Assembly: GCA_024137785.1 (NCBI GenBank)
Contig: JAHRHZ010000108.1
Span: forward strand, 2,758,855-2,822,854
Direction of reading: 5' to 3'
Length of the DNA stretch: 64,000 nt
Source of the DNA: Ginglymostoma cirratum
Taxonomy: Eukaryota
The notes beneath the pieces are model-generated. The model saw only the letters and a program-made list of their open reading frames with translations, did no database searches and was not told where the DNA came from. The translations under genes were made by a program, and so were the position numbers. Shown piece by piece: positions 1 to 64,000 of the stretch; position 1 is the stretch's first letter, and the number at the start of each line of letters is the position of its first letter.

Positions 1-115
1 GGTCCAGACCCGAAACGTCAGCTTTCCTGCTCCTCTGATGCTGCCTGGCCTGCTGTGTTCATCCAGCTCTGCACCTTGTCTCAGATTCTCCAGCATCTGC
101 AGTTCCTACCGTCTC
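1..115 (+). mobile_element. PLE family A terminal repeat, cut by the window edge
   Basis: GACCCGAAACGTCAGCTTTCCTGCTCCTCTGATGCTGC...CAGTTCCTAC matches the terminus of 25341-27447. Confidence 0.85.
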
Positions 116-1039
116 TGGGAGTTTCTCAAGTTTGCAAAAACGTATTGCAGCTAAAGTTAACAAAAACGTGAAACGGTTTATGAAGGCTGACACAGGGGCG
201 TTCGGGAAATAAAAGGCAGCAAGGTGTAGCAGCCTTGAGACGGGGAGAATAGAATAATGGTGAACGCACAGGCCATCACATGATATAGTGAGATGAGAAT
301 TGGACTGTGACTGGCGGTGGGAGGGGTTCACCAGATGAGAACCAGGATAAAAGAGAGCCTCGTCGGGAAAGGCCATTCGGTGGAGAAGAACCAGAATTCC
401 TGATTTCTCTTTTGTTTTTGAATCTCAAAGCACATTCTCGTTGCATCACTGAAACCTGGAGCATTTTAATTCTTTTACAGGTCAGTGTCCCTGACTGATT
501 TTGACACATACATCAATATGCAGGGAATAGAAGGATACAGACCGTGCAGAGGCAAAAGCTTTTTAGTCAGCACAGGGTTGGTGAGCCGAAGGGCCTGTTG
601 CACAGCGGTACTGTTCCTTCATTGTTATGAAGTGCAAAAGACTCAGCTGGTCCTCGCTTTTTGATGTACCAATAAGCACAGATCTTACAGGATATTTTTT
701 CCTTCGAATTTGTGTTTCTCTGGGACTAGGTCTAATTGGTCCTAACATTCAGATTTGGACCTTGAACATGGACCATCAGGGCCACATTCATGGAGCACCA
801 TTACCGGATGCCTTTCATCCCTGATTTGAAGTACATCTCCATTTGTGGCGATGCCTTCAGCTGCCTGAGTTCTGGGATTTCCTCCTTAAACCTCTCCATC
901 TTTCTACATCACTTTCCTGCTTTTTCACAGTCCCTAAACCCACTTCTTTGGCCAGGATTTCAGACCTAATATGTGCCTAGGACCCTGTCAAACTCCTTGG
1001 GACAATTTTATTCTGTGGAAACGTAAGTTGGTGTTGTTC

Positions 1040-1329
1040 AGCCTAACGTGATCAGTGAGCAAGTGAGTGTATGAATGTAACTCAGAGGGACACGGTTTGT
1101 TGGAACAGACCTGGGGACGGGAAGTTCTGAACTAACCACTGGACTTTCTGTAAAATTGTAATAAAATGGTTCTTTCCACACATTTGATATTACTAACCAA
1201 AGTAATTCAAGGTGATTTATTGATTTTGAGACGCATTATTTGTTCAGATTAGAATTGCAGGCCTACAGCTCATAAGCAGTGTTCCCAGAGATCTTTATTT
1301 GTGTATGTCACCTCTCCAGCAATTGTTCC

Positions 1330-1365
<36 letters not shown>

Positions 1366-2220
1366 CCCCTTAAGTTGTTTTGCTTTTAAGTGAACAGTCC
1401 CTGCTAAATTGAACCTGATGATCCCTGAGGTACACTCTTGCACAATGAATGACCTCACATGAAGTCAGCGGTGAAGGGGGTGGGGAGGGGGCGATACGGG
1501 GAATCACTGATTGAGTGAATGAAACTGTTTACTGCGGAGGGCTGGCGAGGCCAGAGTATTAAGCGTATATCAGGCTGAGAGAGTTTTTTTTATCAGGAAG
1601 GGGAAATACAGTTTAGGGGGGAGAGGGCAGGAAAGTGGAGTTGAAGACAATCATTCAGCCATGGTGTCATTGAATAGCAGAGCAGACTCGATGGGCCAAA
1701 TGGCCAGCTTCTATATCTACGTCTTAATGAGTCGGCCTCCCGAGTCAGGTTTCGGCGAGCTGGTTGCAGGGGAGTTAGCTCCTTGACTCTGGCTATTTGG
1801 CATCAAGTGGCCTGTCATAGAGTCGGGCAAGTGCCTGAAGAGCACACTGGCACAAGGGTCATTGCTGCCCCGTAATCCGTGACTTTGGTGTTATTTATGG
1901 GAGTTTGGGGTTGGGGAGGGGGCACAGTCACGGTGTCAGTTCTGTGTTGGCTTAATGAGTGAGTGAGTCTGTACAAATGTAACTCAGATAGATGCAGCTT
2001 ATTAGAACAGACCTGGGGAGGAAGAAGCTCTGAACTAACCTCTGGGGTTTCTGTTCTCCATATTAATAGGATTCTTTACAACTGTTTGACAGTACAAACA
2101 AAAGTAATGAAAGATGATTTGTTGATGTGAGCCACTTTATTTCATTGGATTGCAATTGTAAGCTCACAGCACACAATCACTGTTTTCTGCAATTTGGTTT
2201 TATTTTATGTGCCATTTATG
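1040..2220 (+). repeat. Diverged direct duplication, about 270 bp (1040-1310 and 1945-2220)
   Basis: Shared GTGAGT..ATGTAACTCAGA..GAACAGACCTGGGGA..CTGAACTAACC..AAAGTAAT. Confidence 0.75.
1333..1360. repeat. (TG)n microsatellite
   Basis: Direct reading. Confidence 0.95.
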
Positions 2221-5200
2221 ATTTGCTTTTTATTTTTGTGTTAAACTTGTCTCATAATTTTTATCTCGTAAATGTTGATTGAAACCAAAGTGATTGTGCT
2301 TTGCTTCTGTTGGGTGACGCTGAAGATATGAGAATTCATGCAACACTTTACAGTGGCTGAACTAAACTCAGCCACATGGGTAGAGTGACACTCATTTAGA
2401 TAGGGTGGCACAGTGGCTCAGCTGGTAGCACTGGTGCCTCACAGGGCCAGTGACTAGGGTTCAATTCCAGCCTCGGGCAACTGTCTGCATGGAGGTTGCA
2501 CATTCTCCCTGTGTCTATGTGGGTTTCTTCCCACCATCCAAAATTGCGCAGGTTAGGTGGATTGGCCATTGTTAAATTGCCCATTGTGTCCAGGGCTGTG
2601 TAGGTTAAGTGGGTTAGTCATGGGGAAATGCAGGGTTACAAAGACAGGACAGAATGGGGAGGTGAGTCCGGGTGGGATACTGTTGTTGGGCCGCATGGCC
2701 TGGTTCCACACCTTAGGGATTCCATGAAAATTATCAAATAAGAAATGTAACTGGAGCAGGGTGATTCGTCTATATATGGTATAACTGCTTGGGCCTAGAT
2801 TGGTGGAAAGAACAAACAATTCCAAATATGGAGGGTGGATGAAGTCATATGCTGGACAGAGAGTCCAATATGTAGGTAACCTGAGGAGACACTGAGTTCA
2901 GCCACAGCTCCAGAAGCTAACAATCACAAAGAAGTGAGGGAACCCCACGTCAGGAGATGTGGTAAAGACACCGAGAGGAGTACACCCCCAGCGAACAGAC
3001 AACTCTCCCAGGTAATAGCATTGTTGTAGATTCAGGGAATCCAGAAGGTAGTGGTTGTGATCTCTCAGTATTATACCATAGTAGTGTTTGCACCAGTGAT
3101 CATTAATAAAGTTGCACTTGTTAAAGAACCCTGAGCAACTCCGTTGTTCTCTATCCACCAACTGTTGTCTTTCAGAGACAGGCAACAAAATCTGCTGTTC
3201 ACTGGGTGGGCTCAAGGGATAATGTAGAAATGGTTGGTCGGATATAACAGAATCAGAAATTTCTGGAAAAGCTCAGCAAGTCGGGCATCATCTGTGGAGA
3301 GAAATCACGAGTTACCATTTTGGGTCGTGAGTGACCCTTCCTCAGCAATTTTTGAAGGAAGGAGGGGAGGGGGGTCAGTCACTCAACCCAAAGTGTTAAC
3401 TCTTGATTTCTTTCCATCGATGCAGCCCGACCTGCTGCGCTTTTCCAGCAACTTCTGTTTCTGATTCATAGCATCTGCAGTTCTTTCGGTTTCGAGGTGG
3501 TAAGGGCGTACATTGGAAGATTGGACGGGCAGCCAGCAGCGAGAACAGAAGCTGTGAAAGGAGGCAGGCAAGCTTCAAGAAGGGATGAAACGTCTGACGG
3601 AGAAGGTTGAGAATTTTCAGAGTCAGAGAGCTGTGAACCTGATGCCTATAAAATAATGTCAAGTGCAGCGTGAAAAATCAAGGGAGAAGGGGGGAAGGAG
3701 AAAAGTTTTTTTTATCCTTTATACATTCACAGGATGAAGGGTCACTGACCAGGCAGCAATTATTGCTCATCCCTAATTGCCCAGAGGATAGTTAAGCGTC
3801 AACCACATCGCTGTGGGTCTGGAGTCACATGTAGGCCAGATCAGGTAAGGATGGCAGTTTCCTTCCCGAAAGGACATTAGTGAAGCAGATGGGTTTTTCA
3901 GACAATCGATTCACGGTCAGCATTAGATTCTTAATTCCAGATATTTATTGAATTCAAATTCCACCATCTGCCGTGGTGAGATTTGAACCTGGGTCCCCAG
4001 AACATTATCTGGGTCTCTGGACTAACGGACCAGTGATAATACCACTGAGTCATCGCCTCCCCCAAAACCCTAGGAAATGGGATGCCTTCACCAAGTCAAA
4101 AGACAAAAAGCCTCGAAGAAAGAAAGATGGAAGGACGCCCATCCCACAACCGACATGGGTTAAGGGAAGGGATGGACGATTAGGATTGGCTCCTAATGTG
4201 CATGAATTGGCCAAAGAGGTGCAGAAACTGAGGTCATAAATAATGTACTCATGAGAGGAAAAATAATAATAATAATAACTGGAAATAAGAGCAGAAATTG
4301 CTTTACAGGGGACCAAGGGAAATGACATGAAGATTATCGGAGCATTACATCTCAGAGGAGCTGGGCTGATGGCCATTGTGATCACCCTCCTCCAGAGGGA
4401 AACCAAAGGGAAATAGCTGCAGGATAAGGGGGATGGGGTAATGTGTAATAATCATAATGAATAGCGCGTCCCAGGCGGACAGATGTTATAGCTCATTTGT
4501 GAAGATGGCTTCAGCCTTAACATCTCACCCTCTCAGGCTAGGATAGTAATGAGGACAGCAGGTACACTGTACAGGATAACAGGATTACCACTCTGAGGTG
4601 GAACCCACGTGAAATTGCAGGGGTTTGGCAGCAAGAGAAATTGGACACAGATCCTTAGTGACGCAGTTTGATGCCAAGGCAATGGGCAGGTTGGATGCTG
4701 TTGGAGGAAAATACCAAAGAGTTGTCTTGAGCCCTGTGTTTAGTAAACCAATCCAACTTTATTTAGAGCTCTCTACCACGTAGCATGGGAGAGGCCCCTC
4801 TCTAAGAAACCCTTGTTTCCTCAACCAAATACAGCATTTTTATGCATTTTGCATTAAAATAACGACATGTGACATTGATGCCATTATTAGCCACATCTCC
4901 CGATTTATACATCCAATCCTGTAAACACACAATCAATGATGCACAGCTCCATGGACAGCCCTAGATCCTCCCACAATCTCATGATATCTACCAGACACCT
5001 CCATCATCCATCCATGGGATCTTACATTGCATCTGACTGGCATACGCCTTCCCATACATTTACCAGCTACACCATGTTAATAGCTAATAAACTGGACACT
5101 TAGTTACCATGATGGCCTCTTGAAAATTCCCGACTTACCTTATTATGAATGAGACAAAAGGATGCTAATTTCTACCAATTGTTATAAAATTTGTTCCAAA

Positions 5201-8200
5201 ATAAAGTTACATAGTTACACTTAACATTATAGCTCTTTAAGAAGGCTGACAAATAAGGGGGCAGCTTCTCCTATATTTGACCCTGGGAGATCATACACTG
5301 TGTCTCTGTTTTGCAGCTGAACTTTATGACCCCCACTATTGTTTGCATGCTGTAAATTGGTCTTAAACCAGAAGGTTAATTCTCGATAAACCTTACCGTC
5401 TCTATCCTAAGCCAAGTCTTTTTACTAAATAAGACAGCGTCTCTTCAAATTCCATTAGTGAGGTTGAAATTCAGTCATTGCCACCTTTCCATTGATCTTT
5501 GGATGCAAGGATTCGCACTTGAGCTGCAATTGTTTATTTTCCATGTTTTACAACCTCTTTTGCTCTCTTTGGTAGTTGTCTGTTTACACCATTTGTCACT
5601 CCATCTTCATTGCGAGGGGGCCTCTTTTCATTATTTAAGGTTGGCTACTCATAAAAACTTGACTAAATCCCCACCTGGATGTTTGTGGGTTGCATTTCAC
5701 AATACTCATATGGGTATGTTTAACATGTAATGAAAATTACCTGACGAGTCTAGATCATTGTGGGATCATACATATCTTTTGATTCTCTGTAGACTACAAC
5801 CTTCAGGCTGGTTATTAATAGGCATCACTTCATAGAATCCCTACCAGGTGGGAGCAGGTAACACTGATCCTCCGAAGAGCATCCCACCCAGACCCATCCC
5901 ATCCCTGCAACCCTGCATTTCCCAAGGCTAATCTACTTAACCTACACATCCCTGCTTACTACAGGCAACTTAGCATGGCCAGTCCACCTAATCCACACAT
6001 CTTCGGAAACTGAAGGAGACCCACACAGACACAAGGAGGATGTACAAACTCCACACACACAGTCGCCCGAGGGTGGGATCGAACACAGGTATGTGGCACT
6101 GTGAGGCAGCAGTGTAGGAATCTGTACAGTGCGGAAGCAGACCATTCGACCCGTCGAGTCTACATTGAGCCTCCAAAGAGCTACCAGCTCCACCACCCCT
6201 CGCCTATCCCACAAACCCTTTATCTAGGATTTTCAAGGATGTTTTCTATCAGAAATTCACGTGTGTTAAAGCTGCCTGTCGACAGAAATTGTATTAAATT
6301 CATTAATGTCTAATATATCAAAACTAAAACCACCATTATTATTGTATGAATATATATATTTGTGTGTAATTATTTATGTAATTTACAACTGCCTGAAAAT
6401 GTTTTAGTTAATTCGGTCCCGTTTCCCCCTCTACTCTGTATTAAATTGAACTTTTACATCAACTGGCTACAAAGGTTTGCATCTGTGCCTCCCTTATAAA
6501 AGATGCCTGACTACACTCCCCTGTCTTCTCTCTTTTATTTTCTCATCCAGGGCCTCTGTATGGAGGCCACAAGTCTGGGTGTGAACATCTGCTATAGGTA
6601 ACTCAACCCCTTTTGGCCATCTCTAAAAGCTCTGGGCTGCCATTTTGCCATCTTTACTCATAGGCCATTACAACAGCATGAAACACGAGCTAAATGAAAA
6701 CCGAAAGAACTGTGGATGCTGCAAATCAGGAATAAAAATAGAAGTTTCTGGAAAAGCTCAGCAGGTCTGGCAGCATTAACTCTGATTTTATTTCTTCACA
6801 GATGCTACAAGACCTGCTGAGCCTTTTCAGCAATCTGTGCTTTTGTTCATGAAACACAAGCTCCTTTACAATTGGGTTTAGAGACAGAAAGAACAACAGG
6901 AATGCTGGAAATGAGCTGCCAAAACTGAGATTGACTGAAAGTGTTTAAATTTGCAGTTTGATAATGACTGTGGATATTACAGTCTGATGATTTAAAATGT
7001 TATGTGCCATTCCTGATGCTCATAACGCAAAGCTATAACAAAACCAACTAGCATTTGTATTGAATTATTCATGCAGTAAACCTCCCTAGGTGCTTCACCG
7101 ATAGCCAGAAGCTCAGCTGAAGAGGTCAATTTTAAGCAGCATCTTAAAAGAGGAGATTTAAGGAGGGAATCCAGAGCTCAGGGACTTGGTGGCTGAAAGC
7201 ACTTCACTAATGGTGGTTTGATTAATATGTGAGATAAGAATGGGTCAGAACTGGAGGAGAGCAGCGAGCTTGGAACATCTTACAGCTGCAGGATGATCTG
7301 GAGATGGTCACGGAGAGAATGGTTGCTTTCTTGCAACACCGCTCTGAAATGCATTCATGTGGACAATGATCAAGGCAGCGCAGGAGATGTCTGCTCCTTA
7401 AACAGGATGACAGACACTGTATCTCTGGCCTTAAAAGAAGCCACTTGATCTGCAGCAAGCCGGCAGAGCCAAAGTCATGATGTCATTTTTTATTCATGTA
7501 TGGGTTGTGGATGAATCCTGGCTTGGTCAGCATTTACTGCCCATCCCTAATTGCCCAGAGGGCAGTTAAGAGTCAACCACATTGCTGTGGGTCTGGAGTT
7601 ACATGTAGGCCAGACCAGGTAAGGATTGGCAGTTTCCTTCCCCAAAAGACATCAGTGAACCAGATGGGTTTTTCCAACATAATTGACACTACATGGTCAT
7701 CATTAGACTCTTAATTCCAGACATTTTGTTTGTTGATTTCAAATTCCACAATCTGGCATGGTGGGATTCAAACCCAGTTCCCCTGAACGTTATCTGGCTG
7801 TCTGGATTAACAGTCCAGTGATAATACTAGCAGGCCCAGGATAGGATAGGAAGGGAAAAAGGAAAGGAGGAAGGGAAGGGAAGAAGGAGCCACAAATGTA
7901 TTGTCATCTCGAGGTTCCTGTATGGTGGCTCTGGTACAGTTTTTGTGCTTGCATTCTGACACACCTATCATGGTACCAATGCCAATGAGTTGTTACCACT
8001 GTTGTTCTTAGTGAATTACCACAGTGCAAATGTAGACTTGTTTGGCCACTGGTAAACAACAAGAATGGGAGAATTTTCAACAGCGATACATTATCAGAGA
8101 GCATTGAACTATTGAATGAATCCTGAATGAGTTCATTTCATTAATGTAACGAAAGGACATCATTACAGATGGGTATCTAAGCATTGTCATATTTGCCGCT

Positions 8201-8479
8201 TCATTGAATCCCTACAGTGTGGAAGCAGGCCATCTGACCCGTTGCGTCCACACCGAACCTCCGAAGAGCATTGCACCCAGCCCCGCCGCCTCCCCCCACC
8301 CCCGATCACTGCATTGCCCATGGCTAATCGCAGCCTGTACACCTTTGATGCTGTGGGAGGAGACCCACGCAGAAGCGGGGAGAATGTGCAAACACCACAT
8401 AATATCTGAGGGTGGAATCAAACTGGGTCCCACTCGCTGTGAGACAGCAGTGCGAACCACCGAGGCAGCTCAACGACTC

Positions 8480-8705
8480 AGTGTTTTGCAAAAGGCCAAG
8501 TACATGGAGTTGTTCAGGGAATTTTGGGACAACCTAGGGAGGTGACTACGCACCTTTCCTGGTGAATGTGTCATGATTGGAGAGATGCTCCCCCCCAACC
8601 TTCTTGTCATCACTCTGTGCCCTTAGAAGGGCAATTTCTGGTTGTTTGAGAATAGGTACTTGGTCACCCTCCTCAGCATGGACTGCAAGATTCTTCACCA
8701 GGGCT
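8480..8705 (+). mobile_element. Tx1-like RT fragment, inverted relative to the adjacent LINE
   Basis: FWDNLG...VITLCP*KG...VTLLSMDCKIL resembles the RT N-terminal ITLLPKKG..ITLLNTDYKIL. Confidence 0.55.
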
Positions 8706-10710
8706 CGCCTGGGCATTGCTCAGGCCTAGAACAGTCCCTCCTCTTGAAGGTGTAACTGAAATGTCCCCAGAGGGGAATGAGTTCACCCTGGCCAATGGAG
8801 CTAAGAAGAGTAGACACTTCCTCAAAATAGCACAGAGGTCCCATCCAGGAGTTCACGAAGGGAAGCAAAGTGCCTCCAACATGAACACTGAGTTGGAGCA
8901 GCAGCCTGCACATGCCCCTTCACCCTCATCCTTCACCCTCAAGATCCGCGGCTGTAACAGAGGCGCCAACAAGACAGCTGCTCCGCCAGAACCGGATGCC
9001 CAGTGACTCAGGAAGACCCTTCCCTGCCACTCCGAGAGCCGTGTAGTTTTGTCTCCTCTGAAGGAATGGGTTTCTTAGTGGGAAGCTCACTGCGTACTCC
9101 ACCCAGGAGCCAGCAGATACAAAATCTGTGATGCTGGCTCTTTCCTACTGCCGTTGATGTTGAAGCTAGCTGTGGACATCTTTGTGGCTGCAGTATGTAC
9201 CACCACCACCAGTGAAACTCGACTCACTGAGGGTCTCTGTGAGGAAACTTTGGCACGTTCTCGGTTCACTCCCGGGGGCTACTAATTGCTGCATCCGGGC
9301 TGGCGTGACTCGAAATGGTAGAGAACTCCCACTGGTCCGTAGCTAACTGGATTCTTGTCCTGGCAACCGAGCATCAGTCACAAACAATCCTGGAGTTCCC
9401 CAGACAGGGGATGAGGCATCTTTGTCCATGACCACTATGTCTCTTGCTCTATGTACCTCATCTGACTCTGTGGGACTCCTCCAGACTCCAGACCCAGCCC
9501 CCTGTGCTGAGTGTGAAGGGTGATCCGGGGTCACCAGTTTGACCCCAACTCTCCCCCTCCAATCCTGGACCTCACTTCCAGGGTCAACAGCAGGAGGATC
9601 CGTTTCAGGGACCTCCGAGTCTTCAAAAATACCGGACCGCTGTTAAAACGTCAAACAAAACCTCAGGCCCGCTGGGTGCCAGAGGTTCGGAAATCTGCTC
9701 CACTTCCCAAGGCCAGGCCGCCCCCTCTGTGTCTTGGGGGGAAAAAGAAATCCCCAAGCCAAGGTGCCCGATATAAAAGGTCCAAGAGGAGGAGGACTGC
9801 TCCTTCATTAATACCACACATAGTGCTCACATGGTTAACCACCCTCAGAAGGTGCAGGAACCATCAGGATCTTGGCGATACCTCAGCGATCATGCCCCAA
9901 CTCCGTCTCCAAGAAGCCTGTCCAGGTCCTGAGGGGGCCACGCCAAGGCTGAGTTTTGTGTCCTCCTCCCCAAAACAAGGAGGGAGAAGGGTTTTCGGGC
10001 GGATGCTACCCAGTGAAGCTGTTGTTAGTACCGGATGTCCCTGGTCCCTCAGACCCCAAGGACTGGCACCTTTTTTTCCAGGAGGGTGGGGTAACAAAGG
10101 GGCAGCCCCTATCATCCTGCTAAGCACACCCCCCACCCCCAACCCATCCCCGTCAACCTTCCTCCCATCTTTTGTTTCCCTCGTGGATCTCAGGACCCGG
10201 GGCTGGGCTTTCTTGATGGGTGTGGGGATGCTATCCCATGAAAGGGATCTCCCCCAACAGCCCACACAACCCCACTCTGCACCCCCCACCCCAGCCCCAC
10301 CGGCACCCTTAGCTAGTGCAGCTCCCTCCTGCAGGGGCTGAGGGGAGGGGGACGACACAACCAACCATGGTCACTCTGGTGGGGTGGGGGAAGATGGGGG
10401 TGGGAGGTGGGTACCAGCTTTTGAGACATGGTATTTCACCCAGAGGTGCCTCACTTCCTTACCGGGCGTGACACCACCCACCATACACTGTTCGCTGAAC
10501 CAGAGCGGCCTGCACGCAACTCCCTCATGCTCGTCTGTAAACATACCGTCCTCCCAGGTTGGACAGATCTACACCACAAGGGGTAAACGTGCCTCAGGGT
10601 TTGCCTCTTTCAGACCAAGTAGTAGCGGTGCTCTGCCTGTCCTTGCCTCCCCGAGCTCAGATGGAACAAAGGTTGGGGAGGTTTGACAAAATGACCATCT
10701 GGTCTCCATC
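8700..10710 (-). mobile_element. Decayed L1/Tx1-clade LINE: ORF1 remnant plus APE endonuclease start
   Basis: Minus strand ASFNING...ETH...EWQGRVFLSH..SGGAAVLL (APE motifs) at about 8950-9180; GC/Pro-rich ORF1-like sequence upstream. Confidence 0.7.
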
Positions 10711-10711
10711 C

Positions 10712-11060
10712 ACATGGATGAAGACAATCACCAGTTCAGTTGGGACAACACCAGGATCCTGGGACAGGCCAAGCAGAGACAAGCACAGGAATTCCTAGAG
10801 ACCTGGTTCTCCACTAAGAAAGCCATCAACAAACACATAGAGCTAGACACCATGTACACTCCATTGCGAAGGAAAACCAGAAGCGAGGTAACCCAGCTCA
10901 ACTGGACACCAGGGTTTAAATAACAGGAGGGAAAAACAAAACAGCGCTTCATCGCAGGCTGCACTGATGCAGGGTAATGAAACGCCTGCGGAACAACGAA
11001 CCAGCTTGGCAAGCCAACCAACCACAGATGTCCACAACCCGAGCTACAAATCTACTCAAA
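10712..11060 (+). mobile_element. Penelope-like element 3' fragment (different family), inserted in a Tx1-like LINE
   Basis: HQFSWDNTRILG..EFLETWFS..AINKH GIY-YIG C-terminus, followed by degenerate GCA-CTGATG...GAAAC-GCC-TGC at 10961-10989. Confidence 0.7.
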
Positions 11061-11774
11061 AAAAACCTTAGTTACATTCGAAGGAACTGCCCGAGCTTTT
11101 CAGTTGGATGAGTTAAAGAACGACAAAGGCCCTTGGAAAGATTGCGACCACCCTGGCCCCCTGTACAGGGTACCCCAGTCACAATTGCTCACTCAACCAG
11201 GATTGCCGCCACCCCTCGCACAAATAGTGGGAAAGGAACAGTAAGAAGTCTCATTAGGCCTCCTCACGAGCCAGTGCCGTCCCTTAGGCAGACATATCCT
11301 GACCTGCTGCACAACCCACAGGTCCCACACAACAGCTCCCCCCTCCCGTTGCCCAAAGGCAGCAGTCACTGGCAGTAAATGATGGTGGTATGGGTCACAG
11401 TCAGGAAGCAGTGACATGGAAAGGGCCTAGGCTTCAAACAGTCCCAGGCTCCAGACTACAAACCCTCACAGGCAAGATCCTAGGACCCAAGCTGTTAATA
11501 TCCAGGCCTGAAGAATATGCCAGAGCCCAGGGGGAGAGGGGTTGCTTTATGTCTTTACTGAAGCACCTTCTACTTACAGATATAGTTGGGCCAGAAAGTG
11601 GCTCTGGTCACCGGATTGCTCTTACATCTGAATCTTGTTAAAGAATCTCTTCTGATGCCGAGCTGGTGGAAGAGGAATCAAGCCATTAGCAAATGAAATT
11701 ACTTTAGTTCTTAAATAGGTGAATGTAAAAGAGAAGGTCACCAGTTTCATTGAGAACACAGCTACACTGGTTGA

Positions 11775-11939
<165 letters not shown>

Positions 11940-14900
11940 TAACAGCTAGCTCCCATACTGAAGTGAAAGAACTAAGCCACCTTCTGCTAACAGCAACTCA
12001 TGTATGCTGTTTATGAGAAATAGTACCATATAAAATACCTGCTTAAATTTAGACATTGCAGGCCTGACTTCAATGATGAAAATTACTTCCAACAGGTAAA
12101 GGACCCAGACCCAAATACATTTAAATTTAGAAACAATAATGCCTCAAAAGTAGACATCCTGGTTGTGGAAAGTTATTTACTGTCAAATACAGAAGACACT
12201 ACTGAAGTAGATTGAACAAATTCTTAATGCACAGAAAGTTTATTGAACAAATTAAAAACCTTCAGCTGTTGCTTTCAAGGGCTCAAGAGACTGAGAACTC
12301 AGGAGATAATGGACATTTCTCTTTGGATGATAACCTACCAGAAATTGTGCTTCTAGCAGGACCATCTGAGGTTTTCTGGTGTTCCATTAAGCTCAGTTAT
12401 TCTGTGCACAAACAAATAGTGTTAGCGAAGGTTCAAGCATTGACCAAGCATCAGCACTGGCTTTATGCGGCTTGTTTATCTCTTTGGGAAGCATCAGGTG
12501 AGGCTTGCATAGTTAGACCATAATGGCTGCTAAATGACGCATGCCTCGGGTACCATGATAGGCGGTTAAATTGCAACCATCAGAGAAGTATCCTTGATGC
12601 TGTGAAATTTTAAATCTGAGATAGTTATTTCTTGTTAAGGAAAGGTATTAAAGGATATGAGCCAAAGGCGGGTATGTGGAGTTAGGCCATATATCAGTAA
12701 AGATCTCATTGAATGGTAGAACAGGCTCAATGGGCTGAATGATCTAATTCTGTTCCTGCCTTCCTAACAGCTTGCACAGGAGAGAGTTTTTTTAAATTCA
12801 TTTTCTGGGATGTGGGTGTTGCTGGCCCATTTCTTGCCCATCCCTAGTTGCCCTTGAGAAGGTGGTGATGAGCTGCCTTCTTGAACCATTGCATTCCTCC
12901 TGCTGTGGGTTGACCCACAATGCTATTAGAGAGGGAATTCCAGGATTTTGACTCAGCGACAGTGGAGGAACTGCGATATATTTCCAAGTCAGGACGGTGA
13001 GTGACTTGGAGGGGAACTTGGAGGTGATGGTGTTCAAACATCGTGACAAGCAAAGAACGAAAGAGGGCATATTGTACTTGGCCATCTTCAAGCGTGTGGA
13101 TGAGGAGATACTGGGAGACATACTGGATTGAATGTTTCTTCTGCAAGGTTTTGAACTGAGTCCTTGCACATCTAAAAGGATTGTAATAGCCATTGTATTA
13201 CAGAAAGGGTATATGCAGGCTGTCCACCTTACACACAATAAATATCTGTGCAACACAATTCAGTTGATAATCAGAACTAGGATGGAGAGAAATTCAACAA
13301 AACTTTTTACCACAGCTAATTGGAAATGTCTTCTTGCTCTCCACAACAGCAATTTTTGCTGAGCAGCAGTAAAATAATAAATTCCATACACTTTTAACAA
13401 CAAATTGCACATTGCCTGTGCAATCAGGGAAGTCCATTGTTTCTGCCCAGTTTTGTACTGGGGAACCTTTCACATGCAGCGCAAATTAGAGAACCATGAC
13501 ACTGCAGAAATACAGACTGGTAGCTTCCTAGAATGTGAAACTGCTGCAGCCACACCATCGTTTTAACGGAAATATGTTGGTTTTGGCCAGGATAATTGGC
13601 AGATCTGTAGGAAAAAAAAGCTAATGAAGCAACCTGAAATAAACCAGCATTGCACACAGTATGTGAACATTCCACATTCCAGGCCAACATTTTTTGTGTC
13701 AGTTTAAAGTTCGAATTAGCTTCAATGTTCTCCTGTCTGTGACTCGTGATTGAGCTCCCTTTCTGGACAGTTTCAATTTCCTTTCGACAGACTTTCAGCC
13801 CAAATGCCAGATGATTCGAGGGGTTTCATAGTCAGGACATTTCATTTCATATACAAAGACTTCTATTGGTTTCACCTTGGTGTAGTAGCTTGTTCTGAGG
13901 TCAAAACTGCCCACGTGGTCATCATACGTGTGCCCAATGTTGTATTTCATTCTGCCCAATCAATAATGATATCACTCGCTTTTTCACTCGATATCTGCAA
14001 CTACTTAAAATAAAATCAGCCAGCAACAGCTAAAATGTCCTCTGCTGAAGACTTGGACATTACTCATGATCAAAACCTCATGACATGTTAGACATTGTGG
14101 GTTGATGAACTTATTTTGAGACATGCCACAGAGCGAACGTAACAAATCTTTCAGACTCCACACGTGGTTAGTATTTAGAAAACGAAATGACTGACGCGAA
14201 TTTGCCTCCAATTATGAAACTCACATCATCAGTTGACTTCAGCTTCTAGTGGAGAGGAGCTCTCATGCCCAAACAATGTGATTGACAAACTCTTAGGACA
14301 AGTGTGGTAGTGGTGAGATTTTTACTCACACCTCCAAGGACATTGGTACTTACAAACAAACACTCTAGATAAGTGCATCTGCTGGTATTGCCACTTCAAT
14401 AAAACCTTTATGTCTCTTGCTGTAGACTGAATAAGAAAGATTGTGTTTTACTGGACTGAAGACTGTCAGTTGAGATGTTGTGACCTTTGATGGAAGCTGA
14501 TATCCATCATCCATGTGGTACTTCTGGCTGAAGATCACTTCGAATTGCTCCAGCTTTATCGTTCGCTCTCACGTGCTGGGATCCCAAACATTGAAGTTCG
14601 GGATAAAACAAAAGAACAACCAGTGCTGAAAATCTGAGACACAAACAGAGATTTATGGAAAACTCACCCCATCCAGCAGCAATGTGGAGAGACCGCAGAG
14701 TTAACCCTTCAAGTCCAGTAATCTTTCTTCAGAACTTCTTCAGGTATTTTGAGCTTATCTAGCAATTCATCTTTTTGAAGATGGGGATATTGTGGACCTT
14801 CATCCTCTACCGGTTTGTTTAATTGTCTACCCCTATTCACAATTGGATATGGCAGGACCTCAGAGCTTAGATCTGATCCTTTGATTGCAGGATAATATAA

Positions 14901-16564
14901 CTTTGTCTTTTATTCGCTGCTTTTGTTCTTTGGCATGCAGATAGTTTTTCTTTGTAGCTTCACCTCATTTTACACCTCTTTCTTAGCTTTGCCTTGAATG
15001 GACCCCTATGCTCTTCTTTGAACCTTGCCTCGATGTGAATAGTAGAGTGGAGATACGCCAGGTAACAATGTCGCAGATAACATTGGAGTATGATTCTGTT
15101 GCTGCTGATGTCAATCCTGAGTTACTCAATCTGTTCGAAATCTATCTCATTTAGCACGCCTCCAGAAGATCAGTACTAGAAAGGAAAGAGACAGTCAACT
15201 CCAATACAGTCTTCTAACGTTGGAATTTGGCAAGACTCCTTCCTGGCAACAGCAAGAATCAATCAATTAGTTGTTGTCAGGTTTGTGGTCTATGTCATCC
15301 ACAACTGGTCTCACGTACATAAACTAACCAGCTTCTTCTTACCAGCTGAATGATGCTTTGTGCACCCTTACCCCTACTGAGAGCTTCAGAGCTACAACCA
15401 TCCGACCCTACTGCTTAAGCAAAGAAGCAGATTAAATGCAACATGCAATCAGCTTCAGCCACTTGTTTTTAAAAAGCACAGCAATTCCTTTCACAGACTT
15501 TGCTCCTTAAAATAGACCTTTTTCCCAATTCACCATAACGCAAAAGAAAAAAAAACATTTTTCACTTCCTGAAACATCTGAGGTGGGGAATTCCACAGAT
15601 TCACAACTCTCTCTTTAAAACAAAAATCTGGATTAAAATCCGACAGAGCTGGAGAAACACAGCCAGAAACTTCGGCAGCATGTATTACATGTGAAGCAAA
15701 GTTTATGTTTGGAGTGTAATTCTGTTCTTCTGAGTTTGGTAAACAGTTGCCATGTCAGATAGCTTTTTGTTAGCCATGAGCTGAAATAGAGGGGACTTGC
15801 GTACATACGAGAGAAACTCTTGTCTGGATGTCATTCATTGTGAGCGAGTGCGGATTCCACGGGAGCATATGAATGTAGCTATACTGAACTCCAGTTATCC
15901 GGGATGACAGACGGCTAGAATTAATCTGGTGACACATGAAATTGAGACTGGCTAACCTGACGATGTGGATGCAGAATATAACTTTATGAAGCAAAAAAAA
16001 ATCACAAAATTCACACCCACTAAACCGAAAAGAAGTCAGCAACAAATGCGAGGGTGCAGCACTGAATGTGATCTTGCTGAATGCAACAGTGAGTACTGCA
16101 ACTATCCACATTAAATATAACAACACACACATGGACCAATATGCAAATACCTTTGAAGACAGAATATAACTCTACTTAACCAGATCTGTCTACAATATGT
16201 AAGCAGACCCACATAGTAAAATTGATGTACAGTCTCAGAGAGATTTAGCATTGTACCTGACTAGTCATTGCACCAGTCCTACATTTATCAGGAGTGAGAT
16301 GGCACTGATTGCAAATTTTTCAGAAAAGAATTACATTTTTGAGCATATTATGTCATAAACAATGATGTTTTGTCTAGACACTCATAGTTTGGTCATTATA
16401 TTCTTGAGAAAATGCGCAAGCTGGTTATTAAGTGATCTCTTGGTTTTTCAGTTTATTACCATGTCAAACCTCATGAAAACAAAAATATTTTATTCCATCC
16501 AACAAAATCCAGCAAGCAGCAGATGCACCAATCTTATTACTAAATTACCTTCTGAAAAATATCT

Positions 16565-16649
16565 AATTAACTCCTTGGGACCTGGCATTAGGTATAATTA
16601 TCACCAATCTTCAGTGAATTACACAATGTGCTCAGAGCTTCTGGCAGAA
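16565..16649 (+). promoter_or_regulatory. TATA-containing proximal promoter/5'UTR of GPCR paralog 1
   Basis: TATAAT at 16593, 57 nt before the ATG. Blocks AATTA.CTCC.TGG, CTTCAGTGAA and GAGCTTCT are shared with paralog 2. Confidence 0.6.
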
Positions 16650-16719
16650 ATGCACGGAATACCAAAGGGTCTACTGTTTTCCATTTACTATCCCATCATT
16701 GCAGTTATCGGGATTCCAG
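16650..16719 (+). CDS. GPR139/GPR142-like class A GPCR, paralog 1, coding exon 1 (MHGIPKGLLFSIYYPIIAVIGIP-)
   Basis: ATGCAC start is conserved with paralog 2. Phase-1 donor CCAG|GTTAAG at 16719/16720; G+CT joins exon 2 to give GIP-A-NLVV (TM1). An upstream in-frame ATG at 16626 is not aligned with paralog 2. Confidence 0.88.
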
Positions 16720-18542
16720 GTTAAGTTTGGTACTTACTTAGTAACTATGTCAATCATCTCTGAACTGCATTATTTGTACCATTTTAACGACATCTCCTTT
16801 TTCCTCTCATGATGCATATTATCTTTCTTGACGGTATATTTTCTTTGCTCTAACTTGTCTAAACTATCCTCTTGTACAAAATCATTTCCCACCTTAATGC
16901 TATCAATTCATCATTCAGATGAAAGAATCTACCAAATGGTGACAATTTCTCAGTATTAATAGCGCAATTTTCTTCTTGGGAATTGTTACATAACCAGTTT
17001 AACAGGGAACATTTTTTCTCATGCTATTATAGTTTCACCCCTTTTGAGATGTACTATCTTGTGACGCTGCTGTGCCATTGTGTTATTTATATTTTCTTCA
17101 TTTATGACTAACTACTCAACATGTATATAAGGTGTGATTTTTATTCTCACTGTTTTTGTATGAAGTTTTCTTCTTGTTTTTAAAGTGCAAAGACATTCCT
17201 ATTGTATTACTGCCAATGCTGTTATGATCAAGTCATGCAAAGATACTATAGTGTAAATGTAATTTTATTGAGCCATTGGCGCGGTTGCTGTTGGCAAATC
17301 CTTGATCCATTATCGCAGTGTAACTGAAGCCTCACTGCAGCATTGATGGGATTACTGTGTGTGGTCTTACAGTTATCACTGTAAAAATATCACTTTCCTA
17401 CATGGCTGATGCAATTGAAGTAGGTGATTAACAAACTGTTGTCAGCGTATTGTGTGTAAAATACCATTATATTATCACAGAATCAATGAAGAATTATTGC
17501 GCCATTCACTTTGTCAATTAGTGATGTTACTAAAAATGATTAAAAATAGCGAGGTTGAAGTACTGAAGAATTCCTTGCTGAATTTGATATATCAATTTTC
17601 TGAACAGGTATTATTAGGCATAGGTATGGCTTCAGATCTAAATGTCAATAAGCTCTTGTCATTTGACTATGAAATTGTAACTGTCCATACATTACAGAGC
17701 ACGCTACCTTTTTTTCTCAGTCTCTAAGACGCACTGTTCACATCTAATTCTCCACTTTCACACGGTCCGCTGCTAATGTTGTTAGACTGACAACTGTTGA
17801 GAGTCAGATTTTCCTCTGATACCAGTACCTAACAATGTGGTATATTCTTTCCACCTTCAGCACTTTTTCCAAGTTGAGTGAGAAACCATAACTGGTAACA
17901 TCTCTGAAATCGATGGTATAATACTTTTATTTCAAATATCACCTATAGGATGAAGTTAATCAACTGTTACATGGATTACAGACCAACACTGATGAAGTTA
18001 CTGCATTCCTGAATTCAGTAGGACAGTCTTCCTCTGAATCAGATCTCTTCATCTGCTACTTCCAATGGTTCGAGAGAAGATCCATTTCACTGTATACTTA
18101 AGAGCTCTGAATTATCAGTGGCCCTGACCATCATCTATCTTATGTTATTGCTGCTGTGTTGACTGAAATTTTGGTTGCGTGGTTCATGTTTGTCTATTTA
18201 AGGATTACGCAAATCAAGTTGACTTACAATTTCCACAACAGTGATTGGTTGTACAGTAACACATTGGAATGAATCACATTGATTCACAGTGAGATATAAT
18301 ATTGGTTAATTTTAGTTTCCCAGTATTTTATTATGCACCTTCACATATTCTATAATTCTTTGTTGATTCAACTTTCCTGGCTTATTCAATTCTACTGCAT
18401 TGCCTTGCGGTGTTTTTGAAACCATAGTGTTTTTGTTTAGATCTCATTGGAAATCTCTCCATCTCTCTGTCTTTATTCCACATAATTTCACTCTCTCTCT
18501 CCCTTCCCGCTTCCCCCCCCACCCGCCTTCCTTTTGTTACAG

Positions 18543-19453
18543 CTAACCTGGTTGTGATTGTGATCCTGTCTCAAAGAACATGCGGTCTCTCTGGGTGTAT
18601 CGCTTATTACCTCGTCTCAATGGCAGCGACAGATCTCCTGGTCATAGTTACTGCTGTCCTATTGAACCGGATTGCTGGGATTTATTTTCCGTTAAGTTTC
18701 CTTTCCATCACCCCATTGTGCAGTTTACGTTCTGCCCTAATTTATGCATCTATAGACAGTTCTGTCTGGTTAACAGTCACTTTTACCTTTGACCGATTTG
18801 TTGCCATTTCATGTCTAAAGCTGAAAATAAGATATTGCACTAAGATGATGGCAGCACAGGTTATAGGAATCGTGTCTGTCTTGAGTTGTGTAAAAAATGC
18901 CTTCTTATATTTTGTTTATGAACCTGTGTACAGAATTAACAATATACCGTGGTTCTGTAGCGCAAAATTAATATTTTACACATCACCTGTATGGGCTGCA
19001 TATGACTGGATGCGATCCATTGTAACCCCTAGTCTCCCATTCATTTTGATTATATTGCTCAATGCTCTGACTGTCAGACATGTTCTAGCAGCCAATAGAG
19101 CCCGCAGGAGAGTTCGGGCTCAGAACAATGGAGAGCACCAGAGTGATCCAGAGGTGGAGAAGCGGAGAAAGTCCATTGTTTTACTTTTTGCCATCTCCTG
19201 CAATTTCATCCTACTCTATTTACTATTCATGGTAACAATCCTCTATGTTAGAATTGCTGATGTTACTTATTTCTCAGGTTCTGATTCCAGTGAATCAACA
19301 TTCGTTCTTGAGGAATATGGGTTTATGCTTCAGCTTCTGAGTTCCTGCATCAACCCATTTATTTATGCAGGAGTACAAGCTAAATTCAGAGCAGAATTAA
19401 TAAATGGTGTGAAATATCCATGGAGGTTATTGCATAAGTCACTCAAATTGTGA
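18543..19453 (+). CDS. GPR139/GPR142-like class A GPCR, paralog 1, coding exon 2
   Basis: Pyrimidine tract then TTACAG acceptor at 18542. Open frame to TGA with MAATDLL (TM2), SVWLTVTFTFDRFVAI (TM3, DRF), WFC in ECL2 and CINPFIY (NPxxY). Total 981 nt = 326 aa. Confidence 0.93.
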
Positions 19454-19469
19454 CAAGAGATTCACAGAC

Positions 19470-19870
19470 TCACAGTGTGTTACAGCACAGAAACAAACAC
19501 TTCAGTCCAACTTGTCCAGGCTGATGAAGCTTCCCAAACTAAACCAGTCCCGTTTGCATTTGGCCTATGTCCCTCTAAACCTTTCCTATTCATGTACCTG
19601 TCCAAGTGTCTTCTAAATGTTTTAACTGTACCTGCACCTACCACTTCTTCTGGCAGCTTATTCCACACACAATACCACTCTCTGTGTGATGAATCTCTCC
19701 CTCAGGTCCCTTTTGAATCTTTCTCCTCTCACATTAAAAATATGGCCTCCAGTTTTGAACTCTCCTAACCCAGGGAAAAGACGTTTGCTATCCACCTTAC
19801 CTATGCCTTTCATGATTTTATAAACATCTACAAGGTCATCTCTCAACTTCCTGTGCTCCAGTGAAAAATG
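19470..19870 (-). mobile_element. CR1 3' fragment directly after the GPCR1 stop codon
   Basis: VYKIMKG, FITQRVV and WNKLP motifs. Confidence 0.85.
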
Positions 19871-22077
19871 TCCACACTAGTTCCATGGAGACACTGCTGT
19901 ATCATTCTCATATTTGGCTTCTGCTTCCACATGCACATAAAGGCCAATTAAAATTTAACTTCAAGCTTCAAGAAAGATATGTAGACATATTGATAAATCA
20001 ATACTTTTTTCAGACATTCAAGAAACTAACAACTTACTTTAAAGCTAGGCAACATCATTTGAAACTAAGAAGCCAAGGCGCTGATGGGAGGAAAATCAAG
20101 TTATTTATTAACACTTTGGGAAAATTCTGCATCAGTAGTTTGTGACATCCCAATATTTCCTCTCCATGTCCAGATTGCACATAGCACCTCTTCCAAGGAA
20201 TTCCTTTTCTAAGTTTGATCAGTGAATGATCTCAATGCTTTTATTTTCAGCTCTCTTGGCCGTATGGTCACACATGCATTCTTATGAGCATTCACGGCAC
20301 TGATGATCACTGTAAAGTGATATCAAATAATCATTCAAATGTTATTCTACAAAATAACACCATTCTGTCCATTGTGCCAGCACTGATGCTGCAAGTGGAC
20401 ATTATGATTTAGTGCCATTTTCCTACCATTTCCCCATAAACCCGCCATTACTGCTTTTAAATAATCATGCAATGCCCAACTCGTTGCCTTGATCGATCTT
20501 GCCTTGTCCACTATTCCAGAAAGTGCATTCCAGAACTTCTTACATTATAAAGCATATTTTCTTCGACAGCATTTGTTTCATTTGCAAGTTCCCTTTAATC
20601 TTTGTCCTCCCATTCACTATCTTTGCATAAGTGGGAACAGTTTATCCCTATCTTTCAGCCTGAATCTCACATGATTTTCAAATCACCTATTTGCTCTCTT
20701 TACAACCTTGTCCTCTCCAAGGGAAATTGTCCCAATTTCTCCAATCTCACTTTTTACCTGAAACTCTTCATTCCTGGGAACATTTTTGTAGATCTCTGCA
20801 GAATCCTCTCCAATGCATTCCCACCTTCCCTTGAATGTCCACAACTGTACAAAATACTTCAGCTGATGACTAACTAATGTCTTGATAAAATGCAGCATTA
20901 TCTCCTTTCTCTTGTAGTCTGTGACTGAGTTAATGACAACCCCTAGGCTACTGTATGCTCTATGAATGAAATATGAATAACAAGCCATTTCTCATTCCAT
21001 TGAATCCATGAATAAAACATTTAAAATTATCTTCTGCAAGACAATTGTGTGGTTCTACTTTCTTGCTACTTTCTGTTCCCATTTCTCAGTCATTCCACAG
21101 AAAGTAATAATAAAACAAAAGGGGCAATGTAAATCCTTATCCGTTTACATTATTGCAATTGAATTTTCATTTTGTAGAGACCAGGGTCAGAGTGAGATGG
21201 AAACAGGAGGTTTGGGGGGAATTGCTGGTGCTGATAATGAATGTCAAATTGACAATGTGGTATCTGTCGGCTGCTGTTTGGAATTGGACGGTCGTTAGAT
21301 CGATTGCATGGTGAACACCAGTTGTCACTTCTCTGTTCAGTGGAAGAAATTGGAGCAGGAAATGAGTATTCCATGAATTCACCAACACGTGTTTCTTAAT
21401 TAACAGCAGATTGTGAAAAATACATTCTCACTATTTATTTCATTGCAATTTTAGAAATTTGACATATTCAAATTGACAACTATTGCCTCACCCACCTTCA
21501 ATGCCTCACCCGTTCCACTAGGAACACGGCCAAAAAATACGGTAACTTGTCTCAAAGGGACCTTTAAAATGTGCGCTATTAAAATTTCCATTACCTGAAA
21601 ATGCAACTCCACAATTTTCTCATCAAGATCTTTCTAATATTAGACTTTCTCTCAATGTTGTTATAAGATCTGAAATAGCTGTACCCTTATCCTGCATCTA
21701 ATTGCTTTAAAATATTTACAATTTTAACTTTTTCAATCTTGATTGTCAGGCCTACATTTGAAAATACTTGAATTGGATGAGCCTGCCATAGGAGTTACCA
21801 TGTAGGACCTGAATTGGCATTATCAGTGCAGTTGTTCTGAAATGACTATATCAACACTGAGTGTAGTCCCTACTGAACAGAATATATAAGAAAATGCTGA
21901 CAATACAAAGAAGACCAGAAGACGTCTGTAGAGAGAGAATGACAGTTGACTCTTCAATGCTTCTTGCTGCTCCTGGAATGATAACTGTCCTCAATCAGTC
22001 TTACCCTTCTTAATTAATGGTGGGGACATTTATTGTGGAAACATGGGAAAAGTTTAATCCCACCCACTGCAGACACA

Positions 22078-22500
22078 TAGAGCCATAGAGTCATACAACA
22101 TGGAAACAGACCCTTTGGTCCATTTCATCTGCTCTGACGAGACATCCCAATCTGACATAGCCTCATTTGCCAGCATTTGGCCCATGTCCCTCAAAACACT
22201 TCCTATTTGTATACCCATCCAATTGCCTTTTAAATGCAGTAATTATACCCGCCTCCACCTCTTGGTCTACCAGCTAGTTCCATACATGCACCAACCTCTG
22301 TGTGAAAATGTTACCCTTCAGGTCTTTTTTTTTTAAACCTTTTACCTTAAACCTATGTCCTCTAGTTTTGGACTCCCCAACCCTGGGAAAAAGACCTTGG
22401 CTATTCACCCTATCCATGCCCCTCATGATTTTGTAAACCTCTATAAGGTCACCTCTCAGCCTCCAATGCTCCAGCCTATTCAGCCTCTCCCTATAATCCA
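22078..22500 (-). mobile_element. CR1 3' fragment
   Basis: RLRGDLIEVYKIMRG, FTQRLVHVWN. Confidence 0.85.
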
Positions 22501-23938
22501 TATTTCCTGGTATCAGCTCCATCCTTCAACCAGGGCAGTCACCCCTTGAACTCAACTATACTGACTGTCTGGAAGGTGGAGGTTCGAATTCTCAATTTAT
22601 AGGAAAGAGAATTGTGAAATGTATCACATCAGAGTCAATCGTCCAGCATCTTAAAGAAGCAAAAACTGCCTTGACTGCTTGGTGTCCATGGGATAGTTCT
22701 CTTCCATTTCTGGATCCAGAGTTTTGAAAGTTTCACAAAGTAGGAGACTGGGATTTCTGTTTTGTTTCCTTCCAAATTCTTATCTGATAACTGATAATAT
22801 TTTTTTAAAAATCTCATCACATTTCTAAGTCTGGCATGATGTCCAGGGAAGAGGAGTTGTGGAAAAATTCTAGCGATTGGGATTGTTCTCTTTAGAGACA
22901 AAATAAATTAACGAGAGATTTCATGGGGTTGTTTATAAGGATTGAGGGGTTTTAGGTGGTCGGGGGGATTGGGGCATGGTGGGGGACAGGGTTCAGTGAG
23001 GGTGGAACAGAAGGTTGACAGAGCAAACTGTCTCCACTGATGAGAGTCAAGAATTGGAGAACTGGAACTGAAGATCATTCAAGGAAAGATAATCTGGTAT
23101 CTCTATTTGAATTTATTTGCATATAACCATTGTATAATTTGTTACAAATAACTTTAAACTGGAACAGGGTGCAGTGAGGTGGGTGTGGGGGCAGGGCGAA
23201 TAAGATTTTATTATGACACTTGATATCTGTTTGAGTCTCAACACATTGTCTCACTTCTCAGTCTTCCTGCTTTAAAGCAAGTCCCACCAAATCAGGAGAT
23301 TATGCATCTCTTAATGACCATATACATGGGAAAACCTTTCCTAATCTCCAGAGTTCCATATCAATGGTAAATGACAAGGAAGTATCTTGCTGAACTTGTT
23401 AAGCTTCCTGTGGTCAAAGCAGCTGAGCACAAGGGGAGAAGGTGGATTTTTTTCTCTCTCTCTGGAATGAGTTGAGAGAAGATGGAATGACTGTGAAAAC
23501 AGGGAACAATTCCAAAAGGATTCAGCACAGAAAGTGGTAAATCGGCCTGAAGTGCTAGTTTGAAAGATAAGTTTTTATTTAAATTCATTAACAGGAGGAG
23601 GGAGTGGCTGGCTAGCCAGCATTAATCATCCATCCCTAATTGCCCAAAGGTTAGTTCAGAGCAACTACATTGGCATGGAATCATATGTAGGCCAGACCAA
23701 GAAAGGATGCCTGTTTCCTTCCCCAAGGACATTAGTGAGCCAGATGAGTTTTTCCCCTGATAATTGATTCATGGTCATCATTAGATTGTTAATTCCAGGT
23801 ATTTTATTGAATTCAAATTCCACCATCTGTCACAGCAGGATTTGAACCTGGGATCCAAGAATGTTATCAGGGTCTCTGGATTAACAGTTCAGCAAGGATA
23901 CCACTAGGTCATCACCTCCCCACTTGTGAGCAATTCAT

Positions 23939-24236
23939 CATAGAATCCCTACAGTGTGGAAACAGGCCCTTCGGCCCAACAAGTCCACACCAAACCTCAG
24001 AGCATCCCACCCAGACCCACACCTCCCTGAACACTACAGGCAATTTAGCATGGCCAATCCACCTAACCTGCACATCTTTGGACTGTGGGAGGAAACCCGA
24101 GCACCCAGAGGAAACCCACACAGACACGGGGAGAATGTGCAAACTCCACACAGACAGACACCCAAGGCTGGAATTGAACCCAGGTCCCTGGTGCTGTGAG
24201 GCAGCAGTGCTAACCACTGAGCCACCGTGCCACCCT
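23939..24236 (-). mobile_element. HE1-type tRNA-derived SINE; other copies at 2403-2728(+), 5832-6115(-), 8205-8465(-), 37420-37620(+), 54862-55027(+), 60867-61166(+)
   Basis: A-box GTGGCTCAGTGGTTAGC, B-box GGTTCAATTCC, core TGTGTGGAGTTTGCACATTCTCCC, tail GGGATTCTATGA. Confidence 0.88.
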
Positions 24237-25437
24237 AACTGATCAGGAATGATACTTGTCCTAGTCTAAACACTAGGCAATCAACTCTGTCCATATGTTA
24301 CAGAATAATTCCTGCAAGTTCAACTCAGAAATAGTGAAAAACCTAGTCATCAGCATTTGAACCTGCGCAGAGCAACCCAAACATATTTCTAACTCATTGC
24401 CACGACAACTGGCACCTGACAACAGGCTTTGAATTTGCACTAACATTTTTGGTATAATATTAGTGACTTGTTACATCAGATACAAAGTATAACTCACTGC
24501 ACCTTTCAGTGTCAGCCACCCAGTCTTTTCCTCAGTCACTTGCAATGTCTGCACTCCCCCATTTTTCTGACTGCTAAAAGGCAAGAATACACTGTCGACT
24601 TCTCCATCACTCAAGAAATGCATCAAATTGCATGGTCTCCTGTGGTAGCATTGGAACTCACGCCTCCAACAAGAAACAAGCCTAAATCCAATGCCCTAGA
24701 CTGCAGAGCCATGCTAACTGAGTGACTTGTATTGTCAAAACCCTTGACTGATATTGGCACTGAGTTAGAATGTAAACTATGAACAGGGCCCCATTCCTCA
24801 TGCCTTTAAGATGTTCTTCTTTCACAATGGATTTGATGCACTGTAGGTGACTGTGACATCTCCATCACTTATTGTCCATCCCCAGGTGCCCCTGAGTAGA
24901 TGCTGAGTGGCATTTTCATGTAAATTGATGACTTGTTATTTCTCCTTGTCCAACAGTCCTTCTTAAGGTCGATCTCAGACCTTCCCTGCTGCTTGATTTA
25001 CAAAGTGACTCTTGCCTTTATGATCAGAAGATTTTGCAGATACTCAGCAGCTCAGGAGGTACCTGTTGATACAGGAACAGAGGTAATGTTTGAGCTCAAT
25101 TACCCTCCATCAGAACTGTGGAAAGTGAGAGATCTTAGAGGTTTCAAACAAATTCTCAGAGAGGGAAAGGGGAGAGGAGGAAAGAAGAAAAAAAGCAAGC
25201 TCCTTGATAGGTGGAAGACTGGAGAGATTCAATATCAAAAGGGAAAATCGTGAATGACAGAAGGAGATGAGAATGGAAGAAAAAAATTAACACAGGTTGA
25301 TTGAAATATTCTGGACCAATGAGCTCCCTCTGCTGTGGAGAGAGATAAAAGGTACTGCAGATGCTGGAGAATCTGAGATAACAAGCGTGGGGCTGGATGA
25401 ACACAGCAGGTCAAGCAGCATCATAGGAGCAGGAAAA

Positions 25438-25471
25438 CTTGACATTTCGGGCCTAGACCCTTCATCAGAAA
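25438..25471 (-). ncRNA. Hammerhead ribozyme motif at the 3' terminus of the long PLE
   Basis: Minus strand TTT CTGATGA A GGGTCTAGGCCC GAAA TGTC AAG; same strand as the PLE ORF. Confidence 0.65.
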
Positions 25472-25723
25472 TGGGGGAGGGGAAGAGGGTTCTGAAATAA
25501 ATAGGGAGAAAGGGGGAGGCAGATAGAGGATGTACAGAGGAGAGGATAGGTGGAGAGGAGGCAGACAAGTCAAAGAGGTGGGGATGCAGCCAGTAAAGGT
25601 GAGTGTAGGTAGCGGAGTAGGGAGGAGATAGGTCAGTCCAGGGAGGACGGACAGGTCAAGGGGGCGGGATGATGTTAGTAGACAGGAGATGGGGGTGGGG
25701 CTTGAGGTGGGAGGAGGGGATAG

Positions 25724-25823
25724 NNNNNNNNNNNNNNNNNNNNNNNNNNNNNNNNNNNNNNNNNNNNNNNNNNNNNNNNNNNNNNNNNNNNNNNNNNNNN
25801 NNNNNNNNNNNNNNNNNNNNNNN
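25724..25823. other. Assembly gap (100 N placeholder)
   Basis: Run of N. Confidence 1.
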
Positions 25824-28769
25824 TGCGGTTGGGGGAGGGGAGATTTTGACGCTTGTGAAATCCACATTGATACCATTGAGCTGCAGGGTTCCCAGGCTGA
25901 ATATGATTTGCTGTTCCTGCAGCCTTAGGGTGGCATCACTGTGGCATTGTAGGAGGCCCAGGATGGACATGTCATCTGAGGAATGGGAGGGGGAGTTGAA
26001 ATGGTTCGCGACTGGGAGGTGCAGTTGCTGTTGCGAACTGAGCGCAGGTGTTCTGCAAAGTGGTCCCCAAGCCTCTGCTTGGTTTCCCCAATGTAGAGGA
26101 AGCCACAACGGGTACAGCGGATGCAGTATACCACATTGGCAGATGTGCAGGTGAACATCTGCCTGATGTGGAAAGTCTTCTTGGGGCCTGGGATTGGGGT
26201 GAGGGAGGAGGTGTGGGGGCAGGTGTAGCACTTCCTGCGGTTACAGGGAAAAGTGCCAGGTGTGGTGGGGCTGGAGGGGAGTGTGGAGCGGACAAGGGAG
26301 TCGCGGAGGGAGTGGTCCTTCCAGAAGGCAAATAAGGGTGGGGAGGGAAAAATGTCTTTGGTGGTGGGGTCTGATTGCAGATGGCGGAAGTGTCGGAGGA
26401 TGACGTGTTGGATCCGGAGGTTGGTGGGGTGGTACGTGAGGACGAGGGGGATTCTTTTTTGGTTATTATTGCGGGGATGGGGCATGAGGGATGTGTTACG
26501 GGAAATGTGGGAGACACGGTCGAGGGCGTTCTCGACTACTGTGGGGGGGAAGTTGTGGTCCTTGAAGAATGAGGACATCTGAGATGTACGGGAGTGGAAT
26601 GTCTCATCCTGGGAGCAGATGCGGTGGAGGCGAAGGAATTGGGAATAGGGGATGGCATTTTTGCAGGAAGGTGGGTGGGAGGTGGTGTATTCCAGGTAGC
26701 CGTGGGAGTCAGTGGGCTTGAAATGGACATCGGTTTCTGGGTGGTTACCCGAGATGGAGACAGAGAGGTCCAGAAAGGAGAGAGAAGTGTTGGAGATAGT
26801 CCAGGTGAACTTCAGGTTGGAGTGGAAGGTGTTGGTGAAGTGGATGAACTGTTCGAGCTCCTCATGGGAGCACGCGGTGGCGCCGATGCAGTCATCAATG
26901 TAACGGAAGAAGAGGTGGGGTTTAGGGCCAGTGTAGGTATGGAAGAGGGATTATTCCACATAACCTACAAAGAGGCAGGCATAGCTTGGGCCCATGCGGG
27001 TACCCATGGCCACCCCCTTTGTCTGTAGGAAGTGGAAGGAATTGAAAGAAAAGTTGTTGAGGGTGAGGACGAGTTCGGCTAAGCGAATGAGGGTGTCGGT
27101 GGAGGGGGATTGGTCAGTTCTGCGGGACAGGAAGAAGCGGAGGGCCTTTAGGCCATCTGCATGGGGAATACAGGTGTATAGGGACTGGATGTCCATAGTA
27201 AAAATGAGGTGTTGGGGACCGGGGAATTGGAAGTTCTGGAGGAGGTGGAGGGCGTGGGTAGGTAGGGAGTTCCTGGACCAAGGGGGTGAAAATGGAGTCT
27301 AGGTAGGTGGAGATGAGTTCGGTGGGGCAGGAGCAGGCGGAGACAATGGGTCGACCAGGGCATTCAGGTTTGTGGATTTTGGGAAGGAGTCGACCAGGGC
27401 ATTCAGGTTTGTGGGTTTTGGGAAGGATCGACCAGGGCATTCAGGTTTTTTCCCTCTGCTGTGGGAACGTTTTACTTCCTAGTTCACTCCCAGAACATTT
27501 CTGTTCCACAGTGACAACGCAATCCTTAGCCTCCGTTACTGTGAATAAACATTTCATTGAACAAAACATTACAGTCCACGTAAGCAGAAGGAAAAAAAAC
27601 GAAAATACTTGCTACTTGGATGATGTTCAGGGGTAATTCATTAGTTTATTTTCCGTAGCCTTCTGAACCTGTTCATTATGGTCTGGATCCTTTCTAACGG
27701 GGGTCCAACACCGTTCTTCCCATTCTTATGTCTCCCACTCTATCCTTCAATAATTATTTACTATTATTATGTTTGAAGAACAACTTACAATTTATTTTCG
27801 CACAGCCTGCCATCTTTTCCTTATGCGTCCTCTCAGCTTTCCTTATTTCAGCCTTAGCCTCTCTCCAGTCGGTTTCTCAATGTTAAAATGAAATCTGTAT
27901 TACAAAGCTGTTCTGCCGATATTTTCATAAAGAAGGCGTTCAGGAGTTGCCAAAAAGAACTGAAGGGAAAGGATGTGGCATGTTCTATTCAACAAAACGT
28001 TATAGATCGTCATTTATTATTGTATGTGCACACTTCACGTCTATAAACGTAGATAACACAGTGTGGAGCTGGAAGAACACAGCAGGTCAGGCAGCATCGA
28101 AGGAGCAGGAAAGCTGACGTTTCGGATCGGGACCCTTCTTTAGGAAAGGAAAACGTCTATACGTCTGTAAATGTGTCCTGCTTCAACTTGCATTTATGAG
28201 AGCATTACCCCTCGCCCTCCTATGTCTGGTCTTGACGATTCCGAAATATTCATGGCTTTTGTCTCATCTTTTATGCTCGAAAATCAACGTAATCTAAAAC
28301 TCTTCTTCCAAGGGCACAATCGAAGATTATTTTGGGTTTCCCATTCCCTCTCACCCGCTGCGCTTCCCGCCTAAGAAACACCTCCATGTAAAAAGAAAAT
28401 CCATCTTTTCAAATCATGAAGTGGCCTTGTCCCTCTCTATGTCAGTATTCCATTCCTGTTATACATCTATCCGATGTGTCAATGCTGCAATCAATTAATC
28501 ATTGCACCACCCACTGTGGCCCTTCATTCAGCTGTAAAGCCTCTGGGACCTCTGGGATTCCACCTGTAAATATTATCGTCTGTCCATTTACCTGTCCTCT
28601 TTGTGACCCACCATCTTTATAAATCCAATCAGGTGAAGAAGCATGTTACCACCCGCCATAGCACGCATTTAAATTTCACTCAAGGTTCAGGTTAGAGTAA
28701 CCCGCCCTGTAATAACATATTCTGAAATCGACTGCTATTCCCGGATGTAAAGGTGGAAAAACTACGTTT

Positions 28770-28945
28770 AAAATTCCAGTGCACAAGCGATGATGCGCAG
28801 CCCTGATCGAGATGCTCTGTTTTGGGGGAGACAGTAAAAGAAATAACCATCTAGACTCGCGTCAAGAGGTATAATTATATACATGACACGGTTTCCAAGA
28901 ACAGAGGAGGTCTTTGTCCTGGCCAACGTTTAACCTTCAACCAGT
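28770..28945 (+). mobile_element. Ancient DeuSINE/SacSINE1-like relic
   Basis: CCAGTGCA...GAGAC..TAAA...CATGACAC...GTCCTGGCCAAC.TTTA.CCTTCAACCA resembles the Deu domain as I recall it. Confidence 0.5.
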
Positions 28946-28960
28946 ATCGCAAGATATGCG

Positions 28961-29614
28961 AGATAACAAGGTGTGGAGCTGGATGAACACAGCAGACCAA
29001 GCAGCATCATAGGAGCAGAGTCGCGAACCATTTCAACTCCCCCTCCCATTCCTCAGATGATATGTCCACCCTGGGCCTCCTGCAATGCCACAGCGATGCC
29101 ACCCGAAGGCTGCAGGAACATATTCAGCCTGAGAACCCCACAGCCCAATGGTATCAATGTGGATTTCACAAGCTTCAAATTCTCCCCTCCCCAACCACAT
29201 CCCGAAACCAGCCCAGCTCCTCCCCGCCTCCCTAACCTGTTCTTCCTCTCACCTATGCCCTCCTCCTACCTCAAGCCCCACCCCCATCTCCTATCTACTA
29301 ACCTCATCCCGCCCCCTTGACCTGTCCTTCCTCCCTGGACTGACCTATCTACTCCCTACCCCCCACCTACACTCACCTTTACTGGCTCCATCCCCGCCTC
29401 TTTGACCTGTCTGTCTCCTCTATCCATCTTCTATCCGCCTCCCCCCTCTCCCTATTTATTTCAGAACCCTCTTCCCCTCCCCCTTTTCTGATGAAGGGTC
29501 TAGGCTCGAAACGTCAGCCTTCCTGCTCCTCTGATGCTGCTTGGCCTGCTGTGTTCATCCAGCTCTACACCTTGTTATCTCGGATTCTCCAGCATCTGCA
29601 GTACCTATTATCTC
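28961..29614 (+). mobile_element. Short PLE family A copy: inverted 5' arm, GIY-YIG C-terminal remnant and hammerhead terminus
   Basis: 15-bp TSD ATCGCAAGATATGCG (28946-28960) / ATCACAAGATATGCG (29615-29629). Confidence 0.88.
29485..29518 (+). ncRNA. Hammerhead ribozyme motif (family A)
   Basis: TTT CTGATGA A GGGTCTAGGCTC GAAA CGTC AG. Confidence 0.65.
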
Positions 29615-30767
29615 ATCACAAGATATGCGTATCTTTTCATGATCACGTTAACAGTTTGGGGCTGCTTGATTTGTAAATATGTTTGACCACGTTTCCGACA
29701 TCACAACAATGACTAGACTTTTAAAAATCACTTTCCACCGTAAAAACATATTAGGACGTGGGATGGTCGGAAGAGGCTCCATGCTGTTGGTTTTCACGTT
29801 CCAAATCCCCGTGATAGTCAAGATGTTCTTTCGCATTCAAATCGAGTCTCAATTAGTCCACTGAATATTTTACGTTTTCCATCCAAAATATTTTCCTCTT
29901 TGCACTTCGATCTGACTTAATTTATTTTATTCATGTTTTCAATGACACAAAACCTAATTGACATTTATGACAACAACCAAAGAAAATTGAACGAGGGTGT
30001 GAACATTTGTTTTCACCAATACTTGAAGAGACTGGAACGTCTTTTAAGGATCTTCTTTATCAACAGTCATTTATTTTCAGTTGGATCAGTTAGAGGTGAG
30101 AAACTGCCGTTGGAACCGGAAATGCACCTGTCTCGTACTCACTCACCCTTGAACCACAATCGTCACTGTCACCTTACAGCAGCAGCGAGAAACTCCTCCT
30201 AACGAGCTGGTATCAACGTAACATCAAAATTTTTAAAATAGATACTCACGTTATGGTTTACTTTTTTCCCTCCCTGGCGGAAAACTTATATGCAACGTAG
30301 TGAACAGTTCCATCCTTATCTAAAACCAAGTTACAGGTATTAAGTCCCAGAGAGAGGAAGAATAAAAACTGACTGAAACACCCATTTTCACGAGCAGATG
30401 GTAACTGACAATGTAACGGAAATCTCCAGGCAAACAAAACTGTGTAATGCATGGCCATTGTTTACCTCCTGTGAAATCCATACAGAAAACCAGCAGCCTT
30501 GATGCCTGGCACGCATCTAACGCAAAGAAAAGCATGATTTCATAGGTGCAAAATGTTTCCTGCAAGAAAGCAATTTCCACTTCATTGCTCTGTTAAATTA
30601 TGCAACAAGGTTCTGGAGTTTTCTTGTCATTTAAATAAAAATAAGAAGGAACACTTTTAACTGCTTTTCATGATCGTTGTAACTTTATAGTTGCGCCGAG
30701 TACTGCCGGGGGGGTAAAAACGAAGAAAAACTAGGTGCAGGAGGAGGCAGTTCAGCAAATTGAACCT

Positions 30768-30929
30768 GGAAAGCTTGACGTTTCGGGCCTAGACCCTTTA
30801 TCTGAAGAAGGGTCTAGGTCCGAAACGTCAAGCTTTCCTGCTCCTATGATGCTGCTTGGCCTGCTGTGTTCATCCAGCTCTACATCTTGTTATCTCGGAT
30901 TCTCCAGCATCTGCAGTTCCTATTATCTC
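30768..30929 (+). mobile_element. Hairpin mini-PLE family A
   Basis: Inverted arms meet at about 30800; intact CTGAAGA..GAAACGTC core; TSD CAGCAAATT(T)GAACCT. Confidence 0.85.
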
Positions 30930-31913
30930 AGCAAATTTGAACCTGCTCTGCTATTTGATCCAATCAAGGCTGAGCTTATCTCAGCCTCCACTTTTGTACC
31001 GCACCCCATAAACACTTTAACCATTACAAATTAAAAATCTGTCTATCTCCTCCTGAAGTTAACTCAATGTCCTGTCGTCCGTCGCACGCTGGAGTAAGTG
31101 AAGATTCGCGACCCTCTTTGAAAGAAGTAATTGCTCCACAACTCCGCTTTAAATCTCCTACCCTTGTTATAAAGTTTCCATTACAATTTTAATTAGCCCT
31201 CGTTCCCAGTAATGCTGTTGGAACATTGACGTTGCCATTAGTTGGAGGTTGTTGCTCTACACATATCCCCCAAAGCAGTGAGCATTGTGGCACCTGAGCG
31301 TGGATATTGAGAAAAGAGATAGTAGGAACTGCCGATGCTGGAGAATCTGAGATAACAAGGTGTAGAGCTGGATGAACACAGCAGGCCAAGCAGCATCAGA
31401 GGAGCAGGAAAACTGACATTTCGGGTCTGGACCCTTCTTCGGAGGACCCATGTCCTTCGAGACGAAATTTCAGCGATTATCTTGGGCCAGTTTCTACTCG
31501 TCACTTGTTTCATAGCAGTTAGTAGAAGCTACAATGAATTCATTCGCCATTAGTTCCATGCTTGCGGTACTTAATACAGGTAGTTAGCTATTCGGGCTAT
31601 CGATTTTAGACCATTTGTGAAAAGCACCAGATTTCTAAAAAGTGTTTTGTTTGTGACTTTGATTTTCGTTTATTACTGGTCGTGGTCAGAGAATCTCTGC
31701 GAAGCAATGATTTACGAAAGGGACTCGGGCAGAAGGAAGCATTGTAACTTTCGACTGCAACTATAGCACCATTTTTCTTCCGCTGATTGTGGACCCAATA
31801 TGGAGCATCCAACCAGAGGTATAGAATTAAAGATTGTCCTGCTGGGAGCCCTTTAGTGTCCTTCATCCCTTTAGTGCTAGGTGCTTAGAATGGTGTCTTC
31901 AGTTTAATAGTGT

Positions 31914-32535
31914 TAGAAACGTAGAAACATAGGAAATAGGAGCAGGAGGATGCCATTCGGCCCTTCGAGCCTGCTCCTCCATTCTTCACCATCATGGCTG
32001 ATCGTCCAACTCAGTAGCCTAATCCTGCTTTCTCCATATAACCTTTGATCCCATTTGCCCCATGTGCTATATCTAGTTGCCTCTTGAATACATTCAATGT
32101 TTTGGCATCAACTACTTCCTGTGGTAATGGATTCCACAAGCTCACCACTCTTTGGGTGAAGAAATGTCTCCTCGCCTTCATCCTAAATCGTCTACCCGAA
32201 TCTTCATGCTGTGACCCCTGGTTCTGGACACACCCACCATCGGGAACATCCTCCCTGCGTCTACCCTGTCCAGTTCTGTTAGAATTTTATAAGTGTCTAT
32301 GAGATTCCCCCTCATTCGTCTGAACTCTAGCGAAAACAATCCCAACCTAGTCAGTTTCTCCTCATTAGTCAGACCCGCTATCCCTGGAATCAGCCTGGTA
32401 AACCTTTGCTGCACTCCCTCCAGAGCAAGGGCGTCCTTCCTCAGAAAAGGCGACCAAAACTGCACACAACATTCCATGTGTGGCCTCACCAAGGCCCTGT
32501 ATAAATGCAACAACACATTCCCATTCCTGTACTCA
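31914..32535 (-). mobile_element. CR1 3' fragment
   Basis: LYRALVRPHMECCVQFWSP...RRMRGNLI. Confidence 0.88.
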
Positions 32536-34425
32536 AGTTGCGGCCAATGCAGTTAATTTTATCAGCGACAGGAGCTATTTGTACCCTCCTAAACTGACTT
32601 GTTTGGTCATTGTTACGTGGCGATTAACCCTAAATGTGGTGCTGCAGTCTCTCTGAGAGGAACAGCACTCCATATTCGGTGTGATGTGAGTGGCAGAGGA
32701 TGAAGTCAGTATAACATTGGAAAACATACTGTTTTCCAACTGAATACAGATCCCCATCACACCAACAGCTGTAGGTGACCCACAGGAACGTTTGGCTCGA
32801 CTTTGTATTGGTGGCCAGTGTCAACGTGAAATTAGTTTTCTTATGTTCCATTTTTCACGAAACAGGGAGAGAAAAGGACTTAACTCAAGGGAACGGCTTA
32901 TTTTATAGAATTTCTTTCAAATTAAGTTTGCCCTTTGTCGGTTAAGCGAGTTTCAGGAAATAATCTCCGCTTCGATTAAATGGGTCGTCGAGCTGCGAAG
33001 AAATTTCGACTAAATCAAATTCAGAACAAAGGATTTGTCAGCAGAGATGGATAGCACCCTCAATTCGCATGTGCTGACCCTCAGCGAGTTAACATAGCAC
33101 AACTTCAGGCCAGTCTTCATCCAGGACAGCAGTGAAATCATTATGACAGTGTCTGCTTGTCTCTGTAAGTGACGCCAGTTGAACGCGGCAGTTGACTTAA
33201 TTAACAAATACAGAGATAATAGGTACTGCAGATGCTGGAGAATCCGAGATAACAAGGTGTGGAGCTGGATGAACACAGCAGGCCAAGCAGCATCAGAGGA
33301 GCAGGAGTGGCTACTGTACAACTCAACCACTGATTCTATCCTTCTCACCTGAAAGGGTGAATCCCTCAGAAATTACACCATATATGCTTATTATCACATT
33401 AAGCCCAATCTTCAAGGGGGTTGCTTCAAAAGTACCTGTGCAACTTTAATTTTTAAAGTCCTAAAAGTAAAATCTGGGAAACAAGATTATTTACACAGCT
33501 ACAATGTTTTAGAGAAGTGAATTGTAAGTGCAAAATTCGTCCATACTGTGCGAGGTATTTCTGATGTCAATGCCTTTAACTTGCCAAAAGCTGGTTAGGA
33601 AACCATTAAAGAGTAAGTGTTGAATGTTTTCAACGAGTTGGAGTTTTTTTTTATTCAATCATGTCTCACAAAATAATAGCAGCAATGCGGCAGATCATAA
33701 ATCCGAACTGAACTGTGTTAAAACCCTGTGAATTATACGCTAATCCTAGCTTGCTTCCCATCATATCTGCACCAGAGATTTTACAAATTGAACTTCTTCA
33801 ATGCAATTCTCTATTTAAAATGAGAATAAATGACTTTGAGCCCTATTTACTTGCGAAATACCTCCTAAACAAAGCACTGAGCGGATCCATCTAATAACAT
33901 AACTGATCTATCGTGTCAATCAGATACTTCACGAAAGTCAACACGAGAAATATTATCACTTAGCTCATTTCTTAGTGGTGACCATAACCCAGTACATGCA
34001 ACATGATTGTTTTAGGTTCGAGCATAAAGGCACTCAGAAACAGAGGAAGATTAGCCCTCAGGCCTTCTCCTTCATTTGGTAGAATAGTTGTTGAAATTCA
34101 TTATGAACTACCGTTTACCGTAATAGTAGGAACTGCAGATAGTGAACAACCTGAGATAACAAGGTGTAGAGCTGGATGAACACAGCAGGCCAAGCAACAT
34201 CAGAGGAGCAGGAGAGCTTGAAGTTTCGGGCCTAGACCCTTCAGCACTGTTTCTCTCTTCTGAATTCCAGGGTACTAAATTATCTCTCTCACATTCTTAA
34301 ATCTACTTACTTTCGGTAAATGACTCCAGTGAATCGTTTCTCTGCATTGTGAACATTGCTTTTCGTCCCGGCTGCAAATACGCAATCACTGATGTGTTCT
34401 GTACTAAAACCAACGAATCCAAATC

Positions 34426-34605
34426 GGGCCTGGCAGCATCTGTGAAGAAAAAAAATCAGAGTTAACGTTTCGGGTCCGCTTCTGAGGAAGGGTCACCGGA
34501 CGTTAACTCTGATTTTTCTTCACAGATGCTGCCAGACCTGTTGAGCTTTTCTGGCAACTTCTGTTTTTGTTCCTGATTTACAGTATCGTCAGTTCTTTCG
34601 GTTTT
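34426..34605. mobile_element. Hairpin mini-PLE family B; other copies at 3246-3492, 6697-6847 and 14605-14735
   Basis: Inverted arms GCAGCATCTGTGAAGAAAAAAATCAGAGTTAACG; partial core CTGAGGA AGGGTCACCGGA; TSD AATCCAAATC. The 6697 copy has TSD CATGAAACAC(G/A)AGCT. Confidence 0.75.
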
Positions 34606-35409
34606 AAATCCAAATCATAAAATGGTATCGTTAAATTGTTAAAGCATAGCATATTCCCCGTCAGTTCTATACACTGTTTGTCTATCAGGAACGAGATAAC
34701 TCTGCATGTCTTGTTTTGAACAGGATTCTCAATCTCTTACACCACATTCTAATATTTATGCTGATCTACCCCCAACTTTTCTAACACAATAGTATTACAC
34801 ATTTTATTTATTCCGCCTCTCAGTACATAACAGTAACGGTTAGCAGTCCTCTCCGATAAATGTGCTTTCTCATTCACCAATGTCTATGACTGTCTGAAGC
34901 CTGGCGTGGTCCCCCATCATTAGCACATGCAAACGGTTCCAGAAAAACGGCCTGGAACTATGTTGATATTTTGCCCCATATGCACACCAGGCATGCTCAT
35001 CTACCATTCCAAGTATTTTCACAACGTCAAAAACCTTGCGCTCAACATTTAGAAGCTGGAGGCATTTTATTCCTGCACGGTTTAAGATCACACACAAAGG
35101 GTACTATTCCCACATGGCACAAAATTGTAAACAAATAGCCTTAGCTTCTATATACAGAATCAACGAAAACAATTTAAACAAATTTTACATATTTGAGCTT
35201 CTTCTGCAGGAACGTCGCAAACATTTCTGCTGCAAAGTCATCGACCCTGCAAATCCAACTCCAGACCATGAGCAGCGCTATTCTCTTGGTTTGTGTGAAC
35301 CAACAGCTCAGAAGGATAGGAGCAGATTTCTGCAGATGCTGGAGCCTGTATTGAAAACAAAAATACTGGAGATAACAGGGGGTCAGGCAGCATCCATGGA
35401 AAGAAAGCA

Positions 35410-35447
35410 AGCTAACTTTCGAGACTAGATGATTCTTCATCAGAGCT
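35410..35447 (-). ncRNA. Degenerate hammerhead ribozyme motif (family C)
   Basis: Minus strand AGCT CTGATGA AGAATCATCTAGTCTC GAAA GTT AGCT; AGCU/AGCU stem I, but the C after GAAA is missing. Confidence 0.5.
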
Positions 35448-35603
35448 GAAGAGCTCAAAAGGGTCGAAAGCTGTTTCAGTTCTAGAGAAAAATGCTCCAG
35501 AAGTACAATCTGGTTTGATGTGTATCCGCATATACTGATCAAAAAACGTTTTCTTAAAACAGAAGTCTTATTGTAAACACACTTTTAATCAGTCAACTTA
35601 TCA

Positions 35604-35635
35604 GTCCTGAAGAAGGGTAATACCCGAAACGTTAA
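35604..35635 (+). ncRNA. Hammerhead ribozyme motif (variant stem II)
   Basis: CTGAAGA A GGGT AAT ACCC GAAA CGTT AAC; different stem II with pairing preserved. Confidence 0.6.
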
Positions 35636-36869
35636 CTGCTCCTTTCCTCCAGATGCTGCCTGGCCTGCTGTGTTCTTCCAGACTCCTGTTTATCCAACTT
35701 TAAACTTCGGACTTGAATTCTACCTGGATTTCCCTCAACATTAAATACACCGCCCATGAATCAGCATTTAAAAGAACATCTTGAGCTTTCCTTTTGTGTG
35801 GACTGTCATTCAGAGTAGAATAGAAACTCTTAGCACCTCTAACAATTGTCATCTTGATTACTGATGACAAGATCTCAACTTGACAACGTTCCTAACACTG
35901 TAGTCACAGCCAATAATGTTATAATTTATATTTGATAAACCTCATGAAAGTTGAAGATTAGCCACAACATTCAAAATAAATACGTTTCGTTTAAGAAAAT
36001 GTACTAGGAGTCGGCTTCCTGTGAAGGCTCAACGATGTTTTAAATGATAACAGTTTGTCTTTCTCTACCAAAGCAGAATGGTCAGAAAGTTATTAGTGCA
36101 TCTTGCTTTCCAGGTCAGTGAGAAGCTTTACATCAACATATTGTTTTAGCCCTCGATCCTGACATAGACATTGGATCAATCACCATTAACCTCTGGAATG
36201 TATACGAAAATGCTAGGTTATTTTTGCAATTTTGTTCCCTTTTTCCAAATGCGGATGAGATAACACGGTGTGGAGCTGGATGAACACAGCAGGCCATGCA
36301 GCATCAGAGAAGCCGGAAAGCTGACGTTTCGGGCCGAGACCCTTCTTCAGAAAACAGGCTACTGAGGCACATGATCCGACTATATAACTCTGATTGGGCT
36401 TCTTCTTTTGTTTCCGGTATTATAAACAAGCGAATCAGGGCAGCAGCTCTCCCCTTTTATTGATACTGATTAATTATTCTGTTAACTCTGCGGCAACACT
36501 TCAATTGAATTTGAACAGGGTGTTAATGCGAAAGATGCAATTGGATTTCAAATGGATATTAGTATCTATTGTTCTCGTCAGATTCATGACATGTAAGTAT
36601 TTAAATTAATAGATAATTGAATTAAATTAATAGTTAATTGATAGTCACTGGTAGTTCAAATTTACGCCTTCTTCAGTCCTCCTGCTGGAATAATTATATT
36701 TGTAATGATACTTTTCAATGAGTAAGGAGCGTTGTGTGTCCAGTTCGATGTTATTTCGTTAATTTAAAGAGAACAGCAAGTGTGAAGATGTGGGGAGGAA
36801 ATTCGTGGATCAAGTTAGTGGTTTTTTTTGAAAGTGAACAGATGAAGCTGCAGTCTGGGCAAAAGTGAA

Positions 36870-37302
36870 GGCAATCAGGATTGTTTTCGTTGGAGTTCAG
36901 ACAAATGAGAAGGGGTTTGACGGAGACTGATAAAATTCCAATAGGACTGGACAGGGTAGAGGCAGGGAGGATGTTCCCGATGGTGGGTGTGTCCAGAACC
37001 GTGGTTCACAGTCTGAGGATTCGGGGTAGACGATTTAGGATGAAGATGAGGAACTTTTCTTCACCCAAAGAGCCGTGAGCCTGTGGAATTCATTACCACA
37101 GGAAGAAGTTGATGCCACAGCATTGAATGTATTCAAGGGGCGACTAGATATAGCGCTTGGGGCGAACGGAATCAAAGGTTATGGGGAGAAAGCAGGATTA
37201 GGCTATTGAGTTGGACGATCAGCGATGATGGTGAAGGATGGCAGAACAGGCTCGAAGGGCCGAATGACCTCCTCCTGCTCCCATCTTCTATGTTTCCATG
37301 TT
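36870..37302 (+). mobile_element. CR1 3' fragment; same subfamily as 31914-32535, opposite strand
   Basis: FSLEFRQMRRG, GRMFPMVG; shared 3' tail. Confidence 0.85.
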
Positions 37303-39067
37303 TCGAAAGAGAAACGAAGAAGCCTAAAAGCATAAATTCGCAATAAGAGAGTAGAGTGGCACAAAATGCAATCAAAATAACAAATGAAGCGTGTGTCTTT
37401 ATATCAAGGGGACGGACGTACGTCCAAAGACGGGCAGATTAGGTGGATTCGGCGTGTTAAATTGTCCGCAGTGTCCAGGGATGTGCAAGCAGGGTGGATT
37501 AGCCATGGGAAGTGCGGGATCGCGGGGATAGGGAGGGTCTGAGTTGGACTTTCTTCAGAGGGTCGGTGCAGACTCAGTGGGCCGAATAGCCTCTTTCTGC
37601 ACTGTAGGGATTCTATGAAGTAGTGGACGTCAAACCTTACTTGTGTGGAACCGTTTTGAGCAATATTTTTACTGCCTTGTTGAATTCTGTGCACCACACG
37701 CCAGCAATCCATTTGTTTTACGCACAAGTCGTCAAAACAATAATAGGAATAGAATGTTAATTTATGGGCAGAAAGGCACGCAAAGGATGATGAATTGTGG
37801 ACTCTCTCACTACTAAAGTGCCTTTGATTCGGGAATAACGGGTATGTTATGTACAGCGGTTTAGGATGTGCAGAACAGAAACAGGTAAATCATCTAAAAA
37901 GAGAAATTGCGGAGCAGATTATGTTAAACAGGACCTTCCACTCAAATTTCTTCGGCTATCTTACAGTTACCCTAACTCTTCTGGCCTCCCGCATAATTTG
38001 AAACACCTTCCTTGTATTGATTTTACGAAACTGTACAATGATCAGAAGACATTCCATTGTAAACTCTAAGCCTTCTCCAGAAGAGATACATATGCAGTTC
38101 CACATTTCGGTTCGGTCTAAGCTCAAGTCAAGTGAGATTTCTGAAGCAGGATCCCGACCCGAAACATCAGCTTTCCTGCTCCTCTGATGCTGCCTGGGAT
38201 GCTGTGTTCCTCCAACTCCACACTGTGTTATCTCTGACTCCAGCATCGGCAGTTCTTACTATCTCTGAGTAAAATCAGCAGTGTCTTTCGTTGAAAGCAG
38301 AACTGTTTGCATAGCTGCAACGTTTTACTTCCTCGCTTCAGTACAAGAGCTCTGCTCTTCAGTTACTTTCCAATAGATATACCCGGAGCTCTTTGTTTTG
38401 CTGAGGGTGATCTTGATAAGCTGCGTAGTCACTTTCCACATAACCATAAATTAAGATTCCTTTGTTCTTTGCCCTCTTAAGATTGATATTTTTCAAGGAG
38501 CATGTGATCTCCATATACTTACAAACGAACTTACATCAGTTCATACCGATAAATACTGATAATAATTTGAATTTTTTTTGAAGTCTGGAATTAATGATAA
38601 CCATGAATCCATTGTCGATTATTGGAAAATCCCATCTGGTTCACTAATATCCGTTAGGGAAGGCAACTGGCATCGTTACCTGGTCTGGAATATATGCGAC
38701 TCCAGACTCATAGCAATGTGGTTGACTCTTAAGTGCCCTCTGGTCAATTAAGGATGGGCAACACATGCTGGCCTAATCAGCGACACCCTCAACTTGTGAA
38801 TATTGTTTTTAAATTGCCAATTGTTGGCCCCTTTTATACCATTATTAATTTCTGCATTTTGGCAAAGTTGTAGCTTAGCTAAGAAAAGATACATCTCGGG
38901 ATATTGCAGAGTGGGTGTGAGCTGCAAACCAACTGTGAATGAATTAAATTTGGAGCAGGTCTGAGAAGCTGAAAGTTACAAACACGCTCCTGTATTTCTG
39001 GAATATAAATGGAAAATGACACGAATTTCGTTTTTGCTTTATCCGCCGATCACATTGTATATTCCAG

Positions 39068-39341
39068 GTGAAGAGGCAGTTTTGCAATCGTTCCCATCTC
39101 AGACTCCGAGTGAACGGAAGACCGTATCAATACAGTGTCACGCAACCATCTCATTCTCTGCTGTATACTGGTTCGTGCAAACTCCGAATCAGAGCCTAAA
39201 AATGTTGGTCATGGTGACGGGAAGCGAAACGGTGAATAATGGCAGATTTAGAGCTGTCAGTCGAAGGGAAGAGAAAAGCAGCTCTCTGGTAATATCGAGC
39301 TTACATCTAACAGACACCGGAACCTACTTTTGTGCCTTACT
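39068..39341 (+). CDS. T-cell receptor alpha/delta-like variable (V) gene segment, germline configuration
   Basis: TTCCAG acceptor. Open V-set Ig domain: AVLQS...VSIQC (1st Cys), YWFVQTP (conserved Trp), GRF, KSSSLVIS, DTGTYFCAL (2nd Cys). Directly followed by an RSS. Confidence 0.88.
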
Positions 39342-39380
39342 CACAGTGTGGAAAAGACCGACAGAGTCCGCACAAAAACC
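39342..39380 (+). promoter_or_regulatory. Recombination signal sequence, 23-bp spacer (23-RSS)
   Basis: Heptamer CACAGTG 39342-39348, spacer 39349-39371 (23 nt), nonamer ACAAAAACC 39372-39380; both motifs match consensus perfectly. Confidence 0.97.
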
Positions 39381-40308
39381 TCCTCTGCTATGAGTATTCT
39401 GTATTTTGAGTCAAATAACTGACGACGTTAGTCGAACTTTGGACATGGATGATGGAAATCGGGTGATATTCAATAGCCCTCTTTATGTCTGTCCAGACGA
39501 AACGTTATATCGATCCCGAAGCAAATTAAAACCGGGCTATGTCTAGATTGTCGCCAGTTCGTTACTGGATAATCTGTGCGTACGCCAATTATTAGCAGTT
39601 AACTGGTGTCGTTCCCCAGAACCTGCATTCGGGGCCTTAGGGTTTCACTGGATTTTTAAACGATACAGGAAAACTGCTCGAAGCAGGGAAGAGCATTTCA
39701 GCTACATCAAATATGTACTTAGATGTCATGCTGAGCCTTGTATTCTCTCCGGGGACGTTCCTGGGGAAGTTATGCCCTGACTTTGGAAGCATTATTTAGA
39801 CAAGTAAAGCGGCTCGTTTCATGTGAGTTTATACCGACTCGCATGAAACGAGCTTTTGGTTCAGTCCGTTAACCCATGCATTTGCTGAGATTTTTAAATA
39901 GAACATAGAACAGCACAGCACAGAAACGGACCCCCCGGCCCACGATGTTGTGCTAAACATGACGCCAAATTAAACTAAACCCTTCTGCCTGCCCTTGGTC
40001 CATACCCCTCCATACCTTGCATTTTCATGGGCTTATGTAAAAATTCCTTAAACTTCCTATCGCATCTGCCTCCACCACCGCCCCCTGGCAGTGCTTTCCA
40101 GACTCCTACCACTCCCTGTATTAAAACAAAAACTTGTCTCTCACATCTCCTTTTAACTTCCCCCCTTCATCTTAAATGCGTGCCCCTGCTATTAGAATTA
40201 TTATGGGTACCATGCAATGAAGTGGAAGTTTGGATAGGACGCACGCAGAGTCACTGGTTCTCCGACACGGCAATGCAAAACAATGTGTAAGACAATAAGG
40301 TCATTCAG

Positions 40309-40582
40309 AGATAATAGGAACTGCAGATGCTGGAGAATCTGAGATAACAAGGTGTGGAGCTGGATGAACACAGCAGGCCGAGCAGCATCATAGGAGCAGG
40401 AAAGCTTAGCATCATAGGAGCAGGAAAGCTTAGCTTCATAGGAGCAGGAAAGCTTAGCATCATAGGAGCAGGAAAGCTGAGCATCATAGGATTAGGAAAG
40501 CTTAGCTTCATAGGAGCAGGAAAGCTTAGCTATGATGCTGCTTGGCCTGCTGTGTTCATCCAACTCCACACCTTGTTACCTC
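40309..40582 (-). mobile_element. Hairpin mini-PLE family A with internal 6x 24-bp tandem repeat
   Basis: TSD AAGGTCATTCAG (40297-40308 / 40583-40594); six AGCATCATAGGAGCAGGAAAGCTT-type units at 40384-40527. Confidence 0.9.
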
Positions 40583-41945
40583 AAGGTCATTCAGCCATTA
40601 TCTCTCTTTGGGAGGAAGACTTGTGAACATCTCGAATTATTTCGCCAGCAGAGACTGTGGTGGTATTATATCACTCCACTTGTCAATGTCAATATCAGTA
40701 GATAATTTTCATTTGTAACTTTGCAGGGTATTACTAAACAGAGTAATGGTTAGAATGCGAAGCATATGTATCACGATCAGGTCCATCAACTCATTTTGAA
40801 ATTTCAAATCACCAGAACATTTACAGGTAGTTTGGAAAGAGTTACAACCTAATATTGCTCACAACTGAATGAGAAATCTTCCTCATTTTATTCTGTAAAG
40901 TGTGATTTGGTTGTGTCATGACGAGTAGTAGCAGTCCATTAGGGAGTTCTTACGATGGACAAGATGTGAAGTCATGCTATCAACTGCTGTTCAGTTGAGA
41001 TTCTGATAGAAATAACCCATAGATAGAGCGTTTCCGTTTCTCTGAAATGGTCATGACTCTTTGGAACCTTCCTGAATAACATGGTTAAAGCAGTGTTCTT
41101 GAATATGTTAAAGAAAGAGAGAGACGTATTCTTGATACGGAGGTGTTGAGTTTTATCGGGATTGAAGAGAATGTGGATAATCAGACCATCCATTATTTAT
41201 TAAATTTTGGAGAAGGCTCAACCAGCCAGGTGGCGAACTTCTGCTCCAATTGGAATGTCTGTATGCATGAAAGACAGTAGCCGCATTGAACTGAACAAAA
41301 AATTCCGTTGAAAGTAATCCTACTAAATCGAAACCTGTCAACTCGAAAAATAAGTAAGCAGGACCAGACATGTACACAGGCGTTTAGCTGCTCTGTGGTA
41401 GATTGATCATCGCTGAATGTGCTCGTTCTGAACTGATTAAGACCACACTGAATGTAATCGACCCAAACTGCGCGTTAAAAACAGAATGGACCTTACCGAA
41501 GGCCAGGCAGCATCAGAGAGGAGCAGGAAAACTGACGTTTCGAGAAGGGGTCCCGGCCCGAAACGTCAGCTTTCCTGCTCCTCTGATGCTGCCTGGCCTG
41601 CTGTGTTCATCCAGCTCCACACTGTGTTACCTCCAGCCCAGTCCCCCATTCCCACACATTGGTTGGACTATGACCTGGCGTCGTGTGACGTCTTGACTCT
41701 GACCGAATATTGATATGGAGTGATAAGTTGACTGCATTTTCTGTGGGGAGGAAAGAATCAGAGGCAAACTTTGGCCTGAAATTATACCCGTAGTTTAAAT
41801 ATGACCGGGATCAGTCTTCAGTCTGTGTGTATTTCACATCAGAGCCAGGTGAAACGTGTGATTTTTGTCAAAATACAAATGTCATCTGAGCAACAGCTGC
41901 AATACTGTTTGCTACAATCAAAATAATGTACAACATTGAACAAAG

Positions 41946-42030
41946 AAATTATCTCCCTGGAGCACAGAGCCACATATAAATATTATCTTCCTTCAGTGAA
42001 ATGCAGAGCCGATCCGAGCTTCTAATAGAG
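41946..42030 (+). promoter_or_regulatory. TATA-containing proximal promoter/5'UTR of GPCR paralog 2
   Basis: TATAAA at 41975, 56 nt before the ATG; same conserved blocks as paralog 1. Confidence 0.6.
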
Positions 42031-42100
42031 ATGCACGCAATACTGACAGGTCCAGTGTTCAATGTTTATTATCCTGTCCTTGCAGCAATCGGAGTTCCTG
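42031..42100 (+). CDS. GPR139/GPR142-like class A GPCR, paralog 2, coding exon 1 (MHAILTGPVFNVYYPVLAAIGVP-)
   Basis: Homologous to 16650-16719 and the same length (70 nt). Phase-1 donor CCTG|GTAAAT. Absent from the ORF track. Confidence 0.88.
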
Positions 42101-44989
42101 GTAAATCATTGTAGTTAGTTTGTAGCTGCATGAAAAACGGGTCGGACAAATTAATTCTCTCACTTTACCAGGAGCGGTGCTACCGTTGCAAGTATCTTTC
42201 CTCCCATTTACTGGATTCGTATTTCAAACATCAACAGTATAAGATACTTTGTTGAACTAATGCTATTTCTCCTCTTACAGGATGGTTTTATTTTCAACGT
42301 TTTTGGTATGAATCATTATTTTGTGATTTCTTCAGTTTGTTGACGTAGGTTAGTGGTATCAGTGCTCTGTCTTCTCCCCGTTATCAAAATATGTCTTACA
42401 GTTCATTCGTGGCTGAGCAAGCATTTTATGTCCATAGTTAGTTGCCCTTGACAAGGTGGGTACAAACTGGCTTCTTGAACCACTGCAACACATTTGCTGT
42501 AGGTAGATCGACAGTGATGTACGAAAGGGAGTTCTGGGGCTTTGACAGAGTAGCAATGAAGGAAAGTTGATATAATGGCTTGCAGAAGAACTGGGTGGCG
42601 GTATTCCCTTGTCCTCCTTCCTAGCATTTGTCGTGGGTTTGGAAGGAGCTGTCTAAGGAACCTCAGTAAATTTCTGCAGTGCATCTTGTAGATGGTACGT
42701 ACTGCTGACGCTGCACTTTGGTTGGAGACCTACTGAATGTTTGTGGATCTGGCGCCTGTCAGGAAATCTTCATTATTTGTGGATGGTGCCAAGCTTCTTG
42801 AATGTTTTTGGGGCTGTACATTTCCGGGCTAATAGTCAGTCCTCCATAACACCCCTGACCTGTGACTTGTAAGTGTTGAAAGGGTTTTTGAACAGTCAGG
42901 AGGTTGGTTATTCGTTGAATGATTCCAAAGCTCTTATGTGCTATTCTAGCTACAGCATTACTCTGCTAGTCTAGGTCACTCGTCTTCAACGCAGAGTCTT
43001 GAGATAGTGGATCTATCTGGAGTCCATCCCTTTTGGCACAATGATAGCACTAACTTAGTGCAGTGGATGGCATTTTGAATATAACTACCAGACTTAATCG
43101 CTGTGCCATTGTCATTCCTACCCACACTGTTATGGAGAGATGTATACACAATAGGCAGATTGGTGAGAAGAGATCAAATATGTTTCGCCCTCCTATTAGT
43201 TCCCTCCCAACTTGCTGCACGCCCAGTTAAACAGCTATGTCATTTAGGATTCGACCAGCTCGGATGCTTTCGATCCACTCTTGGTGATGGATCTCAAAGT
43301 TCTTCACCCAAAGTACATTCCATGCTCTTGCCATGCTCAGTGCTCTGCCCAAGTGGTGCTCAGCATGGAGAAGTACTGATTCTAAAACCAACAGGTGGAA
43401 GGTGGATGGATGTGTTCTTCAGCAGTAAATTTCAATGCCCGGGTTACACCTGATGCACTGAAATGTCACGGGGTCTCCAATTAATGTTGATGACTCTCAG
43501 GGCAACTCTCTCCTAACTGTTTACTGCCCTGCTACCATTTCTGTATCTTGCCTTGCCAGCAGAACAGTGCATAACCAGGGAAGGATAATGGTGCAGTCTG
43601 AGACATTGACTATAAGTTATGGTTCCTTGATTATAACTATGGAAAGTCACTGATGAATAGTCCGTGAGACAGATCTCCAACCTTTGGCATTATCAACTAA
43701 ATTTGCTTAAAAGGACCTTGCAGGGAAAAGTCATTTAAGAGCCAACGATATTACATTCGATCTGGAGTTATGTGGAGGTCAGACCAGGTAAGGTCTGCAG
43801 TTTTCCTTCCCTGAAGGACATTAATGAAACAAGCATCTGTGTTGTTCACTTTCCTTTCTGACAATTGTTCAGTGGTCTCATTTGACTTTTAATTCCAGAT
43901 CCTTATGAAATTCTTGTTTGGCCATCTGCCATGGTGGGATCTGAACCTGTGTGTGCAGAATATTACCTGCAACTCTGGATTAATTTTCTACTGACAATAC
44001 CACAAATGCACCCCTTTTTACAACATTGTTTTTCATGTGATCTCAAGTACTTGTCAACTTTATGGCATACAAGATTCATTAACCAGGTTCTATTTTATCA
44101 CCTAATTATATAATTTCTCCTAGTTACTGGTATCACCGCAGAACATCAGTGTATTTCTGATGCATTATTTGCAGAATACTGTGGGTAAATTAATTTTTAT
44201 TTATCACAGTGCTAAATGCGTTCCAGATTTTAGTTTGGAAACATTGATGGATGACTTTGAAGTAGTCATTACATTGCAAGTGTTGTTTGATTATGGGTTT
44301 GACACTTGTTCTCTCATGAATTCTCACACCTCTATCTTGCTATAAATCAAGGTCTATTGTCTTGTAAGTGTGAATGAATTATCACATTTCATTCATAATG
44401 TACATTTATTGCATTATCTATTTTGTTTGCCATTGAATACTTCAATCAATATTGATTTGCAGACCTAAACCATTCACTAATTCCCGACTACATTTAATTA
44501 CTGAACTTTGTGAAATAGGTTCTTGGGCAGCCATCTATTGGCAGGCATTTCAGGAATGCAACTGTGGCCATTTGTGAAAATGATCACGATTGTTCCAAAC
44601 TCAAAGAGCATGGTGTTTCTCTTGTCAGTATATAGCATTCAGTTGCTTTATTCTGCCTGTCCACTTTTGGGTTCACTGACACTCATTGGTCTATATTCAC
44701 AACCACTGAATTAGGAAATTTCTTCTGTTCTAACCAGCTGGCAAAGCCTCAGACCATTCGAATGATGAATATGATTACCTCATGGAGTGAAGATAATTTG
44801 CACCAGCAACACATTTTAATCTCTCTCAGTATTTATTTTCATCAAATGTGGAAGCTTCTGATTTTCAATTATCCACAACCTGAGAAACATGATCATTGGT
44901 GCTTCTAGTGGAATATGGTACATATGAAGTGCTGCAATTTATGAGACACATTCTCCTAATCTGACTCACTCAGTTGCAATATCTACAAG

Positions 44990-45590
44990 GTATACAATGT
45001 AACTGTGGCAGGCGGAGGGGTGAGCGATGCTGGAACTGTATGAAACACTGGTATGTTCACATCTAGAGTACTGAATGCAGTTTGGAATCAATGTTATAGG
45101 AGGGATGTGATTACACTGAAAGAGGTGTAAAGAAGATTTGCCAGGATGCTGCCTGTGCTGGAGTTTTAATTATGAAGGGAGATTGGACATATGGGGTTGC
45201 TTTTCTTCAATTAGAGGACAAGATTGAAATGTATACAATCACGAGGGCATAGACAGGGTAAGTAGGAAAAAATTTTTCCCCTTGGTGGAGAGATAAATGA
45301 CCAATGGGTTGGTGGTATAGATTTAGAACAAGGAGATTTAGAGTGATCTGAATATTTTCATTCATTTGGTTGGCGGTTGGAATTTGGATCTCACTTCCTG
45401 TCACGGTGGTAGAGGCAGAATGTCTCATAAACATATAAGAAGTATTTAGATGTACACTTGTGATGCCAGGGCATAAAAGGCTGTGAGTGAAGTACTGGAA
45501 AATGTGATTGTTTATGACTAGTCCAAAATCAATGGGTGAGGGACCCTTTTTTTGTTCTATAGACCTCAATAGCTCTATAACTCGACAATG
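44990..45590 (+). mobile_element. Old CR1 3' fragment in the GPCR2 intron
   Basis: LELYETLV..HLEY...RRFARMLP remnants. Confidence 0.7.
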
Positions 45591-46185
45591 AAATGCTGTT
45601 GCATGGTCATGTGAAGAGTCTAGTCTCACCATTGCATTCCACAAAAGGAAAATTGCTTTGGCAATGTCCACAAACTAATCTTCCAGGTCCTCTCTCTACT
45701 GACAAATGTCTTGTAATTTTTGAGCCAGTTGACTATCTATTGCTTGAAATGTGTAATTGATTATTGAAAGTATCAATTTAGATTGGGTTATCAGATATAA
45801 CTGTTTCCCTGTTAATTTCAATGCTTATGATTAGTTTGTTACTTATCCCATTTAATGTCTACTTCATTGTTGTGCTATTTTATTCCCATTTGAAATGTGC
45901 CCATTTCTTCTTTTCTGTCCTTGTGAATCCCATTTTATTATGCTATCTAAATAGCCCAGCTTATTTATAAAATGAATGAACGTTTAAAATGGAAAACCAA
46001 TTTAATCAATTGTAATGGATCATTTATGGCTTGTAATTAAATCTCAAACATTGAAGTTACACCAGAATTCTGTTGCATCTATAACTAAATTACAGGTAGA
46101 AGAAATAATTTGCCTGAATTCACTGTGGCCTTACTAACAGATTTGCTTCGTATCCTCTCTCCCTTTCTCTTTCCCTCTACGACAG

Positions 46186-47096
46186 CCAACTTGGTGGTGA
46201 TTGTGATCCTGTCACAAAGAAGATGTGGTCTCTCTAGATGCATCAATTGTTATCTGGTGTCCATCGCGGCGGCAGACCTCTTGGTAGTGGTTACGGTTGT
46301 AATACTAAACAGGACTGCTGGAATTTATTTTCCATTCAGTTTCCTATCTATCACACCAATGTGCAGTCTACGTTCTGCCTTAAATTATGCAGCCCTTGAC
46401 GCTACTGCCTGGTTAACAGTTGCTTTCACATTTGACCGATTTGTGGCCATTTCTTGCCAGAAGTTAAAAATAACATATTGCACTGAGAAGATGGCAGCAT
46501 GGATCATAGGAATTATCTCTGCTGTGGCCTGTGTAAAAAATGCCTTCTTGTATTTTCAATATGAACCGATGTACATGATTAACAACACACCCTGGTTCTG
46601 CAGCATAAAAATAATTGTTTATACATCACCTGCGTGGGCTGCAAATGACTGGATTGCATTTATTTTGACACCTCTACTTCCATTTATTCTGATTATACTT
46701 CTCAATGCTCTGACAGTCAGCCACATTCTAGTGGCCAATAGGTCCCGTGAGAGAATCCGGTCCTGGAGCAATGCAGAGAGTCAGAGTGATCCAGAGATGG
46801 TGAAGCGGAGGAATTCCATTCTCTTACTCTTCACTATCTCGGGTAGTTTTGTCCTGTTTTATTTGTTATGTTTTATATGGGTCCCATATGTCCGATTTGC
46901 AAATGTCATTTACACTTCAGTTTCCAATTTCAGCAATTCTACATTTATCATTCAAGAAACTGGATTTATGCTTCAGTTATTAAATTCCTGCATCAACCCC
47001 TTCATTTATGCTGGCACCCAGAGTAAATTCAGAACCGAGTTACGAAATGGGTTGAAATATCCAATGAACCTCTTCATTAAAGCATTTAAAATATGA
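46186..47096 (+). CDS. GPR139/GPR142-like class A GPCR, paralog 2, coding exon 2
   Basis: Pyrimidine tract then GACAG acceptor at 46185; G+CC=Ala, then NLVVIVILS. IAAADLL, DRF and CINPFIY motifs present. Same 911-nt length as paralog 1; 326 aa in total. Confidence 0.93.
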
Positions 47097-49417
47097 AACG
47101 TAGCATCATTTAACATGACATTTATATTGTCATACGTCCTTTTCCATCTCATGTCACACATAGATCTCTTTCACTCGATATTCTATTTCATGTGACAATT
47201 TAAAAACAAATAAGGAACTCTGCATTAAAACATAAATCAAAACCTATTCTCATTTAGTTTCTAGCACTACTGAATTTTGTTTACTTTCATCTAAGGCCTT
47301 TTCTATGAGTTCAAGGATGCAAATTGTGTGGGGTGAGAAAGGAGTAATCATTGGGAGTCACTGAAAAGGATAAAAGTAATTGTACATTCTTATTTCCTGA
47401 CACAAGACAGACTCCTGGAATAGTACATGACCTGGATGGCCTATACCATGATACACAGCTATGTACATTCCCTTGGTGCTGAACTGCATTTGCAGCCGTG
47501 ATGATGCCTCTAGAGGTATGTCATCATTCTCATGTGGCTATTCTCCCATAATTCCAACAGTTTTCCAAAGGAATGGCCATAGGTTTCGTGGTCCTTTCAA
47601 GCTGTTCAAGTCAGTCTATGCTGCTCTCGTTGGATTCTAACACTGTTACACTCCCATTGTGAAAACAACGAACAACGTGAGTGGATTCACTTGGGTGGAA
47701 GGTGCGGTGAAAGTTTCGTAGCTCACCCCAAGAGCGGTATCTCCTCATCATATATGGATAGACAGTTTAATCATTTTACTGATCTTGTTCGTCTCCTGAA
47801 GATGGTGAGCAGAGTAATACAACACAAGGCAGAACCGTCAATAGCTCCATAGATGATGGACGGTGTGTACACTTTCAGATTGCTATTCTAACTACTCAAC
47901 ACTTGGAGGCTTGTCTAACCCAAGATGCACACATGAACACCGTGTTCCGAGCTACAGAGAGTGCCACCCTATCCTATCCATTACACTATTTACTTTCTGG
48001 GTCCTCAGCACTGGTCTGACCATGTGATTTTGCTTACCATACCTACCCACATTAGAACACAGCAATAACATTCAGATTTTTTTTAACTACAAGTTGTTTG
48101 ATGACTGATTAATTCTGTGAGTCTTTTATGAAGGGAAGAAGGATTGAAAATTTTTAATTTATTAGCATTCTAAAATTCTACAGACTTACAAGCATTCGTC
48201 AAGTCAGAGAATGATGTTGAAAGAAAGAATTATAGTCTATTTATGATTCTTATGATGTTATTTAGACATCAATTAATTTTGTATATTCCCTCCAAATACT
48301 TTGGAAGTCAGAGGAAATTCAGAAAATAGTTATCAAATGGGGTGGATTATCGATTGAGAGTAATTGTTAAAATTATTTAAACTTTGAAAATAGGGACATC
48401 TAACATAGACTGTATGTTATATCCGAAAATGAATTCTACAAGATAGTCCCAGTTTCCCTCCTTATTAAATACAAAACTTTGCTACCAGGATACATTCTGT
48501 TTTTTAAAAATGTTCTTACCCAGTTCTTTAATTAACTTGCATAAAATTAATATGACTCAAATCCCTTCTGCCCAATCTTTAAATAGCTCAAAGGTAACTT
48601 TCAGATCTCCTGCTTCTTTGCTTAGGTCTGGTGGCATCACAATAGAAGTCGCTGGACACCAGCTTACAATGTGGAAGCAGTGCATAATCAGTCATGCAGG
48701 AATGAGTTACCTCAAAAGAAATATTTTTTCAGTTCACATGATAAGAACATCACTTTTGCCATTCTGAATCTGATTACTGTCTCTCCAATGTACGGGATGC
48801 ATTCAAATCCTGAACAAACTGTTCCAATTTTGCAAAGCTTTGTGATCTGGTTGTTCTTGTTCATGATTTGCAAGAGTCAGGAGTAAATAGTGAACAATGA
48901 TTTATTCTGACTCCATGGTTGGAGCTCAATTTGTGCTTTGGTACACACGAGCACTATGTTTAATGCTGCTTTCTTCGCATTTCCTTGAAGGCTCCATGCC
49001 CTTCTCAGTATTAATGATCATCGCCTCTGACTCCAAGACTCGCTGTTCTTCGTCCATAGTCATGAGGATGGTCATATATGACACAGAACCAGCAGTTCCT
49101 GTTTTCCCTTGTGTGTGAAGTAGATTGTCCTGTAAGCATAGAATATTATGTTATTTTATGAGCACAAAAGACACGTCAAATGTGTACGACATTGACAGTT
49201 GAGCTGTGCATCATGATGCCTCAGGTATGGTTCCAACATGTAATCATTCAGAACTGACTGCAGAGGAATCACGGCTGCCTTACCAGTTTATGGCACATAG
49301 ACATTCCTGCTCTCCTAACAGCTAAGCTTATGTGAAGGAACATCTTCTTCATTCTTTTTAAACACATCCAGCTTAATATTGCCATGTGCAGTCATCTTCT
49401 GCATTGTTTTATTATTG

Positions 49418-49770
49418 ATTCATTTACAGGATGAGGGCATGGCTGGCCAGGCAGCATTTATTACCCATCCCTAATTGCCTAGAGGGCAGTTAAGAGTCAG
49501 CCACGTTGCTGTGGGTCTGGAGTCACATGTAGGCCAGACCAGGTAAGGATGGCAGTTTCCTTCCCTAAAGTACATTAGTGAACCAGATGGGTTTTTCCTG
49601 ACAATTAACAATGGATTTACAGTCATCATTAGATTCTTAATTCCAGATTTTTTATTGAATTCAATTCCACCATATGCTGTGGCAGGATTCGAACTTGAGT
49701 CCCCAGAATATGATCTGGGTCTCTGGATTAACAGGCCAGCAATAATACCACTAGGCCATCGCCTCCCCCG
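49418..49770 (-). mobile_element. Second tRNA-derived SINE family with an L2/CR1-like 3' tail; other copies at 3718-4062(-), 7489-7838(-), 23585-23920(-), 43730-44012(-), 38570-38805(+)
   Basis: Head GGCGATGGCCTAGTGG..., shared body CCAGACCCACAGCAA.GTGG.TGACTCTTAACTGCCC, tail shared with the LINE at 12797. Confidence 0.82.
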
Positions 49771-50509
49771 GAGGTAAACATTACTGATCATTTTCCAGCA
49801 CTGCAGATAAAAACGTGACTGTACCACGAAAAACAATGGCACACCAAGGCTTTAGTTTGAAGGAAGAGTGCCATAGGAAAGAAAAGACAGTTTAGGCATT
49901 TTTACATAGAACATAGAAGAGTACGGCACAGGAACAGGTCCTTCGGTATACGACGTTGTGCCAAACATGACGCCAAATTAAACTAATCCCTTCTGCCTGC
50001 TCTTGGTCCATACCCCTCCATTCTTCTGGCAGCGCGTTCCAGATGCCTATCACAGGCATGCCCCTCACAGCTCCTTTGAACTTGCCCTCCTCTCACCTTA
50101 TATGCACGCCCCTTGTACGAGACAATTTAATTCTGGGAAAAAGATTTATCAAGCAGAAAAATTTGGAAAAAAATGCTTTCTCATTTTACAATGGTTTAGG
50201 CAGATAAAATGTATCTTCAGGCTGAAGGCAGAGTACTGAAGTCTGTGTTTAAGATTAAATTCAATACAATTTAAGGTCACATTGTTTTGGAATATTTCCT
50301 ATTTCATCATTGCATACAATTTTGACTGTTTCTGAAATTAACGTGAATGAATATTAATGTTATTATTAAACCAAAATAGACCAAGCTTCTGGAAGAAGAT
50401 TGATTGGCTTTTTGTCATTAAAATTAATCTGGGAAATCAGGACTTGACACTATAGATGAATTGATGTATCATTACCTTCAGACAAAAATGAATGCGAACA
50501 CCCTTTTAT

Positions 50510-52372
50510 TTTGCAAGGGAAAGCTGTTGAAATTGGCAGACAAGCTGGAGTTGGGGTTGCTTCTGTCTGTGAGAAAAGGAGAGGTGATTACAGCAACAAC
50601 TCGACATTTAAATTTGCTGGAAATGTGATGGAAATCTTTGGAAATGGCTAGAATTCAATTGCAAATGAAGGGAACCGAAACAGTTTGAATTGCAGTTAAA
50701 AGCAGAGGAAAGAGAAATGGAAAGAATTGGCCTGGGAGAACAAAAAGAAAAGGAGAGGGAGGCCCTAGCAGAAGAAAGGGAGAAACAGCGAGAGTTTGAA
50801 CTTCAGAAGTTGGCAATTAGACAGGAAGGTTGACTTAAAAGAGTGGAGGTGAAGGTAGAAGGCAAGCTTAGTGAGAAGGGTAGTGAGGATGAGCAAACCT
50901 TTCATAGCCAAAGGGCTGCTGGGGATCTGGTTAAACATGTCCAAGCATTGTCTAAGTTTGTTGAGAAGGATATAAGAGCCTGCAGACGTTCCAGGAATCT
51001 AAGGAGGGGTCCTGGTCATATGTACATTGAGTTTGAAAGGATCAAACAAAGTGTGAGTGATAGAAATTGAGGAAAAGAGAAATTTTCAGGCAGTAAAGGA
51101 AAAGTAAATCTCATTGAAGATACTAAAGGTAGCTTACCACAGGGTAAAAAGGAAACCCATGAGAGGGAATGAGAAGTTTAAAAGCTCAGGTGTTTTCACA
51201 GCAATAAAGTAGGCCACATGAAGTCACTGTGTTGTTGGTTTGGAAAAAGCACTGGCAAGACGGATGTAGGAAAACAGGATAAGCCAATGAATTTTGTTAA
51301 AGTGCTGAAGGAAAGCACAGTGGAGGCTAAAAAGCCGCACCAGAATCTACAACCTGGTCAGAAGTTGGTTAAGAAGGAAGAGACAGATCTTCTTAAACTA
51401 TTTACTTAGCGAAGGTAAGGTTTACTCACATAGGCCAGGAGCAGCAGGTAAAGAAATTACAGCATTAAGAGATACGGGATCATGTCAATCTTTGTTCTTG
51501 AGAGATGAGGAGACATGTAATTCAGAAGGACTATTGCCATAAAACGTGGGAATACGTGTAAGTCATGGTGCTCCATTACGTAAAGTGAGGTTAGATTGTC
51601 TGGTGAAAAGTGGAGAAGTGGTGGTAGGAGGACTGGAGGAACCACAATTTGTCCTTGGTAACATTATTGCTGGATTACAGGTAGGAGTGCTGCCAACTGT
51701 GGTTGAAAAACCAGTGGGAAATCAGGCAACTGAGGTATTACCGGAAGTATATCCTGGGATTTTTGCTGACTGTGTGATAATGAGGTTACAAAGCCATCAG
51801 TTGAAATAGGAGAAGAAATCAACGAATCAAAGGTAAGGAAGTTGAAGTATAATTAACGGAAACTATGTTTGATCGAATGGTTTAGAAAGAGCAAGAACAG
51901 ATAAAGGACAAAGTGGATATCTTTAGTCCAGAGAAATTAACTGAGTTTCAACAGAAAGGTGAGAAACTGAAGAAATTGAATCAAAAAGCAGGCACAGAAG
52001 GAGAATCTGAGAGTATTCCCGAATGTTACTATCATAACAATGATTTCTTAGTAAGAAAATTGAGACCATCACAAATTCAGGCAATGGGCAGAAGGTCATC
52101 AAGTTGTATTTCCAGTGGGTTATAGAAAGGAGGTGTTGTGGGTAGCACATGAATTACCAGTAGGAGGTCAATTAGGGGTAAGAAAAACCCAAGCCAAAAT
52201 ACAAAACCATTTTTTTTACTGGCCCGGACTGCATAAGGATATCGTTGTATTTTGCCAGATGTCACACATGTCAGGTCGTTGTAAAACCCCAGATAATGAT
52301 AAAAGATTTAAGATCTATTCCTGCATTCAAGGAAGCTTTTACAAGGGTCTTAATTGTTTGCATAGAACCCCT
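50510..52372 (+). mobile_element. Gmr1-type Gypsy LTR retrotransposon remnant (gag CCHC, protease, integrase N-terminus)
   Basis: CFHSNKVGHMKSLC knuckle at 51191; LRDTG protease at about 51465; AHELPVGGQLG..YWPGL..C integrase Zn domain follows with no RT in between. Confidence 0.8.
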
Positions 52373-53290
52373 TGGCATCAAGGCCGCATTTAACCGAGTG
52401 TGGCATCAATGATTCTGAGAAAAACTGAAATCAATGGATATCAAGGGGTAAACGCACTGCTATTTGGAGTCATACCTGGCACAAAGGAAGATGGTTGCAG
52501 TCACTGGGGGGGTCAATCATCTCAGCTCCAGGATATCTCCTCCAGAGTTCCTCAGGGTGGCGTCCCAGACTCAACCATCTTCACATGCTTCCTCAATGAC
52601 CTTCCCCTCAACATAACATCAGAAGTGGGAATGTTTGCCAAGTATTGTATTCAGCACTAGTCATCCACAGATACTGAAGCAGTCCATGTTCAAATATAAC
52701 AAGATCTGGATAATATCCAGGGTTGGGCTGACAAGTGGCAAAGAGCATTTGCACCACACGCCTATCCATCATCTACAGGAAACAAATCAAGAGTGTGTCA
52801 AAATGCTCCCCATTTGCCTGGATGGGTGCAGCTTCACCAACACTTAAGAAGATTGACACCAACCAGGATAAAGATGCCTGCTTGATTGGTATCACATCCA
52901 CAAATATCCACACCCTCGTCCACCTTTGCTCAATACCAGCAGGGCGTACTATCTACAATATGCACTGCAGAAATTCACCAAAGATCCTTAGACAGCCCTT
53001 TGCAAACCTTCAATCATTTCTATCTAGAAGGATGAGGGCAGCCCACATCCTTGTGGAAACACAATCACCTCGAAAGTTCCCCTCCAGACCATTCACCATC
53101 TTGGCATGGAATTAAGTCACTGTCACTGGGTTAAAATTCTGGAATTCTCTCCCTCACAGTATTGTGGCTTGATCCTTAGGAATGTAGACGGCAGTGGTTC
53201 AAGTAGGCACCTCACCACCACCTTCTCAGTGGCAACTAGAGCCAAGCAATAAAGGCTGGTCAGCCAGCAATGCCGATTTCTCACAATTTT
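52373..53290 (+). mobile_element. L2/CR1-group LINE RT fragment with 3' tail; related minus-strand pieces at 12797-13035 and 42400-43720
   Basis: IKAAFNRVWH, VPQGG, FLNDL; 3' tail CACCACCTTCTC..GGCAACTAG. Confidence 0.75.
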
Positions 53291-54581
53291 TTTGTTAAAT
53301 CATCCATTAATGAGGAAACATCTTTCATTGGCCCAGAGATTTTCATTTATTTAATTTTGCATTCTGGCATGTTCTCCTACTGTCACACTCTACAAGCTCT
53401 GTGGTCAACCATTTTGCAAATCACAAAGAAACATTAGTACAATTGCAAAAATATAATGCCTTCATAATTTTTGATATTGAGCAAAGATGTCATTACGATC
53501 ATATCATCAATCAGCAAACGACTTTCACAGTTCTGCTGCGCATTGTACGGAATTCATCAGGCTTGGAAAGGTAATCAGCATGGAACATTTAGAAATTCTG
53601 TCTGACACATCAGATGAACTTCAGTGGATTGTTCAGTTTCACAAGTAGTTTAAATTAATTAATTGTTATGTCCCTGATTAAACCAGATATGTGGGAATTT
53701 AAATAAAAGATTAACTGATTGGCTCGATCAACACAGTGCTTTAAGTGTCTTCAGTCCATCTATTTTAAAGATGTACAGTTATGGCTTCCAACAACATGAG
53801 TCCCTCTTTAGGATGCAACTGGTTATGTGCTCGCAGTTAGATTCTAAATTAAACCTTCATGGAAAATACTGCTGGTAATATAGAAAATGCCTTAAGTACC
53901 CATGACTTCAGAAATATGCAAAGATTACAAGCTTGAGGAAGGCAGTATCTAGAGGACAGTAGAACATTTTCTTCATTTAAAAATATGAAAATGTATTATT
54001 TATTTTAATGTACGTGACTGAATATCTCTATGTAACAATGGGAAGTATATTGCTCACGTTTGTTCAGTGCCATGATCATAAATTTAGACCTTAGTAAAGT
54101 CGTGAAATACCCGGCAGAAACACATTTTCATTTGTTGCACATTTTTTTATTATTCTTCACTACAACCTGGTGAACAAGGAAATTAATTTACAACAACAAA
54201 ACAAACCCGACACTAAATAATCTTAATTTAATCAACATGAATGCGTTTCCACAATGGGATTCTGTTCTGATTATCACAGTCCGTTCAAAATCTCCAAAGT
54301 TCAGGAGAAGTTTGCAGAATATCAAAAATTAGTTTTGAGATCGAGACATTTCCTACTGAGCTGAACTCAGATTGTTGAAATAACCCTCCTTAATGATTCT
54401 GTGAATTACTTTGAATTATTAAGTTTATTAAAGTCAATAACACATGTTCAATGTGAAAATATTTTTCATTCTCATGAATTCTTACTCTCTGGCTCCACTC
54501 TTGTTCTGAAAATTAAGTTACAATGAATCTTTAACATTTGACTTGATAGATTGTACAGATCCATAAGCTGGGAACAAGACT

Positions 54582-54705
54582 ATTTCAGAACCCTCTGCCC
54601 CTCCCCCATTTCTGATGAAGGGTCTAGGCCCGAAACGTCAAGCTTTCCTGCTCCTATGATGCTGCTTGGCCTGCTGTGTTCATCCAGCCCCACGCCTTGT
54701 TATCT
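54582..54705 (+). mobile_element. Solo PLE family A terminus
   Basis: TSD AACAAGACT (54573-54581 / 54707-54715). Confidence 0.85.
54609..54642 (+). ncRNA. Minimal type I hammerhead ribozyme motif (PLE family A), best-conserved copy
   Basis: UUU-CUGAUGA-A-GGGU(CUAG)GCCC-GAAA-CGUC^AAG: core boxes, stem II, palindromic ACGU stem III and short stem I. Predicted cut after 54639. Confidence 0.75.
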
Positions 54706-55840
54706 TAACAAGACTGTCGTACTGTTTGTGTCTGCGCTATTGCCGTCAGTGTTGTCAGGACTTTGACATCAGGAACCTGCCTGAATGGCTGTAAACCTTT
54801 CATTTCTGTCTCCTGCATCTCAGCGACTTTATTTGTCATTGCACAAACACTTTTACCTGACGGGCAGCACGGTGGCTCAGTGGTTAGCACTGCTGCCTCA
54901 CAGCACCAGGGACCCGGGTTTGATTCCAGCCTCAGGCAACAGTCTGTATGGAGCTTGCACATACTCCCCATGACTGCGTGGGTTCCTTCTGGGTGCTCCG
55001 GTCTCCACACTGTGGGGACTCTATGATCATTCTATAAATGACCTTTGACCAAGTGCAAATCTGACCAAAAATGAGATCCCTGGTCAAATTGTAACAATAA
55101 TCTGCAGGAGTTTTGATTAGTTGTTAGAAGTAATAAATCTACCTTGGGGTTGCTTGATTAAGCAAGACAGAATTGTGTATTTAATCTGTGACCTGGCATG
55201 TTTAGTGGCACAATGTAGAAACCTAAGCTACACTTGCTATTTGAAAACCTATTGCAGACTCTTAATATTACTGACAAGGGGCAACGTATACCTCAAATGT
55301 ATTCATGCATTTCAACCATAGCAGGCCATTTAGCGTAGAGCAATTAGAAAGGGAGTTCCACTCGTGTGATCCAGTGGCCCCAAATTTACAGTAACATAGC
55401 TCCCAGTTGGGCTGGTTTATGTCCAGGGGTGAAACGTTACAGTGATCATGCTTCCCGTGCAAATTCTATCCTTGTCCTCCTAGGTGGTAGAGTTTTTATA
55501 TTTCGAAGGCATCAAAGAAATCTTGAGTAATTGTTGAAATGTAACTTTCATAGCGCAGAATTTGCACGGGAGCATTGGTGTTGCAAGGGATTGATGAATA
55601 ATATAGCCGAATGTGCATCAAACAGATGGGCTGAATTATGCTAGATAGTATCGAGCTCATTCTCTTCAGGGGTCTTGTGGTGCAGCGGTAGCCTAAAGTG
55701 TCACACACTGACAGGAACGTAGGAGCATAAACAAAGGAGTCAGGTATTCAGCCTGAGTCACTTAGTCTATAATGGACATTTATCTTGGGACAGCAGCTGG
55801 GAGACAGGAGGGACACAGTGACCGATACATTTACAAATCT

Positions 55841-56737
55841 AGGAGCAAATTACTGCAGATACTGGAATCTGTCCTGAAAACAAAACTTCTGTAAGTCACT
55901 GGCAGTCAGGCAGCATCTGAGGAGAGAGAGCAAGCTAACATTTCCAGTCTCGATGACTCTACATCAGACTTTTTGGCAAACTCCTTGCCAGACATCAGCA
56001 GTGAAATGGAAAGCAAGGTGAAAGAGGCAATTGGAATTGCTGTCAGATGGAAAAGCAAAACTTCTTCAGGGTGGGCATTCCTCGATTAGTCAGTCGATTA
56101 AACACAATGTCGGAGCAAACTACTGCAGATGGTGGAACCCGAACTGAAAAAAAAACCCGCTGGAAATCACAGAGGGTCAGGCAGCATCCGTGAAGAGAGA
56201 TGAAGCTAATGTTTCAGGTACAGATGGCTCTTCATTGGCCCCAAGACTGCTCCCCATAGCCGGTCATTTTAAAGCAGCATCCTGCTCATGTGCCCACTTG
56301 TCTGTCCTCGGCATGCCGCAATGCTCCAACGAATCACAGCACCAACAGGAGGAAGAACATCTCATCTTCAAACTGGGCACTTTACTACCTTCCTGACTTA
56401 ATATTGAATTCAACATCTTCAAATTGTGAACTCATTCCCATTTCTTCCCTTCCTTTCAGTTTCATTTGTTACATTCGCTGTCACCATGTCCTCTGTCTCC
56501 TCCCTCCACTTTAGTGGGACCATCTATTCTTTCCATCTTAACAGTTAGACATGCCATTGTTCTGCCACTCTCACTGTTTTATCAGCACCCTTTCTCCACC
56601 AGCACTCCAACCCCGCATGATCGCACAAATATGCTTCATGTCAGCTCTGACAGAGCATCATCTAGACTCAAAACAGTAGTTTACTCTGTCTCCACGGATG
56701 CTGCTTAACCCGCTGTAATTTTCAGCATTTCTTGTCT
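55841..56737. mobile_element. PLE family C copies (55841-55970; 56113-56737 with GIY-YIG C-terminal remnant); another at 35318-35480
   Basis: HLIFKLGTLLP*LNIEF GIY-YIG tail; degenerate CTGA..GAGTC..GACTC..AAA cores; inverted termini. Confidence 0.7.
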
Positions 56738-56739
56738 TA

Positions 56740-57152
56740 AAGCCTATAAATCTAGTGCAGTGCGGATTTGGGCCTAGTCATTACAGGGTTCTTGGTTTTC
56801 AGCAGCAGCTGCTGGGAGGTGGAGAGGGACGCAGTACGTAGTAAGCCCGTAAATATGGGTAGGTATGGATTCGGGCCTAGGCTTTACTGGGTTCTTAACT
56901 TGGGGCAGCAATAGCAGCTGGGAGGCAGGAAGGGACGCAGTAACTGGTAAGCCTATAAATCCAGCGTGGTAGGGATTTAGGCCTAGCCTTGATAGGGCAC
57001 TTTTCTCAGTGCAGCAGCAGCTGAGAGGCAGGGAGGAACACAGCAAATGGGAAGCCTGTAAGTCTAGCACGGGATGGATTCGGGCCTAGTTTTACAGGTC
57101 ACTTATCTTGGAACAGCCAGAGGTGGGAAGGGAAATAGTGACTGGTAAGCCC
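56740..57152 (+). repeat. Degenerate tandem repeat, about 95-106 bp x4, directly 5' of the CR1 remnant
   Basis: Units start at AAGCC (56740, 56843, 56949, 57052, 57147) and share GGATT.GGGCCTAG and CAGCTG(G)GAGG. A further partial unit lies at about 55750-55842. Confidence 0.8.
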
Positions 57153-57154
57153 TG

Positions 57155-59110
57155 TGATGTGGCAAAGGTTAGTGGGAAACTAGAGGATTGGGAAATCTTT
57201 AAAGGTCAATAGAAAGCCATGAGTGAAGTTATAAAGAGAGGTAAGATGGTTTATGAGAGTAAACTAGCTCAGAATATAAAAACAGATAGAAAAGGTTTCC
57301 ACAGATATAAAAAACAAAAAAGAAAAAGTGGCTAAGGTAAACTTTGGTCCTTTGCAGGATGAGAGGGGGATTTAATAATGGGAAATGAGGAAATTGCTGA
57401 GGCATTGAACGGGTAGCGTCTGTCGGTCTTCACAGCAGAACACACAAATAATATGTCAAAAGTTGATGATAAGGAGGATACGGCTGGTGAGGACCTCGAA
57501 ATGATCATTACCACTAAAGAGTAATGTTAGGTAAGCTAATGGGGCTGAAGGTAGAAAAGCCTCCTGGTCCTGATTGATTGCATCGCAGGGTATTAAACAA
57601 GATGGCAGGGGAAATAGCAAATGCGCTTGTGGTAATTTACCAAACTTCACTGGTCTCTGGGGCGGTTCCGGCAGATTGGAAAACATCGAATGTGATGCCA
57701 CTGTTTAAAAAAAAGAGGTAGACAAAAGGCGGGTAACTCTAGGCCCGTTAGGTCAACTTCTGCAGAGGGCAAAATGCGTGACTCTATAATAAAGGAAGAA
57801 ATAGCGAGACATCTGCATAGATGCAGATCTATCATGCAGACCCACCATGGGATCATGAAAGGCAGGTCACATTTAACTAATTTGCTGGAATCCTTTGAGG
57901 ACATTCCAGGCACAGTGGGCTACAGGGAACCGGTGGATTTGGATTTCCAGAAGGCATTCGACAAAGTGCCACACAAAAGGCTGCTGCATTAGATAAAAGT
58001 GCACGGCATTGCCAGTAATGTATCAACATGGGTAGAAGATTGGATAACTAACAGAGCACAAAAAGTAGGGACAAATAATTGTTTTTTGGTTGGCGATCAG
58101 TGGCTAGTAGTGTGCTGCAGCTATCTACAATTTACATAGGTGATGTGGAGTTGGGGACCAAGCGTGGCGTGTCAAAGTTTGCAGATGACACTAAAATGAG
58201 TGGTCGAGCAAAGTGTGCAGAGGTCACTGAAAGCCTACAGAGGGATACAGATAGGTTAATTGAGTGGGCAAAGGTCTGCCAGGTGGAGTATAATGTTGGT
58301 AAATGTGAGGTCATCCATTTTGGTAGGAATAACAGCAAAATGGACTATTATTTAAATGGTGAAAAATTGCAGCATGCTGCTCTGCAGAGGGACTTGAGTG
58401 TCCTCATACATGAATCACAAAAAGTTGGCTTGCAGATGCAGCAGGATATTAAGAAGGAAAATGAAACATTGTCCTTCATTGCTAGAGGGATGGAGTTTAA
58501 AAATAGGAAGGTTATGTTGCAGCTGCATAGGGTGCTGGTGAGGCCAAACCTGGAGTACCGCGGGGATAATAGGAACTGCAGATGCTGGAGAATCCGAGAT
58601 AACAAGGTGTGGAGCTGCATGAACACAGCAGGCCAAGCAGCATCATAGGAGCAGGAAAGCTTGACGTTTCAGGCCTGGACCCTTCATCAGAAATTTTCAG
58701 GCCCGACACGTCAAGCTTTCCTGCTCCTCTGATGCTGCTTGGCCTGCTGTGTTCATCCAGCTCCACACCTTGTTATCCTGGAGTACTGCGGACAGTTTTG
58801 GTCTTTTTATTTGAGAAAGGATGTAATGACACTAGGGACGTTGCAGAAGAGGTTTACTAGATTGATTTCAGAGCTGAGAGGATTGGCTTGTGAGGAAGGA
58901 TTGAGTAAACTGAGACTATGCACATTAGAATTTAGAAGAATGAGGGGGGATTTTATAGAAATGTATAAAATTATGAAGACAATAGACAAGATAGAAACCA
59001 GTGAAGCAGTTGAGGCTACCTCATTAAATATTTTTAAGGCATAGGTCGAGTTTTGAACAGTAAAGGAATTAAAGGTTATGGTGAATAGGCAGGTAAGTGG
59101 ATCATAGTTT
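57155..59110 (+). mobile_element. CR1-clade LINE ORF2 remnant (RT)
   Basis: SHLTNLL, LDFQKAFDKVPH, KFADDTK, RPNLEYC and RRMRGD motifs, with frameshifts. Confidence 0.9.
58564..58776 (-). mobile_element. Hairpin mini-PLE family A inserted in a CR1 RT remnant
   Basis: Long inverted arms; 15-bp TSD CCTGGAGTACCGCGG / CCTGGAGTACTGCGG interrupts the CR1 RPNLEYC frame. Confidence 0.9.
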
Positions 59111-59279
59111 ACAAGAGCAAGGAGGTAATGCTGGAGATAACACAATGTGGAGCTGGAGGAACACAGCAAGCCAGGCAGCATCAGAGGAGCAGGAAAGCTA
59201 ACGTTTCGGGTCGGGACCCTTCAAGGGGATAACTGTGTTATATCTGACTCCAACATCGGCAGTTCTTTCTATCTCTGAG

Positions 59280-60400
59280 GTAATTTTGGAGTTGTACAGA
59301 GCATTAGTCAGATCACAGCTGAAGTATTATGTAGTACTAGTCACCTAACTACAGGAAGGATGTGTTAACACTATAGTGGGTACAGAAGAGGTTCACCAGG
59401 ATATTGCTTGGGATGGAGAAATTGAGCTTTAAGGAGAGACTAGATAGAGCATAGAACATAGAACACGATGTTGTGCCGAACTTTTACCCTAAACCTAAGG
59501 TCTATCTAACCTCCACCCCTACCTTATACTATCATCCATATGCCTATCTAATAGCTGCTTAAATGCCCCTAATGAAGCCGACTCCACTATCCTCTCCGGC
59601 AATGCATTCCACGCCACTACCACTCTCTGAGTAAAGAACCTACTTCTGACATCTCCCCTATATCTACCTCCACTCACTTTAAAACTATGCCTCCTCGTAA
59701 TAGCTACCTCCACCCTAGGAAAAAGTCTCTGGCTGTCCACTCTGTCTATACCTCTGATCATTTTGTACACCTCTATCAAGTCACCTCTCATCCTTTGTCG
59801 TTCTAAAGAGAAAAGACCTAGTTTTCTCGACCTCTCCTCGTAAGACCTTCCCTCCATTTCAGGCAACATCCTGGTAAATCTCCTGTGCACCTTTTCCAAT
59901 GCTTCCACATCTTTCCTGTAATGAGGCGACCAGAACTGAACACAGTACTCCAGATGTGGCCGAACCAGGGTTTTGTCTAGTCTTGTATTGTTTTCTTTAG
60001 AGCAGAGAAGACTGAGGGGTGACATGACTGAGGTGTATAAGATTATGAGGGGCATGGAGAGGGTGAATAGAGAGCAGCTGTTCCCCTTGGTTGAGGGGTC
60101 AATCACGAGAGGACACAGTTTTAAGGTAAGGGGCAGGAGACTCAGAGGGAATTTGGGAAAAAAACTTTTTCATTCAGTGGGAGGTGGGAATCTGGATTGC
60201 ACTGCCTGGGAAGTTGAGGAGGCTGGAAATCTTACAACCTTTAAAGAAATATTTGGACGATGGCTTCAAATATCATAACATTCAAGGATATGGGACAAGT
60301 GCAGGAAAATTGGGATCAGCGCACTTTTAGTGGTAGTTATGTCAGAGTGGACTCAATGGGCCAAAGAGCTTTTTCCAGACTGAATGAATATGTGAATCTA
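59280..60400 (+). mobile_element. CR1 3' fragment containing a nested inverted CR1 3' fragment (about 59450-59972, minus)
   Basis: RRLRGDMTEVYKIM on +; RPHLEYCVQFWSP...RMRGDLIEVYK on -. Confidence 0.85.
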
Positions 60401-61744
60401 AACAAAGGAGTCAGGCATTTGGCCCTTGTGTTCTGCCATTCCATGAGATCAAAGTTGATCTGTGGTTCAACTCAATAGGACTGCCTTTGGCTCAGATCTC
60501 TTAATGCTGTTGCTTTACATAAAAAACTATCTCAGATTGAATGACCCAACTGCACATGATCTTATTGAAAAATCTGAACGTTTTTACTTACTTCTCCATA
60601 TGTGGTCCCGATGACTCAGTTGGTGGCCCGACTGTCAAATTCAGTTGTCCTGAAAGGAAAGACAATGACACAAACATCATCAAGAGAAAGTCATCAACTT
60701 AGTGGTCTCACCTAAGATTCCCTTTCACTCAAATTCTTGTTCTAATCCATTGACATTGTGATGAGTCACACCATGATGTATTATTCTGGTTTTTGCTTGC
60801 TGCCATATTTCTGTCACCATTCTCCAGCTTCAATTACTTCCTCTCATCCAATCTCACACATTTGTGGGTGGCACTGTGGCTCAGTGGTTAGCACTGCTGC
60901 CTCACAGCGCCAGGGACCCAGGTTCGATTCCAGCCTCGGATGACTGTCTGTGTGGAGTTTGCACATTCTCCCTGTGTCTGTGTGGGTTTCCTCCCACAAT
61001 CCAAAGATGTGCAGGTTAGGTGGATTGGCCATGCTAAATTGCCCATAGTGGTCAGGGAGGTGTAGATTAGGTGGGTTACAAGGGGACAGGTGTGGTTGGG
61101 ATACTCCAAGGTTTGGTGTGGACTTGTTGGGCTGAAGGGCCTGTTTCCACACTGTAGGGATTCTAGATATTTCTAGAACAAACATGCTTATTCAACTCAT
61201 TACCATCCAATCTCACCCATGAGGCCTGGGGACATTTTACAGTCTCATATTTACTGCATCTGCTCATTCTCAGAAAATTTCAAATCAACAATACATTTGA
61301 ATCTTAATGTAGTATCTTATTTGTATGTCTGTGTGCAGGCTTAATGGTTTTGAAATGCCTGATTCTCAATATATAAGAACATAAGAACTAGGAGAAGGAT
61401 AAATAATTCAATCCCTCAAGCCTGTTCCACTATTTATTATGACCATGCGTGATCTCATCTCAGCCTCAGTTCTACTTTCCCGCCTACTCTTCATAATCTT
61501 TCGCTCTGTTAAAAGTCTATCTCCTCAAATCTACTCAATACCTTGGCCTCCACCATCCTCTGGGGTGGTGAACACCACAGATTCATGTTCCTTTGAGAGA
61601 AATAATTTCCCCGCATCTCTATTTTAATTCTGCTACACCTTTTCCTAAAACTATGACCTCTCATTCTAGATTCCCACACAGAAAGAAACATCCCCTCCAT
61701 CTACTCTGTCAAGCCCCTTGGATGCCTCAATTATATCGATCGTC

Positions 61745-63660
61745 ATTTTTAGCTATTATAGTCAATAAATATTGATTCCCATTCTTTCTTTTAGATAGGG
61801 GTCCTATGCAATCAATCAAGACCCTTGTAAAAGGTTCCTCAAATGTGTGAGTGGGTACTAAAGGTGCTGGCTTTTATCACTGCTCGATATATCTGGCAAA
61901 ACTCAACCACGTCTTTATACAGTCCAGGCCAAAAACAAACAGTCTTTTTGCATTTTGGTTTGAGTTTTCTTTACTCCTAAATGACCTCCTACTGGTAATT
62001 CATGTGCTACCCTCAACACCTCCTTTCTATAACCCACTGGAAATACAACTTGATGGACTTCTGCCCATTTTTCATCTGCCTGGAAATGTAATGGTTTCCA
62101 TCCCTTCATCAAGACTTCATTTCTAAGGTGGTAAAATTCTGGGATACACTCAGGTTCTTCTTCTGTGTATGTGTCTCCTTAAACAACTGCTTTAGGTCTT
62201 CATCTCCTTGTTGTACTTCAACTAACCTCTTTGAAGTAAAAATATCCACTTTGGCCTCCGTCTGTTCTTGTCTTCTTTTCCCAACCATTTGATCAAACAT
62301 TGTTCCTGATAACTGAACCTCAACTTCCCTATCTTTACTCCTTGATTTCTCCTCCTGTTTCAACTTGTGTCTTTGTGACCTTGTTACCACACAGTCAGGA
62401 AAAATCCCAGGATATACTCCCTGTAACATGTCAGTTGTGTGATGTTCCAATGGCTTTTCGACCAGAGTAGGGATCAGTCCCACCTGTGATCCAGCAATAT
62501 CATTACCAAGGATAAACTGTATTTCCGAAACCAGGAATATCTGTATTATTCCTACCACAACTTTGCCACTTTTCACCGGACTCTCCGACCTTGCTTTATA
62601 CAATAGAACATTGCTCTTCTCATCATGAAAGACTGACATGCTCCCATATCACTTAAAATTTTAATTTCTTTACATGCTCGTCCTGGCATATATGAGTAGA
62701 CCTTACCCCCGCAAGTAAATTCTTTAAAGAGATCTGGCATCTTCTTCTCAACCAACGTTCTGATCACGAAGTACATTCTGGTGCAGCTTTTTAGGTTCCA
62801 CTGTGTTTTCCTTCACCACTTCAACAAAATTCACTGGTTGATCCTGTTTTGCCACTTTCGTCTTCCCAGTGCTTTTTTAAACCACCAGCACCGCGATTTC
62901 ATGTGGCCTAATTTATTACAGTGAAAACACGTGAGTTTTTTTTACTTCTGTTTCCTCTCTGCTCTTCCACATTAGTTCTCACTACTTCAGGGAGTGAAGC
63001 TTTGGACTCCTCCAAAATAATCATCTCTCTAAGAGCGCAAAATGTCTGATCTATTGTTAATGCCCATATCCACCTATCAGAGTTACTTTGTCTGATCCTT
63101 TCAAACTCAATGCATGTCAGACCAGGTTCCCTTCCTAGAATCCAGAAACATTGTCTGTAGGCTTCTGGCACTGGCTTATTTGTCGTTAAGTTGGCTTCTT
63201 TTTTAACCTCATTATCCTCCTCAGATGCCTCCTCTGATAGTGATGTGAATACCTCACTAGCTCTACCTACCAACTTTGCTTGGATCAATGATACCCACAT
63301 GGTCACCGGCCATTTCATTTATTTAGCCACTTCCTCAAATGAAATGAAAAAGTCTTCTGCGTACTTCTTGTTGAACTTTGGAAATGCTTGGACATATTTA
63401 AACAGATTCCCACCAGGCCTTAGGCTACAATGGGATGACTCTCCGCCACTGTCCTCATCACTATCACTACCTTCCACCTCTCCCTTCAACACTTTAAGTG
63501 AACTCTGAGTTTTCAGTTCCAACCTCCGAAGTTTACAAACTTTCTTTCTCCCTTTGTTTTACTTTCAATTGGAACTCAAACTATTGCGCTTCCTTTTCAT
63601 GTTTGAGCTACTTCATTTGTAGTTGAAATTTAGCCATTTCCAAAGATTCTGATGGAATTT
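61745..63660 (-). mobile_element. Second Gmr1-type Gypsy remnant, opposite orientation
   Basis: AEDFFISFEEVA..MKWP..WVSLIQ (gag), ILSDMGA (protease), AHELPVGGHLGVKKT and PFTRVLIDCIGPL (integrase). Confidence 0.82.
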
Positions 63661-63779
63661 CTGGAGATTCTGATGCTGGAGTCTGAGATAACACAGTGTG
63701 GAGCTGGAGGGACTCAGCAGGCCAGGTAGTTTCAGAGGAGTAGGAAAGTTGAAGTTTTAGGTCGGGACAAATCAGCCTT

Positions 63780-63975
63780 CCATTCATTGACCGGATCTAT
63801 ACTTCCCACTGCCTTGGGAAAGTAACCAACGTAATCAAAGACCCCTCCCATCCCAGTTATACTCTCTTCCACCCTCTTCCATCAGGCAGAAGATATAAAA
63901 GTTTGAATAGATGTACAAATAGATCCAGGAATAGCTTCTTCCCTGCTGTTATCAGACTTTTGAGCAGACCTCTCA
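63780..63975 (+). mobile_element. Rex1/Babar-like LINE 3' end
   Basis: DPSHPSYTLFHPLPSGRRYKSL..TNRSRNSFFPAVIRLL is typical of the Rex1 C-terminus. Confidence 0.7.
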
Positions 63976-64000
63976 AATGTTAATTCTGGGCTTTGTCTGT

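What the first reader, a model, noticed from the sequence alone, without database searches (positions are those of the whole stretch)
25341..59276. Dense population of hammerhead-ribozyme-bearing Penelope mini-elements from at least three families
Seen: more than 20 short copies, mostly 90-650 bp, derive from PLE termini. Many contain CUGA(U/A/G)GA-A-[stem II]-GAAA-CGU(C/U). Stem II differs between families but keeps its pairing: GGGU/GCCC (family A, 54620), GGGU/ACCC (35615), GGGUC/GACCC (family B, reconstructed from the two arms at 34426-34605 and 3246-3492) and GAGUC/GACUC (family C, reconstructed from 35410, 55941 and 56643). The motif is on the sense strand of the long PLE at 25341-27447. 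Established: PLE termini are known to carry minimal type I hammerheads with a palindromic stem III that cleave best as dimers. Inference: in this shark lineage the ribozyme-bearing terminus itself has been amplified as SINE/retrozyme-like non-autonomous units, at roughly one copy per 3 kb here. I know of no description of this for chondrichthyans.
Basis: partly seen in the sequence, partly recalled or inferred. Interest (0 to 1): 0.85.

Follow-up and report, generated by a model that had tools for sequence, protein, structure and literature searches.

The report
Penelope retrotransposon debris carrying minimal hammerheads
This stretch of an elasmobranch genome is littered with about 30 short, separately inserted end-pieces of Penelope-like retrotransposons, and some of them still carry the minimal hammerhead ribozyme motif known for this element class, so it is a real but largely ordinary finding.

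Summary
The window has about 22 fragments of one repeat family (A). It also has 4 inverted pairs of a second family (B) and 4 copies of a third (C). Seven copies carry an intact CUGANGA-A-stem II-GAAA-NGUH motif, against none in 200 simulated sequences.

The 2.1-kb copy at 25342-27450 is a 5'-truncated Penelope-like element (PLE) on the minus strand. It has reverse transcriptase (RT) YIDD, a CX4CX2C linker and GIY-YIG in one frame, with the motif downstream on the same strand.

The copies show the published PLE hallmarks:
- separate target-site duplications (TSDs) of 9-15 bp;
- inverted 5' fragments;
- two discrete 3' ends 33 nt apart (the "tail");
- a minimal type I hammerhead (HHR) with a bulged base after A9 and a palindromic ACGU in place of helix III.

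I read them as the PLE's own very short insertions, not as a SINE or retrozyme. There is no tRNA-like head and no tandem unit in the window. Half the cores are mutated. Stem II covariation is weak.

Three things go beyond routine:
- 5' ends cluster 0-7 nt upstream of the motif;
- a 24-nt array and one family-B junction start at the predicted cut site;
- rare 95-98-nt tandem joints appear in public contigs.

Two first-reader notes from other pieces of this genome describe the same elements. This is a new member of a known kind.

The parts
25342..27450 (-). Long 5'-truncated Penelope-like element: RT C-terminal part, CX4CX2C linker, GIY-YIG endonuclease, about 450 nt of CT-rich pLTR, hammerhead motif at 25441-25468 (GAAAUGUC, a CpG decay), and a long 3' end. 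It contains the assembly gap 25724-25823.
   Evidence: One reading frame is nearly open, with 3 stops in 545 codons, and shows YIDD and GIY-YIG motifs. Homologues are elasmobranch and invertebrate GIY-YIG proteins down to E 2e-88. Pfam GIY-YIG scores E 0.007, below its cutoff. A 14-bp TSD CCACAGCAGAGGGA flanks it.
28961..29614 (+). A 596-nt 5'-truncated copy (29019-29614, used as reference R) preceded by a 58-nt inverted 3' fragment (28961-29018). Intact motif at 29488-29515. Long 3' end.
   Evidence: TSD CAAGATATGCG.
54581..54705 (+). A 125-nt copy with an intact motif at 54612-54639 (predicted cut after C54639). Short 3' end.
   Evidence: TSD AACAAGACT.
30768..30929 (+). Mini unit with a 29-nt inverted arm. 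Intact motif at 30802-30829. Long 3' end.
   Evidence: Flanking repeat AGCAAAT(T)TGAACCT read.
36257..36354 (-). Mini unit of 98 nt with an intact motif at 36323-36350. Short 3' end.
58565..58782 (-). Inverted dimer. The sense arm is 58565-58693, with an intact core at 58663-58690 (G10.1-U11.1). The inverted arm is 58699-58782.
   Evidence: TSD GTACTCCAGG.
35607..35694 (+). Divergent variant A' with an intact motif at 35607-35633. Stem II is GGGU/ACCC with loop AAU. H17 is U. Helix I has 4 bp.
28051..28152 (-). Mini unit with a dead core (CUAAAGA). Short 3' end.
   Evidence: TSD TATAGACGT.
31316..31445 (-). Mini unit with a mutated core (CCGAAGA, GAAAUGUC). Long 3' end.
34123..34250 (-). Mini unit with a 3-nt deletion in the CUGAUGA box.
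38138..38265 (+). Mini unit with a dead core (CUGAAGC, GAAACAUC). Long 3' end.
40308..40582 (-). One insertion made of three parts: an inverted arm (40530-40582), five 24-nt repeats (40408-40527), and a body (40308-40407). Each repeat and the body start at the base just after the predicted cut site.
   Evidence: TSD (C)TGAATGACCTT. Also noted as s1-879720.
41495..41633 (+). Inverted dimer. The sense arm 41538-41633 has a dead core. Short 3' end.
33213..33306 (-). A 94-nt 3' fragment without the motif. Long 3' end.
59134..59223 (-). Copy truncated inside the CUGAUGA box, with an inverted tail piece just upstream.
63672..63757 (-). Decayed 3' fragment of family A.
1..115 (+). Family-A 3' part cut off by the window edge.
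3246..3492 (.). Family-B inverted pair. The minus-strand arm holds a decayed motif (3314-3345) with both strands of stem II, GGGUC/GACCC.
6697..6852 (.). Family-B inverted pair. The sense arm starts at 6777/6778, which is within 1 nt of the family-B predicted cut site.
14605..14777 (.). Family-B inverted pair with a decayed motif at 14703-14732 on the minus strand.
34427..34605 (.). Family-B inverted pair. Neither arm has a complete motif.
35317..35443 (-). Family-C copy with a decayed motif at 35414-35443.
55840..55967 (-). Family-C copy with a decayed motif at 55937-55967 (A9 changed to U).
56106..56235 (-). Family-C copy, strongly decayed.
56641..56741 (+). Family-C copy with a decayed motif at 56647-56677.

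Best explanation
These are ordinary insertion products of endonuclease-bearing Penelope-like retrotransposons in an elasmobranch genome. Because of the CX4CX2C linker, I take them to be Neptune- or Nematis-like.

**Layout.** The element carries the minimal type I hammerhead known for PLEs, about 95 nt (short end) or 127 nt (long end) upstream of its 3' terminus. Every insertion that reaches back that far therefore carries the motif.

**Mechanism (inferred by analogy with the Anolis element).** The PLE reverse transcriptase starts at one of two fixed internal sites 33 nt apart, which gives the short end and the long end with its 'tail'. It copies towards the 5' end of the RNA. It usually stops early or jumps template, which gives very short copies, inverted 5' arms and small tandems.

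**5' end (inferred).** Many copies stop 0-7 nt upstream of the motif. I read this as a discrete 5' end of the template RNA, either a transcription start at the end of the pLTR or a strong stop. If so, the 95-130-nt mini units are by-products of reverse transcription that begins at the 5'-proximal copy of the start site.

**Role of the hammerhead (inferred).** It is thought to cut element RNA out of tandem or read-through transcripts, working as a dimer and probably with protein help. The 24-nt array and one family-B junction, both starting at the predicted cut site, fit cleavage in vivo but do not prove it.

**Shown versus inferred.**
- Shown: PLE identity, motif anatomy, TSDs, the two 3' ends and the 5' clustering.
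- Inferred: the transcription-start or strong-stop origin of the mini units, and catalytic activity.
For: **PLE identity.**
- RT, linker and GIY-YIG lie in one frame on the same strand as the motif.
- Homologues are GIY-YIG proteins of rays, sharks, sea cucumber, coral and sturgeon.

**Independent insertions.** TSDs of 9-14 bp flank 6 of 15 units, against 0.75% of random pairs reaching 9 bp. One further TSD was read by eye.

**PLE hallmarks.**
- Inverted 5' arms occur at 28961, 30768, 40530, 41495 and 58699, and in all four family-B loci.
- There are two 3' ends, both ending in TTATCTC, 33 nt apart.
- These match the 30-40-bp tail and the two RT start sites described in PMC8557442 and PMC11167929.

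**Public contigs of three coded organisms.**
- Junctions to unrelated sequence occur at 29579-29581 (5496 / 905 / 206 contigs) and at 29614 (1608 contigs in X1, 161 in X16).
- Summed depth rises towards the 3' end.

**Motif anatomy matches the published PLE min-HHR (PMC4209133).** It has an unpaired base after A9, G10.1-C11.1, palindromic 15.2-16.2 and no helix III.

**5' clustering.**
- 10 of 16 family-A units end at R463-474.
- Tandem joints 29581->29484/29487 occur in 46 contigs of X1, 2 of X6 and 1 of X16.

**Cut-site footprints.**
Against: - Helix I is only 2-4 weak pairs in family A, with duplex energy about +1 kcal/mol.
- Rfam hammerhead models do not match.
- Stem II covariation in the window is weak: 0.388 against 0.332 in shuffles, reached by 30 of 500 shuffles.
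- Between families the motif is only slightly more conserved than the spacer (0.70 against 0.64).
- Half of the copies have a mutated core, so most are dead.
- N7 differs between mini and long copies (A in 6 of 7 against U in 3 of 3). A single common source does not predict this.
- No RNA data could be read, so expression, the transcription start and cleavage are all untested.
- Two cut-site footprints among about 30 5' ends are not significant on their own.
Confidence: 0.8

Rival explanations
1. The 95-130-nt unit is a non-autonomous element in its own right, SINE-like or a very small retrozyme. It has its own master copies and is mobilised in trans by PLE reverse transcriptase. Tandem copies are cut by the hammerhead to unit length and perhaps circularised.
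For: - 5' ends are discrete at R463-474.
- Head-to-tail joints of 95-98 nt occur in public contigs: 46 in X1, 2 in X6 and 1 in X16.
- N7 is A in 6 of 7 mini copies and U in 3 of 3 long copies (Fisher p about 0.03).
- Copy density is very high here, and the element is very abundant in contigs of three organisms.
- Retrozymes are reported to derive from PLE pLTRs, and one chondrichthyan was positive (10.64898/2026.07.22.740005).
Against: - There is no tandem unit in the 64-kb window.
- There is no tRNA-like head.
- The motif is the minimal PLE type, without the loop-loop contacts used to define animal retrozymes (PMC7229834).
- Mini copies occur in both sub-lineages that also have long copies: AAG/CTAT and AG/CTCT.
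- Tandem joints are about 0.02% of the contigs laid. Template jumping can also produce them.
- The summed-depth gradient suggests many copies lack the 5' half of the motif. The tool warns that this is no copy number.
Confidence: 0.17
2. The conserved CUGANGA...GAAACGU block is not a working ribozyme in these elements. It is kept because it lies in the RNA segment that the PLE protein binds, or in the 5' leader just before the conserved ATG box. The hammerhead look would then be an inherited relic.
For: - Helix I is nearly absent in family A.
- Min-HHRs of animal PLEs cleave poorly in vitro (PMC4209133).
- In the Anolis element, cleavage needs the protein and is not required for insertion, and no RNA-seq reads begin or end at the cut site (PMC11167929).
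- Naiad PLEs proliferate without hammerheads (PMC8557442).
- The most conserved block between families is the GATGCTGCC box, not the motif (0.81 against 0.70).
Against: - The full set of core bases, the bulged base, G10.1-C11.1 and the palindromic ACGU are kept in three diverged families.
- One stem II pair changes G-C to A-U between families.
- Two insertion junctions start at the predicted cut site.
Confidence: 0.25

Closest known systems
Minimal type I hammerheads of Penelope-like elements (Cervera and de la Pena 2014, PMC4209133)
   Same: - CUGANGA and GAAA boxes.
- An unpaired base between A9 and 10.1.
- A G10.1-C11.1 pair.
- No helix III, but a palindromic 15.2-16.2 (ACGU) that allows a dimer.
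- Location near the element end on the sense strand.
- Thousands of dispersed single motifs, taken there as truncated PLEs.
- Several sequence families per genome.
   Different: - Stem II here is short (4-5 bp against 6-8).
- Helix I in family A is only 2-4 weak pairs, closer to the 2-bp helix I of the Drosophila virilis variant.
- The host is an elasmobranch, a group that paper does not mention.
Poseidon element PAc of Anolis carolinensis (Frangieh et al. 2024, PMC11167929)
   Same: - The hammerhead lies close to the start of the unit that is repeated at the 3' end.
- Reverse transcription starts at two adjacent internal sites roughly 100-120 nt downstream, giving an optional 30-40-nt tail.
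- Here the two 3' ends lie 94 and 127 nt from C3.
   Different: - In PAc the ORF starts at stem II. Here a conserved ATG-containing box lies about 19 nt after the predicted cut, and whether it is the start codon is untested.
- The linker motif suggests a different clade (Neptune- or Nematis-like).
- There is no biochemical data for this element.
Animal non-LTR retrozymes (Cervera and de la Pena 2020, PMC7229834; Li et al. 2026 preprint, 10.64898/2026.07.22.740005)
   Same: - Non-coding, hammerhead-bearing and related to PLE pLTRs.
- Co-occur with PLEs.
- Monomeric dispersed copies are known.
- One chondrichthyan was reported positive.
   Different: - Retrozymes are defined by head-to-tail tandem units of about 150-450 bp with canonical hammerheads, and they give circular RNAs.
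- Here the copies in the window are dispersed monomers of 95-130 bp with minimal motifs.
- Tandem joints were seen only rarely in public contigs.
Hepatitis-delta-like ribozymes at the 5' end of R2 and other non-LTR retrotransposons (cited in PMC4209133 and PMC6155905)
   Same: A self-cleaving RNA lies just upstream of the coding part. It would free the element RNA from an upstream co-transcript and set its 5' end.
   Different: The ribozyme class and the retrotransposon class both differ. The role here is inferred only.

Membership tests
Penelope-like element (EN+) | [quoted passage not shown] | tested here: met
   One frame of 25824-27460 (minus strand) shows GVAMGTRMGPSY, FFRYIDDCIG and VVYCIRC..FLYIGET. 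Homologues carry PF01541 and PF26215. The Pfam hit on the window ORF itself is below cutoff: E 0.007, with none at E<=0.01 on the longer piece.
Penelope-like element (EN+) | Heavy 5' truncation, an inverted 5' copy next to the insertion, and an optional 30-40-bp tail | tested here: met
   The two 3' ends lie 33 nt apart. Inverted arms are present at five family-A loci and all four family-B loci.
Penelope-like element (EN+) | Partial tandem arrangement forming a pLTR at both ends of a full-length copy | not testable with these tools
   There is no full-length copy in the window. The longest copy is 5'-truncated inside the RT.
Neptune/Nematis clade of PLEs | A Zn-finger-like CX2-5CxxC motif in the RT-EN linker | tested here: met
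   PCNRRKCYTCPH lies upstream of GIY-YIG. The criterion comes from PMC8557442. No phylogeny was made, so the clade call remains an inference.
PLE minimal type I hammerhead | Core boxes CUGANGA and GAAA, with H17 after U16.1 | tested here: met
   Seven copies meet it. The other copies are mutated.
PLE minimal type I hammerhead | An unpaired base between A9 and 10.1, a G10.1-C11.1 pair, and palindromic 15.2-16.2 without helix III | tested here: met
   All seven copies have the bulged A. G-C closes stem II in 13 of 16 aligned copies. ACGU follows GAA.
PLE minimal type I hammerhead | Helix I of about 4-5 bp | tested here: inconclusive
   Family A has 2-4 weak pairs (UUU/AAG). A' has 4 bp, C has AGCU/AGCU (4 bp) and B has 2 bp. 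The D. virilis PLE variant with a 2-bp helix I is accepted in PMC4209133.
PLE minimal type I hammerhead | Stem II supported by covariation | tested here: inconclusive
   89% of cells are paired and register 0 is the best of the slid controls. Only 3 cells have a change on both sides, and 30 of 500 shuffles reach the observed score.
PLE minimal type I hammerhead | Self-cleavage at H17 | not testable with these tools
   Only indirect evidence exists: the 24-nt array and the family-B junction that start at position 1.1.
Rfam Hammerhead families | A match to a curated covariance model | tested here: not met
   There is no hammerhead match at gathering score or at E<=10.
Animal non-LTR retrozyme | Head-to-tail tandem units, each with a hammerhead | tested here: not met
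   No tandem unit occurs in the window. Elsewhere, 95-98-nt go-back joints appear in 46 contigs of X1, 2 of X6 and 1 of X16.
Animal non-LTR retrozyme | A canonical type I hammerhead with loop 1-loop 2 contacts | tested here: not met
   The motif is minimal, with a 4-bp stem II and almost no helix I.
Animal non-LTR retrozyme | Unit-length circular RNA | not testable with these tools
   No run on record as RNA held the stretch. The only matching raw-read run laid nothing.
SINE | A Pol III-type head (tRNA-, 7SL- or 5S-derived) at the 5' end | tested here: not met
   ARAGORN finds no tRNA-like sequence. Rfam finds no tRNA, 7SL or 5S match. The unit starts with the hammerhead motif.

The most novel reading that the evidence does not exclude
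The 95-130-nt stretch from the hammerhead to the RT start site may be a discrete, self-sufficient retrotransposition unit of shark PLEs. On this reading its 5' end is set at the first base of helix I. It would be present in very large numbers in several elasmobranchs and sometimes tandemly repeated. The insertion junctions that start exactly at the predicted cut site (the 24-nt array at 40408-40527 and the family-B junction at 6777/6778) would be genomic footprints of hammerhead cleavage in vivo. For PLE min-HHRs that has not been shown: the Anolis study found no RNA-seq reads beginning or ending at the cut site.
Probability: 0.25. Interest if true: 0.55.

Novelty: new member of a known kind. 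Interest (0 to 1): 0.3.

Why it matters
It adds elasmobranchs to the hosts in which PLE minimal hammerheads are documented at the sequence level. It also shows the tail and two-start-site architecture, worked out in vitro for an Anolis element, in a different PLE lineage.

The useful lead is practical. Shark genomes appear to hold a very large natural library of insertion junctions for one PLE group. A genome-wide histogram of 5' ends could test two things without any bench work. One is whether PLE hammerheads cut in vivo, which would give a peak at position 1.1. The other is where PLE transcripts start, which would give a peak at the motif's 5' edge.

For annotation, these fragments should be masked as PLE, not reported as new SINEs, miRNA-like hairpins or retrozymes.

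Tried and rejected
- **Rfam.** Scans at gathering score and at E<=10 gave no hammerhead. The only hits were weak miRNA-like matches, which are simply the inverted dimers.
- **Pfam.** Scans of ORF pieces of the long copy gave only a sub-threshold GIY-YIG hit.
- **Folding.** Whole units are no more stable than shuffles, with z from -1.8 to +1.5. I make no thermodynamic claim.
- **Box pairing.** GATGCTG (the box after the spacer) pairs with CAGCATC in the tail. The pairing appears in some minimum-energy folds, but both boxes are invariant, so it cannot be tested by covariation. I left it as a side note.
- **ORF start at the AUG inside CUGAUGA.** The frame stays open to the 3' end only in the single-A sub-lineage, and N7 is A in most mini copies. 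I did not pursue it.
- **SINE head.** No tRNA was found.
- **Raw reads.** X23 laid nothing. All informative runs were Logan contigs, so starts, ends, strand and expression could not be read.
- **Paper search.** The first search timed out.

Full report

Yes. The strict pattern CTGANGA..GAAACG occurs six times in the window against 0.07 expected from shuffles. I also wrote a descriptor in the style of the published min-HHR search. It requires CUGANGA, an optional bulged base, a stem II of at least 4 bp closed by G and C/U, GAAA, a paired 15.2/16.2, U16.1 and H17. It finds seven sites: 25468-, 29488+, 30802+, 35607+, 36350-, 54612+ and 58690-. It finds none in 200 Markov simulations of the window.

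Self-comparison of the window shows about 22 fragments of one family, A. It also shows four inverted pairs of a second family, B, and four copies of a third, C. Rfam finds no hammerhead at its gathering scores or at E<=10. Its only weak hits are miRNA-like hairpins, and these are the inverted dimers of the repeat.

**2. The long copy and the gap.**

The long copy lies on the minus strand. One frame of 25824-27460 is nearly open, with 3 stops in 545 codons. It shows RT motifs including FFRYIDDCIG, a CX4CX2C linker and a GIY-YIG block. The 217-residue ORF at 25928-26578 has homologues down to E 2e-88. The named ones come from rays and sharks (Hypanus sabinus, Chiloscyllium punctatum, Leucoraja erinacea), and from sea cucumber, coral and sturgeon proteins labelled GIY-YIG. 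This supports a cartilaginous-fish host. Pfam on the window ORF itself gives only a sub-threshold GIY-YIG hit.

The motif at 25441-25468 is on the same strand, about 450 nt downstream of the ORF stop.

The assembly gap 25724-25823 lies in that non-coding stretch, so frame is not an issue. The copy at 29019-29614 aligns collinearly to both sides of the gap. A 14-bp TSD brackets 25342-27450. The two sides therefore belong to one insertion.

**3. Anatomy of the copies.**

I used 29019-29614 as reference R. In R coordinates, C3 is R470, the predicted cut follows R497, the short 3' end is at R563 and the long 3' end is at R596.

- **3' ends.** All copies share one of the two 3' ends. Both end in TTATCTC and lie 33 nt apart.
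- **TSDs.** Six of 15 units have flanking direct repeats of 9-14 bp, where only 0.75% of random pairs reach 9 bp. A seventh repeat (30768-30929) is visible by eye. These are therefore separate insertion events.
- **Inverted arms.** Five family-A loci and all four family-B loci carry an inverted 5' arm.

High 5' truncation, an inverted 5' copy and an optional 30-40-bp tail are the textbook structure of PLE insertions (PMC8557442). The two 3' ends match the two adjacent internal RT start sites shown in vitro for the Anolis element, where the hammerhead also lies about 100-120 nt upstream of them (PMC11167929).

**4. The motif.**

The seven intact copies read CUGA(U/A)GA, a bulged A, a 4-bp stem II (GGGU with GCCC, ACCC, GUCC, GCUC or GCCU), GAAA, then CGUC or CGUU. 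One copy reads UGUC. There is no helix III, and ACGU is palindromic. This is the published signature of PLE min-HHRs: the unpaired base after A9, G10.1-C11.1 and a palindromic 15.2-16.2 (PMC4209133).

- **Helix I is weak.** Family A has 2-4 pairs of the UUU/AAG kind, with duplex energy near +1 kcal/mol. Variant A' at 35607 has 4 bp and family C has AGCU/AGCU. The D. virilis PLE variant also has a 2-bp helix I (PMC4209133).
- **Many cores are dead.** Half of the family-A copies that span the motif are mutated or truncated. This is what neutral decay of dead copies gives.
- **Families B and C.** Neither has an intact motif in the window. The B stem GGGUC/GACCC is present within one single copy (3314-3345, minus strand). 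The C stem is a majority reading of four decayed copies.

**5. Covariation and conservation.**

On 16 aligned motifs, 89% of stem II cells pair, and register 0 beats all slid controls. Only 3 cells change on both sides, chiefly G-C to A-U at the second pair in family C. Thirty of 500 shuffles reach the observed covariation score. Between families, identity is 0.70 for the motif, 0.64 for the spacer after the cut, 0.81 for a GATGCTGCC box and 0.60 for the next 40 nt.

The case for a hammerhead rests mainly on the exact match to the published PLE signature and its position in the element.

**6. Public reads.**

One call laid Logan contigs of three coded organisms on 28900-29700. The element is very abundant in all three, with 249,632, 84,301 and 15,384 contigs laid at 80% likeness or more.

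- **Depth.** Summed word depth in X1 is about 1-6 million over the pLTR part. It is 4.7 and 10.8 million over the two motif bins, 34 million over 29521-29574 and 14 million over the tail. The shape is the same in the other two runs. The tool warns that this is not a copy number, and other families sharing the box may add to it. The shape suggests 3'-anchored copies, many of which would lack the 5' half of the motif.
- **3' junctions.** Junctions to unrelated sequence pile up just past the short end (29579-29581) and at the long end (29614). This confirms two discrete termini.
- **Tandem joints.** Joints from 29581 back to 29484 or 29487 occur in 46 contigs of X1, 2 of X6 and 1 of X16. Head-to-tail copies of the 95-98-nt unit therefore exist somewhere in these genomes, but rarely.
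- **What could not be read.** No run on record as RNA held the stretch, and the raw-read run tried laid nothing. Expression, strand and RNA ends remain unknown.

**7. What goes beyond routine.**

- **5' clustering.** Ten of 16 family-A units end at R463-474, that is 0-7 nt upstream of C3. If 5' ends were spread evenly over the last 134 nt, the chance of this is below 1e-6 by a rough binomial estimate. The tandem joints in the contigs point to the same positions. Family-C copies also begin 5-6 nt upstream of C3.
- **Cut-site footprints.** The insertion at 40308-40582 has one TSD. It holds five 24-nt repeats plus the body, and each starts at the base right after the predicted cut (also noted as s1-879720). 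The family-B sense arm at 6777/6778 starts within 1 nt of its predicted cut. Two such ends among about 30 are not significant alone, and the array may have grown by slippage after one event. They fit a template RNA whose 5' end was made by the hammerhead.
- **N7 difference.** N7 is A in 6 of 7 mini copies and U in all 3 long copies.

**8. Explanation.**

I conclude with about 0.8 confidence that this is PLE insertion debris. The hammerhead rides along because it lies 95-127 nt from the RT start site. I propose, as inference, that the mini units arise when reverse transcription begins at the 5'-proximal copy of the start site on a transcript that begins just upstream of the motif. Template jumps would give the inverted arms and small tandems.

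- **Rival 1.** A separate non-autonomous, retrozyme-like lineage keeps about 0.17. The discrete ends, the tandem joints and N7 speak for it. The lack of tandems here, the minimal motif type and mini copies in both sub-lineages speak against it.
- **Rival 2.** The motif may be a non-catalytic relic kept for protein binding. This is not exclusive of the main reading and gets about 0.25. Its main support is the weak helix I and the published low activity of animal PLE min-HHRs.

**9. Novelty.**

The following are already published:
- dispersed single min-HHRs as truncated PLEs, with several families per genome showing compensatory changes (PMC4209133);
- the tail and internal RT initiation (PMC11167929);
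- retrozymes as PLE derivatives, including one chondrichthyan (10.64898/2026.07.22.740005);
- PLEs in shark genomes (PMC4350176, PMC8455134).

The elasmobranch families described here are a new member of a known kind.

Two first-reader notes from other pieces of this genome describe the same fold-back, hammerhead-bearing elements (s1-879332, s1-879755). The population is therefore genome-wide, not special to this window.

Noticed in passing
window 29533-29539 with 29591-29597, and the same boxes in the other long-ended copies of families A, B and C: The box GATGCTG, about 47 nt after C3, is the exact reverse complement of CAGCATC in the 33-nt tail. Both boxes are conserved across families A, B and C. 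The pair would enclose the short 3' end in a loop, which recalls the stem-loop where the Anolis PLE starts reverse transcription. Both boxes are invariant, so covariation cannot test it. Fold z-scores are unremarkable.
   Followed up: partly
window 29491-29614 (+): In the single-A sub-lineage, the AUG formed by A6-U7-G8 of the hammerhead core opens a frame that stays open to the long 3' end, about 41 codons. In the AAG sub-lineage it stops after 14 codons, but the ATG inside the GATGCTGC box is then open to the end. Where the PLE ORF starts could not be tested without a full-length copy.
   Followed up: partly
window 25483-25500 (-) and 29451-29468 (+): About 23 nt upstream of C3, the pLTR has a pyrimidine tract ending in TATTTATTTCAG. 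This looks like a 3' splice acceptor. Drosophila virilis Penelope has an intron ending next to helix I.
   Followed up: no
window 34424-34541, 41495-41633, 58565-58782, 6697-6852: The inverted dimers of the repeat form near-perfect hairpins of 70-150 nt. They give weak Rfam miRNA-family hits (E 0.001-0.2, far below gathering scores). If transcribed, they could be sources of small RNAs, and automated miRNA annotation could mislabel them.
   Followed up: partly
window 27300-27460 (-): The 5' end of the long PLE copy has an internal duplication of about 16 codons (twice ...[11 protein letters not shown]...) just inside the TSD. This is another template-jump-like feature.
   Followed up: no
window 28900-29700, public contigs: The majority letters differ between the three coded organisms at several pLTR positions upstream of the motif (29445, 29470, 29473, 29477, 29484). 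Within the motif the only listed difference is 29506, which is private to this copy. Downstream to the short end, only 29519 and 29582 are listed. 66 further differences were not shown by the tool.
   Followed up: partly

What the first reader, a model, noticed from the sequence alone, without database searches (positions are those of the whole stretch)
40309..40582. 24-bp tandem array whose units end exactly at the predicted ribozyme cleavage site
Seen: the copy reads through the family A terminus and stops at ...GGAGCAGGAAAGCTT. Those last 24 nt occur six times (40384-40527, with a few substitutions) before the inverted arm, and the whole is bounded by a 12-bp TSD. In intact copies the hammerhead is predicted to cut GUC^AAGCUUUCCUGCUCC, so the 3' product starts AAGCUU; its cDNA would end at precisely this AAGCTT, and no hammerhead core is present in this copy. 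Inference: this is a genomic fossil of reverse transcription of a self-cleaved RNA, with RT repeatedly reaching the cleaved 5' end and re-priming 24 nt back (telomerase-like reiteration; PLE RTs are related to TERT). The family B hairpin junction at about 6777 also lies within 1 nt of its predicted cut (GUU^AACUCUG).
Basis: partly seen in the sequence, partly recalled or inferred. Interest (0 to 1): 0.8.

Follow-up and report, generated by a model that had tools for sequence, protein, structure and literature searches.

The report
Retroelement copy stuttered at ribozyme cut
A short shark Penelope-type retroelement insertion ends exactly where its own hammerhead ribozyme should cut the RNA and repeats the last 24 letters six times. 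This is a possible fossil of the copying enzyme running off a self-cut RNA and restarting, but it rests on one locus plus one supporting locus.

Summary
Window 40309-40582 is a two-armed insertion of Penelope-like element (PLE) family A with a 12-bp TSD and no hammerhead (HHR) core. Its long arm ends at ...GGAAAGCTT, and the last 24 nt occur six times (40384-40527). In intact copies AAGCTT is followed by GACGTTTCGG. The complement reads CUGAUGA-A-GGGUCUAGGCCC-GAAACGUC^AAGCUU, a PLE-type minimal hammerhead. The unit boundary is unambiguous and falls on the predicted cut.

For:
- A second PLE insertion in this window (25339-27450) ends in a private 39-nt x2.6 reiteration against its TSD, with no hairpin and no hammerhead nearby.
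- Two of the three arrays with period 20-60 abut PLE 5' junctions (P about 1e-4).
- The 24-nt unit starts at the best internal mimic of the element's normal reverse-transcription start site.

Against:
- Only 1 of 19 family A arms ends at +1. One family B arm is ambiguous. Most arms end at -24 to -40.
- No base-pairing guides re-priming.
- A T variant shared by units 3 and 6 hints at DNA-level duplication.
- Ribozyme activity is untested.
- No reads of this species were found.

The scan had already noted hammerhead-bearing Penelope mini-insertions on other pieces of this genome, but not this array. Composite confidence is about 0.45.

The parts
40297..40308 (.). Target-site duplication, copy 1 (AAGGTCATTCAG).
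   Evidence: Identical 12-mer at 40583-40594. The bases outside it differ on both sides.
40309..40340 (-). The 'tail': about 32-34 nt that lie between the element's two RT start sites. It is present on the left arm only.
   Evidence: Family A copies end either at +99/100 (GAGATAATAGG...) or at +65/66 (GAGATAACAAGG...). This matches the optional 30-40 bp PLE tail described in PMC11167929 and PMC8557442.
40309..40407 (-). Left arm, which includes the tail listed above. RNA positions +100 to +1, written in cDNA sense on the + strand. It ends at ...GGAAAGCTT, which is RNA position +1.
   Evidence: 94% identical to the long family A copy over +1..+99. The arm stops where intact copies continue with GACGTTTCGG.
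40384..40527 (-). Six head-to-tail 24-nt units, each a copy of RNA +24..+1. Unit 1 is the end of the left arm.
   Evidence: TRF period 24, 6.1 copies. Units are listed, with 5 substitutions in 144 nt. Unit position 4 is T in units 3 and 6.
40384..40394 (-). Unit start AGCATCATAGG, the best internal mimic of the canonical tail start AGATAATAGGA. Proposed pseudo-start site for re-initiation.
   Evidence: In an anchored alignment scan it is the top non-self hit in the arm. In the 385-nt long copy it ties for top score with that copy's own tail start. It outranks the second canonical start site.
40528..40529 (.). AG: either a 2-nt filler or the first bases of a seventh unit.
   Evidence: The left arm would be followed by G. 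The right arm would be preceded by TC. Neither is present.
40530..40582 (+). Inverted right arm, RNA +15 to +66. It begins at the no-tail RT start site.
   Evidence: 50 of 53 positions are complementary to the left arm. Its outer end lies at the same position as the no-tail ends of other copies.
40583..40594 (.). Target-site duplication, copy 2.
54612..54639 (+). Reference intact minimal hammerhead of family A (CTGATGAAGGGTCTAGGCCCGAAACGTC). The predicted cut lies between 54639 and 54640.
   Evidence: Motif scan. The core is conserved across families A, B and C. 82.5% of structure cells are paired, against 5-52% when the partners are slid. The copy 54583-54706 has a 9-bp TSD, and a related species carries the empty site.
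27350..27448 (-). Second example: a 39-nt unit x2.6 at the 5' junction of a 2.1-kb 5'-truncated PLE copy (25339-27450). The last unit is partial (21 nt). TT filler and then the TSD follow.
   Evidence: TRF and sequence. TSD TCCCTCTGCTGTGG at 25325-25338 and 27451-27464. All 12 homologous proteins have a single [19 protein letters not shown] unit.
6776..6777 (.). Family B hairpin junction. The left arm ends at +22. The right arm starts (T)AACTCTG.
   Evidence: The position relative to GUU^AAC is ambiguous: -1, or +1 with a filler.

Best explanation
Anatomy (shown). The insert is a head-to-head double-arm insertion of the 3' end of a shark Penelope-like element. Both staggered target nicks primed cDNA synthesis, one at the tail start site (+100) and one at the no-tail start site (+66). 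This gave two arms and a 12-bp TSD.

Mechanism (inferred).
1. The left cDNA ran to a physical RNA 5' end at +1, created by self-cleavage of the element's minimal hammerhead (GUC^AAGCUU).
2. The joining template jump did not follow at once. Instead the RT used the cDNA 3' end as a non-homologous primer. It re-initiated on the same RNA at a sequence 24 nt from the end that mimics its normal start site (RNA CCUAUGAUGCU compared with CCUAUUAUCU).
3. It ran off again, about six times in all.
4. The strand was finally joined to the 3' end of the other arm's cDNA at +15.
5. Some units may have been added or converted later at the DNA level.

Sub-claim probabilities: reiteration made at integration, about 0.6. 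The 5' end at +1 was made by the hammerhead, about 0.55.
For: - The unit boundary coincides exactly and unambiguously with the predicted cut.
- All six units end at the same nucleotide, which suggests a hard stop.
- Both arms start at the two canonical termini shared by at least 17 copies. In vitro, the one PLE enzyme tested so far (Anolis PAc) cleaves and extends both strands and initiates internally without primer homology (PMC11167929).
- A second, unrelated PLE insertion in the window has a private 39-nt x2.6 terminal reiteration with a partial last unit and 2-nt filler against its TSD. It lies away from any hairpin or hammerhead, and homologues have one unit.
- Two of the three arrays of period 20-60 in 64 kb abut PLE 5' junctions, P about 1.3e-4.
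- The unit start is the top-ranked internal look-alike of the tail start site.
- Neither array has junctional microhomology, unless the AG after unit 6 is counted as filler, which gives a 3-nt AGC repeat (see evidence against).
- Three of the 4 variant events in the units lie within 4 nt of unit junctions.
- Unit divergence (3.5%) is similar to arm divergence (3/53), so the array is about as old as the insertion.
- Contigs of a related species show recurrent head-to-head joints between -31 and 54641. That position is +1/+2 within alignment ambiguity.
- Precedent: R2 5' junctions carry tandem duplications whose length matches the ribozyme cut (PMC3774820).
Against: - Only 1 of 19 family A arms ends at +1, and 1 family B arm is ambiguous. 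Chance of at least one is about 0.1-0.27.
- The common 5' end is at -24 to -40, so most templates were uncut.
- Rfam models do not detect the hammerhead.
- Helix I is only 2-3 bp and there is no covariation.
- For Anolis PAc, cleavage was dispensable in vitro and no RNA-seq reads ended at the cut.
- The cDNA end cannot pair at +25.
- T at unit position 4 in units 3 and 6 and at the junction (AGCT) suggests a 72-bp duplication or slippage from the junction.
- An AGC trinucleotide 24 nt apart could seed slippage.
- The start-site mimic was noticed post hoc. At the 39-nt array the best mimic lies 9 nt before the restart, not at it.
- The assembly could not be checked with reads of this species.
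Confidence: 0.45

Rival explanations
1. Post-insertion minisatellite. The insertion originally read ...AAGCTT-AG-CTATG... with one unit. Replication slippage between the AGC at the unit start and the AGC formed by the filler plus the first base of the right arm duplicated 24 bp. The array then grew by further slippage or unequal exchange at an unstable hairpin apex. Whether the arm ended at +1 by cleavage or by chance is a separate question.
For: - A 3-nt AGC direct repeat lies 24 nt apart.
- T at unit position 4 in units 3 and 6 matches the junction AGCT. This is as expected if a nascent strand slipped back from the junction.
- The two 72-bp halves differ at 3 of 72 positions. Adjacent units differ by 1.8 of 24 on average.
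- Chance of two independent identical changes is about 0.08 (own calculation).
Against: - The second array (27350-27448) has a partial last unit against the TSD and no hairpin. It cannot arise by slippage from a single-copy original.
- The association of arrays with PLE 5' junctions has P about 1e-4.
- The units are as diverged as the arms, so no recent turnover is visible.
- The unit start coincides with the start-site mimic.
Confidence: 0.3
2. The reiteration was made at integration, but the stop at +1 is unrelated to ribozyme cleavage. The RNA was broken or degraded there by chance, or the RT stalled at the folded or protein-bound hammerhead. Alternatively a repair polymerase rather than the PLE RT did the re-copying.
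For: - The 39-nt array marks a hard stop at an arbitrary ORF position.
- Arm ends at +7, +9, +15, -9, -14 and -18 show scattered ends around the cut.
- PAc hammerhead cleavage is not needed in vitro.
Against: - The chance that the one short arm bearing an array stops exactly at +1 is about 1/60-1/100.
- A structural stall would be expected at helix II or III, not after a 2-3 bp helix I.
- Recurrent joints at +1/+2 occur in a related species.
Confidence: 0.2
3. Assembly artefact: the array is a mis-assembled or collapsed repeat.
For: No reads of this species could be laid. The best runs held at most 0.19 of the words. PLE tandem and inverted structures are known to trouble assemblies (PMC8557442).
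Against: The units carry private substitutions. The flanks and the TSD are clean. The structure is only 274 bp and is internally consistent.
Confidence: 0.03

Closest known systems
Standard Penelope-like element insertion architecture: 5'-truncated copy, adjacent inverted 5'-truncated copy, optional 30-40 bp tail, variable TSD, hammerhead in the pLTR (PMC8557442, PMC3846280, PMC11167929, PMC4209133)
   Same: Two arms head to head, a tail on one arm only, two alternative termini 34 nt apart, TSDs of 9-14 bp, a minimal hammerhead about 100 nt from the 3' end, and a GIY..CxxC..YIG endonuclease in the long copy.
   Different: In the papers I read, I found no report of a short tandem reiteration of the cDNA terminus, nor of an arm end placed on the hammerhead cut.
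R2 elements with an HDV-like ribozyme: the cut position shapes 5' junctions, including tandem duplications whose length matches the cut (PMC3774820)
   Same: A self-cleaving ribozyme sets the RNA 5' end, and the junction carries a tandem repeat phased on that end.
   Different: In R2 the duplicated sequence is upstream 28S target copied once more from the RNA. Here the element's own terminal 24 nt is repeated six times. The ribozyme class (hammerhead) and the RT clade (PLE) also differ.
Telomerase repeat addition (TERT), from general knowledge
   Same: Iterated copying of a short template segment up to a fixed boundary by an RT of the sister clade.
   Different: There is no realignment homology here, no dedicated template RNA, no chromosome end, and only one or two loci.
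Bacterial DRT2 reverse transcriptase, which makes concatemeric cDNA by repeated template jumps (PMC12039810; abstract only, seen)
   Same: Repeated copying of one RNA segment into a tandem cDNA.
   Different: DRT2 is a programmed function on a dedicated ncRNA in prokaryotes. Here the reiteration looks like a by-product of integration.
Non-LTR retrozymes, tandem hammerhead-bearing PLE derivatives (bioRxiv 10.64898/2026.07.22.740005)
   Same: PLE-derived, tandem, and related to hammerhead cleavage.
   Different: Retrozyme units each carry a complete hammerhead and run from cut to cut. These 24-nt units have no ribozyme.

Membership tests
Penelope-like element (EN+) | [quoted passage not shown] | tested here: met
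   The ORF at 25925-26578(-) reads NVVYCIRCTRCGFLYIGETKQRLGDHFAEHLRSV. The Pfam GIY-YIG hit is only E=0.007, below the cut-off, because frameshifts split the domain.
Penelope-like element (EN+) | PLE-type reverse transcriptase | tested here: inconclusive
   RVT_1 E=0.11 on an 81-aa fragment. 138 homologues share [25 protein letters not shown], but none carries an informative name. No PDB relative was found.
Penelope-like element (EN+) | Optional 30-40 bp tail and inverted 5'-truncated copy; variable TSD | tested here: met
   Termini at +99/100 and +65/66. Hairpin copies at 28960-29616, 30760-30930, 41495-41633 and 58565-58782. TSDs of 9, 10, 12 and 14 bp.
Minimal type I hammerhead of PLEs (Cervera and de la Pena 2014) | [quoted passage not shown] | tested here: met
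   CUGAUGA-A-GGGUCUAGGCCC-GAAACGUC in copies at 54612, 29488 and 58690. A CUGAAGA variant is present in others.
Minimal type I hammerhead of PLEs (Cervera and de la Pena 2014) | Helices supported by covariation; detection by curated models | tested here: not met
   No Rfam hit at the gathering threshold or at E<=10. 82.5% of cells are paired, but the covariation score is not above shuffles. Helix I is only 2-3 bp.
Minimal type I hammerhead of PLEs (Cervera and de la Pena 2014) | Self-cleavage after H17 | not testable with these tools
   Needs an in vitro or in vivo assay.
Telomerase-like repeat addition | The product 3' end realigns by base pairing to the 3' part of the template | tested here: not met
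   The cDNA end AAGCTT would have to pair with RNA +25..+30, which reads GCUYGG. Only wobble pairs are possible (sequence).
Slippage-born minisatellite | Direct-repeat microhomology one period apart; variable unit number among alleles | tested here: inconclusive
   A 3-nt AGC is present if AG is filler. Polymorphism could not be tested because no reads of this species were found.
Non-LTR retrozyme | Each tandem unit carries a complete hammerhead | tested here: not met
   The units are 24 nt and lack any core box.

The most novel reading that the evidence does not exclude
PLE reverse transcriptase, on running off a template 5' end, reuses the cDNA 3' end as a homology-independent primer. It then re-initiates at start-site-like sequences on the RNA. 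The same step at the canonical start site would explain the long-unexplained tandem pLTR structure of PLEs. The array at 40384-40527 would be the first in vivo footprint that minimal hammerheads of animal PLEs do self-cleave and that the cleaved RNA serves as a retrotransposition template.
Probability: 0.4. Interest if true: 0.8.

Novelty: new variant of a known kind. Interest (0 to 1): 0.6.

Why it matters
The role of hammerheads in Penelope-like elements has been open since 2014 (PMC4209133). The only in vitro system found cleavage dispensable and saw no cleaved ends in RNA-seq (PMC11167929). How PLEs build their tandem and inverted structures is also described as undefined (PMC8557442).

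A cDNA that stops six times at the predicted cut, together with a second terminal reiteration elsewhere, suggests a concrete and testable mechanism: run-off followed by re-initiation. This shark genome appears to hold on the order of 1e5-1e6 such arms (about 19 family A arms per 64 kb; summed word depth about 5e5 times a single-copy contig in a related species, a rough indicator only). A simple breakpoint histogram could therefore settle whether cleaved RNA is used.

Tried and rejected
- Rfam found no hammerhead at gathering or at E<=10. The only hits were chance miRNA-like matches to the hairpins.
- Scans of metagenome and prokaryote genome collections found nothing, either for the unit junction or for a general family A pattern.
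- No run held this locus (shares <=0.19). Two raw-read runs contained no family A at all.
- The contigs were too short, and too confounded by subfamily variants at the cut, to give a breakpoint histogram.
More copies could therefore not be fetched.
- PDB sequence searches were uninformative.
- RNA folds of the arm were not better than shuffles.
- I looked for head-to-tail junctions (3' end joined to +1 or to -31) in the window and found none.
- I rejected a DNA transposon or MITE reading, because TSD lengths vary from 9 to 14 bp and the copies are 5'-truncated.
- I rejected a source element that already carried the 39-nt repeat, because 12 of 12 homologues have one unit.
- The N gap at 25724-25823 was left untouched.

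Full report
**What is there**

TRF reports one array at 40384-40530: period 24, 6.1 copies, 92% matches. Reading the sequence gives this layout:
- TSD AAGGTCATTCAG at 40297-40308 and 40583-40594.
- Left arm 40309-40407.
- Units 2-6 up to 40527.
- AG at 40528-40529.
- Inverted arm 40530-40582, which matches the left arm at 50 of 53 positions.

The insert contains no CUGAUGA or GAAAC box.

**The family**

The 24-mer occurs in 13 other places in the window, against 0 expected. In every intact copy AAGCTT is followed by GACGTTTCGGGCCTAGACCCTTCATCAG.

On the other strand this reads CUGAUGA-A-GGGUCUAGGCCC-GAAACGUC^AAGCUU. That sequence has every sequence hallmark of the minimal hammerheads described in PLE pseudo-LTRs. 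These are the core boxes, the extra base after A9, the G10.1-C11.1 pair, a palindromic ACGU and a short helix I (PMC4209133).

The cores are conserved across three families while the flanks differ. The structure is 82.5% paired, against 5-52% when the partners are slid. There is no covariation and helix I is only 2-3 bp. Rfam does not detect the motif.

Two long copies (25339-27450 and 28960-29616) run into an ORF. Its sequence NVVYCIRCTRCGFLYIGET... shows the GIY..CxxC..YIG signature of PLE endonucleases. It also carries RT fragments with 138 homologues.

Copies end at either +99/100 or +65/66 relative to the cut. These are the optional tail and the two RT start sites described for PLEs (PMC11167929; PMC8557442).

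A contig of a related species carries the empty site of the 54583-54706 copy, with a 9-bp overlap. This confirms that these are true insertions.

**The coincidence**

The repeat junction is unambiguous, because the bases on both sides break the periodicity. It lies exactly after AAGCTT, which is the nucleotide opposite RNA +1.

Among family A arms the 5' ends are as follows:
- Nine at -24 to -35.
- Two long copies.
- One running off the window edge.
- Single arms at -57, -18, -14, -9, +1, +7, +9 and +15.

Families B and C behave alike. Their only near-cut case is 6776/6777, where a T makes -1 and +1 indistinguishable.

The window therefore does not show enrichment at NUH+1. The chance of at least one arm at +1 is about 0.1-0.27. 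Most templates were evidently uncut.

**New evidence for integration-time reiteration**

The long copy 25339-27450 has TSD TCCCTCTGCTGTGG. Its RNA-5' junction carries a 39-nt unit x2.6:
- Two full units.
- A third unit lacking its first base and stopping after 21 nt.
- TT, and then the TSD.

This array lies in the RT ORF, about 2.1 kb from the 3' end, with no hairpin and no hammerhead nearby. All 12 aligned homologues have one [19 protein letters not shown] unit preceded by ..PQPRTARFY. The repeat is therefore private to this copy. A partial terminal unit cannot come from slippage on a single-copy original.

My scan finds only three arrays of period 20-60 in the window, and two of them abut PLE 5' junctions, P about 1.3e-4. 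Reiteration therefore seems tied to 5'-junction formation. Identical unit ends indicate a hard stop of the polymerase: six times at +1, and twice at the ORF site.

**Why 24 nt**

The cDNA end cannot pair at +25, so telomerase-like realignment is not met. However, the one PLE RT tested in vitro initiates on non-homologous primers.

The unit start AGCATCATAGG is the best internal match to the canonical tail start AGATAATAGGA, both in the arm and in a 385-nt long copy. It ranks above the second canonical start. This was noticed post hoc. At the 39-nt array the best mimic lies 9 nt before the restart rather than at it. I treat it as a lead.

**Against, and rivals**

- Units 3 and 6 and the junction share T at unit position 4. 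This favours a 72-bp duplication or slippage from the junction. Two independent identical changes have a chance of about 0.08.
- AGC repeats 24 nt apart could seed slippage.
- Unit divergence (5 of 144) equals arm divergence (3 of 53). Any DNA-level step was therefore early.
- Ribozyme activity is untested. In Anolis, cleavage was dispensable in vitro.
- Reads of this species were not available. Contigs of a related species show recurrent head-to-head joints between -31 and +1/+2, but they cannot give a histogram.

**Comparison with known systems**

The overall architecture is standard for PLEs. The closest precedent for a ribozyme-phased junction repeat is R2 (PMC3774820).

I found no report of short terminal reiterations in PLEs, or of arm ends placed on the hammerhead cut, in the papers read.

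**Verdict**

Composite confidence is 0.45 and interest is 0.6.

Noticed in passing
window 27350-27448 (insertion 25339-27450): A 39-nt x2.6 reiteration at the 5' junction of a 2.1-kb 5'-truncated PLE copy. It duplicates the RT motif [12 protein letters not shown], and homologues have a single unit.
   Followed up: yes
family A/B/C arms, e.g. 28149, 31443, 34246, 36353, 38137, 41538, 58694: About 17 of 31 arms have their RNA-5' end at -24 to -40, just upstream of the CUGAUGA box. The typical mini-element is therefore a complete minimal hammerhead plus about 100 nt. Related-species contigs also show recurrent joints at -31/-32 (54608/54609). The cause is unknown; it could be a transcription start or an RT stop.
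   Followed up: partly
window 40309-40407 (RNA +19..+25 with +76..+82); the same motifs occur in families B and C: GAUGCUG just downstream of the cut is complementary to CAGCAUC in the tail. Both motifs recur in all three families and could form a stem at the RT start region. The fold is not better than shuffles.
   Followed up: partly
window 54572-54707: A 1.6-kb contig of a related species (about 5% diverged) joins 54572 directly to 54707 with a 9-nt overlap. This is the empty site of the 54583-54706 insertion, so that insertion postdates the split.
   Followed up: partly
window 54648-54690, in related-species contigs: There is a high-depth joint from 54690 back to 54648 with TGCAAGCCTCT between (depth about 800-900, roughly 60 copies). 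It may be an amplified rearranged variant of family A.
   Followed up: no
window 56740-57098: A 103-bp unit x3.5 array starts right after the 3' end of a family C arm (56641-56741). It is unrelated in sequence to the PLE, so the PLE may have inserted next to or into a tandem repeat.
   Followed up: no
window 40393-40309 (- strand) and its homologues in other copies: An AUG-AUG at RNA +17 opens a frame that stays open through the tail (MMLLGLLCSSSSTPCYLRFSSICSSYYL). It might be the start of the PLE ORF inside the pLTR, as in other PLEs. This was not tested.
   Followed up: no
window 25724-25823: A 100-N gap lies inside the long PLE copy. It was left untouched.
   Followed up: no
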